Shown here piece by piece: positions 1 to 64,000 of a DNA stretch of 64,000 nucleotides. Made by a program: the position numbers and the translations under genes. Position 1 is the first letter of the stretch. The number at the start of each line of letters is the position of its first letter. Below the pieces are notes generated by a model. The model had not been told where the DNA came from, made no database searches, and was given only the letters and a program-made list of their open reading frames with translations. This DNA is from an uncultured Acidobacteriota bacterium (GTDB lineage: Bacteria; Acidobacteriota; Vicinamibacteria; Vicinamibacterales; CAVVIG01). The stretch covers positions 11,516-75,515 of the forward strand of contig CAVWHY010000004.1 of the NCBI GenBank assembly GCA_963754955.1. The letters run 5' to 3'.

Positions 1-556
1 CGAGCCGGCCCGCCGCGATGCCGAACTCGCCGGGGTCCTCCGCGGGCCAGTCGAACGCGGCGCCGGTCGTCACGTCGCGCACCAGATCGGACCCTTCCAT
101 CTTCGGCAGCGCCTGCGCGCGCGCAACGAGCGACTCGGGGTCGAGGCCGCTTCCTGTCATCACGACACCGCGCATGACGCCGCCCGACCGGAGCCGCCGC
201 GTGAGCGCCCGCGTGTCGATGTCAGAGATGGCCACGATGCCGTTGGCGACGAGGTAGTCGCGCAGCGTGCCCTCCGCGCGCCAGTTGCTCGCGACCGGCG
301 ATTGCTCGCGCACGATGAATCCGGCGACGTGCGGCGCCGGCGATTCCCCGTCCCGCGCCGACACGCCGTAATTTCCGATCTCCGGGCATGTCATCGTCAC
401 GATCTGCCCGGAGTACGACGGGTCGGTCAGCACTTCCTGATAGCCGGTCATGCTCGTGTTGAACACGACTTCTCCGCCCGCCACGCCCTCCGCGCCCGCG
501 GCCTGCCCGCGGAACCACGTGCCGTCTTCCAACGCAAGAATCGCCTCTGTGCTCAC
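1..556 (-). CDS. carA: carbamoyl-phosphate synthase small (glutaminase) subunit, N-terminal ~185 codons; gene continues beyond window start
   Basis: Not in the ORF track (GTG start, truncated by the window edge). Reverse-complement translation from GTG at 554-556 reads VSTEAILALEDGTWFRGQAAGAEG..VVFNTSMTGYQEVLTDPSYSGQIVTMTCPEIGNYGV, the conserved CarA N-terminal domain. Confidence 0.85.
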   Translation of the reverse strand, partial: MSTEAILALEDGTWFRGQAAGAEGVAGGEVVFNTSMTGYQEVLTDPSYSGQIVTMTCPEIGNYGVSARDGESPAPHVAGFIVREQSPVASNWRAEGTLRDYLVANGIVAISDIDTRALTRRLRSGGVMRGVVMTGSGLDPESLVARAQALPKMEGSDLVRDVTTGAAFDWPAEDPGEFGIAAGRL

Positions 557-615
557 AACTTCAGCCTCTGACTTCCGACGTCCAGCTCTTAAGAATTACA
601 ATTCTCAGTTCCAGG

Positions 616-2625
616 TCACCGTTCGAGCGACGCGGTGATGCGATTGGGCTCGGTCGCGCTCACCTCGACCGACGACGACCACGGCCGGTACCCCTCGAGC
701 GTGATGCGTACGCTGTGCGCGCCGACCCTGACCAGCGGGAACGTGAGCGGCGTCGTCCCCACCTGGCGGCCATCGAGGAATACCACGGCGCCCGACGGCT
801 TCGATTCGATCGCGAGCGGCACTTCGGTCCGCGCCGGCGCAGCCGGCGGCGTCCTGACCATCGGCACCGTCAACGTGACGGACGGCTGCGACGCGGTGAT
901 GACGATCCGGCGCTCCACGGTTGTGTAGCCGTCGCGCACGAGACGCACCTGGTGCTCGCCACGCGCGAGATCCCGGACCGTGGCCGGCGTCTCGCCCCCG
1001 CCGTGACCGTCGACGAAAACGCGCGCGCCCGGCGGCGTCGAACGCACCAGCACGCGCCCGGCGAAGAGCGGCGCCACTGGCGGCGTGGGCCGTGCGGGGG
1101 CCGGGACCGGTGTCGTACCCGGCGCGCCCCTGGGCGGCAGGGGCCGCGACTCGATCGCGCCGCTTCCGGGCTCCCGCACGACTGGCGGCGGGGCCGTGGT
1201 GGGAGCCGGCGCGGCGTTCTCAGGCGGCGCAAGGGCCGCGACGGCAACAGGACGGTCGCGAATGGCAACGGCGTAACCCGCGCCGAACCCGAGCGCTGCG
1301 CCCACGAGAGCGGCCAGCGCGAGCGGCCAGACGAGCGACAGGCTTGACGCCTCGGCGGCTGGAGCCGACGACAGCAAACTTCCCTGCACGTACAGAGGTT
1401 CGACGGATCCGCGAGGGCCATCGGGTTCCAGAGGTCCCAGAGGTCCACCCGTCTCAAGCGGTTCTCGGGTGGCGACAGGTTCACGGGATTCGAAAGGTCC
1501 GCTGGGCTCAAGAGGATCATCGGGGACCAGGGGTCCGCCCGGCCGAACCGGTTCCCCGAGTTCGAGAGGCGTGGCGCGTTCAGTCGTGCCGATTTCAACC
1601 GGCGCATCCGTTTCGAGGGCGTTTTGAAGAACGGCTTCGACTTCAGCACCCACCCCGAGATCGCGCGCCGGCTCGGTCGCGCGCATCGCCAACTCAGCGG
1701 CCTCGTTCTGTTCGAGCGGCAACAGCGGCTCGGCAGCCGGCCGCGGTGCCGTGTTCCGTCGCGCCATGCGGCTCACCTTGGCAGGCCGGCCTTCGAAGGC
1801 TCCGGCGAGCGCTCCGGAAAATTCCCGCGCGGTGCCGAACCGATCGGCCATGTCGTCGGCGAGCGCGCGGCCGAACACATCGTGTAACGCCGGCAGATGA
1901 CCGCCGTGCGCGTCGGTGATGCCCTCGACGGCCTGAGCGCCGGTCCCGGACAGGCGGCGGCCCCACAACAGCTCATATGCGATGGCCGCGAGGCTGAAGA
2001 CATCCGCGCGCCGGTCCCACGCGGTACCGCCGATGCGTTCCGGCGCGGTATACGGGCGGCGAACCGGCGCCGGTACGCCGACCCTGTCGAGCGCGCGCGT
2101 GATGCCCAGACCCACCAGGCGAAAATCGTCCGGTGACAGCAGCACGTCGCGCGGGTGCAGCGACCCGTGGACGATCTGGCGGTCGGCGGCATAGTCCAGG
2201 GCATCCGCGAGCCGGGCCACGATGCTCAGCGCGTCGGCCACCGGCGGCGCGCCGCCCTCGCGGATCACGACGTCGAGCGACTCCGCCGTGACGTAGTCCT
2301 GCGCGAGATACGCGGTGACGCCTTCGATACCCGCGGCCCGCGGCGCCGCCATGACGGGATGGTCGAGTTCCGCCGCGATCAGCTGTTCGAGTTCGCCGAC
2401 GAGCTGGTGCACGCGATCGGGCGGAAGGTCGAGGCGGAAGAGCTTGATGGCGACGAGCCGATCGCGATCCGGTTCGTACGCACGGAACACCGGGCCCAAC
2501 GCACCTGCACCGATCTGATGAAGCACGCGAAATGGACCGAAGGCATCGGGGGACGTAGAGCCGACAGCTTCCGTGTGCAGTGATGACTCCTCAGAGGAAG
2601 GCGCTTCATGGTAACACTGATCCAT
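616..2625 (-). CDS. serine/threonine protein kinase with Pro-rich linker, TM segment and C-terminal PEGA domains
   Basis: ORF 616..2712. Kinase motifs present (FRVLHQIGAGALGPVF, VAIK, HGSLHPRDVLL, DFRLVGLG, YTAPE). C-terminus has two PEGA-like repeats (GARVFVDGHGGGETPATVRDLARGEHQVRLVRDGY; GAVVFLDGRQVGTTPL..HSVRITLEGY). Start placed at ATG 2625 (MDQCYHE) to avoid overlap with divergent bshC. Confidence 0.85.
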   Translation of the reverse strand: MDQCYHEAPSSEESSLHTEAVGSTSPDAFGPFRVLHQIGAGALGPVFRAYEPDRDRLVAIKLFRLDLPPDRVHQLVGELEQLIAAELDHPVMAAPRAAGIEGVTAYLAQDYVTAESLDVVIREGGAPPVADALSIVARLADALDYAADRQIVHGSLHPRDVLLSPDDFRLVGLGITRALDRVGVPAPVRRPYTAPERIGGTAWDRRADVFSLAAIAYELLWGRRLSGTGAQAVEGITDAHGGHLPALHDVFGRALADDMADRFGTAREFSGALAGAFEGRPAKVSRMARRNTAPRPAAEPLLPLEQNEAAELAMRATEPARDLGVGAEVEAVLQNALETDAPVEIGTTERATPLELGEPVRPGGPLVPDDPLEPSGPFESREPVATREPLETGGPLGPLEPDGPRGSVEPLYVQGSLLSSAPAAEASSLSLVWPLALAALVGAALGFGAGYAVAIRDRPVAVAALAPPENAAPAPTTAPPPVVREPGSGAIESRPLPPRGAPGTTPVPAPARPTPPVAPLFAGRVLVRSTPPGARVFVDGHGGGETPATVRDLARGEHQVRLVRDGYTTVERRIVITASQPSVTLTVPMVRTPPAAPARTEVPLAIESKPSGAVVFLDGRQVGTTPLTFPLVRVGAHSVRITLEGYRPWSSSVEVSATEPNRITASLER

Positions 2626-2710
2626 GACGCCGATCGTGTAAAGTAGGTCTTCGGTGCAGGCAAACCCGACAACCGCCACTCCCCAGACAGGTGAACCGAC
2701 AACCGCGCGC

Positions 2711-4324
2711 ATGGGCGTCGATCTGCGCCGTTTCCCCTGGGTGAAGCGGCTCGCCGCCGACTACGCCTTCGCCTTCGGCGGCCTCGCGCCGTTTTTCTCG
2801 GGCGATCCCAAAGACGAGTCGGCGTGGACGGCCGCGATCGCCCGCGCCCAGGCGCATCCACGCGATCGTCAGCGGCTGGCGAGCGCCCTCGGCGAACAGC
2901 AGCGGCGCCGCGGCGCGCCTGCGCGGGCCCGCGAGGCAGCCGAACGTCTCGGCGACGCGACCACCGTCGCGGTGCTGACGGGCCAGCAGGCCGGTCTCTT
3001 CGGCGGGCCTGTCTACAGCCTGCTCAAAGCCATCACGGCGCTCAAGCTCGCCGACGATGTCACGCGGCGGCACGGGGTGCCCGCCGTGGCGGTCTTCTGG
3101 ATCGAAGCCGAAGACCATGACTGGGACGAAGTGCGTTCGTGCACCGTCCTCACCGCCGACCTGGAGTCCCGGACGATCGCCCTGCCCGAGCGCCCGGCCG
3201 GCGATCCCGTCCCGGTCGCGTCCATCGCCCTCGACGATCACATCGCCGCCGCTCTCGCGGAGCTCGAACAGACGCTGCCGGCCACGGAGTTTCGCGACGG
3301 GCTGCTGGCCGATCTCCGCGCCGCCTACCAGCCGGGTGCCGGCATGGCCGAGGCGTTCGGACGATGGATGGAGCGTGTGCTGGGCGAACGCGGGCTCGTC
3401 GTCTACGACGCGTCGGATCCGGCCACCAAGCCGGCGGTCGGCCAGGTGTTCGCGCGCGAGTTGTCGACGGCCGGCCAGACGGCGATGGCCGCATCGAAGG
3501 CCGGCGCGGATCTCGCGGCGCACGGATATCACGCGCAGGTGCAGGCCGCCGACGGCAGTCCGGCGCTGTTCCGGCTTGATGAGTCGCGGCGCCCGATCCG
3601 GCAGCAGGACGGTCAGCTGGTGATCGGAGAAACGAGCTACGCGCCGGCGGCGCTCGCCACGGAAGCGGGCGAGCGGCCGGCAGGATTCAGCCCGAGCGTG
3701 CTGCTCCGGCCCGTCGTCCAGGACGCGCTCTTCCCGACGATCTGTTATGTCGCCGGGCCGAGCGAACTGGCGTACCTCGGCCAGCTTCGCGGCGTGTACG
3801 AACATTTCGGCGTGCCGATGCCGCTCATCTATCCTCGGGCCACGGCGACGCTGGTCGATTCGGCCGCCGCGCGTTTCCTCACCAAGTATCAGTTCCCGCT
3901 CGAGGCGCTGCAGCCCCAGGACGAAGGCGGCCTGAACGAGCTGCTCAAGACTCAAATTCCCCCCGACGTGGATGCGGCGTTTGCCGCCGCCGGTGCCGCG
4001 CTCGAGAGCCACATGCAGCGCGTCGTCGACGCCCTCCTGACGCTCGACCCCACGCTCGAAGGGGCGGCGCGGAACACCACCGGGAAGATCCAACACGATC
4101 TGGAGAACCTCCACGGCAAGACGATTCAGGCGGCGAAGCGAAAAAACGACACGCTCCGCCGGCAGTTTCTCCGCACGCGCGCGCTTGCCTTCCCCAACGG
4201 GCACGCGCAGGAACGCTCCGTCGGTTTCGTCTGGTTCCTGAACCAGTACGGGCCGGCCCTCGTCGAACGGCTCTGGGACGCCCTGCCCATTGAGATGGGA
4301 CAGCATTGGGTGATCACGATCTGA
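2711..4324 (+). CDS. bshC: bacillithiol biosynthesis cysteine-adding enzyme BshC
   Basis: ORF 2654..4324. Motif VLTGQQAGLFGGPVYSLLKAITALKLA and ~540 aa length fit the BshC family. ATG 2711 (MGVDLRRFPW) preferred over GTG 2654. Confidence 0.8.
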   Translation: MGVDLRRFPWVKRLAADYAFAFGGLAPFFSGDPKDESAWTAAIARAQAHPRDRQRLASALGEQQRRRGAPARAREAAERLGDATTVAVLTGQQAGLFGGPVYSLLKAITALKLADDVTRRHGVPAVAVFWIEAEDHDWDEVRSCTVLTADLESRTIALPERPAGDPVPVASIALDDHIAAALAELEQTLPATEFRDGLLADLRAAYQPGAGMAEAFGRWMERVLGERGLVVYDASDPATKPAVGQVFARELSTAGQTAMAASKAGADLAAHGYHAQVQAADGSPALFRLDESRRPIRQQDGQLVIGETSYAPAALATEAGERPAGFSPSVLLRPVVQDALFPTICYVAGPSELAYLGQLRGVYEHFGVPMPLIYPRATATLVDSAAARFLTKYQFPLEALQPQDEGGLNELLKTQIPPDVDAAFAAAGAALESHMQRVVDALLTLDPTLEGAARNTTGKIQHDLENLHGKTIQAAKRKNDTLRRQFLRTRALAFPNGHAQERSVGFVWFLNQYGPALVERLWDALPIEMGQHWVITI

Positions 4325-6744
4325 AAACGCCACGACGCGCGCCTGCGCGCGGCCGGACGAGGGCCGCCGGAGGCGCCGGATCGGCCGGTCCGCGCCGCCT
4401 CGTCCGGATCAAGATTTCAACGTGGTGGCGCAAGCCGTGGGTCCGCGTGGCGGCCGGCGCGCTCATCGCGTGCGTCGCGGGGTTGTGCGTCGCGACCACG
4501 TATTACTACGTCAGCTTCGCCCGGCTCATCGATCAACGGCTGCACGGCGAGCGCGACCGCGTGCTCCCGCGCGTGCTGGCGCGTCCGCTGGAGCTCCGGC
4601 GCGGGCAGTCGATGAACAACCGGGAGCTCGTCGACCGGCTCAACGAGCTCGGATACGCGGAGCGGAGCGCCCTCGAGAAACCCGGCGAGTTCATCCTCGG
4701 CGACGGCACGGTTTCGATCCTGCCGCGCGGCGCGACTTCCCGCGGCGAGATCGTCCGCGTGGGATTCGATCGGCGCCCGGCGGGCGGCAAGACCGCGCGG
4801 CGTCCGGTGCGCGTGTCCGACCACGTCGTTCGACTCGAGCGCGGCCCGCGCGAAACGGATCGGCTGACGCTCGACGCGCCGGTCCTCGCCTCGATCAGCC
4901 CCGGCGAACGCGAGAAACGCCGCCCGGTCGCACTGTCCGCCATTCAGCCCCGCATGGTGCAGGCCGTGCTGTCGATCGAGGATCGCCGCTTCTACGAGCA
5001 TCCGGGAATCGATCCGATCGGCATGGGCGGCGCGGTGCTCTCGTACGCGACGGGCCGCCGCAACCGGATGGCCGGCGCCAGCACCATCACACAGCAGCTG
5101 GTGCGCAATGTCTTCCTGCCGAAGTTCGACGGCATGACGCTCGAGTCGGCGCGCGCGCGATCGGGGCGCCGCAAGGTGCTCGAAATCTTCGTCTCGATCA
5201 TCCTTACGATCAAGGCGTCGAAGGAAGAGATCCTCGAGATGTATCTCAACGACGTCCCGCTCGGCCAGCGCGGGTCGTTTGCGATCATGGGCGTCAGTGA
5301 AGCGTCGCGGCTGTTCTTCGGGAAAGACGTCAGCAACGTCTCGCTGGCGGAAGCGGCGACGATCGCCGGCGTGATCCAGTCGCCGTCGGCGCTCTCGCCG
5401 TTCAACAACCCGGAACGCTGCCGCGAGCGCCGCAACGTCGTGCTGACGGCGATGTCGGACGCCGGCTACATCGAGGCGGTCGCCGCGGAACGTGCGTCCG
5501 CCGAGCCACTCTCCGTCGTCCAGCGCGCGCTCGAGGCCGAGGCGCCGTATTTCGTCGACTACGTCGGGCAACTGCTCGACGAGCAGTACCCCGGGCTGAC
5601 GACCACAACGGACAAGGCGGTCGACGTCTACACGACGCTCGACCTGCACCTGCAGCGCGTGGCGCAGGATGCGGTCCGCAACGGCCTGACCAAGGTCGAT
5701 CAGCTGCTGTCGAAGCGCAAGCGCAAGGGCAAGGCGGAGGCCGCGCTCATCGCGGTCGATCCGCGCACGGGTGAAGTCCTCGCGTTCGTTGGCGGGCGTT
5801 CGTACAACCAGTCACAGTACGACCGCGTCGTGCTGTCGCGCCGGCAGCCGGGCTCCGTGTTCAAGCCGTTCGTCTACCTCGCGGCGTTCGAGCAGGCGGC
5901 GGCCCAGGGCCGCACCGACGTCACGCCGGCGTCCATCGCGCTCGACGAGCCGGAGACCTTCGAGTTCGACGATCAGGTCTGGACGCCGGAGAACTACGAG
6001 AAGACGTACGACGGGCCGATTACGTTCCGTCACGCGCTGGCGCATTCGCGCAACCTCGCCACGATTCACGTCGCGCAGGCGGCCGGGTACGATCGCGTCG
6101 CAGCGCTCTGGAAGAAGCTCGGCGTCGGCAATGCGCCGAAAGCGTACCCGTCGATCGCGCTCGGCGTGTTCGAGGCGACACCGTTTGAAATCGCCACCGC
6201 GTATACGATCTTTCCGAACATGGGGTTGCTGCGGCCGCTCAAGCACATCCTGTCGATCACGAGCGGCGGGGCCAACCTCACGAAGAAGCCGTCGGGGAGC
6301 GTCCGCGAAATCACGCGGCGTGACACCACATACCTCGTCACCAACATGATGCGCAGCGTGCTCAACGAGGGCACGGCCGCGGGGGCGCGGGCGGCCGGCT
6401 TCACCCTCGACGCCGCCGGCAAGACCGGCACCACCAACGACCTCCGGGACGCCTGGTTCGTCGGCTTCACGCCGGAGCTGCTGACGGTCGTGTGGGTGGG
6501 CTTCGATGACAATCAGCCCGTCGGGTTGACCGGCGCCCAGGCCGCGCTGCCGATCTGGACCGAGTTCATGACCCGCGCGCTCGCCGGACGGTCGAGCGAG
6601 AAGTTCGAGGCCCCCGGGGGGATCTCGTTCGTGGACATCGACAAAGACACCGGGAAACTCGCGGTGCCCGCCTGTCCCCGCGTCTTCCGCGAGGCGTTCA
6701 TCGTTGGCACCGAGCCGACGCAGTCGTGTGAACTGCACCGCTGA
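4306..6744 (+). CDS. bifunctional penicillin-binding protein 1A (transglycosylase/transpeptidase)
   Basis: ORF 4306..6744 with N-terminal TM anchor. GT51 motifs SIEDRRFYEHPGIDP, TITQQLVRN, KEEILEMYLN. Transpeptidase motifs SVFK (SxxK), SRN, KTGTT. The TTG start at 4306 overlaps the bshC end, so the start is uncertain. Confidence 0.9.
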   Translation: MGDHDLKTPRRAPARGRTRAAGGAGSAGPRRLVRIKISTWWRKPWVRVAAGALIACVAGLCVATTYYYVSFARLIDQRLHGERDRVLPRVLARPLELRRGQSMNNRELVDRLNELGYAERSALEKPGEFILGDGTVSILPRGATSRGEIVRVGFDRRPAGGKTARRPVRVSDHVVRLERGPRETDRLTLDAPVLASISPGEREKRRPVALSAIQPRMVQAVLSIEDRRFYEHPGIDPIGMGGAVLSYATGRRNRMAGASTITQQLVRNVFLPKFDGMTLESARARSGRRKVLEIFVSIILTIKASKEEILEMYLNDVPLGQRGSFAIMGVSEASRLFFGKDVSNVSLAEAATIAGVIQSPSALSPFNNPERCRERRNVVLTAMSDAGYIEAVAAERASAEPLSVVQRALEAEAPYFVDYVGQLLDEQYPGLTTTTDKAVDVYTTLDLHLQRVAQDAVRNGLTKVDQLLSKRKRKGKAEAALIAVDPRTGEVLAFVGGRSYNQSQYDRVVLSRRQPGSVFKPFVYLAAFEQAAAQGRTDVTPASIALDEPETFEFDDQVWTPENYEKTYDGPITFRHALAHSRNLATIHVAQAAGYDRVAALWKKLGVGNAPKAYPSIALGVFEATPFEIATAYTIFPNMGLLRPLKHILSITSGGANLTKKPSGSVREITRRDTTYLVTNMMRSVLNEGTAAGARAAGFTLDAAGKTGTTNDLRDAWFVGFTPELLTVVWVGFDDNQPVGLTGAQAALPIWTEFMTRALAGRSSEKFEAPGGISFVDIDKDTGKLAVPACPRVFREAFIVGTEPTQSCELHR

Positions 6745-6755
6745 AGCGAACCGTC

Positions 6756-6933
6756 GGGTGGGCCTGGTGAGGTCGGGTAGGTCTGGTGGGGCGGGTAGGT
6801 CTGGTGGGGCGGGTAGGTCTCGTTGGTCGGGTACGTCTGGTGGGCCGCGCAGGGAATGACAGCGCTCTGCTTACCTCCGTCGCTTGCCCACCAGACCCAC
6901 CAGACCCACCCGACCGACCCGACCCACCTGCCC
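6756..6933. repeat. composite hairpin A: ~4 tandem 18-nt units (GGGCGGGTAGGTCTGGTG) opposed by CCCACCAGACC-type units
   Basis: Left arm 6771-6842 splits into units of 18/18/19/17 nt. Right arm 6886-6933 (cccaccagacccaccagacccacccgaccgacccgacccacc) is the imperfect reverse complement. Lies directly after the PBP1A stop (6742-6744). Confidence 0.8.
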
Positions 6934-6934
6934 G

Positions 6935-6940
6935 TATAAT
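6935..6940 (+). promoter_or_regulatory. candidate -10 box TATAAT, 7 nt upstream of the xdhC GTG
   Basis: Perfect TATAAT in a high-GC background, immediately after repeat A. No SD-like sequence fits between it and GTG 6948. Confidence 0.4.
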
Positions 6941-6947
6941 CGCAGCA

Positions 6948-7790
6948 GTGAATCAAGAGGTGTTCGCGGCTGTGGCCGGGGCGCTCGACCGGGGCGAGCC
7001 GGCTGCCCTTGTGACGATCGTGGCGGCGCGCGGCTCGACACCGCAGCGCGTCGGCGCCAAGATGCTGGTCTTCGCCGACGGCCGCATCGTCGGCACGATT
7101 GGCGGCGGCTGCTACGAGAACGATGCGTTCTGGAAAGCTCGCGAGGCCATCACCAACCGGCGTCCCGAGCTCGTGCACTACGAGTTGGACGACGACTTCG
7201 CCCAGGAGACCGGGCTGATCTGCGGTGGACAGATGGACGTCTACATCGAGCCAATCGAGCCGTCGCCCGAACTCTACGTCGTGGGCGCCGGTCACGTCGG
7301 CTTTCACCTGGCGCGCGTCGCGCACGAAGTGGGATTCCGCGTCCACGTCGTGGACGACCGCGAGAAGTTCGCCAATCGCGAGCGGTTTCCGGACGCCGTC
7401 GAGATCGTGGTGGAAGACATCCCCGCCTGGATCGGCCGCACCCAGCTTCCCGCCCACGCGTACGCGGTCATCGTGACGCGGGGTCACACGAACGACCTCG
7501 AAGCGCTGCGGGCGCTCGCGCCGCGCGACCTGCGCTACCTCGGCCTCATCGGCAGCCGCGCCAAGGTGGCGCGGATCTACCATCAGCTGCTGGCCGACCA
7601 GATCGCGCCCGAGACCCTCACACACGTCCACGCCCCCATCGGCCTGGACATCGGCGCCGTCACGCCGCAGGAAATCGCCGTCAGCATCCTCGCCGAGCTG
7701 ATCGCCGTCAAACACGGCAAAGCTCTCGACAAGGACGGCGGCGGCCGCTCGATGAAATGGGAACCACCCAAGCTGGTTGCCAAAGAATGA
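6948..7790 (+). CDS. XdhC/CoxI family molybdoenzyme maturation protein
   Basis: ORF 6786..7790, but its first 54 codons are repeat A read through (GRVGLVGRVGLVGR). The conserved part starts at GTG 6948 (NQEVFAAVAGALDRGEPAALVTIVAARGSTPQRVGAKM). Rossmann-like ELYVVGAGHVG in the second domain. Confidence 0.8.
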   Translation: MNQEVFAAVAGALDRGEPAALVTIVAARGSTPQRVGAKMLVFADGRIVGTIGGGCYENDAFWKAREAITNRRPELVHYELDDDFAQETGLICGGQMDVYIEPIEPSPELYVVGAGHVGFHLARVAHEVGFRVHVVDDREKFANRERFPDAVEIVVEDIPAWIGRTQLPAHAYAVIVTRGHTNDLEALRALAPRDLRYLGLIGSRAKVARIYHQLLADQIAPETLTHVHAPIGLDIGAVTPQEIAVSILAELIAVKHGKALDKDGGGRSMKWEPPKLVAKE

Positions 7791-7865
7791 ATCACGAAGA
7801 CACGAAGCACACGAAGAAGGTCTAGCCTCTCGTGGTCTTCTTCGCGGCCTTCGTGGCTTCGTGAT
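7791..7865. repeat. hairpin B, CACGAAG/CTTCGTG family
   Basis: Left arm atcacgaagacacgaagcacacgaagaaggtc (7791-7822). Right arm gtggtcttcttcgcggccttcgtggcttcgtgat (7832-7865). Fills the whole xdhC-to-amidohydrolase gap. Confidence 0.8.
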
Positions 7866-7869
7866 GTAG

Positions 7870-9198
7870 ATGTCCTCCCTTCTCATCCGCGGCGGTGTCG
7901 TGGTCACGATGAACGACGCGTTCGACATCGTGCAGGGCGACGTCTCGATCCGCGATGGCCGGATCGCCGCGATCAATCGCGGCGTGACGGCGGATCCCCA
8001 TGACACGATCATCGACGCGCACGGCGGCTGGGTGCTGCCCGGCTTCGTTCAGACGCACGTCCACCTCTGCCAGACGCTGTTCCGAGGCTCTGCGGACGAC
8101 CTGAGCCTGATGGACTGGGTGCGCACGCGCATCTGGCCGATGGAAGCGGCGCACACACCCTCGACGCTTCGAGCGGCCGCGCGGATCGGCATCGCGGAGC
8201 TGCTCGCTTCGGGTACCACCACCGTGCTGACGATGGAGACCGTGCACGAGACGGACGTGGTGTTCGAGGCCGCGGCGGAAGCAGGCATCCGCGCCACCAT
8301 CGGCAAGTGCATGATGGACTCGGGCGACGATGTCCCCGCGCGGATGCGCGAGCAGACGAACGCGTCGATCGACGAGAGCGTAGCGCTCGGCAAACGGTGG
8401 GATGGCGCCGCGGGAGGTCGGCTGCACGCCGCGTTCGCGCCGCGCTTCGCCGTCTCGTGCTCGCCCGCGCTGCTCGAGGCCGTGGCCAGCCTGTCGGACG
8501 CGCACCACACGCTCGTGCACACGCACGCCTCCGAATCGCGCGACGAGATCGCGATCGTGCGGCAGCTATCGGGCGGCGTGTCGAACATCGAGTACCTCGC
8601 GAGGCTGCGGCTGGCGTCGCCGCGCCTGTGCTGCGCCCACTGCGTCTGGGTGGACGGGCGCGAGCAGGCGTTGCTCGCCGAGCACGGGGTCAACGTCTTG
8701 CACTGCCCGAGCTCCAACCTGAAGCTGGGTTCCGGCGTCGCGCCGGTGGCCGCCATGCGGACGCGCGGGATCAACGTATCGCTCGGCGCCGACGGCGCCG
8801 CCTGCAACAACCACCTCGACATGTTCACCGAGATGCGGCTGGCCGCGCTGCTGCAGTCGGCGACGGCCCATCCCGGCGCGCTGACGGCGCGCGATGCGCT
8901 CCTCATGGCGACACGCGCGGGCGCGCGAGCGCTGGGACTCGACGGTGACATCGGCTCGATCGAGCGCGGCAAACGGGCGGATGTGATCGTGATCGACCGC
9001 GAGCCGCCGCACCTCGTGCCCGCGCCGGACCCCTACTCGACGATCGTCTACGCCGCGCGCGCGTCCGACGTGCGCGCGACCATCGTGGATGGCGAGGTGC
9101 TCGTGCGCGAGGGACGGGCGGTGCGGACGGACGCCGCCGCCATCACGGCCGAGGCGCGCGCGGCCGCGCGGGAGCTCGCGGCGCGCGCCAGTGTATAA
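7870..9198 (+). CDS. amidohydrolase-superfamily deaminase (MTA/SAH-deaminase-like, cog0402-type)
   Basis: ORF. Motifs LPGFVQTHVHLCQTLFRGSADDLSLMDWV, HCPSSNLKLGSGVAPV, LGADGAACNNHLDMFTEMRLAALLQ match the MtaD / chlorohydrolase-type deaminase family. Substrate cannot be called from sequence. Confidence 0.8.
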   Translation: MSSLLIRGGVVVTMNDAFDIVQGDVSIRDGRIAAINRGVTADPHDTIIDAHGGWVLPGFVQTHVHLCQTLFRGSADDLSLMDWVRTRIWPMEAAHTPSTLRAAARIGIAELLASGTTTVLTMETVHETDVVFEAAAEAGIRATIGKCMMDSGDDVPARMREQTNASIDESVALGKRWDGAAGGRLHAAFAPRFAVSCSPALLEAVASLSDAHHTLVHTHASESRDEIAIVRQLSGGVSNIEYLARLRLASPRLCCAHCVWVDGREQALLAEHGVNVLHCPSSNLKLGSGVAPVAAMRTRGINVSLGADGAACNNHLDMFTEMRLAALLQSATAHPGALTARDALLMATRAGARALGLDGDIGSIERGKRADVIVIDREPPHLVPAPDPYSTIVYAARASDVRATIVDGEVLVREGRAVRTDAAAITAEARAAARELAARASV

Positions 9199-9199
9199 T
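9194..9199 (+). promoter_or_regulatory. candidate -10 box TATAAT of the hrcA operon
   Basis: Perfect TATAAT overlapping the stop codon of the upstream gene, 2 nt upstream of the CIRCE element. Confidence 0.5.
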
Positions 9200-9201
9200 G
9201 T

Positions 9202-9228
9202 TTGGCAGTCTCTGAGCGCGAGTGCTAA
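9202..9228 (+). promoter_or_regulatory. CIRCE operator (HrcA binding site)
   Basis: TTGGCAGTC-N9-GAGTGCTAA versus consensus TTAGCACTC-N9-GAGTGCTAA. It abuts the hrcA ATG, sharing one base with it. Confidence 0.85.
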
Positions 9229-10268
9229 TGTCTGCTGAGCCCAACGACCGCGCCAAACGCGTCCTCGCCGCGCTCGTGCGCGAATACATCGCCTCGGGCG
9301 AACCCGTCGCGTCGTCCGTGCTCGTCACGGCGGCCGGCCTCGGGGTGTCTTCCGCCACCGTCCGCAACATTCTCGCGCGGCTCGAGGACGAAGGGTTCGT
9401 CCAGCAGCCGCACACGTCGGCCGGGCGCATCCCCACGGATCGCGGCTATCGGTTCTACGTGGATCTGCTACTCGACTCGAGACGTTCGAGCCGGACGGCG
9501 CACGCCGTCGAGGCGCGTCTGCGCCGCGACCATGCGGGCCGGCTGCCCGATTCGATGCTGCCCGGAGTTTCGCACCTGGTCTCTCAGGCGTCGGGCCACA
9601 TCGGTTTCGTGCTGCAGCCCGCGCAGGAAGGCGCCGTGTTCGACCGCGTCGAGTTCGTTCCGCTCAGCACGTCGCGCGTGCTCGTCATCATCGTCGCCCG
9701 CGGGGGCCACGTGATCCAGAAAGTCATCGAGATCGCGGAACCGCTCGGCGCCGACGACCTGCGCGAGGCGGCCAACTACCTGAACCGGGAGTTTTCGGGG
9801 CTGCCCCTCGCCCGCGCCCGCGAGGCGGTGCGCGAGCGCATCAACGAAGAGCGCATGCTGTACGACGCGCTCCTGGCACGGGCGATGCGCCTCGCCTCGT
9901 CGACGTTCACGGATCTGCCCCGCGGTGGAACCATCTACGTGGACGGCGCCGCGTCGCTCCTCGAGGAGACGCACGGCCTTACGCTCGGCACGCTGCAGAC
10001 GCTGCTCCAGATGATGGAAGAAAAGCAGCGGCTGGTCCACCTGTTGAACGAATACATCGACGGCCCCGGCCTGACCGTCGTCATCGGCGCTGAGCATCTG
10101 GATCCGAACCTGCGGTCCTTCAGCCTGATCATCTCGACATACGGCGATGGGATGGCGATTGGTACCGTGGGCGTGATCGGACCGACGCGCATGCGGTATC
10201 CGCGCGCTATCGACGTGGTGGACGGCGCGGCCCAGGCCGTATCGCGCGTTCTGCGCGATCCAAATTAG
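9228..10268 (+). CDS. hrcA: heat-inducible transcription repressor HrcA
   Basis: ORF 9222..10268. N-terminal winged-helix segment RAKRVLAALVREYIASGEPVASSVL..SSATVRNILARLEDEGFVQQPHTSAGRIPT. ATG 9228 preferred over GTG 9222. Confidence 0.9.
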   Translation: MSAEPNDRAKRVLAALVREYIASGEPVASSVLVTAAGLGVSSATVRNILARLEDEGFVQQPHTSAGRIPTDRGYRFYVDLLLDSRRSSRTAHAVEARLRRDHAGRLPDSMLPGVSHLVSQASGHIGFVLQPAQEGAVFDRVEFVPLSTSRVLVIIVARGGHVIQKVIEIAEPLGADDLREAANYLNREFSGLPLARAREAVRERINEERMLYDALLARAMRLASSTFTDLPRGGTIYVDGAASLLEETHGLTLGTLQTLLQMMEEKQRLVHLLNEYIDGPGLTVVIGAEHLDPNLRSFSLIISTYGDGMAIGTVGVIGPTRMRYPRAIDVVDGAAQAVSRVLRDPN

Positions 10269-10380
10269 CAGTATGTTGCCCAGAGATCAGATCCGGCCGC
10301 TCCGTAGTCGCGGCTGGAGAATCGCGGCCAGGGCTTGTTGTACGCGGTACTCTTCCAGGTGATAGGCACCACTAGAACGT

Positions 10381-10911
10381 ATGACTGACAAACACGCGCC
10401 AGACCCGGCGGGACCCTCGCCGGCGGCAACTGATCCCTCCGAGTCGCCGGAAGCGGACGCCGCGGATCCCCTCGACGACATCCGCCGCGAACGCGACGAT
10501 TACCACGACCGGTGGATGCGCAAGACCGCCGAATTCGATAACTACCGGAAGCGGATCGATCGCGAGCGCCGCGAACAGTCCGACCAGGCGGTCGTCGGCG
10601 TTCTCCAGGACGTGCTGCTCATCGTCGATGATTTCGATCGCGCGCTGACGGTCGACGCCGGCGGCGGAGCCGACGCCTATCGGAAAGGGGTAGAGCTCAT
10701 TTACCAGAAGCTCACCGATCTGCTGCGCAAGCGAGGCGTGAAGGCCTTCGAGTCGCTCGGCGCCGACTTCGATCCCAACATCCACCAGGCTGTCGTGCAC
10801 GAGTCGAGCCCGGAGCATCGCGAAGGTGAAGTCATCGGCGAACTGCAGAAGGGCTACATGCTGGGCGATCGCCTGCTCAGGCCCGCCATGGTGAAGGTGG
10901 CCAAAGCGTGA
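10381..10911 (+). CDS. grpE: nucleotide exchange factor GrpE
   Basis: ORF. Motifs [16 protein letters not shown] and [25 protein letters not shown] typical of GrpE. Follows hrcA. Confidence 0.9.
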
Positions 10912-12053
10912 GCAAGCGCGACTACTACGAGGTTCTCGGCGTCTCCCGGACGGTCACCGAGAACGAGATGAAGAGCGCCTACCGCAAGCTGGCGCTCAAG
11001 TACCATCCGGACCGCAACCCCGGCGACAAGGCGGCCGAAGAGAGTTTCAAGGAGTGCGCCGAGGCGTACGCCGTGCTTGCCGACCCCGACAAGCGCGCGG
11101 CGTACGACCGCTTCGGCCACGCGGCTGTGGGCAACGCGGCCGGCGGGGGCGTCGATCCCACGATCTTCGCGGACTTCGGCGACATCCTCGGCGGACTGGG
11201 CGACATCTTCGGCTTCGGTGACATCCTGGGCGGCGGGCGGCGCCGCGGCGGCCCCCAGCGCGGCGGCGATCTGCGTTACGACCTCGAGATCTCCTTCGAG
11301 GAATCCGCCAGCGGCACCGAGACGAACATCCAGATTCCGCGCCAGGAAGCGTGCGAAACGTGCGCCGGCACGGGCGCCGCGCCGGGTTCTTCACCAGTGG
11401 TCTGTAACCAGTGCCGGGGCCAGGGGCAGGTGCGGTTCCAGCAGGGGTTCTTCACCGTGGCGCGGACATGCCCGCAGTGCCGCGGCACCGGACGGACCAT
11501 CGCCAAGCCGTGCCAGCCGTGCAAGGGCGTCGGCCAGGTGCCGAAGCAACGCAAGATTACCGTGAAGATTCCGGCCGGCATCGCCACGGGGCAGCAGCTG
11601 CGGATTCAAGGCGAGGGCGAAGGCGGCACGGGCGGTGCGCCCCCCGGCAACCTGTACGTGGTCATCCACGTGCAGGAACACGAGTTCTTCCGGCGCGACG
11701 GCCTCAACCTGTTCTGCGAGATCCCGGTCAACTTCACGACCGTCGCCCTGGGCGGCGAAATCCAGGTGCCGACGCTCGAGGGCACCGAGTCGATCAAGGT
11801 GCCGGAAGGCACGGCGACCGGCACGACGCTGCGCCTGCGCGGCAAGGGCATGCCTGACGTCAACGGACGCGGGAAGGGCGATCTGTTCGCGACCGTGCAG
11901 GTGCGCACGCCGAAGAAACTCAGCAAGGACCAGCGCCACGCGCTCGAACAGCTCGCGAGGATGCTGCCCGCCGAAAAGTTCGAGCCCCGCAAGCGGCACG
12001 AAGAACAGGACGAGCGCAACCTGTTCGATCGCGTCAAGGACATGTTTGGATAG
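10908..12053 (+). CDS. dnaJ: molecular chaperone DnaJ
   Basis: ORF. J-domain ([22 protein letters not shown]), G/F region, four CxxCxGxG zinc motifs ([32 protein letters not shown]). Confidence 0.95.
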
Positions 12054-12873
12054 GCGCTGGCCCGCGCTCGACGTCTACGGGGACAGCCAGGAAGAACGCG
12101 GGTTTTTCATCGCCGACGACTACGCGCCCGCGGCGGTCCAGGAAATCGAGGGCGGCCTCCGCTTCTTCTTCACCAACGCACACGATCGCGATCAGGCCGC
12201 AAGCGCGCTCCGGCCATTCCTCCGCATCTCCCCCGTCGACATCGCAGACGAAGACTGGGCACGGCGGTCGCAGGAGAACCTGACGCCGATCTCCGTCGGC
12301 CGCATCGTGGTCGCGCCGCCGTGGCACGCGTTGGCTACCGGCGATCGATCGCCGCGGACTATCGTCATCGCGCCCTCGATGGGTTTCGGCACGGGCCACC
12401 ACGCAACGACGCGGTTGTGCCTCGCGGCCTTGCAGGAGATCGACCTGGCAGACGCAGAGGTGCTCGATCTCGGAACGGGATCCGGCGTGCTGTCGATGGC
12501 TGCGGTGCACCTTGGCGCCGCCCGCGCCGTCGGGATCGACGACGATCCGGACGCCATTCAGTCGGCCGTCGAGAGCCTTGCGCTCAATCCAGGCCTGCCT
12601 GACGGACGCATCCTGTTTGCGGTCGGTGACCTGATGACCATGGAGCTGCCTGTCGCGGACGTGGTGGCGGCGAACCTGACCGGCGGCCTGCTGATCCGTG
12701 CGGCGGCGCGCCTGCGCCAGGCCGTGAAACCGGGAGGCGCCCTGATCATGAGCGGCGTCCAGGCCCCCGAACGTGACGAAGTCTGGCGGGCGTTTGCCGG
12801 CCTCGAGCTCGAGGCCGAGTCCGCGGAAGACGGCTGGATAACCTTTACGGGCCGACGACTGTCTAATGGATAG
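12046..12873 (+). CDS. prmA: ribosomal protein L11 methyltransferase PrmA
   Basis: Tail of ORF 11635..12873. Motifs [32 protein letters not shown]. The only plausible in-frame start is TTG 12046, overlapping the dnaJ end. Confidence 0.8.
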
Positions 12874-12880
12874 GGCTCAC

Positions 12881-12924
12881 AAGGTCCAAGAGGTCCACAG
12901 GTCCGAGGGGTCCAAGAGGTCCGC
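12881..12924. repeat. tandem array C, five GGTCC-centred 8-9 nt units (GAGGTCC family), no opposing arm
   Basis: aaggtccaagaggtccacaggtccgaggggtccaagaggtccgc, running up to the ATG at 12925. Confidence 0.75.
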
Positions 12925-14766
12925 ATGATTCGGCGATTTCTTCCCGTTGCATTGACCGTGGTCGCGAGCGTGGCGGTCCTGGCCGCTCAGACGCCGCAAA
13001 CGGGGACGGCGCAGCCGGGCCAGACGGGTTCGCGCGGCGGCCAGCAGCCCGCCCGCGATACGCCGTCGCAGCAGAACGCGCCGGCCGTAGCCGGGCGTCT
13101 GTCAGGACGCGTGCTGGCGGCCGACAACGGGCGGCCGGTGAAGCGGGCCCGCGTCTTCATCACGGCCGCGGAGCTCCCGGGCGGGCGCGGAATGCTGACC
13201 GACGACAGCGGCGCGTTCGACTTCACGGAACTGCCTGCCGGCCGCTATACCCTGACCGCATCGAAAAATGGTTTCATCGGCCTCTCGTACGGCCAGCGGC
13301 GGCCGCTCCAGTCGGGCACTCCGCTGCAACTCGCCGACGACCAGCAGTTGCGAGGCATCGACTTCAGGCTGCCGCGGGGCGGCGTGCTCGCGGGCCACGT
13401 CTTCGACGAGGACGGCGACGCCATGCCCGGCGCGATGGTGCGCGTGATGCGGTACCAGTACCAGCAGGGCGAGCGCCGGCTCGTCCCGGCAGGCACGGCG
13501 CAGACCGATGACAAGGGTGCGTACCGGGTGTGGGGCCTGAACCCGGGCGACTATTACGTCAGCGCCGTTACGCGGATCGACTTCGGCTTCGGCGGCGGCG
13601 GCCGTGGAGGGCCGGGCCGTGGAGGACCAGGCGGACCGGCGCCTGGCGCGATCGCCAACGCGGTGGGCGGGCTGCTCGGCGGCAACGTCGCGGCGCTGAT
13701 CGGCGGTGCGGGCGACGACCAGGATCGGCTGTCCTACGCGCCCACATATTTTCCAGGCGTCGCATCGATCAACGAAGCGCGGTCCGTCACGGTCGGCGTC
13801 AGCCAGGAAGTCGCAGACATCGATTTCAGCCTGCAGCTGGTGCGAACGTCACGGATCAGCGGGAACGTGAACAACCCCGACGGCACGCGGCCGAGCGGCG
13901 GAAACGTCAATCTGACGCCGGAAGGCGCAGCCGGCGGCCGCGGCAACCTCGGCACCAGCTTCGGGTCGCGCATCGACTGGGACGGCAGCTTCACCATCAC
14001 CAACGTGCCGCCGGGCCGTTACACGCTGCGGGCCCGCAGCAACGACAGCGAGGTGCCGCTGTCCGCCTCGCAGCCGCTCGCGGTGTCCGGCGGCGATCTC
14101 GCGAACGTCTCCGTGATGCTGGCGACGGGTGGAACCGTGACGGGAACGATTGTCTTCGAACCCACGCAGGCGTCCGTGCCGGGAGACCTGAGCCAAATCC
14201 GGGTCGCCGCGCCCTCCAGCGAGCAATCGGACCTCGGCCCCAATCCGAATGCCCGCGTCGACAAGGACGGGGCGTTCACGCTGGACGGCGTGCCTGCCGG
14301 GCCGCACCTGATTCGGCCGAACGGGGGCGGCGCGCTCCGAGGGTGGACGCTGAAGTCGGTCGTCCTCGACGGACGCGACATCACCGACACGCCCGTCGAA
14401 GTGAAGAGCGGCCAGCGGATCAGCAACGTGACGCTCACCTTCACGGATCGCCTGACGGAAATCAACGGCAGCGTCACCGACGACCAGAGCGTCCCGGTCA
14501 CCGAGTTCACGGTCCTTGCGTTTTCAACCAATTCGTCGCTGTGGCGGGCGCAATCGCGCCAGATCATGACGGCGCGGCCCGATCAGACGGGCACCTTCAA
14601 GATTCGCGGCCTCCCGGCCGGCGAGTACTTCATGACGACCGTCGACCCGGCCGAGCAGGGCGAGTGGTTCGAGCCGGCCTACCTCGATGCTCATCGCCAG
14701 GGCGCGACGCGCATCACGGTGACGGACGGCGACGTGAAGACGCAGAACTTCAGGGTAAGGAGATAG
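12925..14766 (+). CDS. secreted carboxypeptidase-regulatory-like (CarboxypepD_reg) multidomain protein
   Basis: ORF. Signal peptide MIRRFLPVALTVVASVAVLAAQ. Repeated Ig-like segments of the type GRVL..DNGRPVKRARV..TDDSGAFDFTELPAGRYTLTASKNGF. Internal Gly-rich low-complexity stretch. Confidence 0.75.
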   Translation: MIRRFLPVALTVVASVAVLAAQTPQTGTAQPGQTGSRGGQQPARDTPSQQNAPAVAGRLSGRVLAADNGRPVKRARVFITAAELPGGRGMLTDDSGAFDFTELPAGRYTLTASKNGFIGLSYGQRRPLQSGTPLQLADDQQLRGIDFRLPRGGVLAGHVFDEDGDAMPGAMVRVMRYQYQQGERRLVPAGTAQTDDKGAYRVWGLNPGDYYVSAVTRIDFGFGGGGRGGPGRGGPGGPAPGAIANAVGGLLGGNVAALIGGAGDDQDRLSYAPTYFPGVASINEARSVTVGVSQEVADIDFSLQLVRTSRISGNVNNPDGTRPSGGNVNLTPEGAAGGRGNLGTSFGSRIDWDGSFTITNVPPGRYTLRARSNDSEVPLSASQPLAVSGGDLANVSVMLATGGTVTGTIVFEPTQASVPGDLSQIRVAAPSSEQSDLGPNPNARVDKDGAFTLDGVPAGPHLIRPNGGGALRGWTLKSVVLDGRDITDTPVEVKSGQRISNVTLTFTDRLTEINGSVTDDQSVPVTEFTVLAFSTNSSLWRAQSRQIMTARPDQTGTFKIRGLPAGEYFMTTVDPAEQGEWFEPAYLDAHRQGATRITVTDGDVKTQNFRVRR

Positions 14767-14770
14767 AACC

Positions 14771-15520
14771 TTACAAATCCCCCCACAGGAACTGCAGCAC
14801 GCTGATCGCGGCAACCGGCGTGGCATCGGCCCTGAGGGTCCGGCGGCCGAGGCTCACGAGCCGGGCGCCGCGGGATTGCGCGGCCGTCCACTCGGCTTCT
14901 ACCCACCCGCCCTCGGGCCCGATCAGAATCGCGGCATCCTGAGGCACGAGCTGATCTCGCAGCACGGAGAGCGGCTCGACTTGCGCGTTCGCACCGGGTT
15001 CGACCAGCATCAGCATGAGAGCGGCCGCCGGATCGTCCAGGTACGATTCGAGCGTCAGCGGCCGCAGGATCTCGGGCAGTACCGCTCTCCCCGACTGTTT
15101 CACCGATGCGAGCGCCACGCGGCGCCAGCGATCGGGCCGCGCGCCTCGCGCGAGCGCCGCCACGGTCGTCTCGGCTCGGGTCGTGACGAGCGGCTGGACG
15201 GCCGCCACGCCGAGCATCACCGCGTCGCGGACGATGTCGTCCATTTTCTCGCCCTTGAGCACGGCCTGGGCGAGCGTCAGGGACACGCTCGGCTCGGGGG
15301 CCGGATCCACACGCGAAACGACCTGCACGCGCGCGTCGCGCCGGTCGGCGTGCACCACGCGCGCCGCGAACTCGTGACCGCGGCCGTCGAACACGGACAC
15401 CATGTCACCGGCGCCCAGGCGCAGCACTCGCGTCAGGTGCTCGGACTCGTCGTGCGGCAGCGTGACGGCCTCGTCGCCGGGATCGAGGTTCGGTGCGAAG
15501 AACCGGTGCACGGCGGTCAT
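14771..15520 (-). CDS. rsmE: 16S rRNA (uracil1498-N3)-methyltransferase RsmE
   Basis: ORF 14771..15544. MTAVHRFFAPN.. start typical of RsmE, with PUA-like N-domain and SPOUT C-domain (ILIGPEGGW). ATG 15520 chosen; ATG 15532 and TTG 15544 are alternatives. Confidence 0.85.
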   Translation of the reverse strand: MTAVHRFFAPNLDPGDEAVTLPHDESEHLTRVLRLGAGDMVSVFDGRGHEFAARVVHADRRDARVQVVSRVDPAPEPSVSLTLAQAVLKGEKMDDIVRDAVMLGVAAVQPLVTTRAETTVAALARGARPDRWRRVALASVKQSGRAVLPEILRPLTLESYLDDPAAALMLMLVEPGANAQVEPLSVLRDQLVPQDAAILIGPEGGWVEAEWTAAQSRGARLVSLGRRTLRADATPVAAISVLQFLWGDL

Positions 15521-15530
15521 TGTGGCGGTC

Positions 15531-15536
15531 ATTATA
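15531..15536 (-). promoter_or_regulatory. candidate -10 box TATAAT for rsmE (minus strand), 10 nt before ATG 15520
   Basis: Minus strand reads cgTATAATgaccgccacaATG. Confidence 0.4.
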
Positions 15537-15554
15537 CGGTTCAACCATGAACGA

Positions 15555-15560
15555 TATAAT
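15555..15560 (+). promoter_or_regulatory. candidate -10 box TATAAT for the kinase gene, 9 nt before ATG 15570
   Basis: gaTATAATcactcccacATG, with no SD-like sequence. Confidence 0.45.
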
Positions 15561-15569
15561 CACTCCCAC

Positions 15570-16535
15570 ATGTTCTTCCGCGGGCAAATCATCGGGAAGT
15601 ACAAGATTCTCAAGACGATCGGAAGCGGCGGCTTCGGCACCGTCTATCTCGCGGACGATACCTGGATTAACAAAAAGGTCGCGCTCAAGGTCCCGCACAA
15701 GCAGGGCGTCGACTTCGGCGAACTCCTCCGCGAGGCGCGGTTGCTTGCCGCCCTCGATCACCCGAACATCGTCCGCATCGTCACGGCGGAAAAGCAGGAG
15801 AACGTCTTCTTCATCGTGATGGACTTCGTGCCGGGCGAAACGCTCGAGGACGTCGTGTCGCGCGACGGCGCGCTCGACGTCGCGCTTGCCCTCGACTACA
15901 CCTGCCAGATCAGCAACGCCGTCGATCACGCGCACCGCCAGGGCGTGCTGCATCGCGACCTGCGGCCGTCGAACATCCTGGTCGCCGACACCGGTCAGTT
16001 GAAAGTCGCCGACTTCGGGACGTCGCGGTTTCTCGAGATTGCCGCGCACGGATCGACCGTCATCGGCAGCCCTCCGTACATGGCGCCCGAGCAGTTCCGC
16101 GGCGAAGCCGTGCTCGCGTCCGACGTGTACTCGCTCGGCGTCACCATGTACCAGATGCTGACCGGGGAGCTGCCGTACGACACACCGTCGCAGGCAGATC
16201 TCGAGCGCCTGCGGCGCGGCGAGCTCGTGACGCCGCCTCGGCTGAAAAACCCGAAGATCCCCCGGGCCATCAACGACGTCGTCATGAAAGCGATGGCCCC
16301 CGAGATCGTCGACCGCTACCAGCGCGCCGGCGAACTGCTCGACGATGTGCTGGCGGCGCGAGGCAGCACCCCGCGGCGCACGCCGAGGCCGACCCCGACC
16401 GACAGCGCGAGCGCCGAGGACATCCAGACACGGCTGAAGGCACGCGAGTCGCCACAGCCGCGGTTCTGCTGGCACTGCCGCAAACCGCTGCACGCCCGGG
16501 CCGATCGTTGTCCGTTCTGCAACGAAACGCAGTAG
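15570..16535 (+). CDS. serine/threonine protein kinase with C-terminal zinc-ribbon
   Basis: Inside ORF 15402..16535. Starts MFFRGQIIGKYKILKTIGSGGFGTVYLA. Motifs VALKV, HRDLRPSNILV, DFGTS, PPYMAPE. C-terminal CWHCRKPL..CPFCNE. Confidence 0.9.
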   Translation: MFFRGQIIGKYKILKTIGSGGFGTVYLADDTWINKKVALKVPHKQGVDFGELLREARLLAALDHPNIVRIVTAEKQENVFFIVMDFVPGETLEDVVSRDGALDVALALDYTCQISNAVDHAHRQGVLHRDLRPSNILVADTGQLKVADFGTSRFLEIAAHGSTVIGSPPYMAPEQFRGEAVLASDVYSLGVTMYQMLTGELPYDTPSQADLERLRRGELVTPPRLKNPKIPRAINDVVMKAMAPEIVDRYQRAGELLDDVLAARGSTPRRTPRPTPTDSASAEDIQTRLKARESPQPRFCWHCRKPLHARADRCPFCNETQ

Positions 16536-16585
16536 CGGTTACCAACAAGTCACCTGCCGGTCGCATCACGCAGCAGCGGATGCGC

Positions 16586-16605
16586 TAGAATATCTTCATA
16601 AGGAG
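16586..16605 (+). promoter_or_regulatory. candidate -10 (TAGAAT 16586-16591) and SD (AAGGAG 16600-16605) of ilvE
   Basis: AT-rich patch gcgcTAGAATatcttcatAAGGAGcacttATG. This is the only clear canonical SD I noted in the window. Confidence 0.45.
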
Positions 16606-16610
16606 CACTT

Positions 16611-17588
16611 ATGGGGTTTCCGGGTACCGGGAAAATCTGGATGAACGGCAAGCTGGTGGACTGGCGCGACGCGACCATTCACATCGGCTCCCACGTCATC
16701 CACTACGGCAGCGGCGTCTTCGAAGGCGCGCGCTGCTACAGCACGCCCAAGGGTTCGGCGTGCTTCCGGCTGGATGCCCACATGCGGCGCCTGATGGAGT
16801 CCGCCAAGATCTACCGCATGGACTACACGCTGGATCTGAAGGGCTGGATGGAGGCCGTGCTCGAGACCATCCGCGCAAACGAGATGAAGGCGTGCTACAT
16901 CCGTCCGCTCGTGTATCGCGGATACGAGACCCTCGGTGTCAACCCGCTTAACAATCCCGTCGATGCGGCCATCATGGTGTGGGACTGGGGCGCCTACCTC
17001 GGTCACGACGCGCTCGAAGACGGCGTGGACGTGAAGGTGAGCTCCTGGACCCGCCTGGCGCCCAACACGCTGCCGGCGATGGCCAAGGCGACCGCCAACT
17101 ACGCCAATTCGCAGCTGATCAAGATGGAAGCGATCGCTGACGGGTATTCCGAAGGCATCGCGCTCGACGTCAACGGGAACCTCAGCGAAGGCAGCGGCCA
17201 GAACCTGCTCATCGTGCGCGACGGCGCGATCTTCACGCCGCCTCTGGGTTCGTCGATTCTCGGCGGGATCACGCGCGACTCGGTCATGACGCTCGCGCGC
17301 GAGCTGGGCTACACCGTCACCGAGACCGTCCTCCCCCGCGAGGCGCTGTACACAGCGGACGAGGTGTTCTTCGTCGGAACGGCCGCGGAGGTCACCCCGG
17401 TCCGCTCGGTCGACAAGATCAAGGTGGGCACCGGCCACCGCGGGCCGGTCACGGCGGCCCTGCAGCACGCGTTTTTCGACGTCGTGAACGGCAAAACGCC
17501 CGATCGACACGGCTGGCTGACCTACGTCTACCCGGCAGAAGCCTCCCTGCGGACCGGCCCCAAAGAAGTCGCGGCGCGCGGCCGATAA
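16611..17588 (+). CDS. ilvE: branched-chain amino acid aminotransferase
   Basis: ORF. WMNGKLVDWRDATIHIGSHVIHYGSGVFEGARCY and GITRDSV..EVFFVGTAAEVTPV typical of class IV IlvE. Confidence 0.9.
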   Translation: MGFPGTGKIWMNGKLVDWRDATIHIGSHVIHYGSGVFEGARCYSTPKGSACFRLDAHMRRLMESAKIYRMDYTLDLKGWMEAVLETIRANEMKACYIRPLVYRGYETLGVNPLNNPVDAAIMVWDWGAYLGHDALEDGVDVKVSSWTRLAPNTLPAMAKATANYANSQLIKMEAIADGYSEGIALDVNGNLSEGSGQNLLIVRDGAIFTPPLGSSILGGITRDSVMTLARELGYTVTETVLPREALYTADEVFFVGTAAEVTPVRSVDKIKVGTGHRGPVTAALQHAFFDVVNGKTPDRHGWLTYVYPAEASLRTGPKEVAARGR

Positions 17589-17591
17589 GAC

Positions 17592-17713
17592 AGGGGCCAG
17601 GGGTTCGCGCCAGAGGTCAGAGCCGAGAGGTTAGGGATAGGGGTTGGCCCGAAAGGCGGCTGACCGTCTGCCTTCCCCAACCTCTAACCTCCAACCTCTA
17701 ACCCCTCACCCCC
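17592..17713. repeat. hairpin D, CCAGAGGTT/AACCTCT (GGGGCC) family
   Basis: Left arm aggggccaggggttcgcgccagaggtcagagccgagaggttagggataggggttgg. Right arm ccaacctctaacctccaacctctaacccctcaccccc. Spans the entire ilvE-pilT gap and ends 1 nt before the pilT ATG. Confidence 0.75.
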
Positions 17714-17714
17714 T

Positions 17715-18837
17715 ATGCCTATGCACGTCAATGATCTCCTGAAGATCGCCGTCGAGAATGGCGCGTCGGACCTGCACATCAAGGTGGGCAGCTACCCGAT
17801 GATGCGGCAGCGCGGCCTCCTGGTGCCCGCCTCCGAGGAAAAACGGCTCAACCACGAAGATGTGGTCGCCATGAGCGCGGCCGTGATGTCGAACATTCAC
17901 CGCGAGAAGTTCAAGGACGCGCAGGAAGTCGACCTCGCGTACAGCGTCCCCGGCCTGGGCCGGTTCCGCGTGAACGTCTTCCAGCAGCGCGGCACGGTCG
18001 GCCTGGTCCTGCGCGTCATCCCGATGGCCATCAAGACCATCGACGACCTCGGCTTGCCCGTGATCCTCAAGAAAGTCGCGAGCGAGGAGCGCGGACTCGT
18101 CCTGGTGACGGGCACGACCGGCAGCGGCAAGAGCACGACGCTGGCGGCGATGATCGATCACGTCAACCGCACGCGCTGCGCGCACGTGATGACGGTCGAG
18201 GATCCGATCGAGTTCCTGCACCGCGACAACCAGTCGATCGTCAATCAGCGCGAGGTCGCCGTCGACACGCGGTCGTTCGCCTGGGCGCTGCGCAGCGCGC
18301 TGCGCCAGGATCCGGACGTCATTCTCGTCGGCGAAATGCGCGACTTCGAGACGATCGAAACGGGCCTGCTGGCGGCGGAAACGGGCCACCTCGTCTTCTC
18401 CACCCTCCACACGCTCGACGCGACGGAGACCATCAACCGCATCATCGCCGTATTTCCGCCGCACCAGCAGAAGCAGGTCCGCCTGCAATTGGCGGCGGTG
18501 CTCAAGGCGCGTCATCTCCCAGCGGCTCATCCCGCGCTCCGACGGACACGGCCGCGTGCCCGCCGTCGAGGTGATGATCGCGACGGCGTTCATCCGCGAC
18601 TGCATCGTCGACAAGGAACGCACGCACCAGATTCCGGCCGCCATCGCCGCCGGGACGTCGCAATACGGGATGCAGACCTTCGATCAGTCGATCTTCGGAC
18701 TGTTCGAGCAGGGCCTGGTGTCGTACGACGAGGCGCTGCGCTGGGCGACCAACGTCGACGAATTCAAGCTCAAGGTGCAGGGCATCTCGACTAACGCCGA
18801 CATGGGCCGCGACGCGATCACCCGCTTCGGGAGTTAG
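17715..18837 (+). pseudogene. pilT: type IV pilus twitching-motility ATPase PilT; frame broken once (~18507-18511)
   Basis: ORF 17715..18794 carries the N-terminus (Walker A GTTGSGKST). ORF 18556..18837 carries the true C-terminus (VPAVEVMIATAFIRDCI..). Junction ..AAVLKA|VISQRLIPRSDGHGR needs removal of one base in aaggcg[c]gtcatc. Confidence 0.85.
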
Positions 18838-18858
18838 CCCGGGAAGGACGGTCGCGGA

Positions 18859-19339
18859 GTGGACTCCCGGAGGGCCTACATCGACGGCCTCAAGATGCTC
18901 GGACGGCGCGAACTGTCCGAGGCCCAGATCCGCCAGCGCCTCGCCCGCCGCGACCACGAACCCGACGCCATCGACGCCGCGGTCGCGCTGCTGATCGAGC
19001 GAACGCGCCATCGACGATGCCCGTGTGGCCGCCGCGATCGCGCGCACCGAGACCGGCATCCGCAAGCGCGGGCGGCTGCGGGTCCAGCGCAAGATCGAAA
19101 GCGCCGGCATCTCCCCCGCCACGGCCCGGCGCGCGGTCGACGAGGTGTTCGGCGCCCTCGACGACGAGGGTCTGCTCGAGTCGGCGCTCGCCAAACGCCT
19201 TCGCGGGGGCGCGTCCATCGCAGACCAGCGCGAGTTCAACCGGCTTTACCGGTATCTCGTCGGCCAGGGCTTCGAACCACACCGGGTGCTCGCGATCCTC
19301 AAGAAGAACCACAAAGGGCACGAAGAACACGAAGACTAG
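18859..19339 (+). pseudogene. recX: recombination regulator RecX; frame broken once (~19000-19007)
   Basis: GTG 18859 ..AYIDGLKMLGRRELSEAQIRQRLARRDHEPDAIDAAVALLIER continues in ORF 19025..19339 frame as AIDDARVAAAIARTETGIRKRG... The C-terminal tail KKNHKGHEEHED is encoded by repeat E. Confidence 0.75.
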
Positions 19340-19376
19340 GCATCCGGCTTTGTGGCCTTCGTGATCTTTGTGGTTC
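19301..19376. repeat. hairpin E, CACGAAG/CTTCGTG family, left arm inside the recX 3-prime end
   Basis: aagaagaaccacaaagggcacgaagaacacgaagac / ctttgtggccttcgtgatctttgtggttc. Confidence 0.75.
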
Positions 19377-19389
19377 AATTGATTCCGCG

Positions 19390-22017
19390 ATGACCTCCAA
19401 CGAGATCCGTTCGTCCTTCCTCAAGTTCTTCGAAAGCCGCGAGCACCGCGTGGTGCCGAGCTCGCCGCTCGTGCCCGGCGACGACCCGACGCTGCTGTTC
19501 ACCAACGCCGGGATGAACCAGTTCAAGGACCTGCTCCTCGGCCGCGAGAAGCGCAGCTACAAGCGGGCCGCCACGTCGCAGAAGGTCATGCGCGTCAGCG
19601 GCAAGCACAACGACCTCGACAACGTGGGGCCGTCGCACCGCCACCACACGTTCTTCGAGATGCTCGGCAACTTCTCGTTCGGCGACTACTTCAAGGAAGA
19701 CGCGCTGCCGTTCGCCTGGGAGCTGCTGACCGACGTCTGGAAGATGGAGCCCAGCCGGATGGTCGTGTCGATCTTCAAGGGCGAGAACGGCATCCCGCGC
19801 GACGCCGAGGCGTACGACATCTGGCGGAAGCTGGGCGTCCCGGCCGATCGCATCCTCGAACTGGGCAGCGACGACAACTTCTGGTCGATGGGCGACACGG
19901 GGCCGTGCGGCCGCTGCTCCGAGATCTACTACGTGCGCGGCGGCAGCGGGCACGATCCCGAAATCGAGATCTGGAACAACGTCTTCATGGAGTTCGAGCG
20001 GTCAGCCGACGGCAGGCTGACTCCGCTGCCGGCGCCGTCGATCGACACGGGCATGGGCCTCGAGCGCATCACGGCGGTGCTGCAGGAAAAGGAGTCGAAC
20101 TACGACACCGACGTGTTTCAGCCGCTCCTCCACCGCGATCGGCGAGATCACCGGACGCCGGTACGGGCACGACGAACAGAGCGACATCTCGATGCGCGTC
20201 GTCGCCGATCACATCCGATCGACGACGTTTCTCATCGGCGACGGCGTGATCCCGTCGAACGAGTGGCGCGGGTACGTGCTGCGGAAGATCATGCGGCGCG
20301 CGATGCGCCACGGCAAGCACCTGGGGCTGACCGAGCCGTTCCTGCACACGCTCGTCGCCGTCCTCGATCGCGATATGGGCGACGCCTACCCGGCATCCGC
20401 ACCGGCCGCGAGATGATCGAGCGATCGATCCTCGCCGAGGAGCATCGCTTCGAAGCCGTGCTGACCGAGGGCCTGCCGCGCCTCGAGGCGGAACTCGCCA
20501 AGGTCCTCGGCACGAAATCGCGGGTGCTCGGCGGCGACGCGGCGTTCAAGCTGTACGACACGTTCGGCGTGCCCTTCGACTTCATCGAGGACACCGCCAC
20601 GACGCAGGGCGTGGCGGTGGACAAGGCCGGCTACGAGCGCGCCATGGAAGGCCAGCGCGGCAAGGCGCGCGCGAAGAGCGGTTTCAAGGGCGGCGACGAG
20701 CCCGCGTGGTTCGTCGAGGATCGCGCCGAGATCAACGCGCTCAACGACGCGTTTCGCGGCTACGAGACGACGACGACGGTCGGCGTGCCGATTGCCATCC
20801 TGTACGACGACCAGCCGGCGGTGACGGACGTGCTCCGCGAAGGCCAGACGGGCTGGGTCATCCTGCCGGAAACGCCGTTCTACCTCGAGGCGGGCGGACA
20901 GGTCTCCGACACCGGCCGCATCCACGGCGCGACGGGCGAGGCGCGTCGTGGACGGCATGCGCCGGATCCCCGTTCGCAAGGACTTCCCGCGCGCGCATCA
21001 TGTCGCGTCGTGCGCGGCGAGCTTCGCACGCGCGACATCGTGACGGCCGAGGTCGACGTCGGACGTCCGCGACGCCACGCGGCGCAACCACACGGCGACA
21101 CACCTGCTCCACGCGGCGCTGCGCCAGGTGCTCGGCTCGCACGTCAAGCAGGCGGGTTCGCTCGTGGCGCCCGATCGCCTGCGCTTCGACTTCGTGCACT
21201 TCCAGGCGATCACACGCGACGATCTCGATCGCATCGAGCGCATCGTCAACGAGCAGGTGTACCGCAACACGCCGGTGAAGACGGACGTCGACGTATCGCC
21301 GGAGCAGGCCGTCGCGGCCGGCGCGATGGCGTTGTTCGGCGAGAAATACGGCGACAAGGTCCGCGTCGTCAGCGTGCCCGGCTTCAGCATGGAGCTGTGC
21401 GGCGGCACGCACGTGCTCCGCGACCGGCGACATCGGGTTCTTCGCGATCCTCGCGGAAAGCGGCGTCGCGGCGGGCGTTCGCCGGATCGAAGCCGTGACG
21501 GGCGCGGGAGCCGTCGAATGGGCGCAGCAGCAGCGAGCGTCCTTACACGCCGTCATCGACGCGTTGAAGGTGAACCCGATCCAGGCGGTGGAGGCGATCG
21601 AACGGCTGCAGGCAGACAGCAAGCGGCTGACCCGCGAGGTGTCCGAGCTCAAGACGAAACTGGCGACCGGAGGCGGAGGCAAGAAGGCGGCCTACGACGT
21701 CATCGACGTCGGTGGCGTGTCGCTCGTCAGGCAGACGCTGCCGGGAATCGACAAGGACGGACTCCGGGCCGTCGCCGACCAGATCCGCGCCCAGATCAAG
21801 AGCGGCATCGTCGTCCTCGCGTCGCCCGCGACGGCAAAGTCCAGATCGTCGTGGCCGTCACGCCGGACCTCACGTCGCGCGTCAAGGCCGGCCAGATCGT
21901 CAAGGAACTCGCCCCGATGGTCGGCGGCGCCGGCGGCGGCCGGCCAGACTTCGCCGAAGCCGGCGGCAAACAGCCCGAGAAGGTCGACGAGATGCTGAGC
22001 TGCCAGCCAAGCTGTGA
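19390..22017 (+). pseudogene. alaS: alanine--tRNA ligase; at least 7 single-base frame breaks, 3-prime end unresolved
   Basis: ATG 19390 MTSNEIRSSFLKFFESREHRVVPSSPLVPGDDPTLLFTNAGMNQFKD. Conserved blocks then hop frames at ~20135, 20392, 20944, 21007, 21063, 21422, 21830 ([62 protein letters not shown] all present). The end is taken as the frame-1 stop at 22015-22017, which is uncertain. Confidence 0.85.
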
Positions 22018-22020
22018 TTG

Positions 22021-22128
22021 CCAGGCTGCTGGGGGCGTAAGCCCCGACCCCGCCCCTAGCCCTCGGACCTCAGCCTCCAGCGCCCAGCGCAGCCCCTGGT
22101 CCCGGGGCCTACCTCTACAGCCCTCAGG
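22021..22128. repeat. one-armed C-rich element F related to the right arms of D and K, plus a small GTAA-loop hairpin (22031-22045)
   Basis: gcccctagccctcggacctcagcctccagcgcccagcgcagcccctggtcccggggcc resembles K (gccctggcccccagcctctagcccc). No clear opposing arm found. Confidence 0.45.
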
Positions 22129-22186
22129 CCGACCACCCGATAAGCTGACCAAGCAGTCGTCCAGCGCGACTGCATTGGTTAAACTG

Positions 22187-22914
22187 TTGATTCTAAATAA
22201 GCTACTCGTCGTATCAGGGCTGACGGCCTGTGCCCTCGCTCGCCGCCGTGCCGGCGCGCGCCCAGATCTACACCTGGCACGACGCGAACGGCCACATGGT
22301 GATTTCCGACCGACCCGAGGGATGGGATGGCACGCGTATTCAGCGTGCCCAAGGCCGAAGACCCCGTGCGAGCGACGCAGGTTTGTCGCTCCCGAAAAGA
22401 GCGCCCTCTACGACCCGCTGATCCGCGAGCATGCCGAGAACTTGCGGCGTTCGGACGGACCTGGTCCGGGCCGTCGTCCAGGTGGAATCCGGCTACAACG
22501 CGTACGCGCGGTCGCCGAAAGGCGCGCTGGGTCTCATGCAGCTCATGCCGGCGACGATTCAGCAGTTCGGCGTGCGGAACCCGTTCAACCCGATGGAGAA
22601 CATCCGCGCCGGCGTCTCGTACCTGCGTCAGCTGCTCGATCGCTATTCGAACGACGAAGCGCTGGCGCTGGCCGCCTACAACGCCGGTCCTGGCGCGGTC
22701 GATCGGCACGGCGTGGCCATCCCGCCTTACAAGGAAACGCGCGACTACGTGTCGAAGATCAACCGCATGGCGGGACAATCGACCAAAGGTTCCCGGCACC
22801 AACATCTACAAGACCACGGAAACCGTCGACGGCCGCGAAGTCCCCCGCTATTCCGACCATAAGCCCTCGGACGGCGGCTACGAGGTCGTCAAGCGCAATC
22901 AGGGTATCGAGTAG
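22187..22914 (+). pseudogene. lytic transglycosylase (DUF4124-like N-domain + SLT domain), about 5 frame breaks
   Basis: Signal/lipobox-like [10 protein letters not shown], then [29 protein letters not shown], then the SLT core [39 protein letters not shown], then C-terminus [23 protein letters not shown]. These lie in alternating frames (ORFs 22230.., 22327.., 21128.., 22431..). Start TTG 22187 is tentative. Confidence 0.75.
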
Positions 22915-22976
22915 GCCCGGACCCGCCGGACCCCGTGGACCTCTCGGACCTCTCGGACCCTCGGACCCTCGGACCC
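22915..22976. repeat. tandem array G, seven CGGACC-centred 7-9 nt units (complement of the GAGGTCC family) between convergent genes
   Basis: ggcccggacccgccggaccccgtggacctctcggacctctcggaccctcggaccctcggaccc fills exactly the gap between stop 22914 (+) and stop 22977 (-). Confidence 0.8.
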
Positions 22977-24707
22977 TTATTCCCCTCGCTCCACCCCGAA
23001 CAAGTCGAGCCGTTCGTAGGCCGGCGCAAGCCATTCGGTCGCCAGCACGACTTCGATCAGCACCACAAGGGTGAAGACAACCGTTGCGGGCACCAGCGTC
23101 GCTGCGCCGAGGAGCGCGTGCAGCGCGAACCACACGAGGCCGCCGGCAATGGCGCCGGGCAGCGCGAACAGCAGCAGCGAACAGACGACGCCGGCCATCA
23201 TGATGAGCCGCTGCCCCATCGCATCGACGCCGCGCGGCTGCTGCATCCCCGCCGGCACCCACGCGGGAAAAAAGATCGCGACGGCGTTGTGCACGATGTA
23301 CTGCGGCGTCACGAGCGCCGGTGCCGCCACGATTCCCGAAACGGCGAGGACCCAGCGCCAGGTCTCGGACAGGCGCGGGAACGCGGTCCCCGCGAACAAC
23401 GCGGCACATGCGACGCCGACCCACACCGTGACGACCACCACGCTGGCCGGCCACAGGATTTCGCCGCGGATGACCGAGCCCGCCCGCACCGGCCACGTCT
23501 TCAGGACGTCGAGATGCTGCAGGTCGCCGCGCAAGTCGAGGCGCATCAACTGCGGGCCAAACAGCACGCCGAACGCGCTGACGGCCAACGAAAAGCTCGT
23601 GACGATGCCCGCGGCGCCCCGCAGGCGGTTGGCCGCCAGGACCGCGAACGAGAGGCCGATGACGGCGGCCGCAATCGGCACCCCCATGCGCAGCACCGTG
23701 GCGTCGCTGGCCCTGAGCATCTGCATGCCGTTCTTCCACACGAAGATGCCTTCGGCGCGGCCGGTCAGCGGCAGCGTCCAGCCGGCAGCCCGGGCCCGCG
23801 GCGCCGACCGGCGGGCGCTCGCGTCGCTCGTTTCCTGCGCGCCGACCTCGCCTGCGGCAAGCTCGAACGCATCCGCTGCCGACAGCAGCCACAGCGTAAC
23901 GGCTGCCAGCACCGCGAGCGACCCGGCCAGCGCGATCAGGTAGGCGCCGGCATCGGGCACCGCCAGCGGCCGCAGCATGGCGGCAAACGGCCAGAGGACG
24001 ATGGACGTCACGCCGCCCGCGGTCGTGCGAACCAGGCGAACCCACAAGTCCGAAAGGCTGGCCGCCGGCTGCGCGAGAAACTGGCGCACGATCGTGCCGC
24101 CGACGATGGCAACGGCCGCACACGTGATCGCGATCGGGCACCCACGCCGCGCGCCGCACTGCGGCGTCGGCCGACTTCAAGCGCGACACGCGTCAGCGCG
24201 ACGCCGGCGAAGTACACGCGAGCCGACAGCAGGAAGGCCCAGATCGCCACGACGAACTGCACCCGCGCCGCGGCGGAGGCGGGCGCGACGAGCGCCACGA
24301 CGATCACGGAGGCGATGAGCGACCCGATCTGCGAGCGCAGAATCTTGTGGAGCAGCAGCTGCCGGCGCGTTAGCGGCGCCGAAAACAGAAACGCGGCCTC
24401 GGCGCGCGAGAACTCCAGCAGCGCGCTCCTGGCGGGAAGGAGCCAGACACACGCCGCCAGCGCGAACACCCCAAGGCCGGCGAGCGACGATCCCGTCGCC
24501 TGCCATGCCGGCTGCCAGCCCGGCCACTCCCCGGCCGGGGCCCCTCGGTCTGCCGACCGCCACCGCGGTTGAACACCGCGAAGTACAGATACGCCGACCC
24601 CGACGATCGCCCCGATCAGGTAGCGCGGCTCGCGCAGCCGGCGCAGCCTGACGCGGAGCCGGTTGCGCGCGGAGCAGACGATCAGGTACAGTGCTCGCGC
24701 TCAGCAT
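22977..24707 (-). pseudogene. multi-pass membrane component of a putative ABC exporter; about 5 frame breaks
   Basis: ORF 22977..24089 (370 aa, many TM helices) plus upstream fragments 24008..24469 and 24370..24576. N-terminus MLSASTV../LIVCSARNRLRVRLRRLREPRYLIGAIVGVAYLYFAVF starts at ATG 24707, 2 nt after the ATPase stop. Family assignment is tentative. Confidence 0.6.
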
Positions 24708-24708
24708 C

Positions 24709-25448
24709 TCAGTCGCGGCCGGTGACGTGCAGGAAGATCTGCTCGAGATTCGACCCGGCGGGCGCCAGGTCGGCGCGCGATGCGAGATCGGCCACCGTAC
24801 CGTCCGCGACCTTCTTGCCGTGGTCCATGATGATGACCCGCGTGCAGACCTCTTCGACCAGGTGCAGCAGATGCGACGACAGCAGGATGGCGGCGCCGGC
24901 CCGCCCGCGCGCGACGATCGTTTCGCGCATCTTGCGGATGCCACGCGGGTCGAGGCCCGTCAGCGGCTCGTCGAACAGGAGCACCGAGGGCTGCCGGACC
25001 AGGCCGCATGCGATGACGACCTTCTGCCGCATGCCCCGGGACAGCTCGCCGGGTAGCGACCGCTCCTTGCCCGTTCAGTTCCAGCTCATCGACGAGGGTG
25101 CGCGCGCGCGCGTCGAAGTCGTCCACGCGGTAGAGCCGCGCCATCAGCCGCAGGTGCTCGTCGACTGTCAGATACTCGAACAGGTGCGGCTCGTCGGGCA
25201 TGAACGCCAGCCGCCGTTTGGCCTCGATCGCCGCGTCCCCGTCGGCGCCGATCTCGAAGCCGTCGATCCGCACGGTGCCGGTCGATCGGCCTCAGGATGC
25301 CGGCGAGCGTCCGGAGCGTCGTCGTCTTTCCGGCGCCGTTCGGGCCAATCAGGCCCACGATTTCGCCCGCCGCGACCTCGAACGACAGGCCGTCCACCGC
25401 GACGAAGGCCCCGTAGGTGCGCGTCAGCTGCTGGACCGCGATCGGCAT
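24709..25448 (-). pseudogene. ABC transporter ATP-binding protein; 2 frame breaks (~25285, ~25070)
   Basis: Three fragments in three frames. Walker [22 protein letters not shown] (25086..25448). Middle [30 protein letters not shown]. Signature/Walker B LSRGMRQKVVIACGLVRQPSVLLFDEPLTGLDP (24709..25032). Confidence 0.85.
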
Positions 25449-25489
25449 GGGGTATGTTAAACTTAGGAGTTTCGGAGGGACGAATCTAC

Positions 25490-25753
25490 GTGGCTACGCA
25501 TGCATCCGCGCTCAAAGCGCACCGGCAGAGTCTCAACAACCGCGACCGCAACCGTCAGTTCCGGTCGCATCTTCGCAGTGCGCTGAAGAACATCCGCACC
25601 GCTATCGCCGGCAACGACCTGGCCGGCGCCAAATCGGCTCTGAAGGAGACGATTTCGCTCATCGACAAGATGGCGAACAAGGGCGTCATCCACCGGAACG
25701 CCGCCGGCCGCTACAAGTCGCGGCTGAACCGCCGCATCGCGGCCCGCGCATAG
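25490..25753 (+). CDS. rpsT: 30S ribosomal protein S20
   Basis: GTG 25490 ([36 protein letters not shown]..) at the tail of ORF 24569..25753. GGAGGG lies 11 nt upstream. Confidence 0.85.
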
Positions 25754-25782
25754 CCGCAGCCCGACGGGAGCCGGCCCAGACG

Positions 25783-26805
25783 TTACCAACGCCGCGGACC
25801 GAATCCGGTCCGCGTTCTCTTTCCACCTGACAATTCGACGACCAGCCGCTCGAGCAGGACGCGCGGATCGCCGCCGGACCGTTTCAGGTCGAGGTCCGTG
25901 CGGAACAGCGACTCGATCGCGCCCTGGAGCTCGGCCGGCGCCACCTGCGGGAACTTCGATCGCACCATCCAGGCGAGCTGGCCCAGAATCTGTTCGGGGC
26001 GCGCGCCCGCGTCGAACACCAGCGCCAGCTGGCGCAGCGCCTCGCTGCCCTGCCCCGCTTCGATGGCGTTGGGCAGCGCCCACTCGTCCTGGAGCGCCGC
26101 CGGCCCGGCGACCTCGCGGACGTCGTCCATGCTGATCTTCTTCTGGCCGAAGGCGTAGAGCAGCAGGCGATCGACGTCACCACGCAGCTGCTTCACGTCG
26201 CCCGTCTTGCCGTCGTTGCGCGGGCGTTCGGGAAATCCGGCGCGCGCGGCCAGGGCCCGCGCGCCGGCCGGATCGATCTCCACCCCCTCCGCCTGCACGC
26301 GCGCCCGTACCCAGCGTTCGGCGCCGGCCACGTCGGCGGGCGACCCGCAGTCCACGACGGTGGCGTTCTTCGCGAACGCTCTGAATGTCTTCGTCCGCTT
26401 GTCGAGCGACGCCGCCACGAAGACGAGCGTCGTCAGCGGCTCGGGCTTCTCGAGAAGCGCGAACAGTTCGTCGAGGGCCCGCGCCGCGGCATCGCTGTCG
26501 CGCTTCGGGGCGAGCAGCGCCTCGGCCTGCGCCACGACGACCACGCGGCGCGGCGCCATCATCGGCAGCGTCCGCGCGCCGTCCACGATGGCGGCGATGC
26601 CGCCCGCGATCTGATCGCCCGTTGTCATCTGGCCCGCGTGAATCGTCTCGACGTTGAACGCGCGCAGCCCCTCCTCCACCAGATCCGCAAACTGCGCACC
26701 AAGCGCCGACCGCTCGACGTCGTCTTCCCCTTGGAGGAGATACACGGGGTCCGTTTCGCCCGAGGCGATTTGTTTTCGGACGGCGGCCGGCGTCAGTGTC
26801 GCCAC
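25783..26805 (-). CDS. holA: DNA polymerase III subunit delta
   Basis: ORF, 340 aa. N-terminus ..ETDPVYLLQGEDDVERS.. Classical leuS-lptE-holA synteny. Confidence 0.85.
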   Translation of the reverse strand: MATLTPAAVRKQIASGETDPVYLLQGEDDVERSALGAQFADLVEEGLRAFNVETIHAGQMTTGDQIAGGIAAIVDGARTLPMMAPRRVVVVAQAEALLAPKRDSDAAARALDELFALLEKPEPLTTLVFVAASLDKRTKTFRAFAKNATVVDCGSPADVAGAERWVRARVQAEGVEIDPAGARALAARAGFPERPRNDGKTGDVKQLRGDVDRLLLYAFGQKKISMDDVREVAGPAALQDEWALPNAIEAGQGSEALRQLALVFDAGARPEQILGQLAWMVRSKFPQVAPAELQGAIESLFRTDLDLKRSGGDPRVLLERLVVELSGGKRTRTGFGPRRW

Positions 26806-26813
26806 TTCGTGGA

Positions 26814-27355
26814 TTAAAACGCTTCGAGGATGGCGCTCACGATGCTGCTGGCGAACTCGGCGCTCATCCGGTCGAGCGCTTGCGTGTCCTGGCCGAAGAA
26901 CGCCGCCGCGTCTGTCTGCTGCTGGCCGCCCGCGGCGTCATATTCCTGCCGGAACACGAGGCTCGGGTTGTCCCAGAGCACCATGTTGGCGCGCATGTCC
27001 TTCAGCTCGACCCTCGCCGTCATCACGACCGCGTATCGCGACGCCAGCTGCGTGGCGTTGTAACTCGACGGCGTGATTGTCACGGCGGTGACCTCGCCCG
27101 TCAGCAGGGCGTCCACGTTGTTCGCGTCGGGCACGATGTCGTACTTGCCCCGGCCGATGAACTCTGACCGCACCTTCTGTGTCAGCGTCGTCTCCAGGTT
27201 GAACACGGTGGTCCGGTTTGTGAACGTCGGGATGCCGATGGTGCGGATCGTCGCGGGCAGGAACGTACCGCGGCCGGCGAGCGCGTAACCACAAGAGCTG
27301 TTCAGCAAGCCACACACGACAAACAGCGCGCAAACGATCGCCGTTGAAAGCCGTG

Positions 27356-27359
<4 letters not shown>
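26814..27359 (-). CDS. lptE: LPS-assembly lipoprotein LptE
   Basis: ORF. Lipoprotein signal ..[18 protein letters not shown] then ..[13 protein letters not shown]... Sits between leuS and holA as in many Gram-negatives. Confidence 0.8.
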
Positions 27360-29882
<2,523 letters not shown>

Positions 29883-29886
29883 TCCG

Positions 29887-30908
<1,022 letters not shown>

Positions 30909-30912
<4 letters not shown>

Positions 30913-31373
30913 GGGAGCACGCCCGCCTGCGCGAGGTGATGGCGGAGGTGCTCGCCGTAGTCGAACGCGAGGAACCCGAGCGTCACGGGCGACGCCGACT
31001 CGATCACGCACGGGACGTCGCGGCGCTCCTCGGGAATGTGACTGATGACGTGCGCGAGGTGCCGGTTGTACGCGTGCCACAACGTCACGAGTTCGTCCCA
31101 CGGACGATCGACGTAGTGCTGACAGGCGACCCAGTGCTCCTGCTCGTAGGGGGGAAACGTCAGCGCGGCTCCCTCCTGCGCGCGCACGAACCGCTGGTGG
31201 TTATTGGACGCCGAGTCGATCAGGTGCCCGATGATCTGCTTCGGTGTCCACTTCCCCGCATCGCGAGGCCGCGCGGCCTGCGGTTCCGACAGCGCTCGAA
31301 GCTTCGGAACGGCGGCTTCGACGGTGTCCAGCAGATCCGCCGCGATCGTCGGGAACGGTGTGCGATCCGTCAT
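30909..31373 (-). CDS. DinB-family (DinB_2) metal-dependent protein
   Basis: ORF, 154 aa. WTPKQIIGHLIDSASNNHQRF and ..HAYNRHLAHV.. His-triad pattern. Confidence 0.7.
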
Positions 31374-31407
31374 GAGGGAAGGGATGATCGTAACACGCCG
31401 CTCACGC

Positions 31408-32085
31408 TCACGAAATCATCTGCAGCGCGCGCGCTTCGAGCGCCTGCAGCCTCGCTTCCAGGTCGCGACGCGCCGCCTCGAGGCCCTCGTCTCCGGCATC
31501 GGACGAAACCTCCAGGGGTTCGCCGACGGCAATGGCCACCGTGGCGAACGGCTTCGGAATCTGCGTGCGATCCCAGCTGTTCGTCGTCCAGAACCGGTCC
31601 GCTTCGAGGTGAAACGGCACCACGGGATTCCCCGTTGCTTTCGCAAGCCAGATGGCGCCCGGCTGCGCGACACGGGCAGGACCGCGCGGTCCGTCCAGCG
31701 TAAACCCCGCGGGCTTCCCCGCCTCCAGATCCCGGACCAGTTGCACGAGTGCCCGGCGGCCGCCTCGCGACGTCGATCCTCGCGCCGTCCCGTATCCGAA
31801 GCGCTCGATGATGCCGGCGATCCACTCGCCGTCGAAGTTCTCGCTCGTGATGACGACGATGCCACGGCGGCGGAAGTAGAAGGTGGCGGGCAGAATCCGC
31901 CCATGCCAGAAGGCCATGATCGGCTGGCGGCCGCTCCGGACCGGCGCGTCCAGGTGCTCGAGGCCTTCGACACGCCACCGTAACGTCGCGCCAAGGGCGG
32001 CCACCGCGCGATAACCGACGGCCGAGATCGCCGCGGCCTCGAGCCGCTTCAGGCGCGACGCCCTCCAGTCGGACGCCGCGGTCAC
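31408..32085 (-). CDS. DUF374 / lysophospholipid acyltransferase-family protein
   Basis: C-terminal 225 codons of the artefactual ORF 31408..34899. MAFWHGRILPATFYFRRRGIVVITSENFDGEWIAGIIERFGYGTARGSTSRGG. GTG 32085 overlaps the upstream stop (GTGA). Confidence 0.75.
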   Translation of the reverse strand: MTAASDWRASRLKRLEAAAISAVGYRAVAALGATLRWRVEGLEHLDAPVRSGRQPIMAFWHGRILPATFYFRRRGIVVITSENFDGEWIAGIIERFGYGTARGSTSRGGRRALVQLVRDLEAGKPAGFTLDGPRGPARVAQPGAIWLAKATGNPVVPFHLEADRFWTTNSWDRTQIPKPFATVAIAVGEPLEVSSDAGDEGLEAARRDLEARLQALEARALQMIS

Positions 32086-33941
32086 GAACGCGTGAGCCGA
32101 TTGTTGACGAACGTCATCAAGTCCACGAACTGGATGTTCTCTCCCCCGGCAGGCGCGCTCGCCTGCGCCCCCTTCAGCATGATCGTGCAGAACGGGCACG
32201 CCGTCACCACCGTGCCGGCCCCGGTGTCGTGAAGCTGTTTGAGGCGCACGTCGCTGATCCGGCTCCCCGGCTCCTCTTCCTTGTCGGCAAACAGCAGCCC
32301 GCCGCCGGCGCCGCAGCAGAAAGGATTGTCCCTGTTGCGCACGGGCTCCCTGAAGTCGATCGCATCGCCGCCGAACCGGGCGAGCAGTTCCCGCGGCTCG
32401 GCCGACTTGCCCGCATATCGGCCCAGGTAGCATGGATCGTGAAACGTCACGGTCTCGACGGGAGTTGCAGCCGCGGCGGGCGGAGGAGGCAGTACCTCGC
32501 GCATCAGGTCGGCCACGAAAACCGACGAGTGCACCACCTCGACTTCGTAGCCGAAACGGCGGTAGTCCTCGCCGATGGTCTTCACGCAGTGCGGGCACGA
32601 CGTCAGGATCTTCTTCGGGCCGGCGCGCTTCAACTCGTCGATGTTCGCGTTCGCGAGCTCCTGGAACATGTACTCGTTGCCGGTCCGCTTGGCGGGGTCG
32701 CCGGTGCACTGCTCTTTCGACAGCACGCCGAACCGGATGTCTCTCGCCCGCAGAATCTCGAACAACGATCGCAGCGACTTCTGAAAGTCGGCCTCGAACG
32801 CCCCGGCGCAGCCCAGCCACACGAGCACGTCGTGCCGGGCAGGGTCGAATGTCTCGAGCGCGGCGGCGGTCACGAACTTCTGCCGCTGGTCGTAGCCGAG
32901 GCCCCAGATGTTCTTCCGCCGCTCGAGGTGGTTGTACATCGAGCCGAGGTACTCCGGCGCCTCTCCGTTCGACACGAGCCCGCGGCGCGCGCCGATGATC
33001 AGCGGCAGGTGCTCGATGCCCACGGGGCACTGGTTTTCGCACGCCCCGCACGTCGTGCACTGCCACAGCACCTTCTCGCTGTACACCTCGCCGAGCTTGC
33101 GATTCTGCTGCCCTGCCAGCAGCGCATCCTGCGTCTGCAGGATGACCGTCTTCGGATTCAGCTCCTTGCCGGAGCCCCACGCCGGGCAATTCACCTGGCA
33201 GCGGCCGCACTCCACGCACGTGAACGCGTCGAGCACGGTCTTCTTCCCGAGATCCTTCACCGTCTCGAGGCCGACTTCCTCCTTCTCGAAGTCCAGGTTG
33301 CGGACGCGTCCCAGCTCGGGCGATTTCAGGAACACGGTGATCGGCGACAACACCAGGTGCAGGTGCTTCGACGCGGGGATCAGCGCGAGGAAGCCGAGGA
33401 TCACGATCATGTGCGCCCACCAGTTCACGCGTCCGGCCATCGTGCGCTCGTCGAGCCGGAAGCCGAGCAGGAACGTGATCATGAGCGTCGCGATGAACAG
33501 GGCGATGACGACCGATTCCATCGACACGTGCTCGCCAAGGCCCGTCGGGCGGACGAAGGCGCGGCGGACCAGGAGGTACAGGATGCCGCCCAGAACGGCC
33601 GCGGCAAACGGCGCGAGGGCGAGCCGATACAGGTGAAACCAGCCCGTGGACGTCAGGTCGGCGATCCCGAGGCCGTAGAGAAACTCGACGGACGTGTAGC
33701 CCGCGAACGCGACGAAGCCCCAGAACACGAGCGCATGCGCCACGCCGGCCACCGGCCGCTCGCGGATCGTCTGCCTCTGCAGGACCACATCCAGCACGAA
33801 CCGCTGGAACCGGGCGCCCGCATCGTCGAACGAGAAGGGCTCGGGGGCGGCGGCGATCAGGCGGACACGCGTAGCGACCTGCGCGGCGAACGCGCCTGCG
33901 CCCGCCAGGAAGAAGATCCAGAACGTCAGTGTCTGTATCAC
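32082..33941 (-). CDS. membrane-anchored Fe-S oxidoreductase (EtfD / heterodisulfide-reductase-related, 2x[4Fe-4S] + CCG domains)
   Basis: ORF, 619 aa. N-terminal TM helices; CVECGRCQVNCP and CTTCGACENQCP ferredoxin motifs; C-terminal cysteine-rich CCG regions (..PFCCGAGGG..). Immediately downstream of etfBA. Confidence 0.8.
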   Translation of the reverse strand: MIQTLTFWIFFLAGAGAFAAQVATRVRLIAAAPEPFSFDDAGARFQRFVLDVVLQRQTIRERPVAGVAHALVFWGFVAFAGYTSVEFLYGLGIADLTSTGWFHLYRLALAPFAAAVLGGILYLLVRRAFVRPTGLGEHVSMESVVIALFIATLMITFLLGFRLDERTMAGRVNWWAHMIVILGFLALIPASKHLHLVLSPITVFLKSPELGRVRNLDFEKEEVGLETVKDLGKKTVLDAFTCVECGRCQVNCPAWGSGKELNPKTVILQTQDALLAGQQNRKLGEVYSEKVLWQCTTCGACENQCPVGIEHLPLIIGARRGLVSNGEAPEYLGSMYNHLERRKNIWGLGYDQRQKFVTAAALETFDPARHDVLVWLGCAGAFEADFQKSLRSLFEILRARDIRFGVLSKEQCTGDPAKRTGNEYMFQELANANIDELKRAGPKKILTSCPHCVKTIGEDYRRFGYEVEVVHSSVFVADLMREVLPPPPAAAATPVETVTFHDPCYLGRYAGKSAEPRELLARFGGDAIDFREPVRNRDNPFCCGAGGGLLFADKEEEPGSRISDVRLKQLHDTGAGTVVTACPFCTIMLKGAQASAPAGGENIQFVDLMTFVNNRLTRS

Positions 33942-33980
33942 TTAGCTCTGCGTCCTCTGCGTATTCCGTGTTGAATGTCG

Positions 33981-34958
33981 CTAAGGCTGTTTCAGAGCCT
34001 CGATTATCGCAGGAACGATCTCGAACAGATCGCCGACGATGCCGTAGTCGGCGACTTCGAAGATGGGCGCGTCGGAATCCTTGTTGATGGCCGCAATCGT
34101 CTGCGAGCCTTTCATCCCGACCAGGTGCTGGATGGCGCCCGAGATGCCGAGAGCCAGGTACAACTTCGGCGCGACGGTCTGGCCGGAACTGCCCACCTGT
34201 CGCGCCATCGGCAGCCACCCGGCGTCGCAGATGGGACGCGACGCGGCGAGCTCCGCCCCGAGCGCGTCCGCCAGCTGCTGGGCGACGGGCAGCTTCTCCT
34301 GTTCCTTGATGCCACGGCCGACGGCGACGATGCGCTCGGCCTGCGACAAGTCCACCGACTGCCGGGCTTCCTGAAACGGCGCTTCCGGCTTCTGGCGGAT
34401 GGCGCCGGCGTCGATCACGACCGACAGTGCGCGAACGGGAGCCGGCGACGGCCCCTTTGCGGCCTGGTCCGCGCGAAAGGCGCCCACCTGCACCGCGATG
34501 AAATGCGGCGTTTCTCCCTGGGGGACCACGTCGGCGGTCAGCTTGCCCTGAAACATCGGACGCACGAACGCGGCTGAACCGTTGACCATCTTGATCGCGG
34601 TAACGTCGGTGACGAGCGCCCGGTCGAGCCGCGCGGCCAGCTTCGGCGCAAAATCGCGTGTCTGGTAGGTGTGCGGCAAGACGACAGTCGCCGGCTTCAG
34701 CTCGCCGACGACGTGCACCAGCGCGGCGGTGAAGCCGTCGGACGTGTACGGTTCGAGGGCGGGCGCCTCCACCGCGACCACTTCCTGCGCCTGCGCAGCA
34801 CTGAGCTCCGCGGCGACGCCTCCGACGTTTGCGCCGAGGACAACGATGGACACCGCACCGCCGCCGGCCAGCTGCTGAGCCGCCGCGATTGCTTCCCATG
34901 TCGCTCGGTTCAGCTTGCCGTCTTTCTGTTCCGCAACCACCAGGATCATGGGATTCAT
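33981..34958 (-). CDS. etfA: electron transfer flavoprotein subunit alpha
   Basis: ORF. C-terminal FAD domain ..VGSSGQTVAPKLYLALGISGAIQHLVGMKGSQTIAAINKD..APIFEVADYGIVGD. Confidence 0.95.
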   Translation of the reverse strand: MNPMILVVAEQKDGKLNRATWEAIAAAQQLAGGGAVSIVVLGANVGGVAAELSAAQAQEVVAVEAPALEPYTSDGFTAALVHVVGELKPATVVLPHTYQTRDFAPKLAARLDRALVTDVTAIKMVNGSAAFVRPMFQGKLTADVVPQGETPHFIAVQVGAFRADQAAKGPSPAPVRALSVVIDAGAIRQKPEAPFQEARQSVDLSQAERIVAVGRGIKEQEKLPVAQQLADALGAELAASRPICDAGWLPMARQVGSSGQTVAPKLYLALGISGAIQHLVGMKGSQTIAAINKDSDAPIFEVADYGIVGDLFEIVPAIIEALKQP

Positions 34959-34962
34959 GGAC

Positions 34963-35724
<762 letters not shown>

Positions 35725-35828
35725 TTGGTCATCTGGTCATTTGGTCATCTGGTCATTGCTGATCAACTGGTCACTCGATCAATCAGTGATCAAATGACCA
35801 AATGACGAGATGACCAGATTGGTTGGCG
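35725..35828. repeat. hairpin H, TGGTCAT/ATGACCA family (locally lower GC)
   Basis: tttggtcatctggtcatttggtcatctggtcattgctgatcaactg // cagtgatcaaatgaccaaatgacgagatgaccagattgg. Fills the gap between the fabF stop (35835) and the etfB start (35724). Confidence 0.8.
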
Positions 35829-35834
35829 TGGCGC

Positions 35835-37082
35835 TCATGGATGAAAGCGCCTGAACAGCAGTGCCGCGTTTGTACCGCCGAAGCCGAAGGAATTCGACAG
35901 GGCATACTCGATCTTCATGTCCCGTTTGACCTTGGGAACGTAGTCGAGGTCGCACTCCGCGTCCGGGCAGTCGAGGTTCACCGTCGGGGGCACCATCTGG
36001 TTGTAGACGGCCAGCGCCGTGATGCCGGCTTCGAGTCCGCCGGCCGCGCCGAGCAGGTGCCCGGTCATCGACTTGGTGGACGACACGGCCAGCTTCGGGG
36101 CGTGGTCGCCGAAGCAGCGCTTGATCGCGATCGTCTCGACGCGGTCGCCGTGCGGCGTCGACGTGCCGTGGGCGTTGATGTAGTCCACGCTTGACGGCTG
36201 CACGCCGGCGCTTTCGATGGCGGCGCCCATGACGCGGTACGGGCCGTCCCCGTCCTCGGACGGCGCGGTGATGTGGTACGCGTCTGCGGACATGCCGTAG
36301 CCGACGACCTCGGCGTAGATTCGCGCCCCGCGCTGCCGGGCGCGCTCGTACTCCTCGAGAATCAGCATCCCCGACCCTTCGCCGACGATGAACCCGTCGC
36401 GATCCCTGTCGAACGGACGGCTCGCGTGCTCGGGATCGTCGTTTCGCTGCGACAGCGCGCGCAGCGCGGCGAAGCCGCCGACGCCCATCGGGGTGATGGC
36501 CGCTTCGGATCCGCCCGCGATCATCACGTCGGCTGTCCCGCGCAGGATGATCTCGTAGGCGTCGCCGAGGGCGTGGGCGGACGCCGAACAGGCGGTACAC
36601 GTCGCCAGGTTCGGTCCCTTGGCACCGAACCGGATGGATACCTGGCCGGCGGCGAGGTTGATGATCGCCGACGGGATGAAAAACGGAGAGATCTTGCGGG
36701 GGCCGCCCTTGAGCAGCGCGATGTGCTCGCGCTCGATCGTGGTGAACCCGCCGATGCCCGACGCGATGAACACGCCGACGCGCGGGGCTTCCTCCTTCGT
36801 GAAGGTCAGCGCCGCATCGTCGACGGCAAACTGCGAGGCCGCGATGGCGTATTGAATGAAGACGTCCATCTTCTTGACGTCTTTCTTCTCGATGTAGGTG
36901 AGCGGGTCGAAGCCCTTGACCTCGCCCGCGATGCGGGTCGAAAACTGCGTGGGATCGAACTTGGTGATGGTCGCAATCCCGCTCTGCCCGGCCAGCAGAG
37001 ACCGCCAGTTGGCCTCCGTGCCGATGCCGAGCGACGACACCAAGCCAATACCCGTGACGACGACGCGCCGTCTGTCCGCCAT
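35835..37082 (-). CDS. fabF: beta-ketoacyl-ACP synthase II
   Basis: ORF, 415 aa. RRVVVTGIGLVS.., active-site ..ATCTACSASAHA.., HGTSTP, GFGGTNA. Confidence 0.95.
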   Translation of the reverse strand: MADRRRVVVTGIGLVSSLGIGTEANWRSLLAGQSGIATITKFDPTQFSTRIAGEVKGFDPLTYIEKKDVKKMDVFIQYAIAASQFAVDDAALTFTKEEAPRVGVFIASGIGGFTTIEREHIALLKGGPRKISPFFIPSAIINLAAGQVSIRFGAKGPNLATCTACSASAHALGDAYEIILRGTADVMIAGGSEAAITPMGVGGFAALRALSQRNDDPEHASRPFDRDRDGFIVGEGSGMLILEEYERARQRGARIYAEVVGYGMSADAYHITAPSEDGDGPYRVMGAAIESAGVQPSSVDYINAHGTSTPHGDRVETIAIKRCFGDHAPKLAVSSTKSMTGHLLGAAGGLEAGITALAVYNQMVPPTVNLDCPDAECDLDYVPKVKRDMKIEYALSNSFGFGGTNAALLFRRFHP

Positions 37083-37106
37083 GAAGTGTCCGGTCCCCGG
37101 GAAGGT

Positions 37107-37349
37107 CTACTTTTTTGTTTTGGCGTGCGACTCGATGTAGTCGACCGCTTCCTTGACGCGCGTGATCTTCTCGGCCTCCTCGTCGGGAATTTCGATGCCG
37201 AATTCCTCCTCGAAGGCCATGACGAGCTCGACGGTGTCGAGCGAGTCGGCGCCCAGATCGTCCACAAACGAAGCGTCCGGCGTCACTTCTTCCTCATCGA
37301 CGCCGAGCTGCTCCACGATGATGCTCTTGACTTTGTCCGATACGGCCAT
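37107..37349 (-). CDS. acpP: acyl carrier protein
   Basis: ORF, 80 aa. [20 protein letters not shown] phosphopantetheine site. Confidence 0.95.
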
Positions 37350-37366
37350 TCAATCCTCCTGCAGTC

Positions 37367-38110
37367 CTACATGTACATTCCGCCGTTGACGGCCAGAACG
37401 TGCCCTGTAATATACGCTGCCTCGTCAGAGGCAAGATAGCACGCCGCACCGGCCACATCGTCGACCGATCCGAGGCGCCCGAGCGGGATCTGCTGCGCCC
37501 AGTCGACCTGCGTCTTCTCGGCGAGGGCCCTGGTCATGTCGGTGTCGACCATGCCCGGCGCGATGACGTTCACGGTGATCCCCCGCGACGCCACCTCGCG
37601 CGCCAGCGCCTTGGCGAACCCGATCAGCCCCGCCTTCGACGCGGCGTAGTTGGTCTGGCCGGCGTTGCCCATCTGCCCGACGACCGAGCTGACGGCGAGG
37701 ATGCGGCCGCCGCGCTGCTTGATCATGGGCCGCATCGCGGCCTGCGCGAGCGCGAACGTCGCGGTCAGGTTGGTGGCGATGACGGCGTCCCAATCCTCGC
37801 GCTTCATGCGCAACAGCAACTGGTCGCGCGTCATGCCGGCGTTGCTCACGACGATGTCGAGCCGCCCGTGGCGATCGACGATCGCGCCGGGGAGCGCCTG
37901 CACCGCGGCGGCGTCCGTGACGTCGAGGCTCACGGCCTCGGCGCGCCGTCCCGCGGCGGCGATGTCCGCGGCGGTCGCGCCCGCGTGATCGCCGCGCGCG
38001 GCGGCGACGACCAGCGCACCCTGTTCCGCCAGCCGGATGGCAATCGCGCGGCCGATGCCGCGCGACGCGCCCGTCACCAGCGCTACTTTGTTCGACAGAT
38101 CGAACATCAC
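37367..38110 (-). CDS. fabG: 3-oxoacyl-ACP reductase
   Basis: ORF, 247 aa. VTGASRGIGRAIA, NYAASKAG, SDR fold, fab cluster context. Confidence 0.9.
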   Translation of the reverse strand: MMFDLSNKVALVTGASRGIGRAIAIRLAEQGALVVAAARGDHAGATAADIAAAGRRAEAVSLDVTDAAAVQALPGAIVDRHGRLDIVVSNAGMTRDQLLLRMKREDWDAVIATNLTATFALAQAAMRPMIKQRGGRILAVSSVVGQMGNAGQTNYAASKAGLIGFAKALAREVASRGITVNVIAPGMVDTDMTRALAEKTQVDWAQQIPLGRLGSVDDVAGAACYLASDEAAYITGHVLAVNGGMYM

Positions 38111-38114
38111 GCGA

Positions 38115-39062
38115 TCAGCGCTTCACTTCCGTCAGGACGTCGAGGGCCGCCAGATCCGCGGGCGCGCCGCACGCGAGCACCCGCGCCTCGCGATCGATCT
38201 TCCGGACCAACCCGCTCAGCACGGTGCCTGCTCCCACCTCAACATACGTTGTGACGCCCTCGGACGCAAGGCGCCGCACGACCGCTTCCCACCGGACCGG
38301 CGCCGACACCTGCGCCACGAGCGCCTCGATCGCGGCGCGCGCGTCGCGCTTCGGCTCGGCGTCGACGTTCGCAATGATGGGTACGCGCGGGTCCGCCGTC
38401 GCCAGCGCACGCAGTTCGGGCGCCAGCCGATCTTCGGCCGGCTTCATCAGCGCGCAGTGAAACGGGGCGCTCACCGGCAGCGGGATCACGCGTTTGGCGC
38501 CGAGCGCCTTCGCGCGCTCTCCGGCGCGCGCCACGCCGTCGCGCGTGCCGGCGATGACCACCTGGCCCGCGCCGTTCAGGTTTGCCGGGCTGACGACCTC
38601 ACCGGCGCCCGTCTCCTCTTCGGCTTCGCGACACGCCTGCGCAACCAGTTCCGCGTCCAGGCCGAGCACCGCGGCCATCGCGCCCGTGCCGACGGGGACG
38701 GCCTCCTGCATGTAGCGGCCCCGGCGATGCACGGTCGTCAGCGCGTCGGCGAACGTGAAGGTGCCGGCGGCGACGTTCGCGGAGTACTCCCCGAGACTGT
38801 GTCCGGCGACGAACGACGGCACGACGCCGCGCGAGGCGAGCAGCCGGCAGGCCGCGATGCTCACGGCGAGCGTCGCCGGCTGCGTCTTCGTCGTCAGCGC
38901 CAGTTCTTCTTCGGGTCCGCTGAAACAGAGACGGCTGAGCGGCCAGCCGAGGGCGGCATCGGCTTCGTCGAAGGTTTCACGGCAGACCGGGAACGCCTCG
39001 GCCAGCGCCTGGCCCATCCCGACTTTCTGCGATCCCTGACCGGGAAAGATGAAGGCGATCAA
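38115..39062 (-). CDS. fabD: malonyl CoA-ACP transacylase
   Basis: ORF. IAFIFPGQGSQKVGMG and GHSLGEYSA motifs. TTG start. Confidence 0.9.
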   Translation of the reverse strand: MIAFIFPGQGSQKVGMGQALAEAFPVCRETFDEADAALGWPLSRLCFSGPEEELALTTKTQPATLAVSIAACRLLASRGVVPSFVAGHSLGEYSANVAAGTFTFADALTTVHRRGRYMQEAVPVGTGAMAAVLGLDAELVAQACREAEEETGAGEVVSPANLNGAGQVVIAGTRDGVARAGERAKALGAKRVIPLPVSAPFHCALMKPAEDRLAPELRALATADPRVPIIANVDAEPKRDARAAIEALVAQVSAPVRWEAVVRRLASEGVTTYVEVGAGTVLSGLVRKIDREARVLACGAPADLAALDVLTEVKR

Positions 39063-40070
39063 TGGCGGGATACCGCCGCGGCGCCGGTGTCCTGCCCGAC
39101 GCGTTCGAGGAAACGATCGGCCGCCAGACGGTACGCCATCGCGATCGCGTTACGCGCGGCCTTGGCGCTCGAGCGCCCGTGGCCGACGATCGTCACGCCC
39201 GCCACGCCGAGCAGCGGCGCGCCGCCGTACTCCGAGTAGTCCACGCGCCGGCGGAAGTGGCGCAGCGCGCGGCGCGTCAGCAGGGATCCGACGCGCATGG
39301 TGATCGTGCTCGACAACTCTTCGCTCAACAAGCCCTCGACCAACCCCGACCAGGCCCTCGCTGATCTTGAGCGCCACGTTGCCGGTAAACCCGTCGCACA
39401 CGATGACATCGGCATCGCCGCTGTACACGTCGCGCGCCTCGACGTTGCCCACGAAGTTGAGCGTGCTGGCCTTCAGCAACTGGTGCGCCTCGCGCGTCAG
39501 TTCGTTGCCCTTGCTGGCTTCCGCGCCGGTCGACAGCAGGCCGACCCGCGGCGAGTCCGTGCCGAGCACCGTGCGGGTGTAGACCTCGCCCATCACCGCG
39601 AACTGCAACAGGTGGTGCGGCCGGCACTCCACGCTCGCGCCGACGTCGAGCAGGACCGCCGGGCGGCGCCGCGTCGGAATCGTCACCGCCAGCGCGGGCC
39701 GATCGACGCCCCGCAACATGCCGAACGCCCCGTGCGCCGCCATGACCGTCGCCCCGGTGTGACCGGCGCTCACGAGGGCCGACGCTTCTCCCCGCGCCAC
39801 CGCGTCGGCCGCGACCTTGACCGACGCCTCGGGTTTCCGGCGCAGCGCCGCCACCGGAGACTCCTCCATCCCGACGACCTCGGGAGCATCCATCACCCGC
39901 ACTGCCGATCGATCGACGTCCACCGCACGCGCCAGTTCCGCCTCAATCGCGGCCGCGGCACCGACGAGCAGGACGCCGAGATCGAAGTGACGAACGGCCG
40001 CCAGCGCACCTTCGACGATGTTGCGCGGTGCCTCGTCGCCTCCCATGGCGTCGACGGCGATCCAAATCAT
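39059..40070 (-). pseudogene. plsX: phosphate acyltransferase PlsX; one frame break (~39335-39345)
   Basis: MIWIAVDAMGGDEAPRNIVEGA.. (inside ORF 39150..40277) up to ..GFTGNVALKISEGLVG. It continues in ORF 39059..39415 frame as LVEGLLSEEL..VDYSEYGGAPLLGV. There is an extra G in a GGGG run. Confidence 0.9.
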
Positions 40071-40080
40071 GCGATTCTCA

Positions 40081-40197
40081 AGGTCGAAGAAGTCCGTAGG
40101 GTCCAAGAGGTCCGAGGGGTCCGGGAGGTCGGCCCCTCCGAATATATGGACCTCTCTGACCTCTGGGACCTGTTGGACCTCTAGTCTTCTTCGACGG
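40081..40197. repeat. hairpin I, GAGGTCC/GGACCTC family, ~50-nt arms; right arm overlaps the rpmF stop
   Basis: Left arm aggtcgaagaagtccgtagggtccaagaggtccgaggggtccgggaggtcg. Reverse complement of the right arm is cgtcgaagaagactagaggtccaacaggtcccagaggtcagagaggtcc. Both begin GTCGAAGAAG. Confidence 0.85.
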
Positions 40198-40363
40198 CCC
40201 GGACCTGCCGGCCGCGGTAGTAGCCGCAGTTGGCGCACACGCGGTGCGGCTGCTTGGGCTCGTGGCAATGCGGGCACTCGGACAGGCTGGCGGGCTTGAG
40301 GGCATCGTGGGTGCGGCGATTGGCCGTCCGCGTCTTGGAATGTCGTCGTTTTGGATTTGGCAT
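40181..40363 (-). CDS. rpmF: 50S ribosomal protein L32
   Basis: ORF, 60 aa. MPNPKRRHSKTRTANRR.. and CxxC..CxxC zinc ribbon. Confidence 0.95.
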   Translation of the reverse strand: MPNPKRRHSKTRTANRRTHDALKPASLSECPHCHEPKQPHRVCANCGYYRGRQVRAVEED

Positions 40364-40367
40364 CTGT

Positions 40368-40928
40368 CTAGTCCTTCGTCGTCGAGTCGGGCTTGTTCCC
40401 CAGCGTCTTGAGCACGGCGAAGCGCGGGTCGACCCAGTCGCGCCGGCACTCGCACGTACCCCGGTTCAGATTTGTGCCGCACACCGGGCACAGCCCCTGG
40501 CACGTGGCGTCGCACAGCGGCTTCATCGGCGCCGCGAGGTAGAACTGCTCGCGCATCAGCTGGCCGAGGTCGATCTGGTCGTTCTCGTAGAACGCGGTCG
40601 CGAAGTCGTCTTCCTCGATCTCGCGTTCGTCGCCCTTGCCGTGCGCGGCGGTGTTCGGCGCGTGCGGCTGATACCGCAGGTCGAACGAGACGTCCACCGG
40701 CACGCGAATCGTTTCCAGGCAGCGGCTGCACGGCAGCTCGAGCATCGTCTGCGTACGGCCGGTGACCCGGAAGTGGTCCCCGTGGCTCGGATCCTTGAAG
40801 ATGTCGAGCGCCAGCGACACCGGCGCCGCCACCCGGAAATCTTCCTGATCCGCCGCGAACACCTCGACCGGATACACCTGCTCGAAGTGCTCGTGCGGTG
40901 TCCGGATCCGGCTTAAATCGAGCACCAT
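40368..40928 (-). CDS. YceD/DUF177 family protein (upstream partner of rpmF)
   Basis: Within ORF 40368..41015, start ATG 40928 (MVLDLSRI..). CSRCLE.. and ..CQGLCPVCGTNLN.. cysteine motifs. Conserved yceD-rpmF-plsX synteny. Confidence 0.85.
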   Translation of the reverse strand: MVLDLSRIRTPHEHFEQVYPVEVFAADQEDFRVAAPVSLALDIFKDPSHGDHFRVTGRTQTMLELPCSRCLETIRVPVDVSFDLRYQPHAPNTAAHGKGDEREIEEDDFATAFYENDQIDLGQLMREQFYLAAPMKPLCDATCQGLCPVCGTNLNRGTCECRRDWVDPRFAVLKTLGNKPDSTTKD

Positions 40929-40959
40929 GGAACCCCCGATCATACCATGCGTGAAGGGT

Positions 40960-41997
40960 TTAGTCAGAATCCCAGGGCTTGGGGATGAAGAGCTGCTCGA
41001 ACAGCCGGATCGCATAGCGATCGGTCATGCCGGCAAGAAAATCGCGCGTCGCGGCGTCGAGGCCCTCCTGCTCGATGGTGCGCGAATCGAGGAATTCGGC
41101 GGGCCGCTCTCGGACCTTGTCCCACAGGCCGCTCAGGATGTCCGACGCCTTCTTGAACTCGAGGGTCGCGACGCTGTTCTCGTACACGGCGTCGAACAGA
41201 TACCGCCGCAGTTCGAGCACAGCTTCGAGGGTCTGCGGGCTCATGCGGATTTCGGCGAGGCCGCCGGCCAGCGTCGCGGTGACGACATCCTTGACGAGCG
41301 TGGCAATTCGCGCCGATGAGGTGGTCCCGAGCATCCGCACCGGCTCCTGCGGCAGGTCGCCGGCCGCCAGCAGCCCCGCACGCGTCGCATCGTCGATATC
41401 GTGATTCACGTAGGCAATGAGGTCGGCCACGCGCATGATCTGGCCCTCGACCGTGCTCGCGCGCAGCGCCGGCGGCATTCCGACCGGGGCGCCCGACTTC
41501 CCTTTCGAGTGCTTCGCGATGCCGTCGCGGACCTCCCAGCTGAGATTCATGCCGCGGCCATCGTTCTCCAGCACGTCGACGATGCGCAGGCTCTGCTCGT
41601 AGTGGTTGAAGCCGCCGGGCATCAGCTGATCGATGACGCGTTCGCCAGCGTGGCCGAACGGGGTGTGGCCGAGGTCGTGGCCGAGCGCGATCGCCTCCGT
41701 CAGCTCTTCGTGGAGCCGCAGGACCTTGGCGATCGTCCGCGCGATCTGCGACACCTCGAGCGTGTGGGTGAGCCGGGTGCGGTAGTGGTCGCCCGTCGGC
41801 GAGAAGAACACCTGCGTCTTGTGTTTCAGCCGGCGGAACGCCTTGCTGTGGATGATGCGATCGCGATCGCGCTGGAACGCCGGACGAACGTCGTCTTCGG
41901 CCTCGGGCCGGAGCCGGCCACGCGATTCCGCACTCCTGGCGGCCTGCGGAGCGAGGATGTCGCGTTCCCGCTGCTCGAGCTGTTCCCGGATCGTCAT
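40960..41997 (-). CDS. dGTP triphosphohydrolase-like HD-domain protein
   Basis: ORF, 345 aa. FQRDRDRIIHSKAFRRLKHKTQVF..HYRTRLTHTLEVSQIAR..HDLGHTPFGHAGE. Confidence 0.9.
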   Translation of the reverse strand: MTIREQLEQRERDILAPQAARSAESRGRLRPEAEDDVRPAFQRDRDRIIHSKAFRRLKHKTQVFFSPTGDHYRTRLTHTLEVSQIARTIAKVLRLHEELTEAIALGHDLGHTPFGHAGERVIDQLMPGGFNHYEQSLRIVDVLENDGRGMNLSWEVRDGIAKHSKGKSGAPVGMPPALRASTVEGQIMRVADLIAYVNHDIDDATRAGLLAAGDLPQEPVRMLGTTSSARIATLVKDVVTATLAGGLAEIRMSPQTLEAVLELRRYLFDAVYENSVATLEFKKASDILSGLWDKVRERPAEFLDSRTIEQEGLDAATRDFLAGMTDRYAIRLFEQLFIPKPWDSD

Positions 41998-43217
41998 CGG
42001 CGCACACCAGCCTGATCGGCCGGCATCACGGCGACCTCGCCGAGGAAGCTCGTGCCGTGCGGCAGTTTCCCGACTCCGAACAATTCGGCCAGTGTCTGCC
42101 CGAGGTCCGCGAACGTCAGTCGCGTGCCGAGGTCGGTGCCGGCCCGCACACGCGCGCCGGCGACCAGCAACGGCACGTGCTCGCGCGAGTGATCGGTGCT
42201 CGGCGTGGTTGGATCGTTGCCGTGATCGGCGGTCACGACGAGCAGATCGTCCTCGCGCAGCCGCGGCAGCAGCTCGGCAAGGCGCGCGTCGAACCGTTCG
42301 AGGTTGGCGGCGTACCCTGCCACGTCGTTGCGATGCCCGAATCGGGTGTCGAAATCGACCAGGTTGGCGAACACCAGGCCGCGCCCGGTCGCTTGCACCT
42401 GTCGCATGACCTCGTCCATCCCCTCATCGTCGCTCGCCGTGTGCACGGCCTTCGTCACGCCGCGGCCGGCAAACAGATCCTCGATCTTGCCGATCGCCAC
42501 GACGGGGAGCCCGGCGGCTTTGATGCGATCGAGCAGCGTCTCCCCGCGCGGCGGCAGCGCGTAGTCGTGGCGATTGGCCGTCCGCGTGAAGCTGCCGGGC
42601 GTTCCAATGAACGGGCGGGCAATGACACGGCCCACGCCCAGGCCCTCTCCCACCAGCTTGTATGCAATCTCGCACGCGCGATACAGCTCCGGCACCGGCA
42701 CGACCGCCTCGTGGGCCGCGATCTGAAAGACGCTGTCGGCGGACGTGTAAACGATCAAGGCGCCAGTCCGCATGTGCTCCGGACCCAGCTCGTCGATGAT
42801 CGTGGTTCCCGACGCTGCCTTGTTGCCGAGAACCGCACGGCCGGTCTGACTGGAAAATTCCGCGATGATGCGATCCGAAAATCCATCCGGAAATACCGGG
42901 AACGGCTCGTCCAGCACGATGCCCATCATCTCCCAGTGCCCTGTCACGGAATCCTTGCCGGCCGATGACTCCTGCATCCGGCCGATCGCAGCCAGTGGAC
43001 CGGGGCGCGCGGGCGCTCCGCCCATTGCTCCGAGATCGACGAGGCGATCGAGGCCGAGCGACCGCAGCGTCGGAAGGCGCAGGGGCACTTCGCGGGCTAT
43101 GTTGCCAAGGGTGTTGCTGCCAAGATCGCCATAGCGATCGGCATCCGGCAATTCACCCACGCCGACGCTGTCGAGCACGATGACGATGGCGCGGTTGAAG
43201 GGGGGCACGGGAATCAA
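41994..43217 (-). CDS. deoB: phosphopentomutase
   Basis: ORF, 407 aa. VLDSVGVGELPDADRYGDLGSNTLGN, ADHGNDPT motifs. TTG start. Confidence 0.9.
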   Translation of the reverse strand: MIPVPPFNRAIVIVLDSVGVGELPDADRYGDLGSNTLGNIAREVPLRLPTLRSLGLDRLVDLGAMGGAPARPGPLAAIGRMQESSAGKDSVTGHWEMMGIVLDEPFPVFPDGFSDRIIAEFSSQTGRAVLGNKAASGTTIIDELGPEHMRTGALIVYTSADSVFQIAAHEAVVPVPELYRACEIAYKLVGEGLGVGRVIARPFIGTPGSFTRTANRHDYALPPRGETLLDRIKAAGLPVVAIGKIEDLFAGRGVTKAVHTASDDEGMDEVMRQVQATGRGLVFANLVDFDTRFGHRNDVAGYAANLERFDARLAELLPRLREDDLLVVTADHGNDPTTPSTDHSREHVPLLVAGARVRAGTDLGTRLTFADLGQTLAELFGVGKLPHGTSFLGEVAVMPADQAGVRR

Positions 43218-43218
43218 T

Positions 43219-43300
43219 GCAGAACGAAGGACGCGGAACGTCGAGGTCTGTCCGCTCCCTCCACTCTACGTTCTACGTTCTACATTCTACGTTGTCTTCG
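43219..43300. repeat. hairpin J, ACGTAGAA/TTCTACG family; right arm encodes the MiaA C-terminal residues
   Basis: gcagaacgaaggacgcggaacgtcgagg // ctctacgttctacgttctacattctacgttgtcttcg. The miaA stop (43273-43275) lies inside the right arm. Confidence 0.7.
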
Positions 43301-44214
43301 AGCCACCTTAACACCGAGCCAGTCGTGGCCGACGACTCGCCCGGACCCTCGAACCAGGTGAGGCCGGGTTCCTTGCGGAACCACACCAGCTGGCGCTTCG
43401 CGTAGCGGCGGTTTTCCTGGACGATGAGCGCGCGTGTGGCGGGCTCGTCGCGTACGCCGTGCAGGTGTTCGAGCGCCTGGCGATACACCAGCCCGCCGAA
43501 CGGCCGCGCGTGTTCCGGCACGCCTTTCGCGAGCAGCGCCCGCATCTCGTCGAGCAGGCCGCGCGCGAACTGCTCGTCGACGCGGCGGGCAACCCGCGCG
43601 GCCAGTTGCGCCGCCGGCAGCGTCAGCCCGATTGCCCGCACGTCCATGTCGGGAATCGGCGACGCGGTGTCGGCGAAATGCTCCGTCAGCGGACGGCCGG
43701 TGATGAGATATACCTCCAGCGCACGGACGATCCGCTTCTGATCGCGCGGCTGAATCCTGGCCGCCGCCGCCGGATCGATCCGCCGCAGCATCCGGTGCAG
43801 CCGTTCGACGCCCCGCTTCGCCGCGATCGCGTCCAGGCGCACCCGCAAGTCGGCGTCGCGACCGGGGCCGGGAAAGAGGCCGCGCGTCAGCGCGCGAAAG
43901 TAAAAGCCCGTCCCGCCGGCGACAATCGGCAGCCGCCCGCGCGCGTGAATATCGCGGATGATCGCCGAAGCATCGCGCGCGTATTGCGCCGCCGTGTACT
44001 CGCCGTCCGGATCGACGATGTCAATCAGGTGATGCGGGATGCCGCGGCGGTCCACCATCGGCAGCTTGTCGGTGCCGATGTCGAACCCCCGGTAGACCGC
44101 TGTCGAATCGCAGTTGATCACTTCGCCGCCGAAGCGCTCGGCGATCGCCAGCGACAGCGCGCTCTTGCCGGTGGCGGTCGGCCCGAGCACCGCGACAACG
44201 AGCGGGCGCGTCAC
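43273..44214 (-). CDS. miaA: tRNA dimethylallyltransferase
   Basis: ORF, 313 aa. VLGPTATGKSALS P-loop, ..IPHHLIDIVDP.., GGTGFYFRAL. Confidence 0.9.
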   Translation of the reverse strand: MTRPLVVAVLGPTATGKSALSLAIAERFGGEVINCDSTAVYRGFDIGTDKLPMVDRRGIPHHLIDIVDPDGEYTAAQYARDASAIIRDIHARGRLPIVAGGTGFYFRALTRGLFPGPGRDADLRVRLDAIAAKRGVERLHRMLRRIDPAAAARIQPRDQKRIVRALEVYLITGRPLTEHFADTASPIPDMDVRAIGLTLPAAQLAARVARRVDEQFARGLLDEMRALLAKGVPEHARPFGGLVYRQALEHLHGVRDEPATRALIVQENRRYAKRQLVWFRKEPGLTWFEGPGESSATTGSVLRWLEDNVECRT

Positions 44215-44288
44215 CGTACGCGAAAGATCACGTACGCGATGAACGCCGCCAGCAGCATCACCAGGCCGCGCTGCTGCGACCGGGTCAT
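44211..44288 (-). CDS. possible 25-aa single-TM micro-protein (MTRSQQRGLVMLLAAFIAYVIFRVR)
   Basis: ATG overlaps the tonB stop (ATGA) and its stop overlaps the miaA start. It exactly fills the gap. No homology evidence. Confidence 0.25.
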   Translation of the reverse strand: MTRSQQRGLVMLLAAFIAYVIFRVR

Positions 44289-45247
44289 GGCGGGGACTCG
44301 TTGTAGAAGAACGTGACCGTGAAGAACGCCTTGTCCGCCGGGTACTCCGGCGGCAGCGGCGTCGTCGGGTTCGAGCCCGACAGCGCGCCGAACGCGGCGT
44401 TGTTGAACGCCTCGATCGGGCACGGGCCGACGACGGTGAGATCGGTGATCGTGCCGTCCTTGTGGACGTTGAACGTGATCACGACGTGGCCTCGCATCGA
44501 CATCGACGAGTAGGGCACGAACCAGTTGCGCTTCACCTGCGCGATGAAGCGGCGAATCCACGGCCCGAATTCCACGCCCTTCGAGTCGAACTGAATCTCG
44601 GGACCGAAGCCGCCGCCGTTGCCGCCGGGGTTTTCGAACTGCTCACGCGGCACGTAGCGCTGCAGGTTCCGAAGCGCGTCGCCGAGCGATCCACCCGGCA
44701 CCTGCGAGCGGCCGCCGGCGCCGTTCTGCGAAGGCGTCGACTGCGGCGCCGGAGGCACGGGAAGATTCATCGCGGACTGCGATTCGGGCAGGGGCACCCG
44801 GGCGTCGTTCTGCGCCTGCTGCCCCTGCTGCGGTTCGGGCGCGGGACCCTGGCCTCGCGCCGGAGCCGGCGGCGGGGGCGCCTCCACGCGCTCCGGCGTG
44901 TTGCCGCGCGAGTACGGGAGCGGGTTCGTCGGGTTCGGCGCGCGCTCAGGCGCGCGCGCCACGCGGTCCTTGTCAGAATTGGGCGCCTTCGGCGGCGGCT
45001 TCAGCGCCGCGAGATCGTTGCGCGGCTGAATGAAAACGAAACGCGTGTCGTCCGGCTGTTTTGCCTGCAGCAGCGCGGCGCGGGCCTGCGCGGCCTTGGC
45101 GTCGAACGGAAACAGTTTCGGGAACACCAGGATGAGGATGACGACAACGAGGTGGAAGATGATCGAGAGAAGAACGCCCTCGCGCCAGGAAATCGCGCGT
45201 CCGACGGGCGTGATGTCGGGACGATAGTCGTCGATCTCGAAGTACAT
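44285..45247 (-). CDS. TonB-family energy transducer
   Basis: ORF, 320 aa. N-terminal TM (LLSIIFHLVVVILILVF), Pro-rich spacer, TonB_C-like end (GHVVITFNVHKDGTITDLTVV..). Confidence 0.8.
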   Translation of the reverse strand: MYFEIDDYRPDITPVGRAISWREGVLLSIIFHLVVVILILVFPKLFPFDAKAAQARAALLQAKQPDDTRFVFIQPRNDLAALKPPPKAPNSDKDRVARAPERAPNPTNPLPYSRGNTPERVEAPPPPAPARGQGPAPEPQQGQQAQNDARVPLPESQSAMNLPVPPAPQSTPSQNGAGGRSQVPGGSLGDALRNLQRYVPREQFENPGGNGGGFGPEIQFDSKGVEFGPWIRRFIAQVKRNWFVPYSSMSMRGHVVITFNVHKDGTITDLTVVGPCPIEAFNNAAFGALSGSNPTTPLPPEYPADKAFFTVTFFYNESPP

Positions 45248-45261
45248 CAGGTAGTTAAGTC

Positions 45262-45267
45262 AGTATA
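45262..45267 (-). promoter_or_regulatory. candidate -10 box TATACT for tonB (minus strand), 14 nt before the ATG
   Basis: Minus strand reads gtTATACTgacttaactacctgATG. Confidence 0.3.
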
Positions 45268-45272
45268 ACAGC

Positions 45273-45356
45273 GGGGGCTTGGGGCCAGAGGTTGGAGGCC
45301 GGGGCATGGAGGCATATCAGGCCTGCCAGCCCTGGCCCCCAGCCTCTAGCCCCTGC
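45273..45356. repeat. hairpin K, GGGGCC/CCAGAGGTT family; right arm contains the ubiE stop
   Basis: gggggcttggggccagaggttggaggccggggcatggaggc // gcctgccagccctggcccccagcctctagcccctgc. Confidence 0.7.
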
Positions 45357-46056
45357 GGGCCGTATACAGATAGACGCTGCCAAACGTCATTGGGTCGGCC
45401 GACACGTCACGAAATCCAACATTCCGTAGAAGAGTTGTGAATGCATCGGGCGACGCGAACGCGCCGACCGACGCCGGCAGGTAGCCGTACGCCGCATCGT
45501 GCCGCGAAACGGCGCGGCCGATGCGGGGCAGTATGTGACGGAAATATGACAGGTAGACCGTTCTGACCAGCGGAGTGGTGGGAATGGCGAACTCCAGCAC
45601 GACGAGCCGGCCCCCCGGCCTGAGCACGCGCAACACGTCGCCCAACGCCATTTGCGGATTCTCGACATTGCGGATGCCGAACGCGATCGTGACGGCGTCC
45701 ACCGACGCGTCGGCGACCGGAATGTGCATCGCGTCGCCTCTGGCCAGCACAATCCCGCCCAACGAGGCCCGGCGGACCTTCTGCGCGCCAATCGCCAGCA
45801 TGGCGCCGGCGAAATCGACGCCGACCACGCGCGCCGCCGGTGGCCGCGCCTGTCTGGCCGCGATGGCGAGGTCGGCCGTGCCGGTGCACAGATCGAGCAC
45901 GCGCTCCCGGCCGGTCAGGCGGAGCGATCGAATCGCCCGGTTCCGCCAATGACGGTCGATGCCGACGCTCAGGAGGTGATTGAGGAAATCGTAGCGCGGC
46001 GCGATCGCGTCGAACATCCCCGCGATGCGGTCCGGCTTTTTCGAAACGTCGATCAC
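45346..46056 (-). CDS. ubiE: demethylmenaquinone / ubiquinone C-methyltransferase
   Basis: ORF, 236 aa. MFDAIAPRYDFLNHLLSVGIDRHWR and VLDLCTGTADL SAM motif. GTG start. Confidence 0.9.
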   Translation of the reverse strand: MIDVSKKPDRIAGMFDAIAPRYDFLNHLLSVGIDRHWRNRAIRSLRLTGRERVLDLCTGTADLAIAARQARPPAARVVGVDFAGAMLAIGAQKVRRASLGGIVLARGDAMHIPVADASVDAVTIAFGIRNVENPQMALGDVLRVLRPGGRLVVLEFAIPTTPLVRTVYLSYFRHILPRIGRAVSRHDAAYGYLPASVGAFASPDAFTTLLRNVGFRDVSADPMTFGSVYLYTARRG

Positions 46057-46099
46057 AGCCCTCTTTGAGAAACCTGGTAGCTGAATTGATACGGCTGTA

Positions 46100-46129
46100 C
46101 ATCACGAAGGCGCGAAGAAGCACGAAGAC
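46100..46129. repeat. one-armed array L, three CACGAAG-type units
   Basis: catcacgaaggcgcgaagaagcacgaagac in the ubiX-ubiE gap. Confidence 0.6.
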
Positions 46130-46168
46130 AAACCGTCGTCCGGACCGGCACGGTTGCTGTGAAAGTGA

Positions 46169-46795
46169 TCAGGACCCGACCTGGCCGGTCCAAACGGGGT
46201 AAAGCTGGTGCTCGAAGCCGACCGCGCTCAGGATCTTTCCAGCCATGAAGTCGGCGAGGTCGTCGAGCGTCTTCGGCAACTGATAGAAGGCCGGCATCGC
46301 CGGCAGCACCATCGCGCCGGCTTCGGCGCACAGCACCATGTTGCGCAACGCCGGGAGGCTCATCGGCGTCTCGCGCGGGACAATCACGAGGGGCCGGTGC
46401 TCCTTGAGCATTACGTCCGCGGCGCGCTCGACGAGATTCCGCGAGAGGCCGTGGGCGATGCCGGCCAGCGTCTTCATCGAGCACGGCACGACGATCATGG
46501 CCGTGCATCCCTGGCTGCCGCTGGCGATCGTCGCCCCGAGATCGCGGTTGCTGTGGAGCGTGAACGCGCCCGCGTTCACCTGCGGGCCGTACTTCGTCGC
46601 GAGATACTCCATCAGCCGATCCACCGATGCGCCTTCGCCGAGTTCGTCGCGCAGGAGCCGGCGTCCGTAGTCGGACACGACCAGCTCCACGTGAACGCCC
46701 CGCGAGAGGAGCTCGGCCAGCGTTCTGACGGCGTAGAGCGCCCCGCTCGCCCCCGTCACGGCCAGCGCAACCGAACGATGCGGCTCACCCGCCAT
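46169..46795 (-). CDS. ubiX: flavin prenyltransferase UbiX (MqnM-like in futalosine context)
   Basis: Within ORF 46169..46816. ALAVTGASGA.., PCSMKTLAGIAHGLSRNLVERAADVMLKEHRPLVIVPRETP. ATG 46795 chosen. Confidence 0.9.
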   Translation of the reverse strand: MAGEPHRSVALAVTGASGALYAVRTLAELLSRGVHVELVVSDYGRRLLRDELGEGASVDRLMEYLATKYGPQVNAGAFTLHSNRDLGATIASGSQGCTAMIVVPCSMKTLAGIAHGLSRNLVERAADVMLKEHRPLVIVPRETPMSLPALRNMVLCAEAGAMVLPAMPAFYQLPKTLDDLADFMAGKILSAVGFEHQLYPVWTGQVGS

Positions 46796-47643
46796 AGACC
46801 GCCACCGCCAGGACAATCAGATACAGGATGCCGACGTATCCGTTCATGTCGAATGCGCGCTTGACCTGCGAGAGGTCGTCAGCGCTGACGAGTGACTGTT
46901 CGTACACCAGCAGCGCAGCAACCAGCGACGACGCCGAGCTCGTACCACGCCGGCAGCGGCGTCACCAGCGGCAGCGCGAGCAGGCACGCAACGGTGACGA
47001 CGTGCATGCCGCGCGAGATGGCGAGCGAGCCGGCGACGCCGAACCGCACGGGAATCGATCGAAGGCCGTGCGCGCGATCGAAGTCCACGTCCTGGCACGC
47101 ATAGAGGACGTCGAATCCTCCGACCCACGTGCCGATCGCCAGCGCCAGCAGCCACGGCTCCCAGCCGCCGCGCCCGCCAACGGCGAGCCACCCGCCCACC
47201 GGCGCCACGGCCATCGCCAGCCCCAGAAACATCTGCGTCCAGGTCGTGTACCGCTTGGCCAGCGAGTACCAGAACACAATCGCCAGCGCCACCGGCGACA
47301 GCGTGAAGCACAGGGGGCTCAGACGCCACGACGAGTAGGCGAACGCGATCGACGCGACCACGACAAACAGCGCGGCTTCGCGCATCGACATCGCGCCGCG
47401 CGGCAATTCCCGGTTGGAGGTTCGCGGGTTGAGCGCGTCCATCCGCGCATCCACGACCCGGTTGAATCCCATGGCCGCGCTGCGGGCCGACACCATGGCC
47501 GCGAGAATCCAGCCCAGCGTGCCCGCCGTGATCGGCGCCTGCCGCGAGGCCAGGAGCGCGCCCGCCAACGCGAACGGCAGCGCGAACACCGAGTGGCTGA
47601 ACCTGACGAACGATAAGTAGGTACGGAGGCGCGTGAACATCAT
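46785..47643 (-). pseudogene. UbiA-family polyprenyltransferase (MqnP-like); one frame break (~46915-46925)
   Basis: ORF 46879..47643 (NRVVDARMDALNPRTSNRELP..). The expected C-terminus AALLVYEQSLVSADDLSQVKRAFDMNGYVGILYLIVLAVAVYGG lies in the next frame and ends at TGA 46785-46787, overlapping the ubiX start. Confidence 0.8.
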
Positions 47644-48849
47644 TCGAGCCAGTGGATCTGTCCGGGCTGCACGCCCGACACCAGGTATTCTTCCACATCG
47701 TCGGTCCGCGACGGGAGGTCGACGGCCAGCAGCCGTGCCCGCTTCCCCGCCTCAATCGTGCCGAAGTCGGCGTCGAAGCCGAGCGCGCGCGCACCCTGCC
47801 GCGTGGCGCTCTCGAGCAGGGCCGACGGCGGCACTGACGGCGCGAGCGCATGCAGCGTCGCCACCTCGGCGAACACGCTCAAGTCCGGCGTGCTCGCCAG
47901 GCTGTCGGTGCCGATGGCCACGCGCACACCGGACCTGTAGAAGTCCTCGATTGGCGGCACGCCCGCGCCCGTGTGCCCGTTGCTGCGCGGACAGGTGACG
48001 AGCGTGGTGCCGCGCGACGCGAGGCGCGCGAGATCGTCCGGCGACATCTGCACGCCGTGCACCGCCAGCACGTGCGCGTCGAGAAAGCCGTTCTCGTCCA
48101 GATACTGCACGGGGCTGCCGCCCGGGGCCGTCCACGCGGGATCCCAGGATCCGAGTTCTTCGAGCAGCGTGCGCCACGGCCCGCCGGCGGTCCGAATGAA
48201 TTCCGTCTCTTCCGCCGACTCCGACAAGTGCACGCTGCACGGCGCGAACGCATCGCGGTCGACATCCTTGCGGATCGCGCGGAATACCAGCGGCGCAACT
48301 GAGTACGGCGCGTGCGCCGCCAGGCTGGCCCTGACCATGGCCGACGGCGTCAGCGCCGCGATCTCCCGCACGGGCGCGTTCGACGACGGCTTCGGGATCG
48401 GGCGCGTTGAACTTGACGATCTCGTAGAACACGACGGCTGCCAGCGGACTGCACGCCAGCGGCGCGAAACTCGCGAGCGTGTTGCTGATATCACCGACCA
48501 CGGCGGTCCCGCACGCCACCGCTTCAGCCACGGCGCGGTTGACCGCCGCGAGGATCTCGGGGCTCCCGGCATCGGCCGGCTGCCGCCGCGCGGCGAGCAG
48601 GCCGCGAATCCACGTGACGAACTCCGTGGCCGGCGCGACCTGATCGCGCAGGTACGACAGCTCGAGGTGTGTGTGCGCGTTCACAAGGCCGGGCATTACG
48701 GCCACCTGGCCGAGGTCCACCTCGTGAACGTCGTCCGGCGCGGTGCGGTGGCCGGTCGCGAGGATGCGGCCGCGATCGACCGTGACCCACCCATCGCGAA
48801 CGGGCCGCCCGTCGATGGGTACAACCCAGGCGGCGTGATAGCGAATCAG
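47640..48849 (-). pseudogene. amidohydrolase (candidate aminodeoxyfutalosine deaminase); one frame break (~48375-48395), no canonical start codon
   Basis: ORF 47752..48720 (VMPGLVNAHTHLELSYL) and ORF 47640..48572 (..HLSESAEE..AIGTDSLAST..) join near ..PDPEAVVE|APVREIAALTPS. A conserved N-terminal beta-segment (IRYHAAWVVPIDGRPVRDGWVTVDRGRILATG) extends to 48849, right after the mqnC stop. Confidence 0.75.
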
Positions 48850-50064
48850 TTAGGGCCTCGCGGCCTTCCCGGCGCGGCTCCGGGCAGGATAGAAGCGCAG
48901 CTCTTCGGGCACGTGCGTGTCACCCGCCTCGCGCGCGGTGGCAAGCTCCAGCATCCGCGGCACGTCGCGTTCGCGGAAAATCGGGTCGCCGAGCACCTCG
49001 TAGTGCATGTTGCGGCGCTTCGCCGCGAAGCCGGCGTCCTCGATGTTGCGGACGATCTCGAGCTCGTCCATGCAGTAGCTCGCGCCGGCGGCCCTGACGA
49101 CGTTCTCTTCGATCATCACGCTGCCCATGTCGTTCGCGCCGTACGCGAGGCTCAACTGTCCGACTTTCCCGCCCTGCGTCACCCACGAGGCCTGCAGGTT
49201 GTCGAAGTTGTCGAGCACGATCCGCGCGATCGCGAGCGTGCGCAGGTAATCGACGCCCGTGGCCTCGGTGCCGGACAGCTCGGTGTGATCCGGCTGATAG
49301 CTCCACGTGATGAACGCCGTGAACCCGCCGGTTTCGTCCTGCAGATCGCGAAGCCGCATCATGTGCTCGATGCGCTCCTCGTCGGTCTCCACGGTGCCGT
49401 ACATCATCGTCGCCGTGGTGCGCAGGCCCGCGCGATGGGCGTGCCGCATCACATCCAGCCATTCGTCAGCCGTCGCTTTGGTGTAGCAGTGCAGGAGCTT
49501 GCGCACGCGATCGACGAGGATTTCAGCGCCGCCGCCGGGAATGCTGTCGAGCCCCGCCGCGATCAGCCTGTCGATCACGACGGGCACGGGCAGCTGGGTG
49601 AGGCGCGAGAGGTGAATGACTTCGGGCGGCGACAGCGCGTGGAGCTTGAACGACGGATACCGTTCCTTGACCGCCCGGAACAGGTCCTCGTACCACGACA
49701 TCGGCAGGTCTGGATTGTGCCCGCCCTGCAGCAGCAGCTGCACGCCGCCGACCGCAATCGTTTCGTCGATCTTACGGAACAGCTCGTCGAAGCCGAGCAC
49801 GTAGCCGTCCGGCGATCCGACGGGGCGGTAGAACGCGCAGAAGTTGCACTTCGCCACGCAGACGTTCGTGTAGTTGACGTTGCGGTCGATGATGTAGGTG
49901 ACGAGCCCTTCGGGGTGTTTGCGGGCGCGAATGCCGTCGGCGAGGCCGCCGAGGACCGGCGTCGGCGCCGAGCGATAGAGGTCGAGCGCCTCGGCCGCGT
50001 CCAGCCGGGCGCCTGCCTGCACTTTCTCCACGAGCCGCGTGATGTTGGCCGGGTTCGCTGGCAT
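48850..50064 (-). CDS. mqnC: radical SAM menaquinone-biosynthesis enzyme, MqnC-like (cyclic dehypoxanthinyl futalosine synthase)
   Basis: C-terminal 404 codons of ORF 48850..50988, starting at ATG 50064. DRNVNYTNVCVAKCNFCAFYR (CxxxCxxC) and VQLLLQGGHNPDL. The MqnC versus MqnE call rests on the LLQGG motif only. Confidence 0.75.
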   Translation of the reverse strand: MPANPANITRLVEKVQAGARLDAAEALDLYRSAPTPVLGGLADGIRARKHPEGLVTYIIDRNVNYTNVCVAKCNFCAFYRPVGSPDGYVLGFDELFRKIDETIAVGGVQLLLQGGHNPDLPMSWYEDLFRAVKERYPSFKLHALSPPEVIHLSRLTQLPVPVVIDRLIAAGLDSIPGGGAEILVDRVRKLLHCYTKATADEWLDVMRHAHRAGLRTTATMMYGTVETDEERIEHMMRLRDLQDETGGFTAFITWSYQPDHTELSGTEATGVDYLRTLAIARIVLDNFDNLQASWVTQGGKVGQLSLAYGANDMGSVMIEENVVRAAGASYCMDELEIVRNIEDAGFAAKRRNMHYEVLGDPIFRERDVPRMLELATAREAGDTHVPEELRFYPARSRAGKAARP

Positions 50065-50858
50065 CAGAAAAACCGGAGGCCCTCCGAGGTCGGCGCCACG
50101 TCGATTTCCGCCGCATACCGATAGAACAGCTCCAGGCCCGCCTGTTCCTCGGCGCCTAAATGGTACTTGATATTCTCGCGCAGGTAGCGCATCCCGACCG
50201 CCTGCCGGCCCGGCGTGTCCCTCAGGTACGCGCAGGCGACCTCGTCGGACGCCGCCACGCCCGCGTCCCGTGCCCGCTGCAACGCTTCGACGTCCCCCGG
50301 CTCGAGCAGCGCCCGGCCGGCCGGCCCAGAAGGCATAGACGAATGGCAGACCGGTCAGGTCCGTCCAGGCGCTGCCGAGATCTATCACCTCGACCGGCAG
50401 CTTGTGCTCGACCTTCGGCTGAAACAGCGCGTTGTCGCCGATGATCAGGGCGGCGTCACACCGTCCCAGCATCTGCGACAAATCCGGCCCTGCCGGTTCT
50501 ATCGCGGGGCTGATTTTGAACAGCCGCGCGCACAGGACGCGCACCAGCGCGACCGACGTGCGCGAGCTGACGTCCATCGCGATCGACCGGACGTCGGCCA
50601 TCGGTTTCGACGTAAACAGCAGCGACCGACGCCACCGGTCCGCGCGAGGCGATGGCGAGGTCGGGCACGATGGCATACGGGCCGTCCCCGCAGGTACTCG
50701 ATGGAGGGAATCAGTCCGAGGTCGATCGCACCGTCGTGAAGGAGCGACGCGCAGGTGGACGGCACGTCGAAGCGCAGCAGGAATCGCAGCGAGCGGTCGA
50801 GACCGTACACGAGCGGACGCGCGTTGAGGTACCCCACCGCGCCGAGACGGACCATCAT
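50064..50858 (-). pseudogene. mqnA: chorismate dehydratase MqnA; 3 frame breaks (~50685, ~50625, ~50315)
   Basis: MMVRLGAVGYLNARPLVYGL.. (ORF 50499..50858), then GPYAIVPDLAIASRGPVASV (50456..50668 frame), then LLFTSKPMADVRSIAMDVSSRTSVALVRVL.. (48850..50988 frame), then ..ALLEPGDVEALQRARD..YRYAAEI (50064..50336). Confidence 0.8.
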
Positions 50859-51731
50859 CGATCCAGCGTCTCGAAGCGCCCGTTCCGTTCGACCGGTTGC
50901 TGGCTGGCCGCCTGGATATTGCGGCGGATTTCCTCGAGCGGCGAACGGCGGCGGCCCTGTCCGGTATCTTCATCCGCCGATACGGCATCCACGTCGTCGG
51001 CGCCGACGGTCAGCGCCACCTGCGCAAGCTTGGGCCCGTAGAGCGCCCAGTCCACCTGGATTGACGGGATGTTCTGGACCGTCAGACGCGCGAGCGCCAC
51101 GCGCTTCACGTCGTCGTACCCGGTTGTCGGGCACAGCCGGATTGACGCGGCGCGGCAGGGGCGCAAATGCCCGTATGACAGCGACGATCCGCTGCAGCTC
51201 GGCCACCTGCCTGAACAGCGTCAGGGAATCGGCCGTGGAGAGTTGGTGGATGGTCAGGCGGCCCAGCGCGAGCCCACCGATGTTGACCTCCTCGATCGAT
51301 CGCCGGGGATCCTGAAGGCGGTCGAACGGGGCCTCGGCCACGAGATCGAGGCCGGCGGCGTGGAGGTCTTCCAGCAGGAGGCGCAGCGTAATCTGTTCAC
51401 GCGACGCGAGCTGTTCGAGATCGTCGAGGGAAAACGCGGACACCGGCACGCCCTTCGCTGCCGCGACGACCTCGCGGACGCGGGCGAGCGCCGCGGCGCG
51501 CGACTCGGGCACGCCGACGATCCGGACCTCGCCGGCGACCGCCGGCCACGACAGCGGCGCACCGACCTCGGCGGACACCTCGGCGACCCGCACGAAGGTC
51601 GTCCGGACGCCGTGGCGCTCGCGGCGCACGGCATCGGCCGCCATGCCGAGGGTGATGATGTCGTGCGAGGCGGCGAGGGTCGACAGATCGGTGTCGGAAA
51701 CGGGCATGTGTGGGTGGACGCGGCGCTTCAC
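50855..51731 (-). pseudogene. MqnE/CofH-like protein lacking the radical-SAM CxxxCxxC motif; one frame break (~51150-51165)
   Basis: ORF 50970..51731 (..DIITLGMAADAVRRERHGVRTTFVRVAEVSA..AGEVRIVGVPES..) plus ORF 50855..51166 (..TTGYDDVKRVALARLTVQNIPSIQVDWALYGPKLAQVALTVGADDVD). No Cys occurs in the first ~270 residues. Alternative start ATG 51707. Confidence 0.65.
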
Positions 51732-51742
51732 CGCGAACCACG

Positions 51743-51748
51743 ATTTTA
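51743..51748 (-). promoter_or_regulatory. candidate -10 box TAAAAT (minus strand), 11 nt upstream of GTG 51731
   Basis: Minus strand reads gccaTAAAATcgtggttcgcgGTG. Confidence 0.3.
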
Positions 51749-51792
51749 TGGCACCGCCTGCCCCGGCAACAACCCCGGGAGCGAAGCGCGCG

Positions 51793-52380
51793 CTACTCGA
51801 GCGTGACCGGCAGCCTGGCGTGCGCGAGCGGGTGGTTGAGCACGAGCGCGTACGTGCCGGTCTCCCACTCTCCGGAAGGCATCTCGAAGAACACCTCGCC
51901 GATCGTCACGCGATCGTTGTCCAGCAGCGCCGTATCGACGGCCAGGCCTTCTCCCGGCAGGGCGAGAAACTGCAGGCGCTCGAGCCGCGCGGAGGGACTG
52001 AGATACGTGTTGAGCTGGCGTCTCCAGATCGCGGCGTTCTGCCTCACGTAGGCGACCTGGGAACTGTCTTCGAGAAATCGGCGTTGAGCCGCGAGCATCA
52101 TCCGGCTTCCCGAGGGCGTCTGGAGCGTCAGATTGTCCCGCTCGAGGATCATGCGCCGGCTGGTCGTCCAGAGGGCGAGGTCGATTAACACCCAGCGCAG
52201 GGCATGATTCCGCTGGGAGTAGTCGTAGGAGGCGACAACCTGAATGACATCGTCCCGGTACTCGATCGTCGCCCGGCCTCTCGGCTTCGTGTGCGGGAAG
52301 GATCGCGGTTCCTGCGCGACCGCGCGAATCCCGACCCAGAGAACCACGACGGCCAGCACCAGAAACATGACCCGGCGCAT
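51793..52380 (-). CDS. hypothetical secreted protein
   Basis: ORF 51793..52401. Signal peptide MRRVMFLVLAVVVLWVGIRAVAQ from ATG 52380. No family recognised. Confidence 0.6.
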   Translation of the reverse strand: MRRVMFLVLAVVVLWVGIRAVAQEPRSFPHTKPRGRATIEYRDDVIQVVASYDYSQRNHALRWVLIDLALWTTSRRMILERDNLTLQTPSGSRMMLAAQRRFLEDSSQVAYVRQNAAIWRRQLNTYLSPSARLERLQFLALPGEGLAVDTALLDNDRVTIGEVFFEMPSGEWETGTYALVLNHPLAHARLPVTLE

Positions 52381-52408
52381 AGCGCACTCCTGTTCGAGCA
52401 CTCCGGCC

Positions 52409-53257
52409 TTACTTGTCGGCCCCCAGAATCAGGGGCAGCCCGTTCTTCGAGTTGCCGATGACCACCACTTTCGCATTGCTGCTGGTGGCCAGCTTCTCGG
52501 TCGCCTCGATGCCCTTCCACTCGAGCAGCTGGGGGCTGATGCCCTGCGCGACAATACGCTGGAAATCGGCGACGCCCTGGGCTTCTATGCGCTTGCGCTC
52601 GGCTTCCTGCTGCTCCTTCTGCAGCACGAACTTCATCTGCTCGGCTTCCTGCTCGCGCCGCAGCTTTTCCTGAATCGCATTGGCGACGACCGGCGGCAGG
52701 CCAATCTTCCGAAGCAGCACCTGCTGGACGATGATGCCGCGCTCGCCTGCGATGCGTTTGAAGAGGCCGAAGATTTCGCCGGCGATCTTCTCGCGCTCGG
52801 CCGAGTAGAGCGCTTTCGCTTCGTACGACGCGGTGATTTCGCGAATGGCGGACCGGAACTGCGGCTCGACGATCGTCCCGATGTAGTCCGCGCCGACCGT
52901 CCGGTAGATCTCCACGGCCTTGGCGGGATCCAGCTGGAACAGCAGCGACGTCTCGAGCGAGAGAATCAGGCCCTCCTGCGATGGGACCTCCGCGACTTCC
53001 TTGATTTCCTGCGTCTGGATTGACATCCGCACGACACTGGTCATCGGCAGCACGATACCGATGCCCGGCGAAAGCGTGGACGACGACACGCTGCCGAAGA
53101 AATCCTTCACGCCGACGTTGCCGGCCGGCACGGTTCGAAACGGCCCGGCGATCAGGAACACGACGATCAGGATCGCGACTCCCACGACGAGCCCGACGCG
53201 CGACGGACGAGGCAACTGCACCGTCGGCATCCTGGAGAAGTCAGAGTCCACACTCAC
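52409..53257 (-). CDS. SPFH/Band-7 (prohibitin-like) membrane protein
   Basis: C-terminal part of ORF 52409..54403. TM (VGLVVGVAILIVVFLIAG) then the SPFH core ..TVPAGNVGVKDFFG..EVPSQEGLILSLETSLLFQLDP..IVEPQFRSAIREITA.. and a coiled-coil tail. GTG 53257 overlaps the UbiD stop (GTGA). Confidence 0.8.
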   Translation of the reverse strand: MSVDSDFSRMPTVQLPRPSRVGLVVGVAILIVVFLIAGPFRTVPAGNVGVKDFFGSVSSSTLSPGIGIVLPMTSVVRMSIQTQEIKEVAEVPSQEGLILSLETSLLFQLDPAKAVEIYRTVGADYIGTIVEPQFRSAIREITASYEAKALYSAEREKIAGEIFGLFKRIAGERGIIVQQVLLRKIGLPPVVANAIQEKLRREQEAEQMKFVLQKEQQEAERKRIEAQGVADFQRIVAQGISPQLLEWKGIEATEKLATSSNAKVVVIGNSKNGLPLILGADK

Positions 53258-54702
53258 CTTCCTTTCACCCGCGACCAGATTTCGGCGGCCTTCCGCCCCG
53301 CCGCCTCGGACGTCGCGATGCGCGCCGGCCAGGTCCGCGTGTAGCCCTCCGACGCCCACTTCCGCGTCGCATCGATGCCCATCTTGCCGCCATACGCCGG
53401 CAGCTCGGCGGCATCGTCCAGATCGTCCACGGGGCCCTTCGTCATCTGCACGTCGCGCAGCGGATCGACGTGCGTGCCGACGATCCAGGCGACTTCGCTG
53501 ACGTCGTGAACGTTGACGTCCTTGTCCACGATCGACGATCGCCTTCGAGAACATCAGCTGGCCGAGGCCCCAGCACGCGTGCATGATCTTGCGGGCGTGC
53601 CCCGGGTAGCGCTTGTCGATCGAGATGATGACGAGGTTGTGGAAGATGCCCTCGGCCGGGAAGTGCATGTCCACGATCTCCGGCACGGTCTTGCGAATCA
53701 GCGGGAGGAAGATGCGCTCGCTCGCGAGCCCGAGATAGTAGTCCTCCATCGGGGGAATGCCGACGATCGTCGTCAGGTAGGTCGGCTTCTTTCGCTGCGT
53801 CACGCAGGTCAGGTGGAACACCGGGTAGTCGTCGGGCTGCGAATAGAAGCCCGTGTGGTCGCCGAACGGGCCCTCGCGGCGGCGCTCGCCGGGCTCGACG
53901 TACCCCTCGAGCACGATGTGCGCGCTCGCGGGCACCTCGAGATCGACGGTCACGCACTTGACCATCTCGATGCGCCGCCGGGCGAGGAATCCGCCGAGCA
54001 GCAGCTCGTCGAGGCCTTCGGGCATCGGAGCCGTCGCGCAATACGTGAGCACGGGTTCCGGGCTGAGCGCGACGGCCACCTCGAGCCGCCGGCCCAGGCG
54101 CTCCGCGATCCGGTGATGCTGCGCGCCGCCTTTGTGGCGCTGCCAGTGCATGCCGGTGGTGCGCCCGTCGAACACCTGCATCCGGTACGTGCCGATGTTG
54201 CGCATCCCGGTTTCGGGATCCTTCGTGAAGACGAGCGGCAGCGTGATGAACCGTCCGCCGTCCTGCGGCCAGCACGTGAGGATCGGCAGGTCGTCGAGGG
54301 TGCCGTCCTTGCGGACGATTTCCTGGCACGGCGCGTCCGATACGGTCTTCGGCATCAGATCGCTCAGCCGGTTGACGAGCGGCATGAGCTTCAGCGCGTC
54401 CATGATGCCCTTCGGGCATCGGCGGCGTCATGAGCTGCGTCGATCTCGCGGCCGAGATCGTCGAGCGTCTCGACGCCGAGCGCCAGGCACATGCGCTCGA
54501 GGGAGCCGAACACATTCGACGCCACCGGCATGCTGAAGCCCGCGGGCTTCTCGAACAGCAGCGCCGGCCCGCCGCCGCCGGACTTGCACGCGCGATCGGT
54601 GACCGCCGCGATCTCGAGATCGGGGCTCACCGGCTCGGCGATGCGCGCCAGCAGCTTCCGGCGATCGAGGTCAGTGATGAAGTCGTTGAGATCTGAGTAC
54701 AT
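53254..54702 (-). pseudogene. UbiD-family decarboxylase (MqnL-like); 3 frame breaks (~54435, ~54405, ~53535)
   Basis: MYSDLNDFITDLDRRKLLARIAEPVSPDLEIAAV (ORF 54391..54714), then QLMTPPMP, then IMDALKLMPLV..CWPQDGGRFITLPLVFTKDPETGMRNIGTYRMQV..GPFGDHTGFY (ORF 52409..54403), then VDKDVNVHDVSEVAW.. (ORF 53254..53529). Confidence 0.85.
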
Positions 54703-54710
54703 TCGAGTCG

Positions 54711-54773
54711 CCACGAGTCCGAAACCACGAAGACATCGAATCTCGGACTTCGTGTCTTCGTGCTCGTGGTTGC
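54711..54773. repeat. hairpin M, CACGAAG/CTTCGTG family
   Basis: ccacgagtccgaaaccacgaagacatcg // cggacttcgtgtcttcgtgctcgtggttgc, between the gfo stop (54785) and the ubiD start. Confidence 0.7.
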
Positions 54774-54784
54774 ACTGCGCTATC

Positions 54785-55697
54785 TTATCGGTGATCTGCC
54801 TGCGCCACGGCGAGCGCGCGGCGGCCCTGCTCGCCCGTGACGAGCGGCGCGCGCCCCGACACGACGGCGTCGACGAAGTCGGACAGCTCGCGGACGAGCG
54901 GCTCTTCGTTCGTGACCGGCACGTCGCCGCCTTGAATCGACGGGAACCCGCCGCCGGTCACCAGCTTGTACATCTCCACCTTCTGCGCGGCGTAATCGAT
55001 CGACAGATACGCGGACGGCTGGAAGAACCGGATCTTCCGCACCCGGTCGCGGCTGATGCGGCTGGCCGTCAGGTTCGCGAGGCAGCCGTTCTTGAACCGG
55101 ACGCGCACGTTGGCGATGTCCACGCGGCCCGTCAGGACGGGCACGCCGACGGCGTCAATCGACTCGACGTCCGAATCGACCAGCGACAGCACGACGTCGA
55201 GATCGTGAATCATCAGGTCGAACACGACGTCGATGTCCAGGCTCCGCTCGGGGAACACGCCCAGCCGGTGCACTTCGATGAACCGCGGGTTGGCCACCAG
55301 CGGGCGCGCCACGGCGACCGCGGGATTGAACCGCTCGGTGTGGCCGACCGCGAGGCGCGGCGCCGGTCTTCGCCGCCGCCGCGATCATGTCGTCGGCTTC
55401 GGCGAGGCTCCTCGCCATCGGCTTCTCGACCAGCACCGACACGCCCGCGGACAGAAACGGCAGCGCGATGTCGCGGTGAATCTCCGTGGGCACGGCGATC
55501 GTGACGGCGTCCACCTTCCCCGCCAGCTCGCGCGCGTCGGTCAGCGGCGCGGTGTGGTTCGCCGACGCAATTTCCCCGGCGCGCGCCTTGTTCGTGTCCA
55601 CGACGGCGACGAGCTCCACGCCGGGCATGGACGAGAGAATGCGGGCGTGATGCTTGCCCAGGTGCCCGACACCGACGACGGCAATTCGAAGCGACAT
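54785..55697 (-). pseudogene. Gfo/Idh/MocA-family oxidoreductase (lpx-cluster associated); one frame break (~55355-55365)
   Basis: MSLRIAVVGVGHLGKHHARIL.. (ORF 55155..55697) joins ..LAVGHTERFNPAVAVARPLVANPRFIEVHR.. (ORF 54785..55312 frame). Confidence 0.8.
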
Positions 55698-55703
55698 TGT
55701 TGA

Positions 55704-56565
55704 TTAGAAGCGACGACTCATCACGAAGCCACGATGATCACGCAAGCAGAGGGGCCGTCCCACGATCGCGATCTTCGCTTCGTTGGCCGACGCCAGCACG
55801 GCCTCGCGGTCGAGGACGAGGGTCTTCCCGGCGTCGATCGAGAGCACGGCGGCCCCGGCCACGCGCATGGCCTGCATCGTCGCGAAGCCGATGACCGGCA
55901 CGTCGAACCGCATGTCCTGCTTCGGCTTCGCGACCTTGATGATGGCAGACGCCCGGTCCGGCAAGATGCCCCGCGCGGGCAATCACTTCGTCGGTGCCCT
56001 CCATCGCCTCGACGGCCACGACGGCCTGGTGCTTCACCGCGACGGTCTGGCCGACGTCGAGCCCTGCAATCTGGTCCGCGATCCGGTAGCCGAACGCCAG
56101 GTCCTTCTGCTCTTCCTCGGTCGGCGCCCGGGTCGTCAGCACGCCGGGAGCCGCGAGCAGCGGCGTGAGGAGCGCGGTGGAGTCCATCAGCTCGATGCCG
56201 TTTTCGCGCAGGACGCCCGCGACGGCGCCGATGACGCCGTCCGTGTTCCGCGACATCAGCTTGCCAAGCACCTTCGCCATCGTCCAGTCCGGCGTGATGC
56301 CCATGGAAAAGATCTTCGTGTGCTTGACCTGGCCGGCCATGACCGCGTGCGAGACGCCCGCATTCTTCAGCAGGCTGATGCAGGTGCCGAGCTGGCCCAG
56401 CGAGACCCAGTGAATCTCGCTGCCGGTCCGCTTCGCCGCGTCGGTCAGTTCGGGGAACGTCTCTTCCTTCGCCGCGACGACGGTCACGTCGTGGCCGGCC
56501 GCGCGCGCGGCCTCGAGGACGAGGAACGGGAACCGCCCGTTACCGGCGATGAGTCCGAGGCGCAT
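55704..56565 (-). pseudogene. lpxI: UDP-2,3-diacylglucosamine diphosphatase LpxI (DUF1009); one frame break (~55970-55990)
   Basis: [27 protein letters not shown].. to ..[16 protein letters not shown] (ORF 55738..56565), then ..[23 protein letters not shown].. (ORF 55704..55982). The last ~15 codons are CACGAAG-type repeat sequence. Confidence 0.8.
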
Positions 56566-57819
56566 CTATTCATCGGCCAGCACTTCTTCCGCGCGCCGCG
56601 ATGCACGGCGCAGCACGACGCCGCGCTGCGACGTGCGGATGAAGTCGACCAGGTATTCGACTTCGTCGCACGACAGCGATCGGTCCCGCTTGATCTGCTG
56701 CAGCGCCTTCGTCGTGTTCAGCTTGGACTGGAGCAGGTACCGGAACGATCGCTTCAGCTTCTCGATGACGTCGGGCTTCAGCCCCCGCCGCTCGAGGCCG
56801 ATCGTGTTCACGCCGAAGATGCGCGCGGGACGGCTGCCGACCGTCCGGGCAAACGGCAGCGCGTCCTTGGTGACGACCGAGTAGCCGCCGATGAACCCGT
56901 GGCGGCCGACGCGGCAGAACTGGTGCACGGCCGAGCCGGCGCTGATGTTGGCGAAATCCTCGACGGTCACGTGGCCGCCGAGCGTCGCGTGCGGTCCGAA
57001 AATGGTGTCGTGTCCGACGTGGCAGTCGTGCGCGACGTGCACGTACGCCATGAAGACGTTGCGGTCGCCGATTTCGGTGACGCCGCCGCCGCCGCGCGTG
57101 CCGCGGTTGATCGTCACGAACTCGCGGAAGATGTTGCGCCGGCCGATCGAGAGCCGCGTCGGCTCGCCCTTGAACTTCAGGTCCTGCGGAATGAGCCCGA
57201 TCGAGGCGAACGGGAAGATCTCGGTTTCGTCGCCGATGTCGGTCCACCCGTCCACGACCGCCGACGCGCCAATCGCGCAGTTGGCGCCGATGCGCACGTG
57301 AGCGCCGATCACGGCGTGCGGCCCGATCGTCGTGCCCTGCCCGACGTGGGCGTCGGGATGCACGATCGCCGTCGCGTCGATTTGCGTGCGGTCTGGCACG
57401 AGCCCCAGCAGCAGCTCGGCCTCCGCCACCACCTGATCGCCCACGTACGCGGCCGCCTGCGCGCGGGCGAGCGGCGCGCGGCGCCGGCCGAGCGAAATCT
57501 CCAGCCTGAGCCGATCGCCCGGCACGATCGGGCGCCGGAACTTGGCGTCGTTGAAGCCGCGGACGTACACGCGGGCGTTCGGCGCGCCGTCTTCGCGGTG
57601 CAGCAGCAGGACGGCGGCCACCTGCGACCACGACTCGAGCATCAGCACCGCCGGCATCAGCGGCGTGCCCGGAAAGTGGCCCTGGAAGAACTCTTCGTTG
57701 ACGGTGACGTTCTTGACGGCGACGAGCCGGCGGCCGGCGTCGTGCTCGACGATCGCGTCAACCAGCGTGGACGGGTACCGGTAGCAGAGGCGGTCGACGA
57801 GGGCGTTGATGTTGATCAA
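56566..57819 (-). CDS. single ORF fusing 3-hydroxyacyl-ACP dehydratase FabZ (aa ~1-145) to UDP-GlcNAc acyltransferase LpxA (aa ~146-417)
   Basis: ORF, 417 aa. FabZ part YRYPSTLVDAIVE..VTVNEEFFQGHFPGTPLMPAVLMLES. LpxA part IDATAIVHPDAHVG..hexapeptide repeats..IGLIPQDLKFKGEPTRLSIG..INRGT... No stop or Met at the junction (..LLLGLVPDRTQID..). Confidence 0.8.
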   Translation of the reverse strand: MININALVDRLCYRYPSTLVDAIVEHDAGRRLVAVKNVTVNEEFFQGHFPGTPLMPAVLMLESWSQVAAVLLLHREDGAPNARVYVRGFNDAKFRRPIVPGDRLRLEISLGRRRAPLARAQAAAYVGDQVVAEAELLLGLVPDRTQIDATAIVHPDAHVGQGTTIGPHAVIGAHVRIGANCAIGASAVVDGWTDIGDETEIFPFASIGLIPQDLKFKGEPTRLSIGRRNIFREFVTINRGTRGGGGVTEIGDRNVFMAYVHVAHDCHVGHDTIFGPHATLGGHVTVEDFANISAGSAVHQFCRVGRHGFIGGYSVVTKDALPFARTVGSRPARIFGVNTIGLERRGLKPDVIEKLKRSFRYLLQSKLNTTKALQQIKRDRSLSCDEVEYLVDFIRTSQRGVVLRRASRRAEEVLADE

Positions 57820-57830
57820 GGCGCTGATAA

Positions 57831-57891
57831 CGTAGAACGCAAAACGTCAGACGTCAAACTGACGTTTCCGTCCGAGGTTCCGCGTTCTACG
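57831..57891. repeat. nested palindrome O, ACGTAGAA/TTCTACG family
   Basis: Outer perfect 10-bp stem cgtagaacgc (57831-40) / gcgttctacg (57882-91). Inner perfect 9-bp stem aaacgtcag (57842-50) / ctgacgttt (57859-67). Confidence 0.8.
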
Positions 57892-57909
57892 TCCGAGCGT
57901 CCGCCCACC

Positions 57910-58603
57910 CTACGGCTTGGGGGTGGCGGGCGCGGGAGCCGGCGCGGCGGGCCGCGGGGCAGCCGCCGCAGGCGCGGCGGATTTGGACGCCTGGGCGATC
58001 GCGTCGAGCTTCTTGACGGCCTCGAGCGTGAGATCGACGCCCGGGTTCGCGGCGACCACGCCCGCATCGGTGGCGCTCAGGAGCACATGCAGGTCGTGCT
58101 CCTTGATCAGCTGGTCGAGCACCGGGAACAGCTTCTGCTGGAACTCGCCCTGCAGCTGCTGCGACAGCTCGTTGATTTCGGCCTGCGCGTCCTGCTGGAA
58201 GCGCTGCCCCTCGACGTTCATGCGCTCGATGTCTTTTTCGAGCTGGGCACGCGCCGCGTCGCTCAGGATGGCGCCGCTCGTCTGCAGCTTCGCCTGTGCG
58301 TCGGCCAGCGCCTTGCTCTTGGCCTGCGCCTCGGCCTGCTTCTTCTGCATCAGCGCCTGGACCTTGGCGGTCGAGATCTTGCCCTCGCCCGACAGGTTGG
58401 CAATCTGCTGGAGGTTGACGACAGCGAGCTTGGCGCCGGCCGGGAACGGGGCCGACGGCGGCGGGGGCGGCGCCGGCTGTGCCGCCGCGGGCGGGCGCCG
58501 GGGCCGGAGCGGCCGGCCTGGCCTGGCCGGCGGGGGCCTGGGCGAATACAGGAGCGGCGCTCAGCACCACGGCGAGCGACGCGGCTATGGCAGAACCTTT
58601 CAT
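57910..58603 (-). pseudogene. OmpH/Skp periplasmic chaperone; one frame break inside the Pro/Ala-rich region (~58445-58530)
   Basis: Signal peptide MKGSAIAASLAVVLSAAPVFAQA (ORF 57887..58603), then PFPAGAKLAVVNLQQIANLSGEGKISTAKVQALMQKKQAEAQ.. (ORF 57910..58350 frame). Coiled-coil Skp pattern, adjacent to bamA. Confidence 0.75.
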
Positions 58604-58649
58604 TGCGTTTCAGTCCTTTCGTGAACGGAAGCTGCGATTTTACCCCAGA

Positions 58650-59083
58650 TCACGGGTGTACGACCTGAAGCTGATAGAGAACCGGATCGTCGATGAAACC
58701 GACGTCGTAAAGCCGCACGCACACGACTGCCGGCCGACGACGCCGTCAGCGTGATGCTGCTGCCCGTCGTGGCCACGTCGGTCGAGGACGACGCCGTGCA
58801 GGAGGTGCCGTTCCACACGCCCAGCTGCAGGCCGACGATCTGGGACGGTGTTCGGCGCCAGCCCGATGATCGCGGCCGTAATCGACCCCAGGCTGGCGAT
58901 CGAGAACGCGTGCGTGAAGGCCCCGTTCTTCGACAGCGTGCCCGAGAAGCTGTCCGTGACCGGCACGCCCGTGATCGGGTTCGTCGGGAGGACCGGGTTG
59001 TTGCTGCAGGCGCCCGTCGCGAGGGCGACGACAGACAGGAGAGCGACGCCGGACGCAGGGACACGGGCGGAGAATCGATGCAT
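58650..59083 (-). pseudogene. hypothetical lipoprotein between bamA and skp, spread over three frames
   Basis: MHRFSARVPASGVALLSVVALATGACSNN.. (ORF 58640..59083), then ..SQIVGLQLGVWNGTSCTASSSTDVATTGSSITLTASSAG (ORF 58600..59130 frame), then VCVRLYDVGFIDDPVLYQLQVVHP stop at 58650-58652 (third frame). The reconstruction is tentative. Confidence 0.45.
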
Positions 59084-59095
59084 GCAGTTCCTCGG

Positions 59096-61839
59096 CTAGA
59101 AGGTCGATCCGACGGCAAAACGGAATCCATACGCCTGCTGCGGCTGCAGGTTGTTGTCGCGGACGCCCCAGCGCTGCGGATCTGCGTAGAAGATCAGCCG
59201 GAACGGCACGTTGAGCACGGGCATGAAGAAGCGGATCTCGACGCCCGTGGACGTCTTGAACGCGCTGTGCTGCCCGATGGTCGTGAACTGCGGCCCCGGC
59301 GCGTTCGGGTCGACGAGCGTGATGGGCTGGTTGGGATCCACCAGGATGACGCCGGGCGGCGACCACCGGGATCCTGGTGTCCTCCCAGAACGAGAACCGC
59401 TCGCCGGTGTTCCGCACCTGGCCGGCGTCGTAGAACAGGATCGCGCGAACCGGGCCGGCAATCGTGAACCCCTGCTCGATGTTGAAGAGCAGGCTCTTGT
59501 TGCCGCCGAGCACGAGGCCGGTGAACGGATCCGACGGCCCGATGCTGCGGATGTCGAAGCCGCGCACGCTGTACTCGCCGCCCAGGAACAGCTTCTCGAA
59601 AATCGGCAGCGGCACCGAGCCGGTGAACTGGTGGATGTATTCCAACTGGCCGCGCATCCCGAGCGACATGCGCGGGTTCTGCTTCCAGAAATACACGCCC
59701 TCGAGGCTCGGCTTGTAGAAGTTGGTGTTGCCGCCGAGCCCGGCGAGTTCGATCGACGCCGTGAAGCGCCGGCCCGACGTCGGGAAGATCGGGTTGTCCA
59801 CCGTGTTGTGCACGATGCTCGGCGTGATCTTGCTGATGACGCGCTCGCCGCCCTGCCCGATGAGCAGCGAATCCTGCAGGAACGGGTTGCGACGCAGCAG
59901 CGTCGGGTCCGTGTAGATGGTGTTGAGCTCGCTGACGTGCACGTGCTGGTAGCTGTAGTTGGCGAAGAACCGCGTGAAGTTGCCGAGCGGGTAGCCGAAC
60001 GTCAGCGTCGTGCCGGTCGTATTCTGCGTGAACTGGTTGATGTAGTGGATTTCCTGCTTGAAGACCTGGACGCCGCCCGTCATGTTCCGGTCGAACAGGA
60101 ACGGTTCGGTGAACCCGACCGTGTAGTTCTGCGCGAGCGATCCCGCCTGCAGCGACACGGTGAAGCTCTCGCCGCGTCCCATGAAGTTGGACGTCTGGAA
60201 CGACAACTGCCCGAAGAACCCCTCGTACTGCGACACGCCGGCGCCGAAGGTCAGCTGGTTGCGGTTCTGCTCCTCGAGCTTGACCCGCACGTCCACCTTG
60301 TTCGTCTCGTTCGGCGTCTTCTGGACGTCGACGTCCTTGCCGCCCTCGAGCGGCTTGAAGTACCCGAGCTGATTCACCAGCTTGATGCTCGACTTCAGCG
60401 CCTCGGTGTTGAAGACGCCGTCCTCGGCCAGCCGCATCTGCCGCCGGATCACGGTGTCGTGCGTCGTCGAGTTGCCGACGAACGTGATGCGGTTGACGAA
60501 GTACTGCTGCCCTTCCTGCAGGCGCATCGTGACGTCCACGATCGCGGGGCCCGGCTCGACCGGCGCCGCGAGCGCCTGGGGCGCCTGCGCCTCCGCCGGA
60601 TTCGGGTCGTCGTGGAACTTGTAATCGGGGAAGCCCGTGAACTCCCAGTAGCCGCCGCCGCCGTACACCTCGCGCGCCTTCTCCATGCCCTTGCGGACGT
60701 TCTTCTCGTTGTAGAAGTCGCCGGTGTTCAGCTTGAAGAGCGGCTTCAGGTACTCGGTCTTGATGATCGTGTTGCCGGTGAACTCGACCTCGCCGACCTT
60801 GTATCGGCGGCCCTCGGTGATCGGGATGCGCAGCTCGATCCAGCGCGTCTTCCCGTCCGCGGAGTCGCTGATGAACTTCTGCTCGGGCACGCCGACGTTG
60901 GCGCGGATGTAGCCGTTCTCGCGATAGAACTCGGTGATCTTGTCGGCGTCCGCGTCGAACTTGGTTTCCTGGAACACGCCGCGGCCGTTGATGAACGAGA
61001 ACATCCAGACTTCCCGGTTCTCCTTCATCTTCTTTTTGAGCTGGCTCGTGGTGAAGACCTTGTTGCCGGTGAACTCGATCTTCTTGATCTTGACCTTCGG
61101 CCCCTCGGACATGTGGAAGGTGAGGTGCACGAGCTTCGGCCCGCCCGGCATCGGCACGATCTCCGGGCGTGACCTCGGCGCTCTGGAAACCCTTGTCCTT
61201 CAGCATGTCGCGCACGATGCCGGACACCTTCCGCACGAGCGCCGGGTCGATGAAGGTGTCGAGGCGGATTTCCGCCATCGCCATCTTCAGCGCCTCGTCG
61301 ATCTTCGACGTCTCAATCGCTTTCGATCCGACGTAGTCGACGATCTTGACGCGCTGCCGCTCCTCCATGTGATAGGTAATCGAGCTCGCCGACGACTCCG
61401 TTCGAGAAGGTGTATTCCTCCTTCTCAATCGACAGGTTGTCCAGAAAGTTGGTGTTCCAGAGCCGGAGGAAGTCTTCGCGGATGACCTTTTCGGTCTCTT
61501 CGTTGTAGGGCGTCCAGTTACCCTGGGACGGCTGGCTGGGCTTGAGCTGGATGTAATAGAGGTACGTCTCGGGCTCGATGACGGAGGCCCCGCCCTGGGC
61601 CTCGAAGCACGGCCCGATACAGGTAGACGACGGGCGGAGAATTGGCCGGCGGAAGGGCCGCCGGCGGCGGCACATCCTGGCCACAGAATTTAACGGGCTC
61701 GGCGACCGGGGCGGCGGGAGACGCCGCGCGGAGACGACGATGGGGGCGGAGGCGGTGCCGGTAGAGACACCTGCGCCCGAACCGGGGCGGCTCCGAGGAC
61801 GACTGCCAGCCCTGCCAGAGTCGCGACACGCTTGAACAT
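59096..61839 (-). pseudogene. bamA: outer membrane protein assembly factor BamA; about 5 frame breaks
   Basis: Signal peptide MFKRVATLAGLAVVLGAAPVRAQ at ATG 61839. POTRA repeats (..ITYHMEERQRVKIVDYVGSK.., KVKIKKIEFTGNKVF, YKVGEVEFTGNT, QYFVNRITFVGN). Beta-barrel with terminal ..YGFRFAVGSTF. Frames change near 61693-61775, ~61620, ~61380, ~61165, ~59360. Confidence 0.9.
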
Positions 61840-61955
61840 CAAGAAGCTTCCAACACAGGCGAACGCGTGAACCTCTTACTCTACTGGTTTTTAGACGCCG
61901 GACGGTAGCCGGCGGCCGGAGCCCTGGGCGGGTGGAATCGCGCCGAGCGCGCTGG

Positions 61956-64000
<2,045 letters not shown>

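Follow-up and report, generated by a model that had tools for sequence, protein, structure and literature searches.

Short tandem-unit repeats of a little-studied kind, known from Xanthomonas and cyanobacteria, lie in the gaps between the housekeeping genes of a soil acidobacterium. The window, the whole 64,000-nucleotide stretch of DNA analysed here, comes from a Vicinamibacterales (Acidobacteriota) chromosome. Tandem units of 7-9 nt were found at 14 of 15 sites inspected by sequence, and the original observation is borne out by tandem-repeat detection (TRF), folding and inverted-repeat searches. We give a probability of about one half to the view that the sites belong to families of dispersed palindromic repeats that are prone to slippage and have a REP-like effect; on this view they correspond, in Acidobacteriota, to the heptamer arrays of Xanthomonas and Nostoc.

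A typical element is non-coding and hypervariable and reads 5'-(unit)n - unique loop - (complementary unit)n-3', the units being 7-9 nt long. A genome has a few sequence families, every family consisting of related copies over many intergenic gaps. The families would spread as copies. A settled copy would then change fast, through gain or loss of whole units (slippage) and homogenisation of units; in orthologous gaps the architecture persists, and the unit sequence, size or family changes.

Elements of the window

TRF detected arrays with a period of 7-9 (or 14-18) at 6753-6844/6887-6934, 7793-7863, 12882-12922, 17679-17703, 19303-19335, 22918-22977, 35721-35819, 40081-40182, 43265-43293, 45326-45353 and 55707-55747, and in an inverted-repeat search of the whole window the element sites were the longest inverted repeats found (I1-I11, I17, I19, I21). 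Nine sites are strong hairpins, with folding z scores of -3.9 to -9.7 against dinucleotide shuffles. Four (12881-12924, 22915-22976, 46100-46129 and 55707-55745) have one arm only and fold no better than shuffles, one is weak, and one (22021-22128) is unsupported. The predicted opposition of unit runs to complementary runs, and the folding advantage expected from it, hold for the nine hairpins, are weak at 43219-43300 and fail at the others. In the proposed grouping into about six families, families 1, 2 and 4 are sound, with shared 7-mers, and families 2 and 3 look related, judging from their units (GAGGTCC / GAGGTT / GAGGCT).

The family 6 hairpin (6753-6934) is placed between the PBP1 stop (6744) and the xdhC promoter, with 4.9 copies of CGGGTAGGTCTGGTGGGG in the left arm (6753-6844) and 4.7 copies of CCCACCAGA in the right arm (6887-6934; fold z -3.9/-6.1; inverted repeats I1-I4). 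Its orthologous gaps keep the architecture with different units. A forward-strand TATAAT -10-like box (6935-6940) adjoins the right arm, 7 nt upstream of the xdhC GTG (6948), which suggests a leaderless or near-leaderless xdhC promoter. The (T)ATAAT is kept in place at related loci (L001-L003, L006-L009, L012, L014, L016, L020), with the element present or absent.

Family 1 has its first hairpin at 7791-7865 (ATCACGAAG-ACACGAAG-CACACGAAG / CTTCGCGG-CCTTCGTGG-CTTCGTGAT; z -6.7; inverted repeat I7), which begins directly after the xdhC stop, ends 4 nt upstream of an ATG (7870) and is covered by X1, X3 and X4 Logan contigs. Its orthologs in L001-L003 are also of family 1, and in L002 both arms read CACAAAG/CTTTGTG. 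A variant with CACAAAG/CACGAAG units (19301-19376; z -7.6; inverted repeat I10) has a left arm that encodes the final codons and stop of the ORF 19025-19339 and ends 13 nt upstream of the alaS ATG; it is kept in L003 and L002, and in L001 its place is taken by a short plain hairpin (GGCGACCC-taaaa-GGGTCGCC). The hairpin at 54711-54773 (z -4.4), with the ends AACCACGAAG...CTCGTGGTT, is located between an oxidoreductase stop and the ubiD start. Two one-armed members complete the family: a short array at 46100-46129 (ATCACGAAG-GCGCGAAG-AAGCACGAAG; z -0.2), covered by X3 and X5 Logan contigs with 0 differences, and a degenerate one at 55707-55745 (TCATCACGAAG-CCACGATG-ATCACGCAAG; z -1.2) in the 40-nt gap from the lpxI stop to the next start.

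In family 2, 4.7 copies of AGGTCCAAG at 12881-12924 are situated between the prmA stop and the next ATG with no complementary arm (z -0.1); the orthologs are one-armed and purine-rich too, and their unit differs by genome (AGAGGCT/GGGGGCT in L001 and L002, GGAGGTT in L003). The complementary sense is found at 22915-22977, a one-armed array of GGACCYCT-type units in a convergent gap (z +1.7) that has 7-mers in common with 12882 and 40148. The family 2 hairpin at 40081-40197 (AGGTCSRAG against GGACCTCTN units; z -6.6; inverted repeats I9, I17) lies between rpmF and plsX, its outer stem overlapping the rpmF final codons and stop (40181-40183) and its end lying 10 nt upstream of the plsX ATG (40070); X1 and X2 Logan contigs cover it with 1 difference.

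Both family 3 elements are hairpins. That at 17592-17713 (GGGGCC/AGAGGTC/AGAGGTT units against 3.6 copies of AACCTCT; z -5.3/-5.7; inverted repeat I6) occupies the whole gap from an aminotransferase stop to the pilT ATG; in L001-L004 and L007-L010 the hairpins there are built of other units, and the gap itself is nearly absent in L005, L006, L011, L012 and L018. The second, at 45273-45356 (GGGGCT/AGAGGTT/GGAGGCC against CCAGCCTCTAGCCCC; z -5.0; inverted repeat I19), overlaps the stop (45346) of a ubiE-type methyltransferase gene and is covered by X1, X3 and X5 Logan contigs. The C-rich stretch at 22021-22128 has no TRF array and a z of -0.1/+0.3 and is not counted as an element; at most it would be a decayed C-rich arm.

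Family 4 comprises an array at 43219-43300, with 4.1 copies of TCTACGT (43265-43293) across the miaA stop and a weak partner arm (z -1.6), and a hairpin of ACGTAGA/ACGCAAA/ACGTCAG heptamers and their complement at 57830-57892 (z -5.2/-7.2; inverted repeat I21), in the gap that separates the skp/ompH stop from the fabZ-lpxA start. The array is covered by an X3 Logan contig, and its unit recurs in L041 as 8.6 copies of GTTCTAC. The family 5 hairpin (35721-35819; six TGGTCATY against four ATGACCAR; z -9.7; inverted repeats I5, I11, I14) is flanked by the fabF stop (35835) and by etfB, the ATG of which (complement of 35722-35724) is inside the outermost unit. The 19301, 35721, 40081, 43219 and 45273 sites confirm that some elements overlap stop or start codons.

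An assembly artefact is excluded, because independent metagenome assemblies span the elements: Logan contigs cover 6756-6933, 7791-7865, 40081-40197, 43219-43300, 45273-45356 and 46100-46129 with 0-3 differences. One such contig has exactly one 9-nt unit deleted at 6908. Several genes of the window are frameshift-split, through either indel errors in the assembly or pseudogene formation.

Occurrence in related genomes

The predicted intergenic enrichment was recovered in 1.46 Mb of related genomes, where arrays occur at 0.93/kb in intergenic and 0.12/kb in coding DNA (about 8-fold), as judged with crude gene calls made for this analysis. Periods of 7 (n=86), 9 (n=35) and 8 (n=29), plus multiples, dominate, and 6 or 10-13 are nearly absent. 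A complementary partner lies within 160 nt of 85 of the 186 arrays, as against 9 in a reverse-only control, and the G-rich arm comes first in 35 elements versus 11; some elements have arms of unequal length, and one-armed arrays also occur. The same architecture is found in 80 independent MAGs, and likewise in metagenome and viral contigs.

Unit sequences are extremely diverse across genomes, dozens of them unrelated, and families recur within a genome: of the pairs of distant arrays within one locus, 15% share a family, a proportion that falls to 3.7% for pairs from different loci (odds ratio 4.7, p=1e-19), and L045 holds about ten arrays of one family within 21 kb. Comparison of orthologous gaps reveals turnover, with the architecture kept and the unit sequence or family replaced; relatives have different units, different families or no element, and many close relatives lack one at the corresponding gap.

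Placement and the question of termination

Could the hairpins themselves be what is selected? They might be dedicated U-tract-less terminators or 3'-end mRNA stabilisers, with tandem units as one way to a long stem, an explanation that we consider unlikely. The median distance from a stop codon to the hairpin is 4 nt, as against 23 nt from the hairpin to the start, and 37 of 44 lie nearer the stop. Arrays are commonest in convergent gaps (10/24), followed by co-directional (73/320) and divergent ones (10/68). The elements were said to lack a U-tract, and this stands: at positions 1-20000, U-tract terminator matches are as frequent as by shuffle (10 versus 9.2), with none at an element, so canonical terminators occur only at chance frequency. 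The plain hairpin that L001 has in place of the 19301 element fits as well, as do the hairpins between ORFs of a phage-like contig and the array-free gaps, which fold better than shuffles in 19% of cases with a gene end and 9% of divergent ones.

Nevertheless, the elements do not behave as ordinary terminators, because they lack a U-tract, fold without preference for the sense or antisense strand and are also placed between divergent promoters. Divergent gaps hold elements at the background rate (8 of 56 elements versus 113 of 717 gaps), and there the hairpin is flanked by ATTATA and TATAAT. Sense and antisense strands show no folding difference across 79 co-directional gaps (mean difference 0.57 kcal/mol, p=0.68). 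The 7791, 17592 and 35721 elements end 0-4 nt ahead of the next start codon or include it, leaving no promoter room, and efficient termination at such a place would shut off the downstream gene. Moreover, the element is missing from the same gap in many close relatives, one-armed arrays cannot form hairpins, and a generic stem requires neither the conserved ends nor the fixed polarity described below. Termination as the defining role, one of the original suggestions, is thus not upheld.

A -10-like hexamer adjoins 14 of 60 arm ends facing a gene start and 0 of 52 facing a gene end. The elements occupy just the DNA that is free of other signals, from a few bases past a stop to the next -10 box or start, or between divergent -10 boxes. 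When transcribed, they would be expected to form stem-loops of about 20-50 bp without a U-tract, and a REP-like consequence is likely: a 3' hairpin would shield the upstream mRNA and dampen read-through. Such an effect seems to be incidental, or co-opted now and then, rather than the raison d'etre of the element.

Copying between loci

Members of the CACGAAG family are bounded by conserved 5-nt sequences (TTMAC...GTKAA) and have an almost fixed polarity, with 53 stretches in viral contigs in one order and 2 in reverse. No target duplications were found at its copies. It is also present in Methylobacter, as judged from locus L160, whose RecJ is 95% identical to Methylobacter MAG proteins, and in phage-like contigs, one of which encodes an integrase and a phage metallopeptidase; the hairpins lie between ORFs in a contig of this kind. 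Taken together, the conserved ends, the polarity, the lack of target duplication and the occurrence in a gammaproteobacterium and phage-like contigs lead us to infer that families spread as copies. Loops and flanks are in common among copies within one contig (L203, L246, L207/L209/L218); between genomes, the loops are unrelated and the unit sequence is conserved across phyla. Because of these unrelated loops, what is copied would not be a fixed sequence like a classical MITE.

Perhaps no copying is needed, and purely local slippage and fold-back (quasi-palindrome) template switching created each element, shared units being expansion-prone motifs. Copy-number polymorphism of exactly one unit, the diversity of units across genomes, the unequal arms and one-armed arrays, and the sharp 7-9-nt period, which suggests a mechanical constraint, all fit such an origin. 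Possible seeds or relics also exist at orthologous sites where relatives have arrays (GGCAGGCCTGCC in L020, a lone GGTTCA in L001). We find a purely local origin doubtful, considering that Acidobacteriota, Methylobacter and phage-like contigs, with GC contents of 0.38-0.73, have the CACGAAG unit, ends and polarity in common. It also sits poorly with family sharing within genomes well above the level between them, with the common loops and flanks of copies in one contig, and with different families in the same orthologous gap of different genomes.

Several observations count against the favoured reading. No recent insertion was observed opposite an intact empty site, and absences in relatives could be losses. 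The approximately 60 window proteins checked are all housekeeping, with no enzyme able to move or copy elements, so the partner protein that had been envisaged did not emerge among them; no RAYT gene was seen. The unrelated loops also weigh on this side. That unrelated families all tend to have the G-rich arm first suggests a constraint of mechanism or function common to them, which this reading leaves unexplained. The L001 plain hairpin, the excess of arrays in convergent over divergent gaps, and the plain hairpins, about twice as common where a gap has a gene end, favour a selected gene-end hairpin.

Arrays of binding sites for family-specific DNA- or RNA-binding proteins (for instance regulators, nucleoid proteins, uptake-sequence receptors or Rho-type factors that read pyrimidine-rich units) appear improbable. 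In their favour, the unit is conserved across phyla with loops and flanks free, polarity is fixed, the 7-9-nt spacing is regular, one-armed arrays exist, and protein binding was proposed by MacGregor for TAACTGA repeats (PMC4679880). Yet dozens of unrelated units would require dozens of factors, units drift freely among close relatives, the elements are dispensable at any given gap, and no candidate protein was identified. Chance low-complexity sequence or assembly artefact, to which the frameshift-split genes might lend some colour, is already refuted by the folding scores (z down to -9.7), the independent assemblies and the recurrence of the architecture in other genomes.

Relation to known repeats

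Cyanobacterial STRR heptanucleotide families (Calothrix/Nostoc) were reportedly described by Mazel et al. in 1990. Like them, the dispersed repeats studied here are tandem and non-coding, with several heptamer families per genome; unlike in Nostoc, where few arrays are paired as inverted repeats (PMC4692102), about half are paired. Xanthomonas GGGAATC heptamer arrays (2-26 copies) occur preferentially between aligned ORFs and close to stop codons, and each genome has 70-75 convergent opposite-strand pairs, G-rich arm first and stem-loop-capable (Rehm et al. 2015, PMC4692102, which also reports arrays in Nostoc and cites three heptamer families in Calothrix). The acidobacterial elements have in common with these the tandem 7-nt units, the convergent pairs and the G-rich-first rule. 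They differ from the single G4-prone Xanthomonas family in their many families, most without G-tracts, in units of 7, 8 or 9 nt, in their host phylum, and in including one family with conserved ends and a cross-phylum and phage range. TAACTGA repeats occur in Beggiatoaceae, cyanobacteria and Bacteroidetes, intergenically and near start codons, with 169 direct sets and 1 indirect, and horizontal spread without a known mechanism is suspected (MacGregor 2015, PMC4679880). They too are a heptamer family of distant phyla, but almost only direct and a single family, in contrast to the multi-family inverted arrays here. The statement that no described class fits was therefore too strong, given the heptamer arrays of Xanthomonas, Nostoc, Calothrix and Beggiatoaceae. 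Our literature searches found no description of presence in Acidobacteriota, of the 7-9-nt multi-family make-up or of the cross-phylum CACGAAG family.

The proposed resemblance to REP/BIME elements holds in a loose sense, as several families of extragenic palindromes per genome lie dispersed near gene ends without target duplications. The REP unit, however, is a 20-40-nt palindrome with a GTAG/CGTC head, whereas the 7-9-nt unit here is non-palindromic and the stem forms between two arrays. REP/BIME elements are known to protect mRNA 3' ends and to attenuate read-through (PMC3733652). The elements resemble Rho-independent terminators as GC-containing stem-loops right after stop codons, and differ by lacking both a U-tract and a strand bias, by their arm length of about 20-50 nt (up to about 90) and by a presence in divergent promoter gaps. 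Drosophila FB foldback transposons have inverted arms of tandem short sub-repeats, with variable arms and heterogeneous loops; they are kilobase-scale and eukaryotic, make target duplications and have a known transposase partner, and the likeness is one of architecture only.

Repeat structure of the flagged sites

All 15 intergenic sites singled out by the original prediction as runs of short tandem units, mostly folded into hairpins, were read directly and were also examined with Tandem Repeats Finder, with an inverted-repeat search and by folding against dinucleotide shuffles. Both kinds of repeat detection converge on the same places: Tandem Repeats Finder returns arrays with a period of 7-9, or double that, at most of the 15 sites, and the flagged sites themselves supply the longest inverted repeats found across the window. 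Nine sites, named by the window coordinate at which each begins (6756, 7791, 17592, 19301, 35725, 40081, 45273, 54711 and 57831), fold on both strands far better than dinucleotide shuffles, with z from -3.9 to -9.7, and for these the description as hairpins stands. The other sites differ: 12881, 22915, 46100 and 55707 are one-armed arrays without a folding advantage, the array at 43219 has a weak partner arm, and 22021-22128, which has no tandem array and folds no better than shuffles, was dropped from the set. The strong fold in the gap 61158-61312 belongs to bamA coding sequence, and this candidate was also rejected. The CACGAAG family (family 1, CACGAAG/CTTCGTG) accounts for five sites in the window.

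Could such elements be artefacts of assembly? Independent soil and root metagenome contigs cross six of them with 0-3 differences each, and one such contig lacks exactly 9 nt at 6908, the length of one CCCACCAGA unit, which is natural copy-number variation of the array. Since independent contigs span the elements and one of these contigs has lost a single unit, the elements are real and vary by whole units in nature. At window position 35723, short-read metagenome contigs tend to stop at the edge of the TGGTCAT hairpin, with 8 loose ends in metagenome run X1.

The stems had been said to lack a U-tract, and none follows a stem at any site, either on direct reading or in a consensus scan; over the first 20 kb, U-tract terminators match as often as expected from shuffles, with none at the elements. 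A scan for canonical promoters and terminators gave chance level only, and Rfam gave no match at gathering score anywhere in the window. Metatranscriptome contigs from soil and sediment share 5-9% of words with the window and are too fragmentary to locate 3' ends. Covariation among the 7791 orthologs amounts to one compensatory pair in only four sequences with register shifts, a sample of too little power.

Census in related genomes

The window (63-71% G+C) carries housekeeping genes only, in conserved order: PBP1, xdhC, hrcA-grpE-dnaJ-prmA, pilT, alaS, leuS and etfAB, and further the rpmF-plsX-fabDG-acpP-fabF cluster, miaA, menaquinone and ubiD/ubiX genes, lpxI, fabZ-lpxA, skp, bamA and clpB. 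Its DnaJ is 96%, 94% and 86% identical to those of three uncultured Acidobacteriota MAGs. The best 80 loci are labelled nearly all as Acidobacteriota or Vicinamibacterales, and synteny with these relatives extends over at least 20 kb. They give a comparison set of 1.46 Mb of graded relatives, and the genes flanking the elements (dnaJ, fabF, plsX, alaS) are syntenic housekeeping genes kept across 80 genomes.

When detection was rerun on the window and these 80 loci, the expected intergenic enrichment was found: by our own, crude gene calls, 186 arrays are intergenic and 153 coding, or 0.93 versus 0.12 per kb. The intergenic periods are 7 (86 arrays), 9 (35) and 8 (29), plus multiples, with almost none at 6 or 10-13, whereas coding arrays have codon-multiple periods and 80% G+C, against 60% for intergenic arrays. 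Units of 7-9 nt are not self-complementary, and the stems are formed by pairing between two arrays. A complementary partner lies at most 160 nt away from 85 of the 186 intergenic arrays, compared with 9 in the reverse-only control, and the paired arrays resolve into 58 hairpin elements (median length 101 nt). The units are highly diverse between genomes (ATGAGTT, CAATCTG, AATTCGG, CAGCTGA, TGGGTTGCC, GTGCGGG, GGTTCAG, AGAATGC and many others). Within a genome, only a few families recur: same-family pairs make up 15% among distant arrays within one locus versus 3.7% between loci, and one 21-kb locus has about ten arrays, all of a single 9-mer family. This recurrence bears out the sorting of the window sites into families. 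The finding is real and reaches beyond what a single window could reveal: palindromic repeats built of 7-9-nt tandem units form a lineage-wide population.

Two elements of one related locus (L045 14521-14642 and 15993-16129) have a systematic mismatch between the arms, one per 9-nt unit, TGGGTTGCC versus GGCYACCCA. Because the same mismatch recurs in every unit, the units seem to have been homogenised within each arm, and not copied from arm to arm.

Placement between genes

In co-directional gaps, hairpins start at a median distance of 4 nt past the stop codon and fall short of the called start by a median of 23 nt, and 37 of 44 are nearer the stop than the start. Several window elements take up all the available room. 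Overlap with the codons themselves, part of the original prediction, is seen at 35721, where the etfB ATG falls inside the outer unit, and at 40081, where the outer stem takes in the last rpmF codons and the element ends 10 nt before the plsX start. The 7791 element ends 4 nt before an ATG, and the 17592 element ends at the pilT ATG.

A -10-like hexamer adjoins (offset -3 to +3) 14 of the 60 arms that face gene starts and none of the 52 that face gene ends, the former value (23%) being the baseline for gene starts generally. In divergent gaps, the hairpin lies exactly between ATTATA and TATAAT. A TATAAT at 6935-6940, 7 nt 5' of the xdhC GTG, is kept in about a dozen relatives with or without an element, and the sequence suggests a leaderless or near-leaderless xdhC mRNA and a promoter without a fixed -35 requirement. 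Put most simply, the elements occupy whatever DNA is free of other tasks.

In the GAACCTT arrays of two close relatives (L001 14595-14647 and L002 14706-14814), a TTGAAC hexamer stands 16 nt upstream of a TATAAT box, and an array can thus apparently supply a -35-like element by itself. As a general explanation, the supply of -35 boxes was rejected, because it fits these two relatives, with their TTGAAC and 16-nt spacing, and no other cases.

Turnover at orthologous gaps

The comparison of orthologous gaps that had been proposed reveals that the architecture recurs while the unit or the whole family changes, or the gap is empty. The gap 5' of xdhC contains a hairpin in most close relatives, with differing unit sequences: GGTCTGGTGGG/CCCACCAGACC in the window, and GGAAGGCAGGA/CCTTCCTGCC, GGATGGCAG/CTGCAATCC, CCCTACCTG, GGCAGGAGGG/CCCGTCCAG or CACGAAG/CTTCGTG in the relatives; in some genomes this gap is only 15-30 nt long and holds at most a short palindrome. 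The 7791 element keeps the CACGAAG family in three relatives, in one of them altered in both arms to CACAAAG/CTTTGTG. The 12881 array and the 17592 hairpin differ in unit from genome to genome but agree with one another inside each, with AGAGGCT/GGGGCT in L001 and L002 and GGAGGTT in the relative L003, which points to exchange or common descent between the two loci. The divergent gap 5' of a Ser/Thr kinase gene has no element in the window, and in related loci it carries units of GGTTCAG (L001, L002), CACGAAG (L003), GGGATTC (L038) or GTGCGGG (L040). Finally, at L001 18493-18538 the closest relative carries a short, plain stem-loop, GGCGACCC-taaaa-GGGTCGCC, where the window ortholog (19340-19389) is a CACAAAG/CACGAAG tandem-unit hairpin. 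Some hairpin may be required upstream of alaS.

Polarity and the CACGAAG family

Over all families, 35 elements lead with the G-rich arm and 11 with the C-rich arm. Because a palindrome reads alike on both strands, this polarity is a true property of the elements and not a matter of strand choice.

Metagenome contigs were scanned for the pattern CACGAAG-N(1-2)-CACGAAG-N(8-38)-CTTCGTG. Among the matches listed, 80 loci with a G+C content of 0.38-0.71 have an identical build, consisting of TTMAC, CACGAAG units spaced by 1-2 nt, a loop, CTTCGTG units and GTKAA; in these 80 loci the loops are unrelated between genomes and are AT-rich in AT-rich contigs. Many of the contigs among the matches listed also hold other 7-9-nt families. 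At the family 1 ends, where TTMAC meets the first CACGAAG and the last CTTCGTG meets GTKAA, the flanks outside the units are more complementary than the control over no more than ~4 nt. Because it fades there, the ends are discrete, and a palindrome continuing into unique flanks was rejected.

One of these hairpins lies between thrC and recJ (L160 8170-8208) in a metagenome contig with a G+C content of 0.48 from a Methylobacter genome, the RecJ being 95% identical to Methylobacter MAG proteins, so that the family crosses phyla. It is also found in IMG/VR viral contigs, where 53 stretches are CACGAAG-first and 2 have the reverse order, one of the latter being the junction of two neighbouring elements; the TGGTCAT family, with too few matches in viral contigs, stands at 1 versus 5. 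Some viral contigs contain 2-4 CACGAAG copies with similar loops and flanks (L203, L246, L207/L209/L218). A phage-like IMG/VR contig of 34 kb, which encodes a phage integrase and a phage metallopeptidase, has at least four such hairpins with loops alike (L207 2945-3000 and 9377-9431; L209 4958-5023 and 11921-11975). A BLAST search of plasmids with the family 1 consensus gave no match, the query possibly having been masked by the low-complexity filter.

Are the elements terminators?

A dedicated role in termination or transcript stabilisation may be considered, as in the original suggestion of terminators without a U-tract. Arrays are more frequent in convergent gaps (10 of 24) than in co-directional (73 of 320) or divergent ones (10 of 68), the closest relative has its plain short hairpin at the position of the 19301 element, and array-free gaps with a gene end beat shuffles in folding in 19% of cases, versus 9% of divergent gaps. 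However, folding does not differ between the sense and antisense strands (79 gaps, p=0.68), hairpin elements occur in divergent gaps at the rate expected from the number of such gaps and are present there between the -10 boxes, and many elements adjoin the next start codon. It is also difficult to see why elements with this role should be dispensable at any single gap, or why a generic stem should need a fixed polarity. On balance, termination is not supported as the main role of the elements, and a dedicated terminator or stabiliser is a less probable alternative. A REP-like effect of the 3' hairpin, when transcribed, is likely, but not as the reason for which the elements exist.

Comparison with described repeats

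The closest described case is the GGGAATC heptamer of Xanthomonas. Its arrays, 2-26 units long, are in excess between aligned ORFs and in the vicinity of stop codons, with 70-75 cases per genome of two close arrays on opposite strands, convergent and capable of forming a stem-loop (PMC4692102). Set against this, the earlier remark that the construction could not be assigned to a described class goes too far. The convergent orientation of the G-rich strands in Xanthomonas is the same as the G-first polarity here, and inverted pairs of that type are found here in all three counts (85 of 186 arrays partnered versus 9 in the control, G-first 35 versus 11, CACGAAG-first 53 versus 2). The elements also share the general features of heptamer-type SSRs, namely head-to-tail units of ~7 nt, a non-coding excess and the same unit at many loci. 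The GGGGAYT arrays of Nostoc are seldom paired (PMC4692102), Calothrix has three heptamer families (cited in PMC4692102), and TAACTGA repeats, for which no route of transfer is known, are common to Beggiatoaceae, cyanobacteria and Bacteroidetes (PMC4679880). The G4 subclass of Xanthomonas and Nostoc has GGG(G) in each unit and a preference for four units, whereas most units here, for example CACGAAG, TGGTCAT, ACGTAGA and AGGTCCAAG, are without a G-tract. The cyanobacterial heptamer families go by the name STRR (reportedly Mazel et al. 1990). We know of no function or origin for the Xanthomonas, Nostoc/Calothrix or TAACTGA repeats.

The likeness to REP/BIME elements that had been noted holds loosely, but two defining features are absent. 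The REP/BIME unit is an imperfect palindrome of 20-40 nt, whereas the units here are non-palindromic and 7-9 nt long; the GTAG/CGTC head is absent at the family 1 ends, GTAG being found only inside family 4 (ACGTAGA/TTCTACG) and family 6 (site 6756) units. As to the RAYT gene, no transposase, integrase or Y1 protein is found among the ~60 proteins of the 64-kb window, a small sample. The target-site duplication of MITEs was not found in 76 family 1 copies, in which 2-8-nt direct repeats at any offset were sought against shuffled flank pairs; and in place of the internal conservation of MITEs, loops here are unrelated between genomes and similar within single contigs (L203, L246, L207/L209/L218). 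Rho-independent terminators have a U-tract and strand specificity, neither of which was found in the elements. Integron attC sites follow mobile cassettes beside an integrase, whereas the flanks here are syntenic housekeeping genes, with no integrase in the window, and this candidate was dropped. Eukaryotic foldback transposons have the architecture alone in common with the elements. In literature searches, no paper came up on repeats of this kind in Acidobacteria or on CACGAAG as a unit, and the unit sequences brought nothing relevant.

Other candidate identities were also set aside: mimicry of Shine-Dalgarno and anti-Shine-Dalgarno sequences fits the GAGGT/ACCTC families only, a Chi-like GCTGGTGG fits only family 6 and a few others, and parS half-sites (TTTCAC...GTGAAA) are at odds with the half of the ends that read TTAAC...GTTAA. 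FtsK KOPS and the CsrA GGA motif were also considered and dropped.

Origin and spread

How, then, do the families arise? Conserved ends, fixed polarity, loops shared within genomes and a distribution across phyla and phages argue, as far as sequence comparison goes, that they spread as copies rather than each copy arising in place. The same features weigh against purely local growth of arrays, which may otherwise be invoked. Arrays that bind a protein may be a further alternative. In the account that we prefer, with a probability of about 0.5, family copies would spread between loci, settled copies would then evolve by slippage in unconstrained DNA, and REP-like RNA effects would arise as a by-product.

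A bolder and rather doubtful reading takes the CACGAAG elements, and with them the remaining families, for mobile or templated prokaryotic DNA of the foldback type, a class not recognised so far. Such elements would be polar hairpins with the ends TTMAC-(CACGAAG N1-2)n - loop - (N1-2 CTTCGTG)n-GTKAA, inserted without target duplication and common to Acidobacteriota, Methylobacter and phages. A putative dedicated machinery would recognise or synthesise them, perhaps an HUH-type or other ssDNA-hairpin enzyme or a short-template polymerase; the purine-arm-first polarity and the 7-9-nt step would be footprints of this candidate enzyme, and phages could be the vehicle between phyla.

Heptamer-type arrays have long been noticed and left unexplained, the cyanobacterial STRR since 1990 and those of Xanthomonas and Beggiatoaceae since 2015. 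Several things are new here: the occurrence in this phylum, the combination of several families of 7-9-nt units in which half of the arrays have a partner, numbers for how the elements sit between a stop codon and the -10 box that follows, the rule of polarity, and a cross-phylum, phage-borne family with defined ends. Vicinamibacterales, a major and barely cultured soil lineage, is full of such arrays. Any explanation is constrained by the sharp 7-9-nt step, by a polarity in which the purine- or G-rich arm leads, almost without exception in one family, and by the occurrence of one family with conserved ends in different phyla and in phage-like contigs. If the families prove to be copied by a dedicated enzyme, they would represent small mobile elements of a new type; if the elements act on transcripts, they would be the main structured 3' elements of genomes without canonical terminators. 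In practical terms, the elements break short-read assemblies and mark hypervariable sites that might serve for strain typing.

Minor observations on gene content

Several genes of the window are divided between reading frames. leuS is spread over two ORFs that overlap in different frames: 27567-29882 has the N-terminal and editing domains, 27356-28309 the anticodon-binding domain. ubiD is split between 54391-54702, with UbiD_N, and 52409-54403, where the remainder is fused to a Band_7 domain, and a GFO/IDH/MocA oxidoreductase has its N-terminal part in 55155-55697 and its C-terminal part in 54785-55312. These three are either assembly indel errors or pseudogenes. alaS may be split likewise near 21495. 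A 91-nt ARAGORN call (50645-50735, 'tRNA-???', with an odd anticodon) falls within the reading frame of a radical-SAM gene for menaquinone biosynthesis and is probably a false positive.
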